This document shows positions 1 to 64,000 of a stretch of 64,000 nucleotides of DNA, piece by piece. This DNA comes from Tubiluchus corallicola. Its lineage: Eukaryota > Animalia > Priapulida. A model generated the notes under the pieces. That model saw only the letters and a program-made list of their open reading frames with translations, had not been told where the DNA came from and made no database searches. Within the stretch, counting starts at the first letter, position 1. Every line of letters starts with the position of its first letter. The DNA is taken from positions 11,971 through 75,970 of the forward strand of contig JAQGDQ010000050.1 in the NCBI GenBank assembly GCA_030141605.1, read 5' to 3'. The position numbers and the translations under genes were made by a program.

Positions 1-12
1 ACATAGAATAAA

Positions 13-116
13 ATGACTTACGAAAGGCATCTCAATTCTCCTCTTAGTTTGGAGTTTGAGAATGCCTTCATATCTGACGTGTATCATAAAACACCACAGA
101 ATACCATTGGGAATAA
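13..116 (+). pseudogene. Possible N-terminal fragment of a mononegavirus-like L polymerase (EVE fragment)
   Basis: ATG at 13 reads MTYERHLNSPLSLEFENAF. HLNSPL resembles the (H/N)L(N/D)SP(L/I) motif near the start of paramyxo/rhabdo L proteins. The fragment is very short and rests on one motif. Confidence 0.3.
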
Positions 117-1862
117 CCAATCCTCGGAACGTACCCGAAGAATGACAGGCTGCCGAGTGACAACACCCAGTTGAGCGCCGCTTCGTATGGCTTTGCGAAG
201 CGGTGTTTCAGCTGGGGTGTGGAAAATTCAACAGTTGTCCAGGTAAGCAAGAGGAGAGATAAGGTCCTCGAAAGTATCAAAACGAGAGTGGACCGACCAA
301 TCTATCCTGCACTCCGAGACGAGACAAAAGGCGAACTGCGGCAGGTGATGTGGCACATAAGAAATAAGACCAAGATAAAGTTGGAGCCATTCACCTATGA
401 GGAAATGCTCAAGGTAGTGAACAAGAAAGGAGCTGCAGGACTGTTTGACGACTGGGGTGATATGGAGCAATGTCTCGCCGACCCCACCACACGACCAAGG
501 GTTGAAGAAATAATCGCCTGCTTGAGAGCCGGAATCAATGTGCCGGAATATTACGTGACTGTCAACAACAAGGTTGAGAGCAAAGTAAGCGAAAAGACGA
601 CTCCACGATTGATATCGTACTTCTCGTGCATTGCGAGAATCATGGACTGGATGATCTTCGGCCCGTTCGTGAAACAACACTACACACAAGGGAAAACGTT
701 TAAACACGCAACATCAGGAACACCCTTGTGTGACGTTGGCGATTTGATTGCAACCCACTGGCAGAAATGGAAAGATCAAGGAGACCCTGTAGCTGGCATG
801 GGGGATGCCTCAAAGTGGGACCACTCTTTGTATCCTGAGCTTTTTGCAATGGAATGTGAGTTCGTAACATCATTCTACGAACCAGAGTGGTGGGAAGTAA
901 TCGCCAACATTTACGAACACGTCATTTGGTCACCATGCTTTACTAGGTTGGGATTCGTTTATTCACCGGTCGGCCATCGAATAACTGGTTGGATCTTCAC
1001 CTGGATGAATTCCTTCCTGAACAGTATGTTGCATGAGTGGGCCTGGAAGAAAACACTCGGGATCAAAATGACGGACGACTTAGACAACCATCTTTCCATG
1101 TTGATCGACGGCGATGACAACGTACATATCGGGACCAGCAAAGTCGTCAATGCCATCAACATGAAGAAACTGACATTCTGGATGAAGTCGGTTAACATCA
1201 CAATTCGTTCCAAAGAACAGGACGGATACCGACTTACCACGGACCCAAGAGACATCGACTACCTGTCTCATTATTATTCTCCGGTCTACTTAGCATGCAC
1301 GCCAGAGGATCCAGGCGCATGCCCCCCTTCTTACAACCATGGGATAATGAAGGGTTGGTGGAGAGTGAAGTGGTTGCCCAATAGACCACTCGACGAGGTC
1401 CTGGGGAAGATGTCATACACAATGAAGGCATCTGCGTCCAGAAACACACCAATGCTCGCACGGCAGGCGCTGGAAGGAAAGCAACTGACCGCGATAGAAA
1501 ATATGTATCTGACATTCTGGATGAAGTCGGTTAACATCACAATTCGTTCCAAAGAACAGGACGGATACCGACTTACCACGGACCCAAGAGACATCGACTA
1601 CCTGTCTCATTATTATTCTCCGGTCTACTTAGCATGCACGCCAGAGGATCCAGGCGCATGCCCCCCTTCTTACAACCATGGGATAATGAAGGGTTGGTGG
1701 AGAGTGAAGTGGTTGCCCAATAGACCACTCGACGAGGTCCTGGGGAAGATGTCATACACAATGAAGGCATCTGCGTCCAGAAACACACCAATGCTCGCAC
1801 GGCAGGCGCTGGAAGGAAAGCAAATGACCGCGAATGAGTTCATAACTCATCATGAACGTTAG
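117..1862 (+). CDS. EVE: Flaviviridae-like (pestivirus/large-genome flavi-like) NS5B RdRp fragment
   Basis: The frame is open from 117. VNKKGAAGLF (cf. pestivirus NRKGAAGF), PRLISY (motif F), DASKWDHS (motif A), GHRITGWIFTWMNSFLN (motif B), LIDGDDNV (motif C). The duplicated viral block ends at ~1833. Confidence 0.9.
   Translation, partial: PILGTYPKNDRLPSDNTQLSAASYGFAKRCFSWGVENSTVVQVSKRRDKVLESIKTRVDRPIYPALRDETKGELRQVMWHIRNKTKIKLEPFTYEEMLKVVNKKGAAGLFDDWGDMEQCLADPTTRPRVEEIIACLRAGINVPEYYVTVNNKVESKVSEKTTPRLISYFSCIARIMDWMIFGPFVKQHYTQGKTFKHATSGTPLCDVGDLIATHWQKWKDQGDPVAGMGDASKWDHSLYPELFAMECEFVTSFYEPEWWEVIANIYEHVIWSPCFTRLGFVYSPVGHRITGWIFTWMNSFLNSMLHEWAWKKTLGIKMTDDLDNHLSMLIDGDDNVHIGTSKVVNAINMKKLTFWMKSVNITIRSKEQDGYRLTTDPRDIDYLSHYYSPVYLACTPEDPGACPPSYNHGIMKGWWRVKWLPNRPLDEVLGKMSYTMKASASRNTPMLARQALEGKQLTAIENMYLTFWMKSVNITIRSKEQDGYRLTTDPRDIDYLSHYYSPVYLACTPEDPGACPPSYNHGIMKGWWRVKWLPNRPLDEVLGKMSYTMKASASRNTPMLARQALEGKQMTANEFITHHER
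1170..1833 (+). repeat. In-frame 339-bp-period tandem duplication inside the RdRp EVE
   Basis: 1170-1494 is repeated at 1509-1833 (LTFWMKSV...ARQALEGKQ twice), nearly identical. Confidence 0.95.
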
Positions 1863-1915
1863 AATTCAGATCAATTTGTTCAGAAAAATAGAGTTAAACG
1901 TGTTCAGTATCAACC

Positions 1916-2335
1916 ATGGATATTGAAAACAAAGAATTGAAGAGATTGATAGAAAATCCAAGGTTTGAGAAAAATCCTCCAGAACTTGAGGTCTCAGATT
2001 GGAACCCCAAGGATATGCCCAAGTTTCTACAAAATTTAAAGCTCACACAAGGCACGTCTAGGCCCATTCTCTTACCTAAAAACAATCAGTTTACAGTTCT
2101 GTTGGTAGAACATGTACACAAACTAAACCTTCATGTCGGCGTATCGCAGACCTTAGCATTATTACGTAAAGAGTTTTGGGTTTCTTCTGGGAGGGAACTG
2201 GTCAAGAAAACTTTAAATAAGTGCCGTACTTGTCGGAAAATGGAAGGTGGAGCCTATAAGTTACCACCAATGCCAGAATTACCTCCAGAAAGAGTCCAAG
2301 AATCTAATCCCTTTACACACAAAGACGCTCATTAA
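1916..2335 (+). pseudogene. Chimeric ORF: unidentified 42-aa N-terminus fused in frame to a Bel/Pao integrase zinc-binding piece
   Basis: 2042-2320 matches 9058-9336 of the downstream Pao pol (one substitution noticed). I found no match in the window for 1834-2041. Confidence 0.85.
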
Positions 2336-3602
2336 CATTTTGAAACAAAGGAATAGGATATTGATAAGTCATGTCCCAGCAGCAGAAGAAAACAACCAGC
2401 GAGCAAGACGTTCAGAGATTCATCCTGGCATCCTTAGAAGACGTTAATATAGAAGATCTGAAGAAGGATGCCAAAGACATGATGGAGTTAGTAAAATTCC
2501 AGGGCTTTGATCCTGTGGAGACTGCACGTCAAGTCTTGGAATATAGTGACTGGGGTACTGGTGATGCCCCAATGTCAGATGCCTTGAAGGATGTATCCAA
2601 GATGATAGCCCTATTCCAAGCGAGAGGATCTAAAATTGTCAATAAGTCTGGACAAAACTTTAGAATGAGTGCAGATGGGGTTACTAGAGTTACTAACCTT
2701 ATATCAAAATATCACATCGTGGCATCAGGAGGAGGACAACATGCAAAAGTCCTAACCCTACCAAGGATAGCTTTAGCTTTCCCTTACATCACATGTCAAA
2801 ACTCTTACACTCTTCTTCCCGAGTCTGATACTCTCAGGCAACTCACTTGCACCGCACCAGTCAAACAGACAGCCTTTGCCAGTTTGATACCCAATGATAT
2901 TGAGAATGAAGCAGATTCCACTAGGAGCATGGTGACCACATTAATGTATGCCCATGCATATTGCATGTATGAATTAGGGAAGATCATTGGGGGAAATAAG
3001 AAACTCAGCCAAAGGCAAAGAGTGGATGAGGTGATAAAGTTCATGAATGCAGGAATGAATAGTACAATGATCAAAAAAGAAACCAGGTTCCTAAAGCTAA
3101 TAAGCCTTGGTTTAATAAATCAGACTCGCAATGAATGGGGGCAAAACTCAACTCCTAAAATGCTGATTTATTATGCTTCTATGTGGGAACATGTAAGAGC
3201 TGAGAGACCAGACAGTGCAAGGCCCAAGCATCCACAGGAAGATAAAGATAAAGCAGGACCTTCCCAGTCAACGTAAGCATTCTTACACACAAAGACCGCT
3301 CATTAATAAACAACTAAAAAGTAAATACAGATAGCTTATACCATTTGTCTGACTAAATAAATCAACATGTACACACCTAATATTTACAGTGAGTTTCTTA
3401 AAATGTTAGGGTCTCCACTAACCTCTAGACTCACAAGAGCTAACATTTTCTGATTATTACAACATCATCATTAATATAATGTATGAATAAGCAAATAAAC
3501 TTTACTAAATAAATACATATAGGATATATTATATATCTCTAACTAGCACCATTATAATTACATAATATTGATTTAGTGTTTATCAATAAGCGGTTTTTGT
3601 GT
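2317..3602 (+). other. EVE: apparently complete phenuivirus-like S segment (antigenome sense) with both termini
   Basis: Starts ACACAAAGACGCTCATT (2317) and ends AATAAGCGGTTTTTGTGT (3602). These near-complementary panhandle termini are typical of Phenuiviridae. Contains the N ORF and an AT-rich 3' region. Confidence 0.85.
2371..3276 (+). CDS. Phenuivirus (phlebo/tenui-like) nucleocapsid protein N, intact, 301 aa
   Basis: FQGFDP, KDVSKMIALFQARGSK, MSADGVTRVTNLISKYHI and LTLPRIALAFP follow the phlebovirus N motifs (YQGFD, KKMIVLALTRGNK, MSKEG..V..LI.KY.L, LTLSRVAAA). Confidence 0.92.
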   Translation: MSQQQKKTTSEQDVQRFILASLEDVNIEDLKKDAKDMMELVKFQGFDPVETARQVLEYSDWGTGDAPMSDALKDVSKMIALFQARGSKIVNKSGQNFRMSADGVTRVTNLISKYHIVASGGGQHAKVLTLPRIALAFPYITCQNSYTLLPESDTLRQLTCTAPVKQTAFASLIPNDIENEADSTRSMVTTLMYAHAYCMYELGKIIGGNKKLSQRQRVDEVIKFMNAGMNSTMIKKETRFLKLISLGLINQTRNEWGQNSTPKMLIYYASMWEHVRAERPDSARPKHPQEDKDKAGPSQST

Positions 3603-3612
3603 CCCTTATATG

Positions 3613-4069
3613 TTTACTGAGTTACTGAGGTGGTTCGTCATGCCAAACAAGGATCAAAAGCCCGACGGAAGTATCCCAGCTAGTGCTAGAGACTTAGGCT
3701 ACATTAAACAAGCACGAACCAAGGCAAGGAAAAGCCTGCAAGAGGAAATCAGAGCTGCTAAAGTTCGTACTAGTAATGGTAATATTCTGACTCGTTCTTT
3801 GAGTCAATTGTTTCCTATTGAGTGTCCTAGGTCAGTTGATGCGAGTGCAGCATCTAATGCGGCAGCACGTTTGGGTAAAATTTTGTGCGAGGGCTCAATG
3901 TGCTGATGCTGTGCAGGACAAGTGCCTTTTTCACCTGCACTCGCTTGTTGGAATTTTCTAACAAAATTGTTCTTATAGATCCATTGTTGTTATGCTCACG
4001 TATATTATATAATGATTGTTAGTTTGTTTTTTTCCAAATTGTCTTTTTCTTGTCTTTTTTCTGGGGGAG
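3613..4069 (+). mobile_element. Scrambled Bel/Pao pieces: gag 5' piece, pol 3' piece, inverted piece, deleted 3' UTR plus PPT
   Basis: 3622-3750 = 4609-4737. 3746-3850 = 10208-10312 (AAATC microhomology). 3850-3944 is an inverted copy of the ~10303-10490 region. 3946-4069 is the 3' UTR 10720-10977 with an internal deletion, ending in PPT GGGGGAG. Confidence 0.9.
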
Positions 4070-4291
4070 TGTCGTGAAGTTTGGGCTTCACGATTCGCCC
4101 CCCAGAGAGAAGCCATTGAATTGAATTGATTTTACGTGTAACTGTAGAAAAGAAGTTAGGCAGTTGTTGAGTTGGTATGAAAGGGCAAACTAGCATATTG
4201 TGTTCGAAAAAAAAGGAATAAAGTTTAGCGTTACGACGGTGGTAAAAATTCTCGTCTTTTCGTTTTATTTGTTACAAAAGTCACCACGACA
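4070..4291 (+). repeat. Pao-1 upstream LTR (preceded by a PPT, followed by the PBS)
   Basis: Inverted ends TGTCGTG/CACGACA, internal AATAAA, only a few differences from 10978-11199. Confidence 0.93.
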
Positions 4292-4293
4292 AT

Positions 4294-4313
4294 TGGTGCA
4301 AGGAAACCCGGGA
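4294..4313 (+). promoter_or_regulatory. Primer-binding site (tRNA-Phe-like)
   Basis: TGGTGCAAGGAAACCCGGGA lies 2 nt after the LTR and resembles TGGTGCCGAAACCCGGGA, the complement of the tRNA-Phe 3' end. Confidence 0.75.
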
Positions 4314-4602
4314 ATACCAGGAACATTTAGATGCGCTTATTAGAAAGCATTTCAAGTGCAAAATAAAGACTATTTCGGCACATAAAAGTAAACGGGTGTC
4401 TACGTACGGTTTTACCTGGCTTCAAGCTTTTGACTTGCAACGTTTGTTAGCGAAATCTGTTTGGACTATGAACGATAATGAACATAATCTCGTATTATTG
4501 AGCTCCTTTGAAGATGATCGTAACTGTCAAGTTTCGAAAAGACTGTGCGGAGTCAACAATGAACTATTTTTGTTGCTGAAACCTGTTGATTAACATCGAA
4601 CT

Positions 4603-7600
4603 TTGACTTTACTGAGGTGGTTCGTCATGCCAAACAAGGATCAAATGCCCGACGGAAGTATCCCAGCTAGTGCTAGAGACTTGGGCTACATTAAACAAGC
4701 ACGAACCAAGGCAAGGAAAAGCCTGCAAGAGGAAATCGAGCTAGCTAACGAATTGGTGTCAAGAGATGAGTCAACGATTGGTGACATTTCAAACTATCTG
4801 CAGCGTGTCAAGATGTGCAAACATACTCTCCAGAATCGTTTGGCAAAGCTGGAAGATCTCACATTAAAGTTCTCGGAGCGTGGTATGACAGCTGAGGCAG
4901 ACGAAGCAACAATTAAAGCAGCAGACCAGTACTTGGAGGAAGATAACGAATTCCTTGGCACGGTATCTCAAGTTACCTTTTTGTTAGATGAATGTATTAC
5001 TAAGTTTTCTGTAAAAAATGTTAAAAGGGATTTAACTGATGAGTTTCACACTGTTTCTGAGATACCTCATAGTCGTGCAGTTGATAAAAAACCTACTGTT
5101 GTTCATGCGGCTGCGTCCGCATCTCAATTTACTGATAATGACTCACCTGTTGCTCCGCCCCGTCGCAAGAGAAATACTAGTCTTGCCCCCATCACGCTAC
5201 CTAGTAGTAACCTTGTACAGTCACGCAGTTATGTTAAACTGCCAAAATTCGAACTGAAATCATTTTCTGGGCAGATTTTAGAATGGCGTGAATTTTGGGA
5301 TGCGTTCAAAACTATGGTTCATGATCACCCAGATTTAGAAAATATTCAAAAATTTCAGTATTTGAAGAGCAAGCTTACAGGTCCTGCTCTTAGTGCAGTA
5401 GAAGGTTTTTCACTCAGTAATGAAAACTATTTGCAAGCGTTAGATGTTTTAAGAAGCCGTTTTGGCAAAGAACAAAGCATTATTAATGTACATTATAAAG
5501 CTTTGGCACATCTTGAAAAATCCGGAGAAAATGCTAAAAGTCTTAGGAAATTTCAAGATAGTCTTGAGTTGCACTTGCGAAGTTTGGAGGCAGTGGGTGA
5601 ATGCGTGGACAGCCGTGTTATTATCCCATTAGTATTAGAAAAATTACCACGTTCAGTAGTGCAACAAATGCGCATTACAATGGACCCTGATAGCGCTTGG
5701 TCAGTTTCAGATATAAGACAACGTCTTAATCGCCACATTTATACTTTAGAAGCGGTTGAAAATGAAACAGCTGCCTCCAGCTTTCAGCAACCATTCTCTA
5801 AGGCTAATGAGAGATTTCCTAAGAAGTTTGTAAGTGCATCAAGGCACGAAACTGTTCTTGGAGCTTCTGATAAGCAAAGCTCCGCCCACACGCCACAACG
5901 TAAAAACGTTAGCGCACATTCTGATTATCCAGCACGCAATTGTATTTTTTGTAAAGGCCCACATTGGGCAGATCAGTGTGGCAATTTTGCTACAGCTAGA
6001 GAGAGAAAGAGACTTCTGAAAAATCGTTGTTTTATTTGTCTAAGAGAAAATCATCAAGCTCACCAATGTAGATCAGGCAGAAGCTGTTATTTCTGCCATA
6101 AAAATACTCATCACCGTAGTTTGTGCACAGAGCAATTTCCAGATAAAAATCGAGAAGCAACACTAGCTTGTTCACCCAGTTTAAGTTTGTATTCTAGTAA
6201 TGAACAGGTTGTCATGCAAACAGCACTCGTTCGTGTTAGTCATCCTGTTTCTCACAAGACTATTACAATTCGAGCCTACCTTGATTGTGGTTCTCAGTCC
6301 AGCTATATTAGTGCTAGGCTGGCTAATTTGCTGAATGTTCCTAAGGGCACTTCTGAAGTGCTTCAAGTAGCTACATTTGCAAGTAAAAATGTTAGGCAAA
6401 TTTCTTGCTATCCTGCAAATATTGGTTTGCATACGCGCGATGGGCGTGTGTTAAATATGACCCTACGTGTGATTCCAGAAATATCGCTTAAAACTAAACG
6501 CGAGGCCCTCCCACACAGTTTAATTAATAAGCTGTACAAGAGATTCGGCTATGATTTGGCTGACAGTTTCCCAACCCACGTGGCTGAATCTTCTATTGAC
6601 TTTTTGATCGGTAATGATTACTATTTGTCACTTTTAGAGCCTCAGAAATTCCAGGTAGGGCCTGATTTGTTTTTGTTTGGATCGAAAATAGGTTTAATTC
6701 TCGGTGGATTCTTGAACAGGAAACCCAGTTCGAATGTCGACAAATCTCGAGTGTCTGGCTTCTTGTGCATACAGCCTGGGTTAAATACTCACGGATTAAA
6801 TTTAGAATATGAACAAGAAAAATTTGAACATTGCAGTATTACTGAACGCGCGTTTTCATGCCTAGATTCTGATTCAAGTTTTACGTGTGTAAAGCAAGAT
6901 TTTGATACTAATTTTGCACTTGAACGATTTTGGGACCTTGAAAGTCTAGGCATTCGTGAATCACCGTCACGGACTCAAGACGCTCAAGACGACGTAGCGC
7001 TAGATTTATTTAATAAATCAATCAAATTTGAAGACGGACGCTACAATGTATCTTGGCCCTGGCGACAAAATAAGCAGGCCTTACCCGACAATTATCATAT
7101 TGCTGTGAGCAGATTAAATTCTTGCTTAAAACGGCTTCGCAAACAGCCTGGGATATTGGCTAAATACGACCAAGTAATTAATGAACAACTCGAGAAGGGA
7201 ATCGTTGAAGTTGTGAGTCCAGAGTCTCCCGAAGGTCCTATTAAACACTATATTCCCCATCATTGTATTGTCACACCTGAGAAAAGCACAAAATTACGAA
7301 TTGTGTACAATGCTTCATGTAAAGCAAACAAAAACAGTCCTTCACTCAATGAGTGCCTATACAGGGGACCATTGCTACTTCCTGATTTATGCGGCTTGTT
7401 GTTGCGGTTTCGCTTACATTTAATAGGCATTGTAAGCGACATAGAAAAAGCGTTTTTAAACGTAGGCCTAAATTACGAAGATAGGGATGTCACGAGATTT
7501 CTGTGGGTAAAAAATGTCAGCAAACCCCCTTCGGATCCTGGTAATTTGCAAATATTTCGCTTCTGTCGAGTCATTTTTGGAGCTATTAGTAGCCCATTTT

Positions 7601-10524
7601 TGCTCTCAGGTACAGTGAGTCATCATCTCAAACAAAAAGAAACAGAATTTCCTGTAGTTAAACAAATTTTGCGCGACATTTATGTCGACAACTTTATTTC
7701 AGGAACTTCCACTCTAGATGAAGCCAAAGTTCTTTACAGTCAGAGTAAACTATTATTTTCGTCGGCAGGCTTCAACCTTAGAGAATGGGGGTCGAATGAC
7801 GCAGATTTTTTGCGTAGTATTTCAGTCGAAGACTGTATAAAATCAAGTGTTGTCAAAGTTTTAGGTATCACTTGGGACTTAAAAAATGACACTTTATCTA
7901 TTGCAAAGGTAGACCCTGATCGATTGTTACAGGCTAATACAAAGAGACAGGTATTGAAAGCCTTAGCAAGCCTTTTTGATCCGTTGGGCGTCGCAAGCAT
8001 TATAACAGTTAATGCAAAGTTGTTTTTGGCATCTTTGTGGAAAGAAAAACTAGATTGGGATGAACCCCTTTCTGAATCGCACTCAAAACGCTGGTGTGAA
8101 ATTGCCTTAACGCTGCTTTCAATATTCGATTTGCACCTTCCAAGGTGTATTAGCGCATGTGAGTCTAACGCAGTATTTCAGTTAGTATGTTTCACAGATG
8201 CTTCTGAATCTGCTTACTGCGCAGTGGTTTATTTAAGAGAGACTAACACGGAATCTGATTTTTGTGCTGTCAACTTAATTTTTGCTAAAACGCGCCTTGC
8301 AGGAAAAAATATTTCGATTCCTAGATTAGAACTGCTTGCTGTTTTGATTGGCGTGAGAGCTTTAAATTTTGTAGAAACCCAGCTACATGTGAACATAACC
8401 AGGCGTATAATATTTACGGATTCGTTATGCGTACTTTATTGGTTGCAAACTCCTAAACAGTTGTCGGTGTTCGTCGAAAATCGAATTTGTGAGATTCGAA
8501 AGCAGGTTCACACTCAGTTTCGATACGTTCCATCTCAATCGAACCCTGCGGATGGCGCAACTAGGTCAGGTGTCAGTAAAATAGATTCGTTCTGGCTACA
8601 CGGTCCGCACTTTCTCAAAGAAAATGAAAGTAACTGGCCTGAGAGCCAGTTGCCACCTCTAGAAGCTGAACGATTGACAGATGTAAATAGCGAACTAAGA
8701 AAAGGCAGTAGCATACTTTATGAGACGCAGTTTTTAACACTCGATCAGTCCAGTCGAATTCATGATCTGTCTATGTTTGATATGAACCGATTTTCTAGCC
8801 TAAACAGGCTGTTAAACACTACTAGCTGGGTGTATCGAGCTGTAAAGCGTTTTAAAGGGGAAAGGTGTACTATGGGCCCTATTACTGCAAATGAACGCTC
8901 CTATGCTAAGTTAAACTGGATAAAACACGTCCAAAGACAAACATATGTTGATAACGAAGGACGTGCACTAGCGGTTAACCCAGCACTACAACAGCTAAAT
9001 CTTGCATTAGATGAACAAGGCATTATCAGATGCTTAGGTAGGTTACAAAATGCTAATCTCACACAAGGCACGTCTAGGCCCATTCTCTTACCTAAAAACA
9101 ATCAGTTTACAGTTCTGTTGGTAGAACATGTACACAAACTAAACCTTCATGTCGGCGTATCGCAGACCTTAGCATTATTACGTAAAGAGTTTTGGGTTCC
9201 TTCTGGGAGGGAACTGGTCAAGAAAACTTTAAATAAGTGCCGTACTTGTCGGAAAATGGAAGGTGGAGCCTATAAGTTACCACCAATGCCAGAATTACCT
9301 CCAGAAAGAGTCCAAGAATCTAATCCCTTTACACACGTAGGCCTCGATTACATGGGCCCCCTTACAGTCAAATATTGTATACCTGGGAGTTGTGAACCAT
9401 TTTACAAAAAAGCGTATGTGTGCCTATTCACCTGTTTAGCAGTGAGAGCGGTACATTTAGAACTCGTCACGGACTTGTCTACTGAAACGTTTATTATGTG
9501 TCTGAGACGTTTTATAGGTCGCCGAGGTGTACCCGAAACTATAATATCAGATAATGCGCCGCAGTTTCATCTTGCTAAGCAGACGTTGGATTTGATATTT
9601 CAAAGGGTTTTCAATTCTTGTTCTGTGCAACAATACATAGCACAAACTGGTATTAATTGGCATTTTATCATTCAGCTTTCGCCTTGGATGGGCGCGGTTT
9701 ACGAGCGTTTAATGAGCCTTATTAAACGTTCTCTACGCAAAACAATTGGTAGTAGGGCTCTTTATCAGTGTCAGTTGAGTACTTTGCTCGTTGAAATTGA
9801 AAGTTTAATCAACAACCGTCCTATTACATACATTGAGTCAGACATAGATTCTAGCTTGGTTTTAACTCCAAGTCATTTCTTGAGCTTGCGCACTTTAAAT
9901 TATGTGCCAGTGTACAGTAAATCCGAATCAGATCCCGATTATACTCCCAACAGGTACAATCTTTCTGGTGAACGTCTTTTCGAAATGTGGAAGAAAGGTG
10001 TTAGTTATTTAGATTCTTTTTGGAAAATTTGGCGTAATGAGTATTTGCTTAGCCTCCAAGAAAGAACGGAGCGCCAAGTACGCCAAAAACGCGTTAAGTC
10101 GAAATTTGAGCCTCATGTAGGCGATGTAGTACTGATTGAAGATTCACTTCCCCGTGGTCAGTGGAAAGTGGGGAAAGTTGTTAATCTCATTATTAGTAAG
10201 GACAGTAAAATCAGAGCTGCTAAAGTTCGTACTAGTAATGGTAATATTCTGACTCGTTCTTTGAGTCAATTGTTTCCTGTTGAGTGTCCTAGGTCAGTTG
10301 ATGCAAGTGCAGGTGAAAAAGGCACTTGTCCTGCACAGCATCAGCACATTGATCCCTTGCACAAACCTATTGAGTGCCCTAGGTCAGTTGATGCAAGTGC
10401 AGATGAAAAAGGTACTTGTCCTGCACAGCATCAGCACATTGAACCCTCGCACAAAATTTTACCCAAACGTGCTGCTGCATTAAATGCTTGTGCAAAAATT
10501 AAACAACAGGCAACACGTTTATAA
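4603..10524 (+). CDS. Bel/Pao gag-pol polyprotein (DUF1759 gag, zinc knuckles, protease, RT, RNase H, integrase); first ATG at 4627
   Basis: KLPKFELKSFSG..EWREFWD, three CCHC-type knuckles, YLDCGSQSSYI, SDIEKAF/YVDNF, FTDASESAY, IPRLEL, H..H..C..C, GLDYMGP, SDNAPQF, PWMGAVYERL, LPRGQWKVGKV. Uninterrupted 1973 aa. Confidence 0.97.
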   Translation: MTLLRWFVMPNKDQMPDGSIPASARDLGYIKQARTKARKSLQEEIELANELVSRDESTIGDISNYLQRVKMCKHTLQNRLAKLEDLTLKFSERGMTAEADEATIKAADQYLEEDNEFLGTVSQVTFLLDECITKFSVKNVKRDLTDEFHTVSEIPHSRAVDKKPTVVHAAASASQFTDNDSPVAPPRRKRNTSLAPITLPSSNLVQSRSYVKLPKFELKSFSGQILEWREFWDAFKTMVHDHPDLENIQKFQYLKSKLTGPALSAVEGFSLSNENYLQALDVLRSRFGKEQSIINVHYKALAHLEKSGENAKSLRKFQDSLELHLRSLEAVGECVDSRVIIPLVLEKLPRSVVQQMRITMDPDSAWSVSDIRQRLNRHIYTLEAVENETAASSFQQPFSKANERFPKKFVSASRHETVLGASDKQSSAHTPQRKNVSAHSDYPARNCIFCKGPHWADQCGNFATARERKRLLKNRCFICLRENHQAHQCRSGRSCYFCHKNTHHRSLCTEQFPDKNREATLACSPSLSLYSSNEQVVMQTALVRVSHPVSHKTITIRAYLDCGSQSSYISARLANLLNVPKGTSEVLQVATFASKNVRQISCYPANIGLHTRDGRVLNMTLRVIPEISLKTKREALPHSLINKLYKRFGYDLADSFPTHVAESSIDFLIGNDYYLSLLEPQKFQVGPDLFLFGSKIGLILGGFLNRKPSSNVDKSRVSGFLCIQPGLNTHGLNLEYEQEKFEHCSITERAFSCLDSDSSFTCVKQDFDTNFALERFWDLESLGIRESPSRTQDAQDDVALDLFNKSIKFEDGRYNVSWPWRQNKQALPDNYHIAVSRLNSCLKRLRKQPGILAKYDQVINEQLEKGIVEVVSPESPEGPIKHYIPHHCIVTPEKSTKLRIVYNASCKANKNSPSLNECLYRGPLLLPDLCGLLLRFRLHLIGIVSDIEKAFLNVGLNYEDRDVTRFLWVKNVSKPPSDPGNLQIFRFCRVIFGAISSPFLLSGTVSHHLKQKETEFPVVKQILRDIYVDNFISGTSTLDEAKVLYSQSKLLFSSAGFNLREWGSNDADFLRSISVEDCIKSSVVKVLGITWDLKNDTLSIAKVDPDRLLQANTKRQVLKALASLFDPLGVASIITVNAKLFLASLWKEKLDWDEPLSESHSKRWCEIALTLLSIFDLHLPRCISACESNAVFQLVCFTDASESAYCAVVYLRETNTESDFCAVNLIFAKTRLAGKNISIPRLELLAVLIGVRALNFVETQLHVNITRRIIFTDSLCVLYWLQTPKQLSVFVENRICEIRKQVHTQFRYVPSQSNPADGATRSGVSKIDSFWLHGPHFLKENESNWPESQLPPLEAERLTDVNSELRKGSSILYETQFLTLDQSSRIHDLSMFDMNRFSSLNRLLNTTSWVYRAVKRFKGERCTMGPITANERSYAKLNWIKHVQRQTYVDNEGRALAVNPALQQLNLALDEQGIIRCLGRLQNANLTQGTSRPILLPKNNQFTVLLVEHVHKLNLHVGVSQTLALLRKEFWVPSGRELVKKTLNKCRTCRKMEGGAYKLPPMPELPPERVQESNPFTHVGLDYMGPLTVKYCIPGSCEPFYKKAYVCLFTCLAVRAVHLELVTDLSTETFIMCLRRFIGRRGVPETIISDNAPQFHLAKQTLDLIFQRVFNSCSVQQYIAQTGINWHFIIQLSPWMGAVYERLMSLIKRSLRKTIGSRALYQCQLSTLLVEIESLINNRPITYIESDIDSSLVLTPSHFLSLRTLNYVPVYSKSESDPDYTPNRYNLSGERLFEMWKKGVSYLDSFWKIWRNEYLLSLQERTERQVRQKRVKSKFEPHVGDVVLIEDSLPRGQWKVGKVVNLIISKDSKIRAAKVRTSNGNILTRSLSQLFPVECPRSVDASAGEKGTCPAQHQHIDPLHKPIECPRSVDASADEKGTCPAQHQHIEPSHKILPKRAAALNACAKIKQQATRL
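10276..10455 (+). repeat. 90-bp in-frame tandem duplication at the pol C-terminus
   Basis: P(V/I)ECPRSVDASA(G/D)EKGTCPAQHQHI occurs twice. Confidence 0.9.
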
Positions 10525-10977
10525 ATTTGTCAAACCGTTTGATGTGATTGTGCAAATGTATAATAAGATTTTCATTACTATATGTTCAAATTTGCAATGT
10601 ACCAATGTGCTATCTACATAGTTGTGACCTTTATTTCATTGTTTAATTTTGTATGACAAACAAGAGGTACTTAACATGCAAAAATTGCATAGATTTAAAG
10701 TTAAGACCCAGATAGCTATTGTTGGAATTTTCTAACAAAATTGTTCTTATAGATCCATTGTTGTTATGCTCACGTAATTGTTATTGTATAATGATTGTTA
10801 GTTTTTTTCCAAATTGTTTTCCTGAGTGCTTGAGTGTATTAGATTTGGCCAATTTGATGTGTATTATGTATTGTATCTTTGTGCATTGTTTTTGATTCTG
10901 CATTGTAAGAAAATTTTTGGTGAGAGCCTGCGGTTTATGTGTCTTGGTAATACTTTCTTGTCTTTTTTCTGGGGGAG

Positions 10978-11199
10978 TGTCGTGAAGTTTGGGCTTCACG
11001 ATTCGCCCCCCAGAGAGAAGCCATTGAATTGAATTGATTTTACGTGTAACTGTAGAAAAGAAGTTAGGCAGTTGTTGAGTTGGTATGAAAGGGCAAACTA
11101 GCATATTGCGTTCGGAAAAAAAAGAATAAAGTTTACCGTTACGACGGTGGTAAAAATTCTCGTCTTTTCGTTTTATTTGTTACAAAAGTCACCACGACA
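10978..11199 (+). repeat. Pao-1 3' LTR
   Basis: Follows PPT GGGGGAG and matches 4070-4291. Confidence 0.95.
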
Positions 11200-12508
11200 G
11201 CATTTTTATGCGATGGGGTTAGGTCCTCTACAAGTGGTTATGGCTTTTAAAATGGCTGTATTAAATGGTTCTTGTTCGAGTGCAGGAGTGGTCCTGGGAT
11301 CATGGGCCCTGGGATGGGTTCTCTCCTCAACGACAAACTCCATCCAAACATTACTTTCTGAAACAACAGTTTTAAATAATAACTCGGATGATAGATACGT
11401 TTTCTCTGGTGAACATCCTGGCAAACATTTTGGGATGATTAATGAATATCACAAGAAGCTTGTTCAGCTAACAAGTGGGGAAGACCAAGACCAAAAAAAG
11501 ACCGGAGAACCAAGTTCTGGAGATGCATTGAACAATCTACCCCATCTCAGAACAGACCCCAAACAAAGATATGCCAACGTTCTTACACATGACGTCATCG
11601 AATTCTGGGACAGCCTGGAGACCTATTTTGAAACAGCAACAAGCGAAAATTGTGCCCAGGAGCTGGACTCACTTTGGTTTTTAGTAATGATACTGACGAG
11701 AGCCGCAGGAAAGTCGAGACCGGTAATTAAGAAAGTGTTTAGTCAAGAGATAGAAAACTCCATGGACGCAGTTATGGACAATTTTAGACCTATAGGACTC
11801 AAGGTCGGAGAATGCCTTTATAATCCACTCTACAAGGCTTTCTCAAAACCTGAAAATTGTGCCCAGGCCCTGATAACGTTAGGTCTTTGCGTTCAGACTG
11901 AAAACATAATAGGAAAGGGAGAAAAAGAGCTGTACAAGTACGTAAATTTTGCCGTTATGTGGCATCTAACTTGGGCATCTTTGATCCTGCCACAACTTTT
12001 GGCAACAAAGCTTGACCAAAACAGTCTAGTAAGCAAAATAGGATGCTCTTGGACTCTTGAAGAGCTGAAAAGACTTGAACTGTTCTGGCAACAATACCTG
12101 GGAGAAGAAGACAAATCGTATTTATATGCAAAGATCTTCAATCAAAATTCGTTTACGAACATAAGTGCCGCAAACAATCCCGTATTGACCACAGTGCTAC
12201 TTCACATCATTGCAGATGACGCAAATCCAAATGACCCAGGTGCTAGCATTTGGAACTATACAAAACCTGAAGTTTCTCCTACAGTAGAGGAGTTTGCCAA
12301 GCAACTCGGAAGGATTGTTCGGAGAGATGCAGCCACCTCATCCCAGAATGAGGGATCATTATCGGTAGTTGAGGCCATGAGCAACATAACATTCCATGAC
12401 GCGAGTCAACAACGAGTTCCAACTATGCAAAAATCAATAGGAGAAAGGTCAGAGTCAGAAGAGGAGGAAGAATATGACCGGAAACACAACAAATTATTTT
12501 TCGAATAA
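11147..12508 (+). CDS. EVE: mononegavirus (rhabdo-like) nucleoprotein, open frame reaching back into the Pao-1 LTR; viral part from ~11330
   Basis: SYLYAKIFNQNSFTNISAANNPVLTTVL resembles the conserved YA(R/K)..(D/N)..F..L...N.P.L region of rhabdo-like N. Acidic C-tail (SESEEEEEY), intronless, open for 453 codons. Confidence 0.7.
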   Translation: MVKILVFSFYLLQKSPRQHFYAMGLGPLQVVMAFKMAVLNGSCSSAGVVLGSWALGWVLSSTTNSIQTLLSETTVLNNNSDDRYVFSGEHPGKHFGMINEYHKKLVQLTSGEDQDQKKTGEPSSGDALNNLPHLRTDPKQRYANVLTHDVIEFWDSLETYFETATSENCAQELDSLWFLVMILTRAAGKSRPVIKKVFSQEIENSMDAVMDNFRPIGLKVGECLYNPLYKAFSKPENCAQALITLGLCVQTENIIGKGEKELYKYVNFAVMWHLTWASLILPQLLATKLDQNSLVSKIGCSWTLEELKRLELFWQQYLGEEDKSYLYAKIFNQNSFTNISAANNPVLTTVLLHIIADDANPNDPGASIWNYTKPEVSPTVEEFAKQLGRIVRRDAATSSQNEGSLSVVEAMSNITFHDASQQRVPTMQKSIGERSESEEEEEYDRKHNKLFFE

Positions 12509-12831
12509 ATTTATAAATATATAAAAATGTCGAGTGTGTGTAATAAGCTGGACAAAGAGACTAATGTTACATTTCAATTGCATCTCAAAAAAAACTTGTG
12601 TAGAATTTTTGAATGTGTAATCACAGTATGATTTAAATCGATCTATGATGTTAAATCGATCAATGATGTGCTTATTTTAATGTGTGCTACTATATATTTT
12701 GTAACACTTTATATATATTTAAATCAAACTGATATATATTTTGAACTGATATGCTACTTAGATATTTTGAACATATCATCACTTGTTGAAGTCTATACAT
12801 AACTGCTGCTATAAATGGTATTATTTGCTTC

Positions 12832-12932
12832 AACACGTATAATATTTTAACATGTGTAATATTTCAACACGTATAATATTTTAACACGTATAATATTTCA
12901 ATGCGTATAATATTTTAACACATATAATATTT
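12832..12932. repeat. ~17-bp AT-rich tandem repeat
   Basis: AACACGTATAATATTTT-like units, about 6 copies. Confidence 0.8.
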
Positions 12933-13160
12933 TGGAATTTATAATCTTTTAATATAATCAATATTTTGAGATTGGCATACCAACGCCAACTTATTCATAT
13001 ATACATTCAGATGTGTATAATACGCTTTAGTTTAGAGAGTGTAACGTATTCGTGACTGAATTATAACATTGTATTCTGTGTTCTGTGTATTTAAATGTAT
13101 ACGATCACCATACTAGCTATTGAATGTTTATGCCGAATATTTAATTCTGGCAACGTAAAA

Positions 13161-13545
13161 TGTTATGTGATCAACTGTATAACACATATGGACATAAATT
13201 AGGCAGCCCCAAGATGATAAATTCTTTATTAGGAAGGGAAAAGTAAAGAGGACCTATTGAATCATGTCAAAAGCGTTAGATTATGCCGGAATGAAGCCAG
13301 TTAAGGAGTGGTGTCACGTGAACAAGTGACTCAGAACCGAAGCGTAGGTGTCGAAGCTCGACGCACGATATATAAGCCGTGTGATGCGCCCAGCTCAGGG
13401 TATTGAGTTTGGGAGCTGAAGGAGAGCAGACTAGATCAGGGGGCTTGGCATTACTATCTGTTATATTTATTGTGTTTGATGTTCAATAAACGTGTAGTTT
13501 TATAATCTGACTCTTCATAGTCTTGCCATCCCTAAAACACCAACA
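13161..13545 (+). mobile_element. Probable solo-LTR-like interspersed repeat
   Basis: TGTTATG...CAACA ends, TATATAA then AATAAA. ~13242-13420 is homologous to the reverse complement of ~56460-56668. No TSD seen. Confidence 0.55.
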
Positions 13546-14479
13546 ATCAGCTATACACAACCAATATAACGAATTATTTTACTAATACATACTGCTAAAG
13601 TATTAAGTTGTGATTACGTAGCGAGAGTGACTACGTTGCCGTCTTACTGAAGTACAGTAACTTTGTTGCGACGTTTAAGTGAAATTAAGATACTTATCTG
13701 CTTAACTGCAAATTATGTAAACTTTTTGTTTGTCAGGAGGAGTGTCGAGAATTTAAATTCCGCTTTATTCATATGGGCTTCAATACAGTTCAGACCTTTA
13801 ACTAAGTCAATTTCTAGAGAAAGATATGATTAGTTTACGGTACGACTTCTTCCTATACACAATAAAGAATACAGCTTGCAAATTTCTTTTCTTTCTACGT
13901 ATGTCTGTACAGGTTGGGTATAACCACAGTGCAGTTCGTGATAACGGAACAACATGATAATGTCATCATAAGAAGGGGCGCAAAGGACTGGAGGAGATTG
14001 CTCAGATCCATTAGTCGTCGCCCTTATGATCCCGGAGGGAATTGGGGTCATGATGCTGATATTAATGCTTCAGGAGGCTGGCCAGGAGATGCAAAGATCT
14101 AACCACACATTGGCTCATAAATAGCTAATTGAAAGAAGATTTCTTTAAATATTATCTGTATGAAAGACATGTGTAGTGAGATAACTATTAATAGATGTTA
14201 CACCGATTTAATTTGAATATATAATCAATATCTTTGGCTTCACAGAATAATCTCAATTTCACAATTAGCATTTCCAAAAATATTTTTTTTATTTTTATTT
14301 CTAAAATGACTTCAAGTACCATACAAACTGAGCCATATAGCCTGACTGCACACTGACTATTTTGTTGTGCCAGAGGTGCAGACAGCTAAGGTCTCATCTA
14401 ATTATTTGGATGCGTTATGAAACAGCCTGTATCTTGTACCTAATGAAAGTATGGCTGCTCAAGTCTTACATTGCGAATG

Positions 14480-14757
14480 TACTGGGTGTCCATAAATTCT
14501 GGGTACATGGGGGATTTTACTATTTATTTATTTGTTTTTATTTTTTCTCTTCAGAAAGAAAATGGCTTTGTCTAAGGAAGAAAGAATAAATTTGGTACTC
14601 TTAAGTGGACGAGAAGGATGGTCTTATCATAAAATTGCGGAAGAATTTAACCTTCGGCACCCTAATCGTCAACCTATTTATTTTACTGCCGTCGGGAAAT
14701 TGGTCAAGAAGTTTAAAGAAACAGGCAGTGTCTTGGACAAACCTCGTTCTGGACGCG
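14480..14757 (+). mobile_element. Truncated Tc1/mariner DNA transposon (left end plus HTH N-terminus)
   Basis: TA-CTGGGTGTCC end. ATG 14562 reads MALSKEERINLVLL...KLVKKFKETGSVLDKPRSGR, a typical Tc1/mariner paired HTH. Confidence 0.8.
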
Positions 14758-16889
14758 ACTTACATTGCGAATATAGAGAATTTGGTGCTAAAGATTGTGC
14801 TCGATAATTGATGCTCTATATTCATGATTTGGCACAACAGGTCAATCACTGGAACTTAGCAATTGCCAACTAGTGGCTGGTCATATCTCCTCAAGACGAA
14901 GTGAACTTTCAGGCGTCTAGTGAATGAGGCTATTGCAAAAAACACCTTTTGCCCAACGGTAAGGTACGTGACCATTGTCATCTGACGGGAAAATTTCGAT
15001 GCGCGGCTTGAATGCAAAAATGCGTGCATATAACAACATTTTGCACGTTGTTATTCACAACTTTCGATCTTACGATTCATATTTTATCATGTAACATGGC
15101 ATCAGCGAAAGTTCTAAAATTGGCGTGATCGCACAAAGTTCAGAAAAATATCTAACACTGAGATGGTCATTCGATGCTCACATACAAACTCTCATAGTTT
15201 GTGTGAAATTGAGACTACAGTAAGAAAACTTCCCGGTACTGGTTAAAATATATTGGTTAAAAGACAAGATAACTTGTGTTACAAGTATGGCACTTTGTTT
15301 TTCGACGAGGAAAAGCAACAGGGTGTCAAACAAAAGCTTGCTGAAAATGTTGAACGTATAGCTCGAGTCAAGATTCATTTAAAACAGACTCAAGCTATTG
15401 ACAGACATTATGACAATTATTTGAAAAAACAAGAAGTGAGTCAACAAAAACAGAAGAAACAACAAAAACAAAAAACAAGGGCTGGAGTGAGTCAGATTTC
15501 TTTGCGTGAAATTAGTTTTTTTTTCGTTAAAAAATTCACGTAAAAAGATTTTAGTTAGCCCCAGATACTGTAATATGGACTCTACACAAGACTAGAAAGG
15601 GTAAGTAAGTTTATTTACTTAGACGTATTGTTATAGCTTAGATGTGTTATAATTAGGTCCGCTGGACAAAATTGTAGAGCGTGCCACCATAGGTACAAGC
15701 GTGCTCATTTGATAGTGCTATAAGCACATATTAAAAACATATTTAAAGTAATAAATTTGTTCTGAAGTGACGGACAGTTAAGATTGAGAAAAAACGCTCA
15801 CGTTTTAGGACATATATGAGTAACAAAAAAGTTCGATTTGCGCAAAAAATAAAAATTGTACTTTTTGTATTTCCAAATACAGATTTCAATATGTTAGTGT
15901 TGCTAAATGGAGTGCATCACAGTAAACCTTACCGTTATCATAGGCGCCGCCAGAATTTAAAAAATGTGACGCACAAGCAGCTAGAGCCCGTCTGGTGGAG
16001 CGCTGTAAGCTCCACCAATGCATTTCCTGTATTTAAGCACATTTTGAAGGCCTCAAATGAGATCTAAATTCTGGTACATAGACGTCGTCAAACATGAAAA
16101 ATTCTGCTTAATAAAAATATTTTACCTCCATTTACCTAGGTAATATTCATTGTATTCTATTGTAGTAGTCATATATCTTGAAAGCAAGTTCTATTACACT
16201 GCTGCAGATTACCTATTACTTAAACGTATTTTATTTAGTGTCAAGATCATTTACCCAGCAAAATTTAGATAGTCAAACATAAAACTGATTTGAGTCTGTT
16301 AAGTTTACAGTCTACGCACTTGAGTATGCACATTTAAACACAATGTTTGTGCATGCTTAAACAGTTAATTAAATTAAAGGCAATAACACAAATCTTCCCA
16401 TGTCTAGGATTGCTTTTGGTGACTGTGTACATAAAAAATAATTATGTACTTTGTTGATTGTACAATTCAGTTTACACATAATAGAATACGTACACTGGTT
16501 TGTTTGGGAGAAAAGCGAGGAGCAATACCAAAGTTCAAGAGTAAGAGAACTATTTCAACACTTTAAGTATTTAACAAAGAGCCTTTGTCATTTGTACAAT
16601 TCAGGTCGCACATTTTGAAACTATTACATAACTAACAGTATGAGAGCTCAGCAGATTGATGAACCTTATTTTAAACTGACAGTGCTGACAACAAGCCCGA
16701 TGATGTCATTAGTATTTCCAAAACTTTATAACAAAATTTATCAAAGCTAATCATCAATAGTGATATTTGCTTAATTTTTTTCTGTTATTTGTTTTTAGCG
16801 ATTTAATAGAAAACCTTTAAACTTGAATTGCTGTGAACCATAATGAGAATTTGTATTTTTGTTTCACCGATTTAATTAAAAAATATTAT

Positions 16890-18086
16890 TATATTTAATA
16901 TATATAAAATCTTTATTGCGGAAGTTATACCTATAACAGTCAAAGACAGTTGTAGGCAATAGTGTTAAATTAGAAAAACAAATTTATAAAAGTTAATTAA
17001 AAAAAAATAATTTTGCACGAGGTCCAGTTTGTTTAAATGATTTCTTGGTAGATTGATTAGTAGGTGACACCGTAAGTTAAATGAGGAAGGACCATGGTTT
17101 TGTAGAATAATAGTTTAGTTTTGATATTAAGATATTTGCCTTTTCTTGTTTGAGAAAAAAAGACCTTGTCCCATTTTTTGTACGATGCTATTAACTTGAT
17201 TGTCCCATTTTAATTTATTATTAATTTTCATACCTAGGAATTTGGTTTCTTTAGATTTACAAATTGTTTGATTAAGAACGTTAAGTGTTGAGTTATCAGT
17301 TTTACATCCTTCATTTGGGCTTAATATTAGAAATACTGTTTTTCAGGGTTCATTTGTAAGTGATGAAAATCCAGAATTGATTTCATTTCTTCTATGTTTT
17401 GTTTTAGTGTGTATACAGCTGTATTTGGGTCTGTGTTATTTGAAAATAGATTGGTATCATCTGCATATTGTGTCATGCTGCAGTTTTTTAGAATATTTGG
17501 AATATTGTTTACCTAAATAATAAATAACAGTGGCCCAAGAACTGTGCCTTGCTGTGCCCCATGTTTGATCGTACCCCATTCTGGACATACGTTGGTTTGA
17601 AGCTTTACTCGTTGTTGTCAAAAGCTTTGCTAAGGTCTAAAAAAGCTGTGGAAATATATTCATTATGATCTAATAGATCGCGCCAGTTTTCTGTCACGAA
17701 AATTATTGCATCAATTGTACTATGATTTTTTCTGAAACCTAATTGCTGTTTGTGTAGTATTTCTGTATTATCAAGGTATTAACATATTTGCTCGTACATA
17801 AATTTTTCAAATATGTTAGCGGCTCCATGAACTACTGATAGTTATTAGGATCCTCTACGTTTTTGTTTTTCGGCTTAGGTGTGACGTTTGCAGTTTTACA
17901 GGTATTTGAGAATTTAGAGCGCATTATCATTTAGTTATAAATATAGCATATGTGTTTTGCTATTATGCTGCCACTGATTTTAATTATTTTGGATGGTATG
18001 TCAAGTGGTCCTGAGCTTTTAGAATGTCTCATTAAATTTATGGTGTTTATGACCTGTAATGTTGTTACTGGCTCAAAATTGAATAT
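16890..18086 (-). pseudogene. Decayed non-LTR (CR1/L2-like) reverse transcriptase fragment
   Basis: The minus strand encodes FLDLSKAF, QQGTVLGP and QYADDT with stops and frameshifts. Confidence 0.8.
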
Positions 18087-18962
18087 TGCGCAAATAAGGG
18101 TGGCTCAATTAACAATCTCGACTTATTTGGTGAGTCTTGAAATCCGATCAGAGGAAATCCGATCAGAGTTGCTCTAAGGGGTCTGGAAGCACGTGTCCAC
18201 TTGCAATAATTTTGGCCTGGACAGCTGATAGTAAATATTGGTGGGAAAAGTTTTTGCAGTCATGGTTTTCAAAACAAACGATGTGTCCGAATGGTCATTA
18301 AGATTGGGTACTGCGCCTAGAGTATTGGTCGTAAAGGCTTTGATTGCTTAGTAATGATGAGGTTTTATACACAGCATATGTAATAGTGATGGTATTCTAT
18401 TATGAAGTTCCCAGGCCTTTTCACATAAAAGAGACTTGTAGGCTCCTGGTCAGTCTTTTTCCAATTTTGCTAGTATAGTGGAGGTGTGTGGTTCGAGTTC
18501 TAGTTCGTTTGTCGTTTAGTTTACTGATTTCATAAAATTGTATAATGGAGTGTGAAATACCAACCGGTTCCTATTTGCTGGGGGTAGAGCCTAAGTTTAC
18601 TGATGGGAGCTTTTACAATGTACTCGATGAAGGCGAGTACTTATATCAGCAGGCCACTCGCGAGTTAAAAAATATACATCTGCCTGGCACATTTGAGAGG
18701 TTCTTCGGCAAATCTATTATTAATGGAGTAAGTAATAGTTTTAGTAATAATCACTATTATGCTACCCGTATCAATAAAATCGCTGTATTGATGATTTTGA
18801 AGCTAAAAGGAAATTTGTCTCAAAGAACTCTTTTAATAAAGATTTATATTCATTTTACAGGAGGAGTTAGTGATAATTAAACTCAGCAATATTTTTGGAA
18901 TGCCGGTCATGGCGAAATTATTGGACGGATTTGCCCCGGGCAGAGTAAGATTTATTAATCGT
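17018..18962 (+). repeat. ~1.94-kb direct duplication, copy 1 (copy 2 at 26275-28204)
   Basis: Near-identical sequence. Copy 1 has an extra 15-bp GAAATCCGATCAGAG unit. Confidence 0.95.
18545..18962 (+). pseudogene. Unknown small spliced gene family, copy 1 (exon 2 truncated by the phenuivirus EVE)
   Basis: Exon 18545-18727, GTAAGT..TTTACAG intron 18728-18860, exon 2 from 18861 broken at 18962. Confidence 0.65.
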
Positions 18963-18968
18963 CATTTG

Positions 18969-19522
18969 ACACAAAGACGCTCATTAACATTTTGAAACAA
19001 AGGAATAGGATATTGATAAGTCATGTCCCAGCAGCAGAAGAAAACAGCCAGCGAGCAAGACGTTCAGAGATTCATCCTGGCATCCTTAGAAGACGTTAAT
19101 ATAGAAGATCTGAAGAAGGATGCCAAAGACATGATGGAGTTAGTAAAATTCCAGGGCTTTGATCCTGTGGAGACTGCACGTCAAGTCTTGGAATATAGTG
19201 ACTGGGGTACTGGTGATGCCCCAATGTCAGATGCCTTGAAGGATGTATCCAAGATGATAGCCCTATTCCAAGCGAGAGGATCTAAAATTGTCAATAAGTC
19301 TGGACAAAACTTTAGAATGAGTGCAGATGGGGTTAGTAGAGTTACTAACCTTATATCAAAATATCACATCGTGGCATCAGGAGGAGGACAACATGCAAAA
19401 GTCCTAACCCTACCAAGGATAGCTTTAGCTTTCCCTTACATCACATGTCAAAACTCTTACACTCTTCTTCCCGAGTCTGATACTCTCAGGCAACTCACTT
19501 GCACCGCACCAGTCAAACAGAC
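18969..19522 (+). pseudogene. EVE: second, 3'-truncated copy of the phenuivirus S segment/N gene (ORF 19023-19538)
   Basis: Starts exactly at ACACAAAGAC and matches 2317-2870 with two noticed substitutions. Ends flush at the Pao-2 LTR. Confidence 0.93.
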
Positions 19523-20838
19523 TGTGAAGTATTTCTGAAGGTAAAATAGCTAAGACATCAGTATATTGCAGAACACAGGTGAGTTTATTTATAAAAAATC
19601 AGTAACAGCACATGTTGATTCAATGCTCTCTGACAGCCAACTCCCAGGTAAGTTTTTCTGTGAAGCAAGGAAGCCAGCAATTCTATGAAAGGTAAATGTT
19701 TTGCATACTACATAGTTCAAGGATGAAAGTTTAGACTGTATATGAAGAAATAGACATTTTACAGCTGAAATTTCTTGTGTGGGATTTTTAACTGTTTTAA
19801 CCACAGAATGCAATAATATGACATAATGAATAAAAAATAATGACATATGACATAATAATACAAAATAATGACATATGACATCGTGAACTTCACGACACTC
19901 CGACCAGGAAGTTGGAAATAACATAAACTATTTGATACTTTAACCTTTAAAGTCATTTAACTTTTACAAGAGATAAATTTTGTTGTCATTTCTTAATCAT
20001 TTTAAGAATAACATCTAACATCTTAAGTACGAAATGGCGCCACCAAGCAGTTTGGGCGCCGTGGATAAATACGAATCACATCATTGCAAAACGGAGTATT
20101 TGGGCTATGTACAAAGAGGGTAAGTTTTTTTAATCTAATTTAATAGTGGCATTAAATTTCAAAGTAATTTTGTATATAACTATCACGCTACATTCGTAAC
20201 AAGTTTCATTACACACAACTTAACGATAAACTTAATATTTCTCTATTGAGTTTCACTACAAATAACATTCAATCTCTAGATTACAAAATCATCATGACGA
20301 TTTGAGTACAAAGTATCGATTTAGGATACAAATTCGTAACAAAGGGCATCGATTTAGGATGCAAATTCGTAACAAAGGGCATCGATTTAGGATGCACACG
20401 ATTTATCAATCGTTAGATTTAAATTACAAGTAGATTGCTAACCGAGGACATGCACAAGTATTAGCAAGTATAATAAGCAATGACATACAGCATTGGTTAC
20501 TCTTTGTGTTTATGATAAAGTTTGTACAGCATTTGCTTGGTTTGCCTGTAGGTTATGCTGTACATGGTCTATCACACAATTAGACACAATTTATTAATAA
20601 CATTTCTATGATTACCTTTTTCAGGTTTATAACAAAGAGCACATTTTGTGCACAAGGTAAGTATAAGGTAACTCGGGTAAGTAATATTTTAACAACTTCA
20701 TAAGCAGCTATTCAAACAGTGTTAACAATAACAACAACAACTTGTTATTCAAATGATGTTAACAACAATAGCAATACTAAACAATGCAAAACTTATTTAC
20801 AAAATCTTTAATGTTTCTGATTTTACAGGTAGATTTGA

Positions 20839-23800
20839 TTAAGGTGGATCTTGGGATTTAACAGAAACAATTCGATACAAGTGGAAAGTTTTCCGACATT
20901 TCCAGGATCCACGTGGTAAGTTTAAATCAGTAATCAGAATTACATCATTATCGTTTGACGGAATAATTACAACATTTTTCATAGCGTTTGGCTTTCTGAT
21001 TTGTGTATATGCATACTGTGTCAAAGATAGCCACATGATTTTAAATGGAAATTTAATTCCATACATGAAAACTTTTATGGCTCTAAACATGAACGCAATA
21101 AGAAATAAAAGCCAATCCAGAAAGGAAAAGTCATTAATATTAATAACTTTACCAACAGCTTTATGACATGTGACAATGTCAGAAATAAGACACCCACTTT
21201 CAAAGGGTACTTCCTTTTTGAGGGGTATTTCTGACTGTATTTGAGATGTCTCTTCTGAAGCCAGTGTAGGAACTGAACTGGAAACAGGCGAAACATCTGG
21301 TCGTGTTGTCTGATAGTTATCAGTTACAGACTCTGGACCCGTTTGGTGTATCTCAGATTTGGAGTATCTTAATGTACTACTACTATTCAGTAATGAATCC
21401 GTTAATGTGCAATCAAGCTCAGGCTGAAGACAAAATAATGAGTTTTCTGAACAAATTATAGATTCATTGTTCGCCAAGGTGTCTGTTTTTTCAACTACCC
21501 CTGTAAGTATATAGCCTAAAAGGCTTGCATACAGGAAGAGGCCGGGTGACACTTCGTGTTTTTCTGCTCCTAGAATTTTGAGGTAGTTATCGCATCCAAT
21601 TAATAACTGCACATCACCTTCAAGGTTCCCTTCAGGAAGTGAGTCAGCAAGTTGGCCCTCCCATGGCTTAAGTTTTGAGTACACTTGGGTTGGAAGAGAG
21701 GGGCGACCTCTGAATTTTGCAATAAACGGGACTACTCGAACATCGATATTAATTCTAGTAGAATTATTTTTGCCAAACAATGCAACCTTTGCTTGATGAC
21801 ATCGTACAGGAACATACCCTTTACAAGCAAATGTAGAAACATTCACATAACTAGGATTTTCCAATTTCAGATTTAACTTTTTTGCTAATGACTCTGTAAT
21901 GTATGTGCCATTACTATCTGTATCCATCAAACCTCTAACTGTAATACCTGATTTAGAATTATTAGAGACATCAGAGTGGCACATTCTCACTAAAACTGTC
22001 TGCATAAGTACAGCTTCTGTTTCTGAATTAAACATGACTGTGTCACTGAGTAAGTTTTGTTCTAATTTTGCCTCGACAATTCTGTTATTTTCAACTTTAT
22101 CACAAAGTGAAACGTGATGTTTTTGGCCACACACAAAACATGTAAATTTGCAGTCAACCTCAGTGTGTTTACTAGAAAGACAGACTTTGCAACGTTTACG
22201 CTTTTCTACTACTTTCAGTTTTTCTGCTATGGTAAACTTGTTGCAAAGGCCTGAAGAGTGTTTTCGGTTGTCACAATATAGACAAGGCATTTTAATGCGG
22301 TTATTCTGTGATCTCTTTGCCTTGTCCTTATTGTTACCATTGCTAGTAACTCTTTCTGAACCTTTTGGTTTGTAACTTTCAGCATGTTTTGATTTTTCAG
22401 CTGCAGATGTAGTGAGAGACAAGTCAGAGTTATAAACCATGTCATCATCGTTGCCAACTGCATTGTATAGAGGGAATGTACTGTCGCCTGCTGTAAGTAC
22501 ACTTTCTTTAATCTGAACAGATGCTGGTCTGTGATAGTTTGTACGAATGGGTTTCTTTAAAATTTCTTTAAGGCTTTGAAGCCCACACTCATTAGTAGAA
22601 ATCTCAAAGTTGTTCACATATCGATACATAGTATCTATTAATCTCTCTAATTGCCAATTAGAACCAGGAGTAGTATCTGGACAAAGGTTTCTAAGCTGAA
22701 AACCCATGGTTATGGGAAGTTTCTTAAGAATGCCTGAGACAATGTATTGATCATCGACTGGACGACCTAACACTGTCAATGACCTTATAATGACCTCTAT
22801 GTCATCAAGAAACCTTCGTAAATCTTTGGCGTTGTTTTTGACAGGTTCTATGTCTTCAAGTTGTTTCAGATAATTTGTCACCATGTGATCAGTTCTGCCA
22901 AAGCGTTTCATCAAGTGACCAACAGCAGCAGGATAGTTATTGGCAGTTCTACGGTATGTCTTGATAATTCTATATGCATTCCCTTTCAAGCAGCCCAACA
23001 AGTAATTGAACTTTTTACTATCCGTTAAATCGGGTCTTGAGTGTATTTCATCATTAAAAACACTCCAAAATTCTTCAAAATCATCATCACCCTCCCCCGA
23101 AAAGGAAGGCAATTTAAATTTTGGCAATCTAGTATACACAGTGCTTGCATGACTAACGTTCCAGGGATTTAGCTGTGATGTCATATTAGGCACAGCAGAA
23201 ACAGGTGTGCTTGATACTACAGGTAATCTAGTATACACAGTGCTTGCATGACTGACGTTCACAGCATTTAGCTGTGATGTTATATTAGGCACAGCAGAAA
23301 CAGGTGTGCTTGATACTACAGGTACAGGTTCACTGACCTTCAAGTGACAGGTTTCTAATGACCTAATTCTGGCTTCAATCTTAGAACTAAGTTCAGACAA
23401 ATTTCTGTTCAATGTAGTTTGTGAAGCAAGAAATTCTTTAACTTCATCCAAATGGGAACTATCATCTGAACTACAATAAATATATGATAGCTTGTCATAC
23501 AACTCTGTGAGCTTTTCAGTCGAAAATCTCAAATCAGCAATTGCAGCATTACATCTGTCAACAAAGTTTTGATAATTAGCAATACATTCGTCAAATTCTA
23601 AGTCTAACAATGTAGTACATGTGAAAAACACCTCACCATAGTGCTGTGAGTTTATTTTCAGGTTCTGGATCAGTATCTTCACCTCCAGCTGGTGTCCATG
23701 CAATGGATCTTTGTCTGGAACCATCTTTGGAATTGCTCCAGTCGCAGCTGTTGGGGTGGCTCCATGTACTGGGGTAGCTGGAATATGTAGTTGCTGCCCA

Positions 23801-23886
23801 TAATCCGGTTCCTCGTCGTCTGAGTCCTTAGAAGCATGGTCCATAATGGTCACTCCTTGCTTTGATGAGTCCTTGTTTGGTTGCAT
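20839..23886 (-). CDS. Pao-2 gag-protease ORF with pol remnants; RT, RNase H and integrase core missing
   Basis: LPKFKLPSFSG..FEEFW, three knuckles, LMDTDSNGTYIT protease, then only INDFSFLDWLL..FRAIK and LPRGSWK remnants. The original gag start is probably near 25628. Confidence 0.9.
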   Translation of the reverse strand: MQPNKDSSKQGVTIMDHASKDSDDEEPDYGQQLHIPATPVHGATPTAATGAIPKMVPDKDPLHGHQLEVKILIQNLKINSQHYGEVFFTCTTLLDLEFDECIANYQNFVDRCNAAIADLRFSTEKLTELYDKLSYIYCSSDDSSHLDEVKEFLASQTTLNRNLSELSSKIEARIRSLETCHLKVSEPVPVVSSTPVSAVPNITSQLNAVNVSHASTVYTRLPVVSSTPVSAVPNMTSQLNPWNVSHASTVYTRLPKFKLPSFSGEGDDDFEEFWSVFNDEIHSRPDLTDSKKFNYLLGCLKGNAYRIIKTYRRTANNYPAAVGHLMKRFGRTDHMVTNYLKQLEDIEPVKNNAKDLRRFLDDIEVIIRSLTVLGRPVDDQYIVSGILKKLPITMGFQLRNLCPDTTPGSNWQLERLIDTMYRYVNNFEISTNECGLQSLKEILKKPIRTNYHRPASVQIKESVLTAGDSTFPLYNAVGNDDDMVYNSDLSLTTSAAEKSKHAESYKPKGSERVTSNGNNKDKAKRSQNNRIKMPCLYCDNRKHSSGLCNKFTIAEKLKVVEKRKRCKVCLSSKHTEVDCKFTCFVCGQKHHVSLCDKVENNRIVEAKLEQNLLSDTVMFNSETEAVLMQTVLVRMCHSDVSNNSKSGITVRGLMDTDSNGTYITESLAKKLNLKLENPSYVNVSTFACKGYVPVRCHQAKVALFGKNNSTRINIDVRVVPFIAKFRGRPSLPTQVYSKLKPWEGQLADSLPEGNLEGDVQLLIGCDNYLKILGAEKHEVSPGLFLYASLLGYILTGVVEKTDTLANNESIICSENSLFCLQPELDCTLTDSLLNSSSTLRYSKSEIHQTGPESVTDNYQTTRPDVSPVSSSVPTLASEETSQIQSEIPLKKEVPFESGCLISDIVTCHKAVGKVININDFSFLDWLLFLIAFMFRAIKVFMYGIKFPFKIMWLSLTQYAYTQIRKPNAMKNVVIIPSNDNDVILITDLNLPRGSWKCRKTFHLYRIVSVKSQDPP
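23126..23323 (-). repeat. 99-bp in-frame tandem duplication in Pao-2 gag
   Basis: PVVSSTPVSAVPN(I/M)TSQLN..NVSHASTVYTRL occurs twice. Confidence 0.9.
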
Positions 23887-23964
23887 TGGCTGGAATAATT
23901 GTCCAGTCCTTATGTCATGACCTTTAGGTTCACCCTCCCACGGCGGCGTATAAAGAATAGTCTT
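23724..23964. repeat. 241-bp direct repeat of Pao-2 gag sequence flanking the glycoprotein insert (other copy 25355-25595)
   Basis: TCTTTGGAATTGCTCC...AAGAATAGTCTT is present on both sides of the insert. Confidence 0.95.
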
Positions 23965-25354
23965 ACTCCCTTCTTCTCTTTTGTGGTCTTCTGGCGTTTA
24001 GTCAAGGTACAATCTCTAGTGTTAATAGTATCATTCCCCAGCTAGCATATGATACTATATACAAGCATCAAGATGCGCTGGCAACTTACGGTATTGTTAT
24101 AACTGAACCGAGGCCTCTAGGCTATCAGGTAGCTCAGTCGTTCAAAGTGGTTAAAATCGAGATGACCAAAGCCTGGACTATCCGTTATAACCTTTTTGGA
24201 AATAAAAGCAAGAATAAATCTTCCAACTATACCAATAGGAAAAAAAGATTTTTAGGGCTAATAATGTCAACAGCAGCAATGGCTGAAGCTACAGCTGCAC
24301 TAGCTCTTGGTGCAACTAATAGAGCAGAAATCAACTCTCTGAATTCCAAGATGAATGAGTTGAGACAAAATCAAGGTATTATTGAGCACGAAGTCCAAAT
24401 TATGAACAAAGAAATTGGCATCCTCGGACACGACCTCGAAGAACTCGAAAAAATAGTAGGGAATTTAAATAATGAGGTTCATAGTTTAATGGTCGCCCAC
24501 TCAAACGACATGAGAAGATTGCATGACTATCTTAACTCAATTAGATATGGTCATGGTCTGCAGTCAGTAACTTCTACGAGGATTGATCCGTTATTAATTA
24601 GCCCTACCCAATTTGATTCCTTAATGTCGAATAAAAACAACGATATTCCCCTATCTTATGGTGCCAGTAGGGCAATTGTTATCCGGTCAGAGCCCCAGCA
24701 ACTATGGATGCTTATCAACGTACGTGAAATAGTTCAAATCCCAGGAAAAGTTCATGTAAGAACTCGAAACATTCCGATTGTGAAAGGAGGAACATGGATA
24801 GTACATGGGAATGCATTTAATATGATATTAGGGAACAATGAGATTCAAATTATCCCTCCTAAGAGCTGTCAAGATTTAAATGTAATAGTGTGTCCTAAAG
24901 ATCTTAAACCTCAAGCATTTGATCAGTCAATTAAGTACGAGCGATCGCCAGAAAACTGGGGTGTCACCACTCTTATGGGAGGCTGGCTAGTACAAAAGCA
25001 AGCAAGCTACTCACTGAGAATTGTGTCAAAAGTCACAGGAGTCACTGAGAAAACAATCGGAAAAAACTCCAGCATAGTCCTCACCTGTAAGAAAGCAGAT
25101 GAGTACCATTTACCTGGGTACTTCTTAAAGTGTAGTGATACTATTCACAGAATCAAAAGTTGGATTCCCACTCTTCAAAACCACAATCTTACAAGTTATA
25201 CGGACGAAATTAACGCACTGATTAACAAGACACATGCTCTTCTTCTTTCACATCATGAGATGTCTCCTTTGTCTTGGTATGAAGACTACTCGTCAGCAAA
25301 GGACTGGCTATGGTTAGTCACCATTGTAACATGTATTGAAGTAAATACTCTTCT
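23965..25354 (+). CDS. EVE: class I viral fusion glycoprotein (paramyxo/pneumo F-like), lacking start codon and C-tail
   Basis: The frame is open from 23964: signal-like SLLLFCGLLAFSQG, LATYGIV, furin site RKKR, fusion peptide FLGLIMSTAAMAEATAALALG, long heptad repeat, Cys-containing region, C-terminal hydrophobic WLWLVTIVTCI. Confidence 0.85.
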
Positions 25355-26274
25355 TCTTTGGAATTGCTCCAGTCGCAGCTGTTGGGGTGGCTCCATGTAC
25401 TGGGGTAGCTGGAATATGTAGTTGCTGCCCATAATCCGGTTCCTCGTCGTCTGAGTCCTTAGAAGCATGGTCCATAATGGTCACTCCTTGCTTTGATGAG
25501 TCCTTGTTTGGTTGCATTGGCTGGAATAATTGTCCAGTCCTTATATCATGACCTTTAGGTTCACCCTCCCACGGCGGCGTATAAAGAATAGTCTTGTCGC
25601 TTGTGGTTGTTGTGGTGGCCATACTCAAACAAGGTTAACTTGCAGTCGTCTGGATTCCAAATTAGAAGCACCAATACTGTCCATATATTTAGCACTCAGT
25701 GTAAACAGGAACAGAGTCACTGTATCACTTGGTTTGCAGCCTTGTACTAAGCAAACTGATTTCTTTTCCAAGCAGAGCAACTGTATCACCTGGTTTGTAG
25801 CTTTGTAGATATCAAACTGATTTTTTTCCTTTCAAATAAAGTCCTAGCATAATTTCCTTGGTTCTATAAACTTGTATAAAATGAAGAATTTCTGCACCAT
25901 GTGAAGTATTTCTGAAGGTAAAATAGCTAAGACATCAGTATATTGCAGAACACAGGTGAGTTTATTTATAAAAAATCAGTAACAGCACATGTTGATTCAA
26001 TGCTCTCTGACAGCCAACTCCCAGGTAAGTTTTTCTGTGAAGCAAGGAAGCCAGCAATTCTATGAAAGGTAAATGTTTTGCATACTACATAGTTCAAGGA
26101 TGAAAGTTTAGACTGTATATGAAGAAATAGACATTTTACAGCTGAAATTTCTTGTGTGGGATTTTTAACTGTTTTAACCACAGAATGCAATAATATGACA
26201 TAATGAATAAAAAATAATGACATATGACATAATAATACAAAATAATGACATATGACATCGTGAACTTCACGACA

Positions 26275-28204
26275 CGAGGTCCAGTTTGTTTAAATGATTT
26301 CTTGGTAGATTGATTAGTAGGTGACACCGTAAGTTAAATGAGGAAGGACCATGGTTTTGTAGAATAATAGTTTAGTTTTGATATTAAGATATTTGCCTTT
26401 TCTTGTTTGAGAAAAAAAGACCTTGTCCCATTTTTTGTACGATGCTATTAACTTGATTGTCCCATTTTAATTTATTATTAATTTTCATACCTAGGAATTT
26501 GGTTTCTTTAGATTTACAAATTGTTTGATTAAGAACGTTAAGTGTTGAGTTATCAGTTTTACATCCTTCATTTGGGCTTAATATTAGAAATACTGTTTTT
26601 CAGGGTTCATTTGTAAGTGATGAAAATCCAGAATTGATTTCATTTCTTCTATGTTTTGTTTTAGTGTGTATACAGCTGTATTTGGGTCTGTGTTATTTGA
26701 AAATAGATTGGTATCATCTGCATATTGTGTCATGCTGCAGTTTTTTAGAATATTTGGAATATTGTTTACCTAAATAATAAATAACAGTGGCCCAAGAACT
26801 GTGCCTTGCTGTGCCCCATGTTTGATCGTACCCCATTCTGGACATACGTTGGTTTGAAGCTTTACTCGTTGTTGTCAAAAGCTTTGCTAAGGTCTAAAAA
26901 AGCTGTGGAAATATATTCATTATGATCTAATAGATCGCGCCAGTTTTCTGTCACGAAAATTATTGCATCAATTGTACTATGATTTTTTCTGAAACCTAAT
27001 TGCTGTTTGTGTAGTATTTCTGTATTATCAAGGTATTAACATATTTGCTCGTACATAAATTTTTCAAATATGTTAGCGGCTCCATGAACTACTGATAGTT
27101 ATTAGGATCCTCTACGTTTTTGTTTTTCGGCTTAGGTGTGACGTTTGCAGTTTTACAGGTATTTGAGAATTTAGAGCGCATTATCATTTAGTTATAAATA
27201 TAGCATATGTGTTCTGCTATTATGCTGCCACTGATTTTAATTATTTTGGATGGTATGTCAAGTGGTCCTGAGCTTTTAGAATGTCTCATTAAATTTATGG
27301 TGTTTATGACCTGTAATGTTGTTACTGGCTCAAAATTGAATATTGCGCAAATAAGGGTGGCTCAATTAACAATCTCGACTTATTTGGTGAGTCTTGAAAT
27401 CCGATCAGAGTTGCTCTAAGGGGTCTGGAAGCACGTGTCCACTTGCAATAATTTTGGCCTGGACAGCTGATAGTAAATATTGGTGGGAAAAGTTTTTGCA
27501 GTCATGGTTTTCAAAACAAACGATGTGTCCGAATGGTCATTAAGATTGGGTACTGCGCCTAGAGTATTGGTCGTAAAGGCTTTGATTGCTTAGTAATGAT
27601 GAGGTTTTATACACAGCATATGTAATAGTGATGGTATTCTATTATGAAGTTCCCAGGCCTTTTCACATAAAAGAGACTTGTAGGCTCCTGGTCAGTCTTT
27701 TTCCAATTTTGCTAGTATAGTGGAGGTGTGTGGTTCGAGTTCTAGTTCGTTTGTCGTTTAGTTTACTGATTTCATAAAATTGTATAATGGAGTGTGAAAT
27801 ACCAACCGGTTCCTATTTGCTGGGGGTAGAGCCTAAGTTTACTGATGGGAGCTTTTACGATGTACTCGATGAAGGCGAGTACTTATATCAGCAGGCCACT
27901 CGCGAGTTAAAAAATATACATCTGCCTGGCACATTTGAGAGGTTCTTCGGCAAATCTATTATTAATGGAGTAAGTAATAGTTTTAGTAATAATCACTATT
28001 ATGCTACCCGTATCAATAAAATCGCTGTATTGATGATTTTGAAGCTAAAAGGAAATTTGTCTCAAAGAACTCTTTTAATAAAGATTTATATTCATTTTAC
28101 AGGAGGAGTTAGTGATAATTAAACTCAGCAATATTTTTGGAATGCCGGTCATGGCGAAATTATAGGACGGATTTGCCCCGGGCAGAGTAAGATTTATTAA
28201 TCGT
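26275..28204 (+). repeat. ~1.93-kb direct duplication, copy 2 (LINE fragment plus small spliced gene)
   Basis: Matches 17018-18962 and begins immediately at the Pao-2 LTR edge. Confidence 0.95.
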
Positions 28205-28355
28205 GAGGATTATTGCATTTGTACGGACGTACCAGAAATCTTTGATATTTGGAACCTGGCCTGCATAATGAGGGACGACAAGTGTAGTTGGAAAGAAGGG
28301 TGGAGGAGAGGTGGCTGGAAGATTAAAGAAAAGGGAAAAAACCAAAAAAAATTAA
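27787..28355 (+). pseudogene. Unknown small spliced gene family, copy 2 (TAG in exon 2)
   Basis: Exon 27787-27969, intron to 28102, exon 2 EELVIIKLSNIFGMPVMAKL*DGFAPGRVRFINRE. Confidence 0.6.
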
Positions 28356-28559
28356 TAAAATAGAAAGCTCAAAAAAAGTATTTATTCTTCCAATGTGAAC
28401 TATGTGTGGACTATTTTGTGAACTATATATGAACTATTTTGTGATGTGAAGCGAGAAAACGGAACGACGCCCAATTGGTATGTTAAATTCATGTTTTCCC
28501 TTTTTTTTGTTTTAAACTGATCTCTTAAAGGAATTTTGTATTTAGCATCGTGAGTTATT

Positions 28560-28960
28560 ATACAATAATCGATTAGAAATTTGAATGCCTTTCCTAGGTT
28601 TGGAAAAATGCTTCGTTTGACGATATGAGATTCATGGGTAGACGAGGCAATTAAATTCTTAATGGAATTCAAACGAAATTGTTGATTTCTGATTCTATTT
28701 TTAATAGCAGTTTTAAAAGCTTTAATCACTGTGACAGGTTTTTTAATTAATCTTAATTGTTGAATTTCAGAAAGCGTTCTGGTGAGAAATTCTTGAATAT
28801 GGTCCAACTGTATGGGCGCAATAAGTAGCCATCTTGCATTAGAAACTGGAGTATTCAATTTCTGTTTAAATATAACCCCTGGGCCTGTTATAAAAGGAGC
28901 TGGATTTGGTAATTTCTTGTAAGGAATTACAGATGTACAAATTTAGGAATATTGCCAATA
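28560..28960 (-). pseudogene. Errantivirus/baculovirus-F-like env fragment of a Gypsy-type element
   Basis: PGVIFKQ...VSNARWLL upstream, and VKR/SIFPNLGKAFKFLI resembling the cleavage site plus fusion peptide of gypsy env. Confidence 0.6.
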
Positions 28961-29784
28961 TTAGGATTTTGTATAAAAGTTTGGTAGTACTGGTCCTGAA
29001 AAAAAAATTCGAAAAGAATTATTATTCAGGTTGTCCTATACAGGTCGTTTCTAAATCTGTATAGTTAGTAAGGTTAGAAAAGGTTAGAATAAATTAAGAT
29101 AAACTTACGTATGTCCTGAAAGATCCATAGTTTGTGTCACTAAATTTCAAACTATGAGTTGGCAAGATTAACATGTATTCACGGCAGAAATTATCTTAAC
29201 TTTATTCACAGTCCCTTACTATGAGAAAAATCTGGATGAATGAAGTTAGTAGGTAACGGACAGTTATTTTAAAGGTGTATCCCTGGCGCATGTGCGCATG
29301 CGCAAATAAGTGTGGCTCAATTAACAATCTTGACTTATTTGGTGAGTTGATATCCGAGCCGAATCGACCTACGAGGTCTGAGGCACACGTCCGCTTGCAA
29401 TGAAATATTTTGGCCTGGACAGCTGTGCGTGGGAAAAAGTCTCTTTGCAGTCAAGATTTCTCAAACAAACTATCTATCTGAATGATCATTAAGATTGATT
29501 TCTGCGTCCAGGCCCTGGTCATAAAGTCCGTGATGACTTAGTAATGGTGGGGTATATGCGGTTTTTATACACAACACATGAAAGAAATGAGATTCTATTA
29601 CAAAGTTCCCAGGCCTGTCACATAAAAGAGAGTTGTAGGCTCTTGGGCAGTCTCTCTTCGCAATTTTGCTCGTGTGGTCTAGGCGTTTTATTTAGCTGTG
29701 CAAGATATTCAGTTTTACTACTTTCACATCACAATTTTCAGTTTTACTAGTTTCCCGAATTCATAAAATAAATAAATAAAAAAA

Positions 29785-30325
29785 ATGGAATGTGGGGTAC
29801 CAAGGGATGCGTACTTATTGGCAGTAGAACTTGAAATTACGAGCGGGAACTTTTATGATGTTTTAGACGAGCGAGCACGGTTACATAAACAGCTTAGTCG
29901 TGATCTCGAAATGACATATTTGCCGGGGATATGCGAACTTTTCTGCGGCAAGTCTATCATTGATGGAGTAAGTAATGGTTTTTTGTTTTTTAGAGGTAAT
30001 GACTATTATGCTAAAATCACTAGATTGCTAATTCTGCAGTTAAAAGAAAATTTGTCTCGAGGACTTTTAATAAAGATTTATATTCATTTTACAGGAAGAA
30101 CTAGTGGTGTTTAAACTGAACAATATTCATGGGATGCCAGTTATGGCTAAATTACTGACTAAATACGCGCCCGGCCGGGTCCGGTTTATTAACAGAGAAA
30201 ATTTCTGTATTTGCACGGCCGCACATGAAATAATAGCAATATGGAGCCTGGCGCAGATGATGAAACTAGAGAAGCAAAAATGGGAAGAGGGGAGAGAAGA
30301 AAAATGGCTAGCAGTGGAGTACTAA
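29785..30325 (+). CDS. Unknown small spliced gene family, copy 3 (intact, ~137 aa)
   Basis: Exon 29785-29967, phase-0 intron GTAAGT..TTTACAG, exon 30095-30325 open to TAA. The upstream region is shared with copies 1 and 2. Confidence 0.65.
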
Positions 30326-30834
30326 GAAAAAGTGGAAGAAAAAAAATTAAAAAAAAATCCTAGAAATTGAAAAAAAAGTATTTATCCTTTCTGTGTACCT
30401 ATTATATAAAAGTGTGACTATGCATTAAACTATTTGTGTTACGGACCAAGCAAAAAAAAAACAACTATTTGTGCAATGGATCTAGTAACCAAAAAAAACT
30501 GTTTGTGTTTATGGATCAAGGTGGATCGCAAGGAAGGTATGTTTGTATTTAGCATCATAAGTTATTATACAATAACCGAATATTAGTAATTAAACTCTAC
30601 ACTAAAACATTTGATCGGTACATTTATTCAACTCGGTTATCTGAATCAGTAGTTCCGAGTTTAATCTAGCTATAATCTTAGTTTAATATGTTGGTTATTC
30701 GTTCTACTATTTCAACGGGGCTCGTTAATTAGAACTTCTTTTTGTAGAGTAATACAGCGTAAATCTTAACACACTTCACACATTTCTGAAGTATTTAATA
30801 TAAGTATTTATTTAATTACTCAACAAAAACGCTC

Positions 30835-33470
30835 TTAGTGATATACCGTGAAATATTCTCCTAATTCAAATATTATACAAAATAATGTTTTAAAGATGCC
30901 TGGTTTTTGCAACTTAATTAAATTAATTCTGGCACGCTTAACAGGCGTCTCGGCATCTGATGAGCGTTTTATAGAACGATTAGCGAGTGGGGGAATTAAG
31001 TTATCTATTGGCATTGTATAATCTGTTTCGGTTTGAATTACATTCTCCGCCTCCGTCGAGTCTATTCGTTCTAAAATTGGCAAAGAAGCAAGTGTGGAAT
31101 TTGATGAACTAGGCGAAACGTTAGCTTGAGGTTCATTTTCATAGAGATCCAAATCCGGGAGCGGTGTTCCGATTGGAATTTGATTAGGTTGTATCTCATT
31201 TGTTAAATTATTGGAATCACCGTCTGACAGAATTTCGGGGACGTAATGTAGTGTGGATTTTCGTTTCGAAGTTCGCTTGGAATGCGACGATGTCCCTGTT
31301 GGTAGTAGCCATTGATTAGACGGCAAATTGGCCTTCCGCAAACGATTTGGATGCACTATTTTAAATTTGCCTGTGGTATTATGAACAATTCTAAAACGGG
31401 ATTCATCAATTTTATTGACTATTACATAATATGGGGCCCATGGTCGACATAATTTATGTGATTCAGCAGGGTCTAAATTAGCTTTACGTAAAAAAACCGG
31501 GTCACCAATTTTGAAAAGGGGTATATGCGTACTTTTATCATAACGTTTTTTATGAGCTAGACTATTTTTATGCATTAATTGTCGGGTTTGCCGAAAGGCC
31601 TCGTGTAAACGATTGAGATCCAGCCTAATTGGGTCACAACCGTAATATTTAGATCTAAGTTGAAGGATATTGTCGAGTGGTAAATGACAGTGTCGGTTAT
31701 ATATTAGAAAAAATGGACTGTACCCGGTTATTGAATTTGGGGTCGTTCTAAGGGCAAACAAGACATGCGGCAAGTATTTGATCCAATCTGTGGACTTTTG
31801 TTGGCAAACATATGCTAATTGTTGAATAATAGTGCGATTGGCTCTTTCAACTTGGCCTTGTGAATTAGAATGGTACGGTGTTCCTAATACTTGAACTACC
31901 CTAAATTCTTTTAGTAAAGCTTTTAATAAAGCATTGTTGAACTCTATTCCCTGATCACTGAAAAAGGTCTTACTTGTACTGTGGCGAGAAAAATATTCTG
32001 TAAGAATGACATTAGCAACTGAGTTAGCTGATTTATCAACTAAAGGGAAAGCTTCAATCCAGCTGCTTAATTGATCTATTAAGACTAGTAAATATTTATA
32101 ACCAGATTCTGTCTGTGGGAGTATTAATATATCCAAATATACATTTTCAAAGGGTTTACTAGCTAATTCTGTGATACCTAAAGGTTTACGATGCGGTCTC
32201 AAACGACGTGTTTGGCAATTCAAGCACTGATCTACATGTTTCTTAATTTGCACAAACATACCGGGCCAATAGTATCTTTTCTTCAGATGCTCATATGTTC
32301 TTTTTACTGAGGAATGTCCAGCAAATTCGTCGTGAAATCCTCTGATTAAAATACTTGTTAATTTAGCTGGAATGGCTAACCGTAAATTTTCCTGTTCCAA
32401 ATTAATGGAGTCATTTTCAACTTTATACAATAATCCCTGCTCATCAATGTAGAAATTTTCTGCATATTTTGTTTGGATGTTGGTTTCTGTAGGTGAGGTT
32501 AAAGCATGAATAATTGGTGCTAATTTGGGATCTGATAATTGCCATTGCTGTACTGTTGTTAGGTCTAAAGGTAATGCATCAAATTCATCCAGGTCATGTT
32601 CGGTTACACTTTGTTCTAATTGAGTGGCTGGGTGGTCCGATGAGGAGGTTTCTTGTGCTGATAACGGAATTTGAGTTGGAGCGTTTTCATTGCCAGCTGA
32701 TTCGCCTGTTGGTCTGTTTAACAATGGGTCTTCACCTGTCCAAATGTTTTCTTCTAAAACGTTACCCTCTATAGGTAGAACCTTTTTAACTATTGTCTGA
32801 TCTGAATAGTTTTCTAGTTCAGTTTGACTTAACATTTGTTGGCTAATTTGGGCTATCATCTCTGTAGTTTTAATACCTTTACTGCGCTGTGAAGTAGATT
32901 TCTGATCTACTAAATATTTATATTTCTTTGCTAATCTTTCAGGCGAATTATATTGTATAAACTGTTGTTGAAAATCCCTAAAGGATATTTGGAGCGTTCC
33001 TGTAAAATCTGGACACGCTGGTAGCCGACTTAATGCGTCAGCAGCTGTGTTTGTTACACCCTTTTGGTAATAGATATTAATATTATACTGTAATAGCTCA
33101 ACTACCCACCGAGACAGTAATTGGTTCATTAATCTGGCACCTGTAAACAAGTAAATTAACGGTGCGTGGTCCGTATAAACATCAATTTTTGGTGCGTTAT
33201 ATAAATATGTTTTAAACTTTCTAAAGCTAGCTACGATGGCATATGCTTCCTTTTGAAATGTAGGCCATAATCTTTGCGAACTATTTAGAGTTTCTGACAT
33301 ATAAGCTATCACTCCTATATTTCCATCAACATCTTTTTGTGAAAGAACAGCGCCTATGCCGAAGTTCGAACTATCGGTATGGAGAATATAACCTGTGTTA
33401 GTCTCCGGATATTTCAAGATTGGTGCTTCCGTTAAAACTGCTTTCAGTTTGTCAAAAGTTTCTTGTTGTA
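30835..33470 (-). mobile_element. Ty3/Gypsy pol fragment (RNase H plus integrase; RT missing)
   Basis: TDSSNFGIGAVLSQ, EAYAIV, YTDHAPL, HDEFAGH..YYWPGM..CLNCQ, SDQGIEF, GQVERANRT. Confidence 0.93.
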
Positions 33471-33947
33471 AATGTATTGTTGTCAATACTTACTCAGAGA
33501 GCCCCCCCCCCCCCGAACCCTAACTTTGGCAATTACAGAGGCCGCTAACAGAGGAGCCCCGGTGGAGATGTGTCAATATCTTAGATCGTGCTTCCCAGAT
33601 AATTCAGAACCCATGGAAGTTGATTTAATTTCACAAGAACTCCATGAAGACCCCCAGACATGACTCCCCATACATTGCAGCTATTTGCAGATTCATTATT
33701 TAAACAGGGACAAGTTTTAAGCAACGTACAAGAATCGGTATGTTCTCTTAATAAAACAGTTGCTACTTTGGCAAAACCACCACAAAACCAGCAAGCAAGA
33801 TTCGGTAAAGGACGTCAATTTCTACCAACGGGTTTTAATAATAATAATACACGACAATTTCGGACAAATACACCTCGTTCTAACGACAACCGCCCACCCA
33901 ATCGACCTAATCCTCCATTCCAACGTAATTTTAGTAACTCTAATAAT

Positions 33948-36900
33948 TAGTGTAGGCTCATATGTCATGAAATAAAAATTCGTGTATTTTTGTTGGTAAA
34001 AGCAAAAACTCACCTGATTCCGCTAGAATAGCATTAAATAAAAATAGGGTGCCATTTTTTCTTCGCGTTCTGATGCCCTGAAATGAAAGATTGTTGCCGT
34101 GATACAAGAATGGCCTAAATTTAACATTATATATATTGATATAAATATGGTTCACATTTTTTCAGCATTTATTCCATGTGAAACTGTATCTAGGGATTCC
34201 CACATGGAGTACAACTTCCCAGTGACTGCTAATTTTACATGTTGTGAAGTTTCAGGCAGACTGCCATGCTGGATTGAAATTAGCGGGCGCAAAATTGTGT
34301 TTGAATGAAGTCATTAGCCGCAATGTTTCCGCATTATATTATATGGTCTAAACATTTGGTGTATTGTACATTGGTTCATTGTACTTGGTGTATGTAAATA
34401 TGTGGAAGGGAGTGGTATTGACCAAGCATGGATCGAAGCTGGACTATACTCACCAACAACGGTAACACAAATCATCAACGGAAAACACATGTATCGGGCA
34501 CTGGAAGCTCATACAGTTACCTTGCGCGCGTTGTACAGCTTGTACTTCCGAAAGTTTCTGAAACTACAACCCAATGAAGAAGCCTTCTTGAAAGAAGCCT
34601 CCACTTGTTTGGGAGAAGCATATCAGGAAGACATCAATCGGGACACAGAAAGCAGAAATAACGTCAGCGATGCCGTTACAAAAACAATCGAGAGTCCAGG
34701 GAAATCTTCGAAAAGATGAAACAGTGTGAAGGCACTGCAAACAAGATTCAGCGTTTCATAAACAGCTACATGAAGCAGTTTGAAAACATTCTCCAGTTTG
34801 TGAGAGCAACCAGACAACGAGACCTATTGCTACATATGCAGAGTCTGGAAGGACTTATAAAGTACTTCTTTGCCCACGATCATTTAAATTATGCGCGCCT
34901 GTTGCCACTGTACATATCTACAATGCAAGAAACGGAAAAAGATCATCCCGAAATATGGGCAGAGTTTGTGAAGGGCAACTTCTGTGTCACCAAAGGCATT
35001 GCTGGATTCACATCAATAGGTCCAGACCATGGGATCGAACAAGAGAATCGTGAGCTCAAAGTTGTTGGTGGGATAGTAGGAATCACGCAGAACGAAAAAT
35101 CGCTGGACAAGTACTTTCTCATTGCGCCTGAACTGTCAAATTTACAACGAGAATTTGAAAAAACATACTGCACTGGCAACAAAGAAAAAAGAACACAGCA
35201 CCATGAAGTCACAGGAGGAAAGCTCTCTCGTGTAACACAAAATGCAGTCAAACTCAGTGCAGTATTCCATCAGCACGGAAATCCATTTGAATCTGCTGAG
35301 GATGAAATGTACAACCTGCTCACCAAAGCAGTTATGAATGAAACTGCTACCAATGACATCCTTCACCGTGACGAGATTGGTCAACATATGTTTGAAGATT
35401 TCGTCACAGAACGCATGACAGAAGGAAAACTTTCTGTGTGGGACAAAATGAAAAAAAAGAAACTTGAAACGTACAAAGGCACTAATGCATCGACAGAAAT
35501 CAGAGTAAGGGACAAGGTTGTCAAGATAAAAGAAGAGAGAGGACTCTTGCAACGCTTCATCGTTATCTCCAGAAGTCGACCAGAACTTGACCTGAAGGAG
35601 TGCATTGGAACTTACGAGTTTGGTGTAGTACCACGATCCTTATTTGCTTCAGATGGGTCTCTTCTGTTAGCCTATGATAAGGCTTCCATACTGCATCATC
35701 TTGAGAAACTCAGTAGTAATACACAAGAAGCCGAAACAGATGGAAACGAGGCAACTGAGAGTGAGCCATCTGGCAGTCAGGCAACGCATGTACCACTACA
35801 CGTAGCAGCTACAACAGTAGAACATGCAGACGTGGATACAAATCAACCACCAGCATACCGAGTAGTCATCATCGACGGAATGGCTGTGGTAAACTCGGTT
35901 ACCAAAACTGACCGAATGAAGACGTGTCAAGATTTTGCAGACTCCTTTCTTGCGATCATCTGTAACATGGCTGCTAACTATGATGAGGTCAGATTGGTGT
36001 TCGACAGGTACATGAAATCATCACTCAAGGAACAGATGAGGACAAAGAGGACCAGGGGAAAGTCAACGTATTACCATGTGAAGGACACCACTTTAATCCA
36101 GAATATTTCCCTGAAAGACTTTCTCTCAGATATCCGGACCAAAGCAGAGCTCACCGAGTATTTGGCTGACAAGGTTTTACACCACAGCAGGAGCTCTAAC
36201 AACAGACTGAAGAAATTTATGGTGACCTCAGGAACACACACCAAGGGGAATGTTGATATTCCAGATTCGCTTCTTACTCACAGCCAAGAAGAGGCAGACA
36301 CGTTGCTCATACTACATGCTGTAAGTGTTCCCCATGAAGCGGAGCTTGTGGTCAGTTCTCCAGACACAGATGTTTTGTTGCTACTTGTCCACATGTTTCC
36401 GCACTTGCCACTTTCTACAGTCTTCGTCACTGGACAGGGCAGGATGAAGAGGAACATTTCTGTCTGTAACATATACAACAACTTGGGACAAAAGCACGCT
36501 TCCGCACTGTTGGGTTTTCATGCTCTGACAGGCTCCGACACGTCTGGTAGATTCGCTGGCAGAACCAAAGACTGGTGTTTCAAGACGTTCATGTCCTGTG
36601 ACGATGAGATCTTGGATGCACTAGCAATGCTAGGAAATGAGAACGATCTGCCCTCTGATGCATGCTCGCAACTGGAACGCTTTGTTTGTATGCTGTATCG
36701 ATCAAAAATCTACACAAAAGTAAATGAGCTTCGCTGGTTTCTCTACTCAAATCGTGCAGCCGAAGGAGAAAACCTTCCACCAACTTCTGGTGCACTGGAC
36801 TTACATATTCGTCGCGCACATTACATAGCCATGATTTGGAGGAAAGCTAATGAAAATCATCCAAGCATGCCAACACCTACTGCATTCGGTTGGACATTTG

Positions 36901-37599
36901 ATGCAGGCTCAAGTCACTTCTGTCCTGTTCGATGTTTGAATCCGCCAGCTCCTGAGGCAATACTGCACCTGATAAAGTGCAAATGCAAACGTGGATGTGA
37001 AGGAAAGTGTAGTTGTCGCAAAAACAATATCCCATGTACAGAAGTTTGTGGATGTTGGGTTTTCACTTGCAACAACAAAATAAGTCAACTAACGATAAAT
37101 GAGGAGTGTGAAGACGATTGACGTATGTTGTTAAAGCTACACCTATCCACCGTGTGACTTTTTCATTTGGTCGTTTACAAAATAATTGTATTCCATGTGG
37201 TCAATACATCGCTTTAATATGTTTGCACATTTTATTTCCAATACTGTATGGATTACGGTGTCGAAATGAGTAGATTTTACTGTAAATGGCTGCTATTTTG
37301 GTCGCCATCTTAAAACTTGGCATGCAAGTAATAACTTTAGCATCAATTTGATAATTCCAGTGGTTTCCTCGTGTCAGAAAACCTATATTTGTATACTTTG
37401 TTTGTAATTATATCTTGCGTATTAACGAAGATATTACATTATTGCTAACCGGACGCCATCTTGGATTTCGAACCCTTAGAATGCGAAGAAAAAATGGCAC
37501 CCTAATTTTTTTTAAAGGTTATGACATATTCTTTTAAAATCAAGTGAGTTTTTGCTTTTACCAAAAAAAATACACGAAATTACAAATGATCCTACACTA
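33948..37599 (+). mobile_element. TIR DNA transposon (provisionally CMC/EnSpm-Chapaev-like), 3-bp TSD AAT
   Basis: Ends TAGTGTAGG...CCTACACTA with extended imperfect inverted repeats (TTCGTGTATTTT..GGTAAAAGCAAAAACTCAC). AAT on both flanks. Confidence 0.85.
34402..37121 (+). CDS. Transposon protein (5'-truncated, frameshift near 34700) with PIN/FEN1-like acidic motifs and a C-terminal CXC domain
   Basis: FFAHDHLNYAR, DHGIEQEN, IIDGMAVV, LVFDRY, SQEEADTLLILHA, DTDVLLL, HALTGSDT, CKCKRGCEGKCSCRKNNIPCTEVCGC. Confidence 0.8.
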
Positions 37600-38383
37600 A
37601 ATAGACAGTTCTACAACGAACTAACGAACAAATACAGGTTTCAGGTTTCAACCGCGCGCATCGAGCAGAAATAACAACTTCGACCCACGCGCGACATGGA
37701 TGCCTAGAGAAAACGCCCCGAATTCTAAATTTCAGAATAGACCATTTATTCCTAGGTTTAATAGGGAGAAACAATCCGGTAATTTTAATAGGAGAACGGC
37801 AAACTAAAAGCGACCATTCATAAAAATTATCGGTCATCAGAATGGTCGCACGATTGTAGACCGAAGTATTACAATTCTTCTTCTAATGTCCCCGACAATT
37901 CTAAATCTCAACAACCTTTTCGGAAAACGTACTATCGCGTAAATTACAAAGGAGCTCAGTTTATTCTATTAGACCTACCGCATACGAAATATTTTAGAAG
38001 ATATCCATTAAGTGTAATTAACTTTAAGCCCTATTTTGACCGATACTTGACCATGAGGGCAATCAAACGCTTCGAACTATATGAACATTGTGACTTACAG
38101 AATCAAACAACTGTGCCTGCTATAAACTGCCATGATCTTATGTGTTGCCACATATTTGTATTGATGGTGCAATTTAAAACTTTCAGACTAATGTGTTGAT
38201 GGTGCAATTGAACCACATATTTGTGTTGATGGTGGAATTTAAAACTTTCAGACTAATATGTGTTGATGGTGCAATTCAAAACTTTCAGACTTTAGTGTCC
38301 TCTCAGTGAAATTGAAAACATTCAGTCTTCAGTACACTTTAAAGACACTTAGACTTCGTGTAATTGTTTTAGTCACGTCGGAC

Positions 38384-39219
38384 ACGATCATACAAAGCTG
38401 TTTAGTCTGTTCTGCAGCAGCTTTTGTCAAACACTATGGCAAATTCACGTGCAGCGCGTGCCGCTACTTTTTTTACGGACTGTATCCCCGCAACGTGGCT
38501 GTGTTGGAAATTGTCGCATTACCCCAGACACCAGACGTTACTGTAAACTTTGCAGATTTAACAAGTGTATAACCGTTGGACTGCAACCAACTTCACCACG
38601 CTTTGGAAAGTCCTCAAAAACTCGCAGAAACTGTCTCAAAGCTAAACCTAATTATCGTGTCAAATCTATCAATCAAATGGCAAATCAGCTTCTAACTGTC
38701 GCCGTAAGGATCACAACTCAGAAGGCACGCAAGCAACCCGAGTTACAAACATTATCTATCGATGACCAGATAATTCTACTAAAATCCGGCGTACCAAGTA
38801 TAATTCTAATTTGGCTAAATACATTAATTAATTTAGCATCGCTTGCACAAGAGACAGTACCATAGCATCAGCTCAGCGATTTCGATGAATTTACACAACA
38901 ACTTTATAGAACTGCACAGGCGATTATGCTAGTTAGGCCAACGCAAGACGAATTGGAAATTCTAACAAATATTTTACTATATGACTCAAGTTGCCCTAAC
39001 TTAGAACGACCTGACCGAGTAGCTATTTTTCACTCCATGTGGATAGAACGATTTAACCATGAGATTGCCTGGCCTTCCAGATTCACCTCGCAAATGGCGG
39101 CTCTAAGCAACTTCCAGGCTTTGTATCATGCTGTAATTGCTTTTGCGACCCGACTGCAGTCTTCACAATTGACCCTCGATCAAAATGCTTATTTCCAATT
39201 AAAGGAAGAGAATGATTGA
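38384..39219 (+). pseudogene. Intronless, divergent nuclear hormone receptor (C4 DBD plus LBD), one frameshift and one in-frame TAG
   Basis: CLVCSAAAFVKHYGKFTCSACRYFF / CVGNCRITPDTRRYCKLCRFNKCITVGL. LBD motifs ARKQPELQTLSIDDQIILLKSG and TQDELEILTNILLYDSSCPNL. Frameshift in a T-run at ~38468-38474; TAG at 38863. Confidence 0.85.
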
Positions 39220-39819
39220 ATGAATAATGTTGTGTACTTATATAATGTTGAATCATGTTGTGTAGAATAATGTTGTGTAGAATAATGTTGAATAATGTTG
39301 TGTATTTATATTTTGAAATGATTCGATGATGATTCGTTTATAGGTTGTCACTTATATTTTGCATTTTGGATAATGATCCACTGAGTCATTTACTGAGTCA
39401 GTTATATTTCGAAATGATTCGTGACTTGCATCATTTATATTTTGAAATGATTCGTGACTTGTATTCCCACGCAGGAATGATTTACAATTTGTATGATCCA
39501 TGTAAATTCATGATTTGTATCTTGAACTTGATTTGTATCTCGAATGATAGCAGTTGAACCCATATACTCGTATGATGTGTGTTTACTTATATATTCGAAA
39601 CTCTGATAAATGTTGCATATATACACAGACTTTGAGTTAAACATTCGTGTGTTTTAAACTAAGGGCGCTTAAAAAAAATATATATATATATAATAATAAT
39701 AATAATATATCTCATTAGCATAGTATATTTAATAAGGATAAAGATGACGATTATGAACATGGCTAACAATGATGATTAGGATAGTATACTGTATGATCCT
39801 AATGATAATGATATGCTAA

Positions 39820-40200
39820 AGAAAATTGCTGTATTGTTGATTTTGAAGCTTTGGAGCTAAAATCACGTGAATGAGTTTACAAAAAAAAGTTTGCCTCAAA
39901 GAAAGTTATTAATAAGGATTTATATTCATTTTACAGGAGGAATTAGTAGTCTTCGAAATAAGTCGAATCTTTGGAATGCCAGTCATGGCAAATTTACTAG
40001 ATCAGTTCGCTCCTGAAAGGGTGCGATTTATAAATAGGGAACAATATTGTGTAGCCATCTGACATTTTTAATATATTCGAACTGGCCTCCCAATTACGGG
40101 AAGCCAAGCGGAGCTGGCACGAAGGCGCAGAAGAGATGTGGCTTACCTCTTTAGAGGTACTGCCACATCTAATTGATGCAGAAGACGACTAATGGCGGAG
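39820..40200 (+). pseudogene. Unknown small spliced gene family, copy 4 (intron 3' part plus decayed exon 2)
   Basis: GATTTATATTCATTTTACAG acceptor at 39936, then EELVVFEISRIFGMPVMANLLDQFAPERVRFINRE. Confidence 0.6.
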
Positions 40201-43200
40201 TAAGAAGAAAAAGAAAAAAAAACACAAAAAATGACAAAATACAAAAACCAAAAAAAAGAACTATTTAAATCTAACGTAGAGCAAGGAAGAAAAGGACAAC
40301 ACCCAAATGGTATGTTAGATTCATGTTTTTAAACACTTATATCTTAAAGGAATTTTGTTAGTCATTCAGCATAGTGAATTATGGTACAATATTCGGATAT
40401 TCGCTATTGTCCTCGTCTTACAAACACCAAGCCACCAACTAACAAACCTAAACCACCTCGCGGTACTCATTCGAGCAAACCGAATGCCCCGCCCATACAC
40501 CCGAATCCTATGACACGTAATCGAATTCTTCTCTATCAGCCTCCGAAAGAATTCATCAAAAAACCCGAACCCACTGTTCGGGAACCAATTGTTCGTTATA
40601 ACCCAACTAACGACTCCGTTGACTTCGTATATCCTTCCTTACAAACAATCGAAGAACAACAATAAAATTCTGTTTATTTCTTTTGTTATACAGTTATAAC
40701 CAAGAAGTCGAGGACCACCTTTCGAAAATAGATGACAGCATAGATAAATTTCTACAAGGACTTAACGAAACCTACGAAGTTAATTATAATTTGATTCGTG
40801 ACCTTTCAACACCTGAGACGCCCCAATCCACCTCTACACTAAACACCTCTGAGAGTGCTGAACAATTTATGCCTTTACATTTTTCCTTCGCACCAAATAC
40901 GCCTTTATCCCTGCAGGAAATTTATCACTTTTTAAAATCACCACTTCCACCATTCCCAGACATATCAGAAGCTGCCACGAAAGACACACAAACCGACTTG
41001 ACCTGTGAACCAAGTGAAGAAATTGATTTTACCACCACTAAATTGTTACCTACTGTTTGTACCAAACAAACACAGACAGACTTTACGTTTCCACCTGACG
41101 TTTTAGTTGTCTTGAAATGCCCTTTATTGGAAAATGATTTCATTAATAAATTCGCTCCCATGTAATTTGTATAACGTTTGATTCAACAGCAACTCGTGAC
41201 ATATAAATACCTTTCATTTTGCAGCATGAATACGCTACAGCCTAATCTGCATAACGGCGAAGTTATATCACGTCGCGCATATATTATCGTCATAAGTTTG
41301 ACATTGCTTGTCTTTTGCATAATAATAACGGGAATACTGTTTGCAGTCTGGGAAAGAAAATGCGAACTGACGGGAAAATAATAAAAGGATTAGAATAATC
41401 AATGAATAATCAAAGAATAATATAACGAATATAAATGAATAATAAAGGGAAACAATCCAATATACGAGTAATTGTATAATGAGTGATTGGATACCTTAAC
41501 CTACTTTCCATACCCTTTTCTTCCTCATAGCTTAACCTTGAAAAAGCCTGCCTGTCAGGTGCAAAAGAAGCCAGCCAGCTTCATCACAACAGCTATCGAC
41601 CGCCGTCGCCGGAAGTATTATTGATTGATCGTCGCAAAGACATTTGATCTCCATCTAACGACTTAGCCACGCAGTGAAGTCAGCTCAACTTTCATCGATT
41701 GACCATACTTATCACATTCAGCGAAGAAGCCAAGCCAGCAGATTGACACTTCAAAATTATCATTCCGTATTTTCAGTTGTAAGAGAAAACGTGCACTTGC
41801 GTTTGTGCATTGGTTCAATTAATTTGCAAAAGGGCATATCTACTTCTTTTAGCTGCAAGATGAAACCCGAGAAAAAAAGAATCAAAGACATTTCCAGTGA
41901 ATGCACTAATAGTCCATTTCAACCAGTAACCAAATCAAGGAAGGCATGTGGAAAGCAAAATTTTGTACTTACCCAGCTCATATAACATCAGAATATTAGT
42001 CTCCCACCTTACCAGCTGGCTTCCTAAAGTTTCTGAATTTCTGCATCTGTTGTCCAGCTATACAACAGACGGCTCTCATGATGCTCAAGTTTCAAAACAA
42101 ACTGCCTGGCAGGCTGTGCAGCATCTTTCTTTGTTGGATGTATCTAAAGCACAAACATAGAATAAGTCTGACACAAAGAGCTTTCCAATTTTACACGAGA
42201 CGAATTTCATGACTTCTTAAGTCATTCTATTACCTAACTTAACCACTAAATTGAAACTGGATAGCCAATCACTGACACTGATTTTTTTAAAGGGACTGTA
42301 CATCTCCATATATGCAGTACCCACTGGCTAAATATTCATGAAACTTTCCGAGCACAACAATAGGCTAACACAATAACAAAACTAGCACTGTTGGCTACTT
42401 TCAAATAACATTTCAAACAATGCTACGATTTTTATGTAACAAACAATCATTAACCCTTTCACTATGGAAGATGACACACTGCCGCCTACATTTTTCGTGT
42501 AAAGTAGACTTCACCTAGCAGTAAAATAAAAAAACGAAATGACCTTAAAGAATGAACTTGACTGGCAGCAGAGTAAAAAAGTCTAAAAAAGACAAATAAC
42601 AAGAAAAAATAAAATTGTTAACTGGTTTGCTGCAAAACATTGTAGTAGTGTAACATTAGCATGAGACATAATCTACATACATACAGGGAACATATTCCAG
42701 CCTAGAGAAGATTCAGTGTACATTTGAAATTGAGAAACAAGAAGTGTAAGCTCTACGTATATTAGCACACAGTCATAGTGCAATGAAATTCTGGATTTGT
42801 CTCTCAGGTAATTTGACAAGACATTGCAGAGAGTTAATCCTGCTCAGCTGGACACTGAACAGACAAAAACACAAAAATCCATTGTCAATTAGATGTACCT
42901 GGAAATTGCAAACTTGCCATGCAGCTTTCACACTAGAAAAATTTCTTTATACGCACGTAACAAAAATAAAAAACATCAATTAGATATGCCCGAAAAAAGG
43001 AAAAGTACATTAAAGCAGGTGTGGTCAAGGGGTGCATTACATGCACCTGGAGAAATTACAGATCTATTATGTATCCAGCTTTTCCATGCTGTATTATTTC
43101 TTACGAAACCTATCTGGATATCTGAGAAAAGGTAACAATTAGCATTTAAAATTATAAAATAAAACAGTTATCGATTAGTTGTGTTAGGTGAAACTAATTA

Positions 43201-44430
43201 ACAATTTCCAGCAATAGGTGTTGCGGAGCCCTTGATAACCGGTCTTGGGTACTAAAACGTACATCATTAATTATGATTTGGTTAGCATTTATATTATACC
43301 ATAAAGTAACAAACATGATAAAAATATCAATTAGATGTGCCTGGAAGAAGGTCATCAATGCATTAAAACAAATGTAATCAAGGTAGTGCATGCCCTATGA
43401 TAAAAGATTAAATATTTAAGGTATTACTTTTGAAAAAATACCTTTAAAATGCTCTCGGATTATTTCTACAAAGAATTAATTAATGCATTGCTAAGACAAA
43501 GGAGTTTCTTCATCCCAGATTTTTACCTGTACAAGAGGAAAACATGGACTTGGCACTAAACACAAAAAAGTCCCTTCAATGGCTATGTGTAACCAACTAA
43601 ATCCCACTTTCCAAAACACATGGTTTTCATATCATAAATTTGGTAATACTCACGAAAATGCTGTTTTCCCGTTTTTCTTGTAAAAATGTTTCCTAGCAGA
43701 AATGTGGAGGTGCAAAATGTTTATGATTATCTAGTAACACTACACTGAGCTACCAAAAATTATATTAACACTTAACTACCAGCTGAACTGGCACCTTTTA
43801 TAACACTCGAAAGTTGACACCTTAACTTAGCACACTTTCATAACCATTTGCCAATGTACATTATGTATTTGTGCAAATAAAACTGAATCCAATTCTTACC
43901 CTTTTTGCGGGACCGCAGAAGTACTACAACTTTCATAAAAGGTACGAAGCTGCTCTGACTCAAAAATTAATTTTCACAATAAAATTCAATATCAATTCAC
44001 ATATTTGGCGACACACATTCACAATTCACACACAGAGTTTCGGAACAAAGAACTTGATCGCGCAGGCGCGCACAGAACCCTACACGCCTAAGCAAAAAGC
44101 GCAAGCTTGCCCTCTAATTTGGGCTATATTGCAAAATTTCTATTTTGCGTAATTTTCTTTTACGGACGACCAAGACTTGTTTATTTCCATTTATTGCCGT
44201 TCTATATAAAATAGCGTGTATCAAACGCCCAATGACATAATTGCATCGTCCACCTTTTGGCGACAAACAGTACGTTCTTTTGATATGCTCCCAATGAAGT
44301 ACCTTTGAAAATTAGAGAGGTTCCATTGAGGTCTTGTTGTGTGAAATCCATTCATATGAGCAAACTGCCTCCACCTATGATCTTGAATGGTTGGGAGCAG
44401 AATCTGCGAACAGAACCACATTAAAACCTT

Positions 44431-44760
44431 GTGGTTCAATGCAAGCACTTAGAACTGTTAGCGGAAGAGACTAAAAATGCCAAATGGAAAGGCATAATCT
44501 ACAACATGCCACGTAAAGTTGCTCAGTATTTGATCAATGCCTTGATTGACTGCAATCCCACTGCTGTCAATCTTGCCCGGTGGAATAAACAGATGTTTAA
44601 CAAATGCGAGCACTGCATCATAGAGAAAAACTACGTTGTGTGCTTAACACCTGCTCGATTTTATGCCACCAAGAAAGATATCTTTGGAGACATAACAGTA
44701 TTCTAAATTACATTGTTAAGGCTGTAAAATCAAACAAAGCCAGAATCATTACAGACTTTA
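44431..44760 (+). pseudogene. C-terminal fragment of a restriction-like-endonuclease non-LTR retrotransposon (NeSL/R4-like)
   Basis: PTAVNLARW..KCEHC followed, after a frameshift, by VLNTC..RYLWRHNSILNYI (CCHC-like and RHN motif). Confidence 0.6.
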
Positions 44761-45216
44761 TTGGACTCATTGCTTGTTGCAAAATACAATCAAGATGTAG
44801 TTTTGCTGAAGTTATGTGTTGACAGCGGAACATAGAGGAAGCCAGTAACTGAATTGGGATGCAGAGATGGAGTCATTGTGATTAGTTTTATTTGAATATC
44901 AGAGTTGAACGTTCAGGACCCTATTACTCTATATAATAATAATAATACAGCAATCATCGCCATGAAAAGTTCTAAAACTTACATCAATCTGATAGGGTAG
45001 CTGGGTATGGTGAGCAATTGCTCTCCTTGCTACTCTTCTACTGCACCCTGACACATTCTTTTGTGTATATTTTACCACAGTTGTTTATCTTGTAATTCTG
45101 GAGTTAATATCTGGTGTAAACTTTAATTAGGAGATAAATATAAAATATCTCTACATCTATGACTATGCTGCGTTTCAATTATTTTACAATATCTTCTTTT
45201 GCAGTTCGCGAGAAAA

Positions 45217-45460
45217 AGCATTATACTCATCCTGCATTACAACGTTATACTAAACCTGCATTTGAGCATTATACTTGTCCTGCATTAGAGAAATATGCTA
45301 ATTGTACATAAAACACTATCTCATCCTGCTTTAATTAGACTAGTATACCTATCCTGCATTAATCAGTGCATGATGCTCATCCTTCATTAATCAGAGCATA
45401 ATGCTCATCCTGCATTAGAGCATTATGCACATCTTGCATAATTAGAGCATTATGCATTAG
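45217..45460. repeat. Degenerate ~23-27-bp tandem repeat
   Basis: Recurrent GCATTATGCTCATCCTGCATTAGA-like units. Confidence 0.7.
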
Positions 45461-47249
45461 TCTTCTAAAAATACCCTTTCATAAGCAGCTATATATATAT
45501 ATATAGATGGCAGCACAGTGTGATGCCAGAATGTGAGCAACGCAACTATAGTTACCAAGGAATGGCAGGCAAAATTAATATGTGAGGGAACAGCATCAGA
45601 GTCGAAGAACAAGACAGAACAAGAGCTACGTAGAACATAAATGAGAAAAGGAAAGAGGGAGAGACCCTTCCTTTGCTTTTGTTGAAGGTTCTGCCATTTG
45701 TTTCTTGGTCGTTTTACTTCAATGCGAGGTGGCGGATTTGGCACATTAAAAATTGGACATATTTACATGCCCTGCAATTAGGCCGAAATTTTAAGCCCAC
45801 CTGTGATTACGACGTGAATTTTGAATACCATATATTTCCCCTCATGATGGACCGATTCGTACACACGATGGCTCATTAGAAAGGCAATTGAAAATTGCAA
45901 ATAAATGTTTGTGTTGCGCACGTGTAGGATTTAGGAGATGATGACGTAAAAGGATGGATTCAACAGAATGTTTGCTGTCAAATGAATTTTAGCTAAGTGT
46001 AGTTTGCCTTCTTCATCTTAAATGATAATTGACTGTTGAACTGCAAACCAAAAGGAAATGAACTAAATGCCAAATAAACTGAGTATCCAAAAACGAGATT
46101 TAGAACTGACCCAAACAGCGCAGTGGACCTGAAAAAGCCGAAATAAGCAAAATTCATTTTGCTGTTGTACGAGATTTCAAAATTTGAAGGATATTTATTT
46201 AGCCAACATAAACATTCAACCAAGTACAGATTTGCGCATTTCAGTAACAACTTAAAATTGTGACTTAATTATAATTACATGTATTAAAGTTGTGAGGCTG
46301 GAGGCACCTGAAATGACAATACAGCCTCATAAGTTAAATATCATCTAGAGAAGAAATAGAAAAAAGAGAGAAAAGGGTGGCTGGATAAAAGGAAAGAGAA
46401 AAATGCACATGAAGAAAATAACACCTACCAATAAAATAATGACCATTAGGCATATTCATTAAAAATGAATATCAAGTTTTGAGTTCTTGTCTCCATTAAA
46501 AAAGTGGAGATGTCACATCACGTAAGTAGGAACAGGTGCTGAGGCGTTAACCACTCCTGTCAATCAGTCATTGGAAGACACGAGGCCATTTCAAACCAGC
46601 CACGTATAGCTACTATGTAATGCTGATAAGCAATGGCTTCAAAAAGCATCGAACCATGACAAAGTAGGGATGAAAATAAAAATGGTTTTTCGTCGTCGTA
46701 ACAATATAATGATACATTTTTTATTAAGGATTCAGGCAACTAAAGCTAAAGTGAATCTTGTTTGCCGCTATTTTATGCAGTAATCTAAGACGAGATCATG
46801 ATGTTAGAACAAGCAGATGTAATGTTTAATGGTTATAGGTTAGTGTTTTTATTCTTGAGTTGAATATATCTTCATGTAATTCAATTTGCCTTCTTTTTCA
46901 ATAAACCTTCTTATTAATCCTTTTGTTCGGGATAATTATGGCATTAGTACAGAATATATACCCCGTGCATCTCACATCACGAGCTGTAAAAAAAGAAACA
47001 TGTATGAAAACCCCAAATGGAACACGGAAATCGAACCCGAAGTTTTTATAGTACCGTCTAAACTGCTTCTTTGAAATATAAGAAGAGCAGAAAATAAATA
47101 AAAATATAGTAACAAGTAAGTACTGTAATGAGGACAAGACGGTTGACTTCTTGAGTAACGTTGTGATTATTACAACGACAACATTATTGTTTAAATTTAT
47201 TAAATTTTGTTAAAAAAAGAAAAAAGATTATAATGAATTAATTGATTTA

Positions 47250-47253
47250 TTTA

Positions 47254-47311
<58 letters not shown>

Positions 47312-47312
47312 C
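47250..47312. repeat. (ATT)n microsatellite
   Basis: Run of TTA triplets. Confidence 0.95.
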
Positions 47313-48447
47313 TTTAATTATATGTTGTCATTGTAATTATTATTATATTTAATTATTATTGTCAGTATTATTAAAATTATTTTTTACCATAGCAAATTGA
47401 AGTAGCGGATAAAAGCCACTGTAGCAACACAGATATAATAAGGCAAGACGACAGAGCAACGTCGTTGATTTCCCATGTTGTTGTTGAAGAAACTGGAAAA
47501 CCTAGAAGAAATGTAGACTTATACAATTTTCTAAGGTTACCAAGTGAAACACTGGTAAGAATCGCTTTAAAGGAAACCTTATAACCTTGCAAAAACCATC
47601 TGGCAAACGAAAACAACTTATGTAGCCTAAGATAAATAAAGATATTCAACAACTTTAACCAAAACTACTTCTAGGAGTAGCAGAAATTACGCTTTTCAGT
47701 TGTAGATTGCTGTTTGGATGGTTCTTTTTTTAAAGGCCTTTCGGTCTTTTTTTGGTCTTTCGCAATCCTATTTCCATTGTGATAAATAAATACATTTGCT
47801 TGTCTCAGTTATATGATGAATATGGAAATAAATGCGTGTTTTGAATTTGATTTTTTTTTAAATTTTAATTAAGGCACTCTCACATCGCCTATATCAGCAA
47901 TACCGGTGAAAGCAGGACTACAATAGAAAGATGCATCCTTTATCTGCACACTGATGTAAAGAAAAGTTGAAGCATACTTCCTATTTATAAATCTTTTTTA
48001 AAAAACTTACTGTTAGCGTCGCGAGAACTGACTAAGACTGAGTGACTTCATGAAATACTTTCATTTGGAAGTTAGCAGAGAGCAATATTTTTATCTACTA
48101 CTGTGCCACAGCCTAGGAAATCTCTTCCAATGTGTAAACTTACTAGAAAATAAAAAACAGCTTTGGGCGAATTTTCTCAATGTGCACCACTTTGCAGCAA
48201 TGTCGGTGCCAGTAATTGGCGGACTCTACCAGCATTGTTTTGTAACTTTTGATTCTCTTTCGAAATGTGGCTCAACCAGCAAAGCAGGTTGCAGTTTATA
48301 CAATAAAATAATTAATATTGAAACGTACTATAATTTGAGGCTTTGTACTGTACAAAAAAGGTGACTATACAAAGATTGTGAATTAGTTAGTTAGTTATTT
48401 AGCTAAGTTTTGACGAGTTTGTGATATGGCAGGTTGAGTTGGACAGT

Positions 48448-48617
48448 TTGGCATTCTTGGCTGCTTGGCATTCTTGGCTGCTTGGCATTCTTGGCTGCTT
48501 GGCATTCTTGCTTGCTTGGCATTCTTGGCTGATTGGCATTCTTGCTTGCTTGGCATTCTTGCTTTCTTGGCATTCTTGGCAGCTATGGCATTCTTAGCAG
48601 CATGGCATTCTTAGCAA
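48448..48617. repeat. 17-bp minisatellite
   Basis: TTGGCATTCTTGGCTGC units, about 10 copies. Confidence 0.9.
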
Positions 48618-49067
48618 TGGATTGGGAGTGGGAAGGAGATAGAGTGTCGGCAGTGGGACTGATATGGGAAGGTACTAGGGCGTGAGGAGAGTCACCTAAA
48701 ATGCAAGGATGCCCTTTTTAGCTGCAGATAGGAGTGGGTGGAATGCTGTAATAAATGTCAATGCCACAATGTCTACAACAGACAGAATAAGACCTTGAAC
48801 AAGAAGAAGAAAAAACTAGTAGATTGCCAAAGAAAATATCAAAATAAGGATCAAAATAAACAAAAGAGGACAAGAAAAATAAAAACACTCAGTTTAAGAT
48901 GGATTGGTCATATGTTTGGTTTACGTAAAGATGGTCAAAGGCCTTATCTTGTTTGATTTGTTTGTTTTTGTTTTACAAGTTGTCGCTCTGTAAGTCAATA
49001 ATTTACTTTGTAATCATCAGGGCCTGCTATTAACCAAGGGTCATACATAACGTTCTGCTAGGAGGTA

Positions 49068-49550
49068 CAGTCAGCCTTGGGTATAAGGTACTCGTTTAGA
49101 AAGGACCACTAACAGCGGTCCCGATTTTTCGTAACGTTTTTCCTATGTAAAAAAGTCGTATATAAGGTGCTCGAATATAAGGGACTTTCGGTTATAGGGG
49201 ATGATATCTTCAGGTAATAGAAATAGAAACCCAGTTAAATTACCTCGCATATAAGGGACCCTATGATCAAAGTGAAATTGGTTTGATTTGTAATCTCAAT
49301 TTTTCGCAAACTCGGCCTTTGAACAGCTTGGTTTCCGCAGTCACATACATTTCATGTCACTGAAGGGGCTTCCTACATATGCTTGCACCAAATGTGTAGC
49401 AATAATCCATAAAATATGGCAAAAAGTCCAGAAAAGCACAGGTCTCTTAGATACACCCTCGATCTGACTCAAGTTCGGCTATAAGGGACATCGGATATAA
49501 GGGGCAGTTTTTTCTGGTCTCGAGGTGTCCCTTATATCCGAGGCTGACTG
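49068..49550. mobile_element. pogo/Tigger-like MITE
   Basis: TA|CAGTCAGCCT...AGGCTGACTG|TA with internal TATAAGGG sub-terminal repeats. Confidence 0.85.
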
Positions 49551-50489
49551 TATGAAAAATGAGTTAATGTGACATGTGTTTTGTCATCTTATTGGCTACC
49601 CTGTTTTTCAGGAAAGCTTCAGGATGTCTGGAGAGGGGTTGACGTCAGGCGAATTTTCTGATCACTCAGCTCAATAGTAAGATTCATCCCTGGGTTTTCA
49701 GGGCACAATTCTGATTACGCCCTTCATGGTTGCAGGCTGTATTAGTTGCGCAGGGCTGTCATCCTAAACTTTAAGGGCGTTGTATAATCTCTCTTTGATT
49801 CAGCAGTGAATTGTTCTGTATTGTTATTAGTTGTTTGTACTTCTGTTCAAAAGGCTTTCTACTACCCTCTAATGTCAAGTGATTCTTTTGAGACCAGATT
49901 TTGATTCAGTGCTAAAGCTCAATTAAGTCTGTGTTTATCATTTAAAATCTCTGGTTAACGATTGAGACCTCAGTCACGTAAAAAACATCAGAATTCCAAA
50001 TTCACTTGGACGAAAAACTTTTTTGGTGATAGCAAAAATTTGCAGTTTTACTTTCTAGGAGCTAGCCCAGAAACGTGCGTGTAATTATCAAAATCATCTT
50101 GAACACCTTCTAAGATCTGATTATAAAGATGAAGTTAGTTTGTTTGCTGAACTTATCCAGTTATCAAAATGTTACCAAAAAGTATACAAGTACTACATGT
50201 ATGCTGAGGATTAGTTAGATTATCTTATAATTAGAGGCAAAAACTGCCTCACAGTCTTTAGTATCGATAATGACGTTATGTAGTCATGAGTATGTTTCTT
50301 GAAAACCTTTCAGCATTTCATTTAGTTTTAGATGATGGTAGCATTTTGGTAACAGCGATACTAACGATGATTTTTATTTCTTGTATTTTTTAAACAATGT
50401 ATTTTTATTGCCAGTTTGGGTTACGTATTCTAAGAATTCTTTCTGATCAGCTTTGTTATTTTTGCAGAAATCAGTTTGGTAGCTCCTAG

Positions 50490-52586
50490 ATGGCCGGAGC
50501 CACGGAAACCAATTTTGCCTCCATTACGGTAAAGAAGGAAGGTGGTGGTTCGTTGAAAATTTCGAGAAAAAACTCCAGCGACAATACAGCAGACAGAGTA
50601 GTACAGGAAGCTACTGATTCAGAAGTGAAATCTGAATGTGGCAACTCATTTGCATTAATACGAAGTGGCAGTAGTGATCAGGGCACAGAATCTCTTAATT
50701 TACCTGTAAAAAGTGATTATGAGGATGATTTGGATATTGTTGGCAACAGCGACAGTGGTGACTCAAAAAATCAAGATATAAAGGCACATGTAGAACCTGA
50801 ATACTATGAGACTGTAGATACAATAGAAAAATGTAACGATGAAAGCAAAAGTAATAAAACAACGTCAACATCATGCCTAGAAAAAAGACAGTATAAGTGT
50901 AAATATTGTGATGCCACTTTTTCTGTTTTGGGTCACTTGTCACGCCATGCACGAAGTCACACTGGAGAGAAACCTTTTATGTGTGAATATTGCAATGTCA
51001 CTTTTGCTGATTCAGGCAATTTAAAACGTCACGTGAGAACTCACACGGGTGAAAAGCCTTTTAAGTGCAACCAGTGTGATGCTGCTTTTGCTCAGTCAGG
51101 CAGCTTAAAACAGCACATAAGAACTCACACTGGAGAAAAACCATTTCAGTGTGACCAATGTGATGCCGCATTTGCATGGTCAAGTAACTTGAGACAACAT
51201 CAGAGAACTCATGCAGGGGAAAGGCTTTTTAAATGTGATTATTGTGGTGCTGCATTTAATCACTCACCCGGGTTGAAAAGACATCTAAGAAAACACACCG
51301 GAGAAAAACCATTTAAATGCAGTCATTGTGATGCTGCTTTTACTGACTCGACTTACTTGAAACAACACTTGAGAACTCACACAGGAGAAAAACCTTTTAA
51401 ATGTGATCGTTGCAATGTTGCATTTGCACAGTCTGGGAATTTGAAACGACATTTACAAAGTTGCGTAGGAAATTGTCCATCAGAGCTGTATTGTAACTAT
51501 TGCGGCATCACATGCAACAATGCCAGCATGTTAAAGCAACACTTGAAAGTTCACTCAGATGGAAAAACTTTTAAATGTATACAGTGTGAGCTCGCTTTTT
51601 CTTTCGCTGACGATCTGAGTCAGCATCTAGATAGTCATTCAGCAAAAGAAAATTTTAAATCTGAACAGACTGATTCTAGCTCTGTTAAAACAAGTGCCAC
51701 AAAGTCATGCATTAGTGAAAACACTTCGTCAGTAGAAAAGCCATTTAAATGTGATCAGTGTGCTGCAGCTTTCACTCACTTTGGATTCCTAAAACAGCAT
51801 ATAAAAATTCATGCTAGAAAGAAAGTTTTCCATTGTAATCAGTGTGATGCTACTTTTGGCTATTCAAGTAATTTAAATCAACATTTAAGAACTCACGCTG
51901 GTGAGAGACATTACAAATGCACTCATTGTTCTGCTGCTTTTAATCACTCATCTGGTTTAAAGCGGCACGTTAGAATTCACACAGGAGAAAAGCCTTATAA
52001 GTGTAGTCAGTGTGATGCTGCCTTTACTGCTTCAAGCTATCTAAAACAGCATTTAAAAACTCATACAGGAGAAAAACCATTTAAATGTAATCGTTGTGGT
52101 GCTGCTTTTGCACAGTCAGGCAATAGGAAAAGACATTTAATAGCTTGTGCAGGCGAAACGCCCTGCACTGTTTATTTATGTAGTCACTGTGGTGCTACTT
52201 TTAATTATTCTAGTACTTTTAAGCAGCATTTAAGAACTCATACAGGAGAAAAGCCTTATAAGTGTGATATGTGTGATGCTGCTTTTACCAATTCAGGTAA
52301 TTTGAAGCAACATTCAAGAACCCATACTGGAGAAAAACCTTTTAAGTGCAGATTTTGCTTTGCTACTTTTTCTCACTCAGGCAGCCTCAGGCTGCATGTC
52401 AGAACTCACACAGGAGAAAAACCCTTTAAATGTGAGCAGTGCAATGCTACTTTCAGGCATGGAGGCAGCTTGAAGCAACACTTAAGAATTCATACAGGAG
52501 AAAAGCCATTTAAGTGTGACAAATGCATTTGTACTTTTTCTCATGCTGGTAATTTTAGAAAACACAAAAAGAGTCACTTGGGTTGA
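50490..52586 (+). CDS. Tandem C2H2 zinc-finger protein (19 fingers, two of them C2HC)
   Basis: Repeated C..C...F.....L..H...H with TGEKPF linkers. Splice acceptor TTTGCAG at 50467 just upstream; AATAAA at ~52750. Confidence 0.95.
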   Translation: MAGATETNFASITVKKEGGGSLKISRKNSSDNTADRVVQEATDSEVKSECGNSFALIRSGSSDQGTESLNLPVKSDYEDDLDIVGNSDSGDSKNQDIKAHVEPEYYETVDTIEKCNDESKSNKTTSTSCLEKRQYKCKYCDATFSVLGHLSRHARSHTGEKPFMCEYCNVTFADSGNLKRHVRTHTGEKPFKCNQCDAAFAQSGSLKQHIRTHTGEKPFQCDQCDAAFAWSSNLRQHQRTHAGERLFKCDYCGAAFNHSPGLKRHLRKHTGEKPFKCSHCDAAFTDSTYLKQHLRTHTGEKPFKCDRCNVAFAQSGNLKRHLQSCVGNCPSELYCNYCGITCNNASMLKQHLKVHSDGKTFKCIQCELAFSFADDLSQHLDSHSAKENFKSEQTDSSSVKTSATKSCISENTSSVEKPFKCDQCAAAFTHFGFLKQHIKIHARKKVFHCNQCDATFGYSSNLNQHLRTHAGERHYKCTHCSAAFNHSSGLKRHVRIHTGEKPYKCSQCDAAFTASSYLKQHLKTHTGEKPFKCNRCGAAFAQSGNRKRHLIACAGETPCTVYLCSHCGATFNYSSTFKQHLRTHTGEKPYKCDMCDAAFTNSGNLKQHSRTHTGEKPFKCRFCFATFSHSGSLRLHVRTHTGEKPFKCEQCNATFRHGGSLKQHLRIHTGEKPFKCDKCICTFSHAGNFRKHKKSHLG

Positions 52587-53116
52587 TGAACTTGAGCATG
52601 TTATATGTGTGCAATTAAGTAACACTTTTACCCACTTGCATGTATAGCAATACCATTCTGATTCTTTACTTATTTGAATGTGACATTAGAAGAACATTTT
52701 TAGCCTAATTTATTGTAATCTCAAGGCAAACTCTTCCATATAAATAATCAATAAATTTGTTTGTTATTTATGATCCTTGCTGTGCCCACTGTGAAATTTT
52801 TTATCAGCAACCTGTCTCACACAACTCTCACAAGTCTCACAGATTATTAACTTGTTAATATTAATTTGATGTTGTTTTGTGCAAATATGATTATTGAATA
52901 TATGAACTGAGAACTTTTTGAGAGGCTAACTATAAAAATGTTAGATAAAATTATCAAATCTCAACAATCGGGTACAGTGCCCGCTGTAAAACAGCAATGT
53001 AGCAAAATACATGCCTAAGCAGTGCATTAAGTTGTACTCCATTTTGAGAAGAAATACCAATTTCCTGCTTTTGTTATGGTGCGGGGTTTTAAAATTGAAA
53101 TCAATATACATTGGTT

Positions 53117-53820
53117 AGATAAGATAAGATAAGATAAGATAATATTTATTTTCATCGGTATGATATAAAACAGTACATATTTGTAAAACATGAGCTTAAA
53201 GCTCGTAAACCGATATCAAACATAATGTATATGAGCGATAACATTGTAATAATATGTACTTCTTAAAATCTTTTGGATGCCACCAGAGGTACTGGTACAA
53301 GAAAAAATTTATAACTACATGAAGACAGTAACATTTCTAAAATTTACACAGAAAGCTATCTAGGTCAATAAAAATTATTCCTGCCAACATTCAGCATTTA
53401 ATTACGACTTAACAAAATTGGGAAGTTCGCTGAATTTACAAATGGCACATTTACATGATACATCAGTCCATGAGTTAATTAGACGTTTAAATTCCCCAAG
53501 ATTTTTGGCCATTCGGAGACAGTTTGGTAATTCATTCCACAATGTGGCTCCATAATAGGAGAAACTTTTCTTGCCATATGTAACACCATCATATGTAGGG
53601 TGTTCTGCAGTGTTCATTTTTCTGAGGAAGTAGCAGTTTTGCTTTCGTTCCTCTATCAGTCCGTAGAGATAGGACGGGCAGTTTTTGGACAAAATCTTGA
53701 ATACTTCGATAGCAATGAGACGTTGTCTCTGAAGTTGAAGAGAGACAAAATTGTCTTTAAACAATAGATTTTCGTAGGTACTTTCGAAATCATTATAAAC
53801 TAGACGTTTAGTGTATGATA
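53117..53820 (-). mobile_element. 3' end of a CR1/L2-like LINE with an (ATCTT)n tail
   Basis: YGKKSFSYYGATLWNELP..FKRLI C-terminus; AGATA-repeat tail at 53117-53142. Confidence 0.85.
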
Positions 53821-54319
53821 CGCTGAAGCATCTTGCATCTGGCAATGTCCAGCCTTTAGCATTCCTTGGTAGCTTCTGGCGTCCAATCTGCGTCTTCCTA
53901 GATGAAAAACAAAATGGACAATATTAAACTTATCTATGCGTTCTTTTTTATGCTATTTATTCATATAATAATTTGCTTGCCCGGTCATCAATGGCCGATT
54001 AGGAACAGATTCTGGATGTCAGACACAAAAAACAGGAAGAACCTCCTGCTTCCACTGCCGAAATCTTTGGTTTCATCATTCGTTGATAGTAGATTCTTTC
54101 TCTCTTCCAGACGCTGGACACTTTGGCGTGTTATAGGCTTAATAATGTCTTTTTCTAGGGTTTGATTGTTATGTCATAATATCATTTCAACTTTGCGCCT
54201 ATTGAGTTAAGAATTTGCAAGTCAAATTTGGAACTTTAGGAGAAATAATTTACAATGCAAACATAAACAATGAGCATGAATATTTGTATAATAAGATGAA
54301 TTGTACTAATATTTACAAC

Positions 54320-57300
54320 ATGAGGATCTCGTATTCAGGTGTTTTCATCTTGTCTTTGATGCCCATTGGCCTTTCTCAAATGTCATGCAAAGATACATTG
54401 TTAGTGAACGGAAACTTGTCCCAGTCTGCTAAAGATGTGTGCTTAGTTACATTAATTCCCGGACACCAGAACGCATTATGTGGTGTTTCTTGTAATGGCC
54501 CTAATAAAACGCAGCTAGCAGAATGGTCAGACCTACTGCAAAACCAAGGACCAGTGGATTATTTTGTTATCAGATGGTATGAGGACGATGAGTTTCCTGA
54601 AAGTTTCTTAGAAAGAGGAAAATTTAATAACGTCACAATAAAATCGTCAAAGCAATTAAGATACTTTGGAAAAAATTCTATAGGTGGTTCAATAAAGCAG
54701 CTTAACATAGTTTGCAATCATGGGCTTACAAGTATCAACGCTGAAGCTTTCAGCAACATGTCAAATCTTCGTTCTCTTATTATTCATGATAACTGGAATC
54801 TGATGCAAATAGGAGAGTTGGATTTAACAAATTTGCCAGACTTTAAACAACTAGAGATTATCAACGGAAGATTGGAGCGCTTGAAAATGCCAAAATTCTA
54901 CGACAGAGTGCAGTTCAAAAACGTATCTCTTTTGCTACAAGGTAAAGATACTTCCTTTGTATTGAGTTGTGTCCCATGTTAAAATGTGTCTCATACTTAA
55001 AGCAACTGTATTTTAAGCAAAATAACTTGATAATATATTTATGTGACATTACATTCATATGTGTTTAGCTAATGTTATCATGTTTGCAGCTGACCACTGT
55101 TCCAGGCATCTTGAAAAGCAGCAAAGTTATTATAAATTCTGTCAACACATGTCTAGTGTCGTAAAATATGAAATTCTATCTTGAAAATTAGATTAAAGTC
55201 TCTAACAAGCTTACGTTTGTGTGAATGATACTTGAAATTTGACTTCAAGTAAAATTTTCAATTTCAGTAATGATTATTGCAATAAGATAAGTGTTTTCGC
55301 TGCGGCTCATTCATGCTATTTTTAACCACCAAAACTGCACATTTTCTATCATTTATTGTATGTTATTATTTACTGTATATAAATGATATATATGTGCAGT
55401 TTTCGTTATTTGAATATTAATAAATTGTATTATCAAATATATTAATAAATGTCATTAATATTTGTAGGGTTGCAAACTTTTTGCTGATTGATTCTCAATA
55501 TTTGGTTTTTTTATTTACTTTTTCAGGAAATAACTTCATATGTGACTGTGACCTAATATGGTCAAAGAATGAAAGTTGGAAGGAGAGCAGAGTTGACTGT
55601 ACCTATCCAGTGAAAGTAATTAACATTGAATTGAATGATTTTTCTACTGAGTGTATAATGGCATCAACCAAACGTCCAGGTGAACGTAGTAAGATTAATA
55701 TATTGAAAGAATAATTAGTAATGTGACTTACTTCCATAAAAACAGTTTTGGCTTTAACTTTAGTTTATTCTATTTGCTATAACAAACTAATACATAAATA
55801 TAGTGAAAAAAGTACAGAGTAAAAAAGAAAACAAGCATGTAACAAACAAAGTTGATTAATAAATTATTGAGGCTGCCCCCCCCCCCACTAAAAACGTATA
55901 TTGGTTAGGCCCAATATGCCAAACAAAACAGAAAAGTGTAAATACAAGAATAAAAGGTAATTAGTGGGAGGAAGAGATGCATGAAAAGCGAAAAGACATG
56001 AAGATGTAATATGAAAATGAGAATTAAAAATTAGAATCACATGAGAATAACATAAGAATCTAATAAATGTAAAAAAATCAGCAGAACAAACACGTGTTGT
56101 CCGTTACTTACTTTTACTTATCACCGTTTTCAGTTAAACCGTTGTTATTATATAATAATGTATAGCTCGTTATATTTTTAATAGGATTGTTATCATTGTA
56201 GTAGGACAGCATTGCAATAATTACAAGTTATACATCTACTATGAGAGTTTGCAGAATTAAAGGAAACTAGGATCAGTAAAATTAATTTCATTGTATAGTG
56301 GATCGTGTATTGGTTGTATGTAGCTGCTTATTGACGCTTGAGGAATGGCAAAGCTATGAAGAGTATGATTATAAATGACACGTTTATTAAACATCAACAC
56401 AGTAAATATAATGGATAGCAATGCCAAAAGCCCCTGATCTAACGGCTCTCTGTACGCTCGGGCTCCCAGACTCAATCAGAGACTAATTTCTCCAGCTGGA
56501 GGCCCCGCACGCCTTATATATCGTGCTCGGTGCCCCGCTGCCTCAATTCCTAGATCACGTAGTCACGTGACACCAGACCTTAACAGGCTTTATCATACCA
56601 GCATCTATCAACATAATTATTTATCATAATCTACTGCTCTTAGCATAATTTAACAGGTTCTCTTTACTGGAAACTAGGATGTCCCAACCATTTTGAAGTG
56701 TAAAAATGCATGTATTTTAACACCCACAAAAATGCTAAAGCGTTTTTGGTAACTGAGTAATAGATTAGAGAATTATTCGCGGGTAAGCACAACTAGGATT
56801 GAAAATTTTTTACAGCAATATAAACATTACGCGAGCATGTTGTATGTGTTTCCAGAAGCGAAAATTGAAATACAGTGCTGCAGTACGACATTCAGTGTGA
56901 TACGCAAAATCTCAGTAAATTTTAACTTTAAAATACTAATTTGAAGCTCGCTGCTGTAGTCACGCATGAGCTGTGGAGCATGTGTGTCACATCACAACTG
57001 AACACCTCTGAACTAAAAAATGCAGCACACAGCTGTTTTTATCTGAGGCAGGCTCCATCTGATCAAAGAATGGTGAAATGAATGTAACAGCTAAGAACTA
57101 GCCTCGTGAATAAATTTATATGCTAATAACTTCTCCATGTAGACTGTACAAAAGAATAGTATGTTCCCTTTAAATATTTTTAGGGTAGATTGTTTTGAAC
57201 TATAGCACAAGATTTCCCATTAGAATTTTTATCATGTTTAAATGAAAGGCCTAAACAAACACGATTCACTGTCACTTATAAAACATTCATTTTTTGATAG

Positions 57301-57649
57301 ACATTATAAGACACGATGTAGTTTATGAAGGCCTGGATATCAACATCTACCTGGATTTTTGCATTGAAGACAGATTTGAAGAAGTTCAGTGGCAGTGGGG
57401 TGAAGAGGTCATTGATGTTTCCTCATCTTCTGGTTTTGCTAATGATCGTATCCAGGGCAGAATTGAATCTGGAACCGTAACAAACTGTTACACAGCCACA
57501 TTGGCTATAGAATCAGTAAAGGTAACAGATGCTGGAATTTACACTTTGGCAGTGAGGACAAAAAATGACAGAAAAACCTTTCATGCTGATTTGGAAGTTC
57601 GACAAGTTTTGGGTAAGAAAGTGGTTTCTGTTCCTTACTTTAGAATTTG

Positions 57650-57689
<40 letters not shown>

Positions 57690-60600
57690 AAATATATATA
57701 TAATTATAATTCTGTAAGGCATTTTTATTTTAGTTTATCGGTTATTTTGCATACACTAACAAAGGCTTCAAGTTATTTAGATATTGATAAAAATACATAA
57801 ATATATTTGTTTAGTTACTAATGCAAGTTTTAATACAACTTTATAATGCATATTTTATTAAACATGTCTCACGACAAGCGGTTAACATTGTCACTAGATT
57901 AACTAATTAAGTATCAATGTCGTACAAATTGGGGTGGTTGTTAGGTGACCTCGTCGTCTCTCGCCACCCCGTCTCAATGTAGTGTATATCATCTTAAAGA
58001 AACATTGTATATTATTATATGCGTAATTTTAGATGAGACGAATAGAGTTTAATCGAATCTAATTATCATCTATAAGTATGTGAACACATGGTTATTAAAT
58101 TATTTGATTATTCTGATGTGATCGTTGATTATAAATGGACATGTAGAGTCTACAATTAGACGATAAAATGGTTATAATTTGGAGGCAACAAAACGCAACT
58201 TTATTATACCAAGTTCACATCTTACAGTTCTATTTCTTGCTCTATTTAACTACTGACAGCTGGCAGCACTATACAAAATATGGCCTAGATGGTCTAATAT
58301 TAACTTAAGATACTGGCACTAATAAGAAGATTATTTATGTTGTCTTGTGGACTGTATTTTTTTACTTTAGAGAAAACCTAAAATAATGTGTCACATGACT
58401 CAAATTCATTAACACGACATTTCATTAACATTAACAATGTAAAAAGTGCTGAATGTTTTGTAGACGTTTTGATTATAGATAGATCTAATTGTATTGTAGT
58501 TTTTTAGTATTTCACTCAATCATACAGTAAGCACTTTTGAAAACATTTTTATTGAAATAAGAAATTGATTAAAAAATTAATTACGACAAAAATGCATTGC
58601 CATTCAATGATTTCGCCCAATTTAATTCAAGTGAATATCGTTTCAGATGAAAAGTCACTTTCAGAAGTTCTTATTAAAGCAATGGCCATTACTATTGCCG
58701 TTTTGCTTGTCCTGATTCCATTCCTTGTCTTTGGAATAAGCAGAAAAAAGGAAACGACTGACAGAGGTGAATGTTTAAACAGTATTATCACTTATCCGTA
58801 TATCCAATGATAGAGGTAGATAGATAGATCCATGATCATCTGTAATGCCTATTCTCTACAGGCATTAGTGTGTGTATGGTACAAGAATTTTTTTTATTCC
58901 ACTCATATTCTAAATTTCGTTTAAATTAATTTATGGATTTAGATGCTATAGTCTTGCTGTTTAGACTGTTCCAACTGTTTACTACTCGGTTGCTGAAGGC
59001 TCTGGGTTTGTAGCGTTTATAAGGATTTTCTCGTGTTCATGCTAAATGACAGTATAATTGCCTTAATTAGTGATAGTGTTACAAATATTTGTCTATTACT
59101 GCTACATAAATTCATGCAATTGTTTGATTGATTTCGCATTATGATATGACACAGCGTCGACTATTATTGTTAATAGCACTTTAGAGGCTTGTAGTGCAAA
59201 TTTCTGAGTCTGAAAAAGTCAAATGTCTATGTGGTGTAATGATTAGTATAGCTGCCCGGTATCAGGAGGTCTTGTGTTCGAGTCCTAGTGGAATGAAATT
59301 TTTTCAGACTTTCAAATTTTAGTATTGCTTTCGTGCCTATGTGTGCAATAAACGCTGTAGGTAATTCATTGTTTACTTTATTACTGTTGCTATCAAATGA
59401 GTTTGATGAAAAATCTGTTTGTTTGCATTATCAATTTGATAACGTACTTGAATAATATTATTGTTTACTATTTCAGTACAAATGTGTGAAATGTTAGTAA
59501 TATATTTTCATTACTACTACGCTAATTTGTCTGTTACTTGCGGAAAGGGTGTACATTGTCCTGTATAATTTCAATCTTTTTTTCATACGGCAGCTACTTC
59601 ATTTGGAACAATTTCCAGAAGCCGGACTGTTCCAAGGTCAACAGGTACGATAATTAGCCTTTTCAAAGCTCCAGTGATTGATGATATCGTGGAAATGTGA
59701 AAGATTAAGAATACCAGACAATGTATTTATGTACACTTGACAACTCTTTGCAGTTCAGGCTTTAATAGCTAGCTAGTACATTATCTACTTCATATTTATT
59801 GTTTCCAAGGCAGATCCTGCTAGTAAACTACCCTAAGCACAGACTAATTCATAGTTAAGAAAAAAATTCAAGCAAAACAGGTGGTAAGGGAACTTATGTG
59901 ACAGACGGCTTTTCTGTACCTACATGTCATGTGACAATTGTAGTTACGACAATTGCTTGAGCTCACTAAACCTTTGACCTACATCAGCTACAAGTATGCA
60001 CAACGAAACTGTGAAAAGAAATGGTGCCAGGTAATAAAGTCATAAGGAAAAAGTCACAGGTAGGAAAAAGTCACCGGTAATAAAGTCACAAGAGAAAGTC
60101 AGGTATTAAAGTCACAAAAAAGTCACAGGTAATTAAATTCACAAAAAGTCAGGTATTAAAGTCACAAAAAAGTCACAGGTATTAAAGTCACAAGAAAAAG
60201 TCACATTGAAATGAATCACAGGAATATAGAAATAACCATAATCTTAACCCACGCCAAAATTAATTTACTTTCTTCCTGTGACTTTTCTATCCAAAATTGT
60301 GACTTTTTTCCTGTGACTTTGTTACTGGTCACCCAATTGGTAAAAGTATATACTATCAGTAAGTTAATAACATAGATTAATTCTTAGTAGGAAAAATAGT
60401 AACAATAATAATTCTTAGTAATAAAAATAGTAACAATGATGATTCTTAGTAATAAAAACAGTAACAATAATAATTCTTAGTAATAAAAATAGTAACAATA
60501 ATGATTCTTAGTAATAAAAATAGTAACAATAATGATTTTTAGTAATAAAACTAGCAACAGTAATAATTGTTAATAATAAAAATAGTAACAATAATGATTC

Positions 60601-61897
60601 TTAGTAATAAAAATAGTAACAGTAATGATTCTTAATAATAAAAATAGTAACAATAAGTAAAAACAAATCCCACAGTTAAAATGTATTTAGTTGTTTGCAC
60701 AGTTATAGAAAATGCCCTCGTTTTACGTTCCGAGTAACACTTCTACCATTGGTTATGAATGATTGAATTTAACAAAAAACTTTCCCTTCGTGAGGGGGGC
60801 AATGAGTGTCCCCCTCTGATATCCGGGTAAGCGCTTGTTTAAAGTAAAACAGACACTTACAAAAACAAATGCTTCAGACACTTCGATTAATCAGAACTCT
60901 AAACGCATTTATTAAATCTTACAAAGATACAAAATAACACCAAACTCTGTAAAAAATGAACACAAAAGCGATTTTCTTTCCGTCTGCTAAAAAAGTAGTT
61001 CCCAACTCCTCTGCCTCCTTGCCAAATAGTTCCACATTAACAAAAAAAAAAGAAAATTGTTATTCTCTCGTTGCTGGCGAATACTTAACTGATTCGCGAC
61101 AACAATTCGGATATTCAACTGTCAGATTTTTTACCTGCACTTGTAAGGTATTCTGTTAGTTTTTTATCGACAAACCTTTTGTCTAGATTTACATTGTTAA
61201 GGTACCAATTAATTTCAAGTAGGTCAAAGCATAAAATAATTGTTTAATTTTGCAGCGATGGTTGAACCATTTCACAAAAGCAGCACCAGTGAAAGACAGC
61301 CAGGTATCAGCAGCACTATTGAAAGACAGCCAGGTATCAGCAGCACTATTGAAAGACAGCCAGGTATCAGTAGCAGCCAAATTTTAATTAGCTAAAAAAA
61401 TTAGCTACTTTCTGTACAAAAATACATCGTTGCATCTTACCATGTAGTTTTCAGATATGTTTACTTTGACGTCACAATGTTTATTTTCAGTCAAAATGCT
61501 CTCTTCACCTGAGGAACCTTCGTCTCAAGAGACGGACCCCAGAAGCCAAGCGTGTACCGTACACGAACCAGACAGGAGCATGTGCAGTTATACTATAGAA
61601 GACCGTGCTAGGCACTTGCATACGATAGATGAATCTAATCAGGGTAACTCTACATATACTGTAGATGAACCACAATACACCGGGGAGTCTAACGACAGAA
61701 CTTACAGCTTCATGGCGCCACAAACTATAAGACAAATTTTTGCTATAAGACCAATTGAGGACACACAGACATTGTCACCTTACAGACAGACCGGAGCTGT
61801 AGATGACCAACGGGCATCACCTACCGGCTCCTTATCCAGACAGAGGATGGTACAGGTATCCGACATTGTCACTTCACCTCACAAGGACTCGACTTGA
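54320..61897 (+). CDS. Spliced LRR-LRRCT-Ig-TM receptor-like gene (exons ~54320-54941, 55527-55679, 57301-57612, 58647-58766, 59594-59644, 61491-61897)
   Basis: Signal peptide, LRRs (LTSINAEAFSNMSNLRSLII), GNNFICDC..C..P LRRCT, Ig domain (W..DAGIYTL), TM AMAITIAVLLVLIPFLVFGI, Ser/Thr-rich tail. All GT-AG junctions join in phase 1. Confidence 0.8.
56197..56670 (-). mobile_element. LTR-like repeat related to 13161-13545, intronic
   Basis: The reverse complement shares AGTAAAGAG..., GTTAAGG..TGGTGTCACGTGA and GCACGATATATAAG blocks. Boundaries approximate. Confidence 0.55.
60023..60332. mobile_element. MITE-like element with AAAGTCACA internal repeats
   Basis: Imperfect inverted ends GGTGCCAGGTAATAAAGTCA / TGACTTTGTTACTGGTCACC. 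Confidence 0.65.
60380..60656. repeat. 31-bp AT-rich minisatellite
   Basis: AATAAAAATAGTAACAATAATGATTCTTAGT units. Confidence 0.9.
61278..61372. repeat. 30-bp tandem repeat, 3 copies
   Basis: CAGCACTATTGAAAGACAGCCAGGTATCAG units. Confidence 0.9.
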
Positions 61898-63180
61898 AGA
61901 TCGGAAATGAACTCAGATTTATAATAAGATGAGACTGAGCTTTGAAGATTTATTGCACGATAAATAAATGTAAATATTTTTTTTCAAGTAAACAATGTTA
62001 CCGTATTAGAGCACACTTGAACCATTATACTCATTACTCATGCTTACAGACTTGTTGACATTCTGTTCTGGACTTTGTATAATGAATATGTAATTGAAGG
62101 TTTCACAGTTAACACTATTAATGAAATGTTGTATTCGCTACTAACAACATAATGTACGTACCAATGTAAATAAAACTACCTATTATATTATATGTAATGC
62201 TAGCATTGTGTGTAAATAAAGATGATATATTACAGGAAGCAGTGCTCGTGATGCAATTCACTGTTTAGGTCAACTGGCACATCCAGTCACAGTATCATAA
62301 AAAGAAAAACTCTTATCAAAAGTTTTAGGATAGAAAACGTTAATAACATATTACAAGTTTCATCTGGTCATCTTCAGTGAGCGATTATTATATAAATACA
62401 AGCAAACGAAAAACTGTGTATAAGAGATGTAGAATTAGTGCACACAAATTGGATATTGAGAGAGGGTGGTATCATAAACCAAAAATACCTGCTCACCAAA
62501 AGTGAAGACGTGATATTCAGACATGTATTAATATTTTGTGCAAAAGACCACAACTTGCAGAGCTATACTACTAGTTTTGCACCATATTAACAATGGAATG
62601 ATTGTAAATTACAGAACTTACTACTGTTCTTTTGCACTCCATTGACTGACCTTACCTGCCAGATTACTTACTTAATTCTTCGAATGCACTTGGAAAAAGA
62701 AATAATTTTAAGTTTTCATGTTTAAATTTAAGAAAACCAGTGATATAAGTTTGGAAAGGTTGTATCAGTTCAAGAGCTCTGTCCCTATACATGTTTCAGA
62801 ATTTTATTAACAATGGAACGATCGCAAACTACAGAGCTTACTACTGTCCTTTTGCACTCCATTCAGAGACCTTCCCTGCCAGGGTACAGATACGCTGCAG
62901 TAAAAAGAAATTCACCAATTGACCCAGTGAAGTTAAAATCGTATCTTGTTTTCATCTATTTATAGTGAAATTTCAAGTGGCAACAGCAATTTTCAAATTT
63001 TTTTTAAACTCTGTAAATATGAAACTCCCAACATTTCAAAAAATGCATCCTTAGACATTTGTCTTCAGTTACATTTGCTATATTTCTTTAAAACACACAG
63101 ATTTTAAAAGTATATGAAGTTCTACTAATAGAATATCGCCAAAACTTATCTGAAATGGCCCAGTTTTCGATGTGGTTTTA

Positions 63181-63400
63181 TCAAGATTTCTTTATCTTGC
63201 TACGTTTAATTAGTTTGCACAAAGCTCCTTTATGAGTCTTCAAATGCAAATGTAAACCATCGCTTCTAGTAAAAGCAGAATCACATTTTGGATAATCACA
63301 TTTATATGGCTTTTCTTTTGTGTGAACACTTCTTCGATGACGTGTTAAGTGACCTGCGTGAGCAAAAGCAGTATCACAGTCTTTGCACTTATGACTGGGA
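63181..63400 (-). CDS. C-terminal part of a C2H2 zinc-finger gene (2 fingers), 5' part not visible
   Basis: CKDCDTAFAHAGHLTRHRRSVH-TKEKPY-KCDYPKCDSAFTRSDGLHLHLKTH. Confidence 0.7.
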
Positions 63401-64000
63401 CTGTATATTATCAATAATGTCGTTTATATAGACAATAAACAAGAATGGGCCTAGGACAAAGCCCAAAGTGTAATCAGGACTAGGACTGTGACTCTATATT
63501 ATGAATAATGTCGTTTATATAGACAATAAGCAAGAATGGGCCTAGGACAAAGCCCAAAGTGTAATCAGGACTAGGACTGTGACTCTGTATTATGAATAAT
63601 GTCGTTTATATAGACAATAAGCAAGAATGGGCCTAGGACAAAGCCCAAAGTGTAATCAGGACTAGGACTGTGACTCTGTATTATGAATAATGTCGTTTAT
63701 ATAGACAATAAGCAAGAATGGGCCTAGGATAAAACCAACAGTGATATCAGGACCAGGACTGTGACTCTATATTATGAATAATGTCGTTTATATAGACAAT
63801 AAGCAAGAATGGGCCTAGGATAAAACCAACAGTGGTATCAGGACCAGGACTGTGACTCTGTATTATGAATAATGTCGTTTATATAGACAATAAGCAAGAA
63901 TGGGCCTAGGATAAAACCAACAGTGATATCAGGACCAGGACTGTGACTCTGTATTATGAATAATGTCGTTTATATAGACAATAAACAAGAATGGGCCTAG
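63400..64000. repeat. 91-bp tandem satellite running off the window end
   Basis: GACTGTG recurs at 63484, 63575 and onward. Two unit subtypes. Confidence 0.95.

Follow-up and report, generated by a model that had tools for sequence, protein, structure and literature searches.

The first 26274 nucleotides of the window (i.e. the whole stretch of 64,000 nucleotides analysed here) contain a real cluster of virus-derived genes and Bel/Pao retrotransposon sequence. In agreement with a preliminary description of this DNA, four viral-like coding stretches are present in this part (1–26274), all located on the plus strand and adjoining or lying within Bel/Pao sequence. Host genes identified in the window correspond to a C2H2 zinc finger, LRR, Ig and a nuclear-receptor remnant, with ordinary host genes being located 12–30 kb from the viral pieces. 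A gypsy pol was observed at 30835–33489 on the minus strand. Scanning of 109 of the 119 short ORFs (the other 10 being repeat copies or already scanned) revealed no additional viral genes, no tRNA was found in the window, positions 1–30000 gave no Rfam match and an exact look-up of eight window proteins returned none (0/8).

The leftmost viral piece (1..1862, plus strand; open frame 117–1862, the left end of which may lie outside the window) is a polyprotein fragment encoding a pesti-like (Flaviviridae-like) RdRp. The deduced protein is of the NS5B type with a GDD motif, and matched NS5B of BVDV/CSFV (E 6e-12), the Pfam profile RdRP_1 (1.8e-9) and a viral polyprotein (L001; 56–57% identity; 56% over 463 aa, at 120–1496). 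Pestiviruses represent the nearest solved relatives, and homology places the fragment as Flaviviridae-like. A 325-bp tandem duplication was identified within the RdRp (1170..1833, plus strand), the two copies of which (1170–1494 and 1509–1833) are identical at 324/325 positions.

A phenuivirus N unit (2317..3276, plus strand) consists of a family-type 5′ end (ACACAAAGAC), four letters of which are common to it and the preceding Pao piece, a 54-nt leader and a complete N ORF (2371–3276). The deduced product is a Tenui/Phlebo N protein, as is typical of Phenuiviridae, with matches to Tenui_N (1.9e-18) and to phlebovirus N structures (8e-11). A second, cut copy (18969..19522, plus strand; 552/554 identical to copy 1) stops exactly at an LTR of a further Bel/Pao element, Pao-2. 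The S segment had been described as present twice; two N copies do exist, but each possesses the N-side end alone, with no matching far end directly after the N stop. The terminal 10-mer occurs three times on the plus strand, compared with 0.15 occurrences expected, and is located at a unit edge in every case. A 316-nt AU-rich non-coding unit (3287..3602, plus strand; longest ATG frame 28 codons) was shown to possess phenuivirus-type complementary ends, with a panhandle of ~25 bp and a fold to which none of 100 shuffles was equally stable (z −3.88). The ends at 2317 and 3287 differ by a one-base shift beyond position 10; in the consulted part of PMC9363447, such a shift near position 10 of segment ends is described for some Phenuiviridae, and the 5′-ACAC ends, complementary termini and shift found here conform to that family (cf. 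PMC9363447 and PMC8238005, both consulted in part). The unit is a candidate defective or mini segment, or may represent two joined segment ends. Phenuivirus L and M segments were absent among the scanned ORFs of the window, and a search for a phenuivirus N homologue in viral contigs was without result.

N copy 1 and the 316-nt unit belong to a 9.2-kb Pao-1/phenuivirus block. At its left edge (2023..2320, plus strand), 22 nt of Pao-1 in inverted orientation (reverse complement of 8357–8378) are followed by a Pao integrase piece (2042–2320; 278/279 identical to 9058–9336). Scrambled Pao-1-family pieces (3613..4069, plus strand), comprising a gag start, a pol 3′ end, an inverted piece, a 3′ UTR and a polypurine tract (93/103 to 24/24 identical to Pao-1), precede the full Bel/Pao element Pao-1 (4070..11199, plus strand). 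This element exhibits TG...CA LTRs (4070–4291 and 10978–11199; 218/222), a PBS-like TGG after the left LTR, a polypurine tract before the left LTR and a single gag-pol frame (4594–10524, 1976 codons) that specifies gag-PR-RT-RNH-INT with Pao domains. At least six Pao pieces, including two in inverted orientation, make up the mosaic edges of the block, with 2–5 letters common to both sides at several junctions. That Pao RT wrote the phenuivirus block is well supported by these Pao pieces, scrambled and partly inverted on both sides, and by the short common letters at the junctions. No target-site duplication (4–6 bp) was found for Pao-1, the block or Pao-2, and the integration route is therefore not canonical. 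LTR pairs had been characterized as near-identical, which holds for Pao-2 (375/375), while those of Pao-1 differ at 4/222 positions; the identity of the latter was rejected as an age clock, since the left LTR, being preceded by a polypurine tract, is likely part of the mosaic.

The block is followed by an N-like ORF (11201..12508, plus strand), which resembles mononegavirus nucleoproteins. Its match to Pfam Rhabdo_ncap_2 extends over 190 residues of the profile and falls below the cut-off (E 0.003–0.005; 17 bits vs a cut-off of 25), while homology searches identified no significant relative and a single-sequence fold (pLDDT 36) was too poor for use. Two matches from one search were dropped, as both are repeat proteins. 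An A8 run 3′ of the ORF (12587–12594) resembles a gene-end signal. The sequence weakly suggests a mononegavirus nucleoprotein. On the opposite side of the block, a non-RdRp, non-Pao stretch (1834..2023, plus strand), which by itself gave no Pfam match, contains an ATG-initiated frame from 1916 and likely corresponds to the 5′ portion of the N-like gene, severed by the block; the gene is likely to have been interrupted by the 9.2-kb block. Positions 11200–11380 were considered as an inverted viral piece and dropped, the minus-strand frame being short and without support.

Further to the right, a 1.93-kb direct repeat (copy 1 at 17016..18962, plus strand; copy 2 at 26273–28204, 99.1%) brackets N copy 2 and Pao-2. 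The latter (19523..26274, minus strand; LTRs 19523–19897 and 25900–26274) is an internally deleted Bel/Pao element that encodes gag-protease followed by the C-terminal DUF5641 region, and lacks RT, RNase H and integrase. An F-like class I fusion protein insert (23965..25354, plus strand) is located within the Pao-2 gag, antisense to it, and is flanked on each side by a copy of the same 241-bp Pao stretch (23724–23964 and 25355–25595; 240/241). Its location in gag and this duplication provide good support for the insert having been written by Pao RT. The insert lacks its own start codon and is cut within a C-terminal hydrophobic stretch; it displays the anatomy of a paramyxo-like F, encompassing a basic cleavage site, fusion peptide, heptad repeat, cysteine region and membrane anchor. 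It matched Pfam Fusion_gly at E 0.003–0.009, and homology searches revealed no sequence relatives. In a protein atlas (score 0.95), the three best clusters are mostly Negarnaviricota Fusion_gly and 10/10 best named matches belong to the same clan, at a recognition value (1652) under the reliable level and with baculovirus-F/gypsy env clusters also scoring 0.90–0.95. A single-sequence fold (pLDDT 34) was too poor for use. The features of the insert suggest, with moderate confidence, a paramyxo-like F.

Profile and homology searches thus bore out two of the four viral identities proposed in the preliminary description: those of the RdRp and phenuivirus N are firm at the sequence level, both being homologous to RNA-virus genes, as expected of endogenous viral elements (EVEs), whereas those of the N-like and F-like genes were not established by sequence search. 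The accompanying claim of intact frames did not hold, as N copy 1 is the sole whole viral gene; the RdRp, N copy 2 and F-like pieces are cut and the N-like gene is likely interrupted.

Contigs (not reads) from several samples were compared with positions 1–16800, for which contig depth does not equal copy number. Sample X1 is DNA by guess and may be the source sample, while the type of X4 is not on record; the two derive from two studies. Contigs of both cover the RdRp, N and N-like genes, and DNA joined to host or transposable element sequence was accordingly observed at contig level in more than one sample (X1 and X4). The most abundant contigs skip the 9.2-kb block: position 2021 is joined to 11199 in both runs (X1 depth 759, X4 depth 10), and the block is therefore likely a later insertion into a composite of RdRp and N-like gene. 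Presence/absence among individuals, put forward earlier as a check, is to this extent observed, in the form of an allele without the block in two runs (contig joints, 1–16800), and repeated, recent acquisition is supported by alleles that differ between runs and by near-identical duplicates. The RdRp duplication branch is present in two runs, the X1 and X4 contigs both starting at 1794, 30 nt ahead of the single differing base of the duplication. In X1, the block-specific positions 3361–3920 were covered at 178x, similar to other low-copy parts (146–188x), and depth arithmetic for bin 2801–3360 assigns 178x to a remainder of 114 nt, consistent with a single contig that extends from the N stop into the panhandle unit; none of the listed contig pieces bridges the junctions at 2023, 2317 and 3610. 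X4 showed no cover at 3361–3920, an observation weighed only alongside its joint across the block, and contains the N unit in head-to-tail arrangement, with ~20 times the neighbouring depth (contig depth, not copy number). X5, with the same species label as X1, yielded Pao and repeat pieces at 90–95% only and left the viral parts of 1–16800 uncovered, making it a poor control rather than proof of absence, and X6 gave no contig matching 1–16800.

Collectively, the cluster probably consists of non-retroviral EVEs from at least two, and likely four, unrelated RNA viruses, acquired in separate nested steps through template switching by Bel/Pao RT. Two units, the phenuivirus block and the F-like insert, are directly chimeric with Pao, and their anatomy supports the earlier proposal of virus capture via Pao RT; the RdRp and N-like gene adjoin Pao solely because the 9.2-kb block intervenes, other copies being without it, and their Pao neighbour likely came later. 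In the proposed history, fusion of the RdRp fragment with the N-like gene would first have produced a single composite, of which a form lacking the block also exists. The phenuivirus N unit, the 316-nt panhandle unit and Pao pieces, scrambled in one cDNA and joined via a shared LTR to full Pao-1, would then have entered the composite, with a clean LTR terminus at the right-hand end and irregular sequence at the left; the presence/absence of the block is observed, while this mechanism is inferred. The deleted Pao-2 may have gained the F-like gene through a template jump away from its own RNA and back again, generating the 241-bp duplication, and may have ended up against N copy 2 within the 1.93-kb duplication. 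Subsequent duplication of the units probably took place at the level of ordinary DNA, to an extent varying between individuals. Precedents for LTR-virus chimeras and for defective genomes as templates are found in the consulted parts of PMC5857290, 10.1101/127498 and 10.1101/2020.04.02.022509.

An unlikely alternative is that two pieces alone are viral, with a non-viral N-like frame and an F-like insert that is the envelope gene of a retroelement (errantivirus, roo-like or loki-like). F-type env resembling paramyxovirus F is widespread in invertebrate retroelements (PMC13524379, consulted in part), rows 10 and 23 of the atlas results for the F-like insert are Baculo_F/Gypsy clusters and the N-like gene is without significant relative. 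However, the best atlas clusters and named matches of the F-like insert favour Negarnaviricota, it lies in gag and antisense to Pao-2 rather than in an env position, and it shows no likeness to an env-like remnant at 28400–28942; the 190-residue span of the N-like match to a viral N profile and the direct fusion of this gene to a viral RdRp in two runs likewise argue against this alternative. Partial misjoining of real repeats and viral inserts during assembly is considerably less probable still: many exact repeats are present, the block is missing from the most abundant contigs and the contig comparison stops short of the 17–26-kb junctions, yet X1 covers block-specific sequence at low-copy depth, the junctions contain unique fillers and inverted pieces, duplicates differ by 1–2 bases and the RdRp duplication branch recurs in two runs.

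Nested capture is compatible with a further reading that adds a putative function, namely a working piRNA-cluster-like antiviral archive, in which a minus-strand transcript would yield antisense small RNAs against all captured viruses. This is conceivable, if somewhat less than probable. Every viral piece is on the plus strand, several virus families are represented in a single stretch rich in TEs, similar to Aedes cluster 2q44.4 (10.1101/2020.04.02.022509), and a mollusc N-derived probable EVE gives antisense 5′U small RNAs (PMC6085071; both sources consulted in part). Conversely, the one-strand bias is weak, reflecting at most four independent events (~1/8 by chance), and ordinary host genes are located at 12–30 kb. 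Pao-1 is likewise on the plus strand, but Pao-2 and the gypsy pol are on the minus strand, and a minus transcript would therefore be sense to both; the antisense-memory argument from strand is correspondingly weak. More doubtful is the reading of a germline locus, possibly of a non-arthropod animal, at which Bel/Pao RT would still be sampling the RNA virome. Such a locus would have acquired an entire phenuivirus defective or mini genome, including its two termini, and would insert newer captures into older ones; in some individuals, it would amplify a full nucleocapsid unit ~twenty-fold, thereby providing heritable antiviral protection that can be tuned, through antisense small RNA or a dominant-negative N.

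The kind of locus is already known from Aedes piRNA clusters. According to the consulted parts of 10.1101/2020.04.02.022509 and 10.1101/127498, CFAV-EVE-1 of Aedes aegypti was inserted with three Pao fragments, and nrEVE-rich piRNA clusters of this species (2q44.4) similarly combine multiple virus families per locus near Ty3/gypsy and Bel/Pao elements, with post-integration duplication, rearrangement and polymorphism. Unlike those clusters, the present locus is known from DNA sequence alone, one viral block is nested in another and segment-type ends are kept; furthermore, 543/614 LTRs in Aedes have the same polarity as their EVE, whereas one insert here (F-like) is antisense to its Pao host. 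Chimeric viral/LTR DNA formed on defective genomes in Drosophila and mosquitoes (PMC5857290, in part) likewise joins discontinuous viral pieces to LTR-element sequence, and is paralleled by the defective-genome-like unit and by the head-to-tail or circular form in X4; those chimeras are transient and from infected cells, whereas this locus is assembled chromosomal sequence among host genes. Bel/Pao elements with Chuviridae glycoproteins and retroelements with F-type env (PMC13524379, in part) resemble the present case in having a fusion-protein-like gene in Bel/Pao with identical LTRs. In contrast to those elements, the class I F-like insert is truncated at both ends, antisense and located in gag of an RT-less element, and is therefore not placed as an envelope gene. 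The rhabdo-like N probable EVE of the dog whelk (PMC6085071, in part) is also a nucleoprotein-derived insert in an invertebrate, but represents a single gene with small-RNA data, compared with a multi-virus mosaic known from sequence.

New here are the 316-nt phenuivirus-ended unit resembling a defective genome and the head-to-tail N unit in a second sample. With the panhandle unit, the defective-genome route to viral DNA, shown to date for transient DNA of insects, would be documented in a chromosome. Virus capture at this locus can be resolved into orderable steps, as the newest block is present in one allele and missing from another and samples differ in copy level, which makes the effect of EVE gain or amplification on small-RNA output or infection testable. 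The pieces, moreover, record a host together with its undescribed viruses, comprising a pesti-like virus, a phenui-like virus and, probably, one or two that are mononega-like.

The long reading frames in the first 26 kb of the window are located on the plus strand at 117-1862, 2368-3276, 4594-10524, 11102-12508, 19020-19538 and 23961-25421, and on the minus strand at 20839-23997. The first frame (117-1862) encodes a pesti-like RdRp, matching both pestivirus NS5B structures (E 6e-12) and Pfam RdRP_1, and represents a fragment with an internal 325-bp tandem duplication. Its nearest relative found was L001 (56% over 463 residues of the polyprotein), ahead of P0001 (50%). L001 (1-7668) is a viral contig whose polyprotein extends across 2555 residues and is open at both ends. 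Positions 2371-3276 encode a complete phenuivirus N (Tenui_N, 1.9e-18; phlebovirus N structures, 8e-11).

The F-like insert (23965-25354, plus strand) exhibits a signal-like start without an ATG of its own, a basic cleavage site, a hydrophobic fusion-peptide-like stretch, a heptad region, cysteines and a membrane anchor that is cut. Its match to Pfam Fusion_gly was below threshold and homology searches returned no sequence relatives, while a protein atlas placed mostly negative-strand-virus F clusters on top (0.94-0.95), with low recognition and env-like clusters close behind. The only match of the N-like frame (ending at 12508, plus strand) was to Rhabdo_ncap_2 (E 0.003-0.005 across 190 residues), other searches being blank or spurious, and the predicted folds of both proteins were too poor for use. 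Based on these match strengths, the sequences firmly indicate two viruses (pesti-like RdRp and phenuivirus N), with the F-like insert likely representing a third and the N-like frame a lead to a fourth. F-type env genes are described as common in invertebrate retroelements (PMC13524379), so the F-like insert may conceivably be a retroelement envelope; that this is the case, and that the N-like frame is also non-viral, leaving RdRp and phenuivirus N as the only viral genes, is considered unlikely.

The phenuivirus terminal motif occurs three times on the plus strand (2317, 3287 and 18969), versus 0.15 expected, and the N start lies 54 nt past it. The second N copy (18969-19522) shows 2 mismatches to the first (2317-3276) across its 554 bases and stops at the LTR of Pao-2. 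The preliminary description had recorded these phenuivirus pieces but overlooked a 316-nt AU-rich panhandle unit (3287-3602), whose phenuivirus-type ends are mutually complementary over ~25 bases. Its fold was unusually stable (z -3.88; 0 of 100 shuffles equally stable) and its longest ATG frame is at most 28 codons. Long-range alignment of its two halves scored 55, versus a shuffle maximum of 60 (n=500), indicating that pairing is confined to the ends. The 5′ ends of the panhandle and N units are identical except for one added base past position 10; Phenuiviridae termini are reported to start with ACAC, with a one-base shift at position 10 in some (PMC9363447, PMC8238005). The panhandle unit represents a complete segment of defective or mini type or, alternatively, a pair of segment ends fused in reverse transcription. 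Short unassigned stretches adjoin it on either side and may be cap-snatched leaders.

The Bel/Pao element Pao-1 (4070-11199, plus strand) is full, with every Pao domain and catalytic motif present. Its left LTR is preceded by Pao-1 3′ UTR and a polypurine tract, and its LTR pair differs at 4 of 222 positions; the left LTR is therefore likely common to Pao-1 and the mosaic that it ends. This mosaic (2023-4069) comprises at least six Pao-1-family pieces, two of them inverted, around the phenuivirus units, and several junctions have 2-5 letters in common, including four (2317-2320) common to a Pao piece and the viral end. In Pao-2 (19523-26274, minus strand) the two 375-bp LTRs are identical and RT, RNase H and integrase are missing; the F-like insert lies within its gag between two 241-bp copies, and two 1.93-kb copies bracket the second N copy together with Pao-2. 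No canonical target-site duplication was found at either Pao element. The LTRs of Pao-1 and Pao-2 (4070; 26274) start with 10-12 identical letters, their proteins being just 27% identical.

Four listed sequencing runs, from two studies, contained at least half the words of 1900-11800, and contigs of four of six listed runs were aligned to 1-16800. Position 2021 was joined to 11199 in contigs of runs X1 (depth 759) and X4 (depth 10; different sample and study). The locus thus exists in two forms, the RdRp and N-like composite also occurring without the 9.2-kb phenuivirus/Pao-1 block, which was likely inserted within the N-like gene, with 1916-2023 as the likely 5′ part. No contig piece listed across 1-16800 spans 2023, 2317 or 3610. 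In X1, possibly the source sample of the window, setting the depth of the distal N-like contig (187.5) to one gives 4.3 over RdRp, 4.0 over the joined contig, 2.0 over phenuivirus N and 0.95 over the panhandle bin; a leftover 114 nt fits a contig running from the N stop to the panhandle unit. In X4, whose library type is not on record, the N unit end was joined to its own start (3280 to 2317) at a depth of 234.5, 18-23 times that of neighbouring contigs, indicative of either a tandem array or circles; contig depth in both runs does not equate to copy number. The seven letters intervening at this joint are the reverse complement of letters at 3603-3612, the far-end flank of the panhandle unit, and one short stretch thus precedes two distinct phenuivirus-type ends.

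Template switching by Pao RT probably generated the phenuivirus block as well as the F-like insert, with non-canonical, possibly one-ended, integration and subsequent duplication at the DNA level. A jump during first-strand synthesis would imply a template antisense to F, like a negative-strand genome. Pao authorship, previously proposed for all four viral genes, is accordingly narrowed to these two, as the position of the block inside the composite makes the proximity of RdRp and N-like to Pao-1 secondary; the left flank of the composite falls outside the window. Gene intactness held for the first phenuivirus N copy, but RdRp is a fragment, the second N copy and F-like insert are cut, and the N-like gene is likely interrupted by the block. 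Viral frames do lie on the plus strand, but they stem from four independent events at the most (1 in 8 by chance), and both Pao-2 and gypsy run the opposite way, which makes strand bias a weak argument for the proposed antiviral memory.

The host of the window is an animal, and outside the first 26 kb animal genes and transposons were found. Near the cluster are a single-exon C2H2 zinc-finger gene (50490-52586, plus strand), LRR and Ig-domain exons (54206-57800, plus strand) and an additional zinc-finger fragment (63184-63423, minus strand). An intronless, frameshifted nuclear-receptor remnant (38267-39219, plus strand) retains zf-C4 and ligand-binding domain pieces across three frames. Downstream of a gypsy pol (RNase H, integrase; 30835-33489, minus strand) lies a fragment without a Pfam match (28400-28942, minus strand) that resembles an env remnant. 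An 819-codon frame (34318-37121, plus strand), flanked by an inverted repeat (33944-34071/37478-37603), has a cysteine-rich C-terminus and no significant Pfam match; its product resembles an unclassified DNA-transposon-like protein. A dispersed repeat family (18087-18923, 27344-28389, 29299-30389 and 39881-40143; copies ~70% alike) has a 112-114-codon frame without a Pfam match. Further repeats comprise a 17-bp minisatellite just 3′ of the N-like gene (12826-12932), a Tc1/mariner-like fragment (14496-14807), and 63-bp and 91-bp tandem arrays (60365-60656 and 63390-64000).

In Aedes, EVEs are reported to occur in uni-strand piRNA clusters next to gypsy and Pao elements, most of them sharing the polarity of those elements (10.1101/127498), with more than 10 nrEVEs of different families in each of five clusters and one new EVE that arrived with three Pao fragments (10.1101/2020.04.02.022509). 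Defective genomes are described as favoured templates for chimeric viral DNA (PMC5857290), and EVE-like sequences are reported from a mollusc (PMC6085071) and ticks (PMC11237458). A literature search mostly without subscription papers turned up neither a phenuivirus panhandle unit in a chromosome nor a tandem N array, which does not prove novelty. The locus is a real, recent and variable multi-virus EVE cluster of a kind already known, with an anatomy distinguished by unusual nesting, a defective-genome-like unit and a whole N unit that appears to have been amplified.
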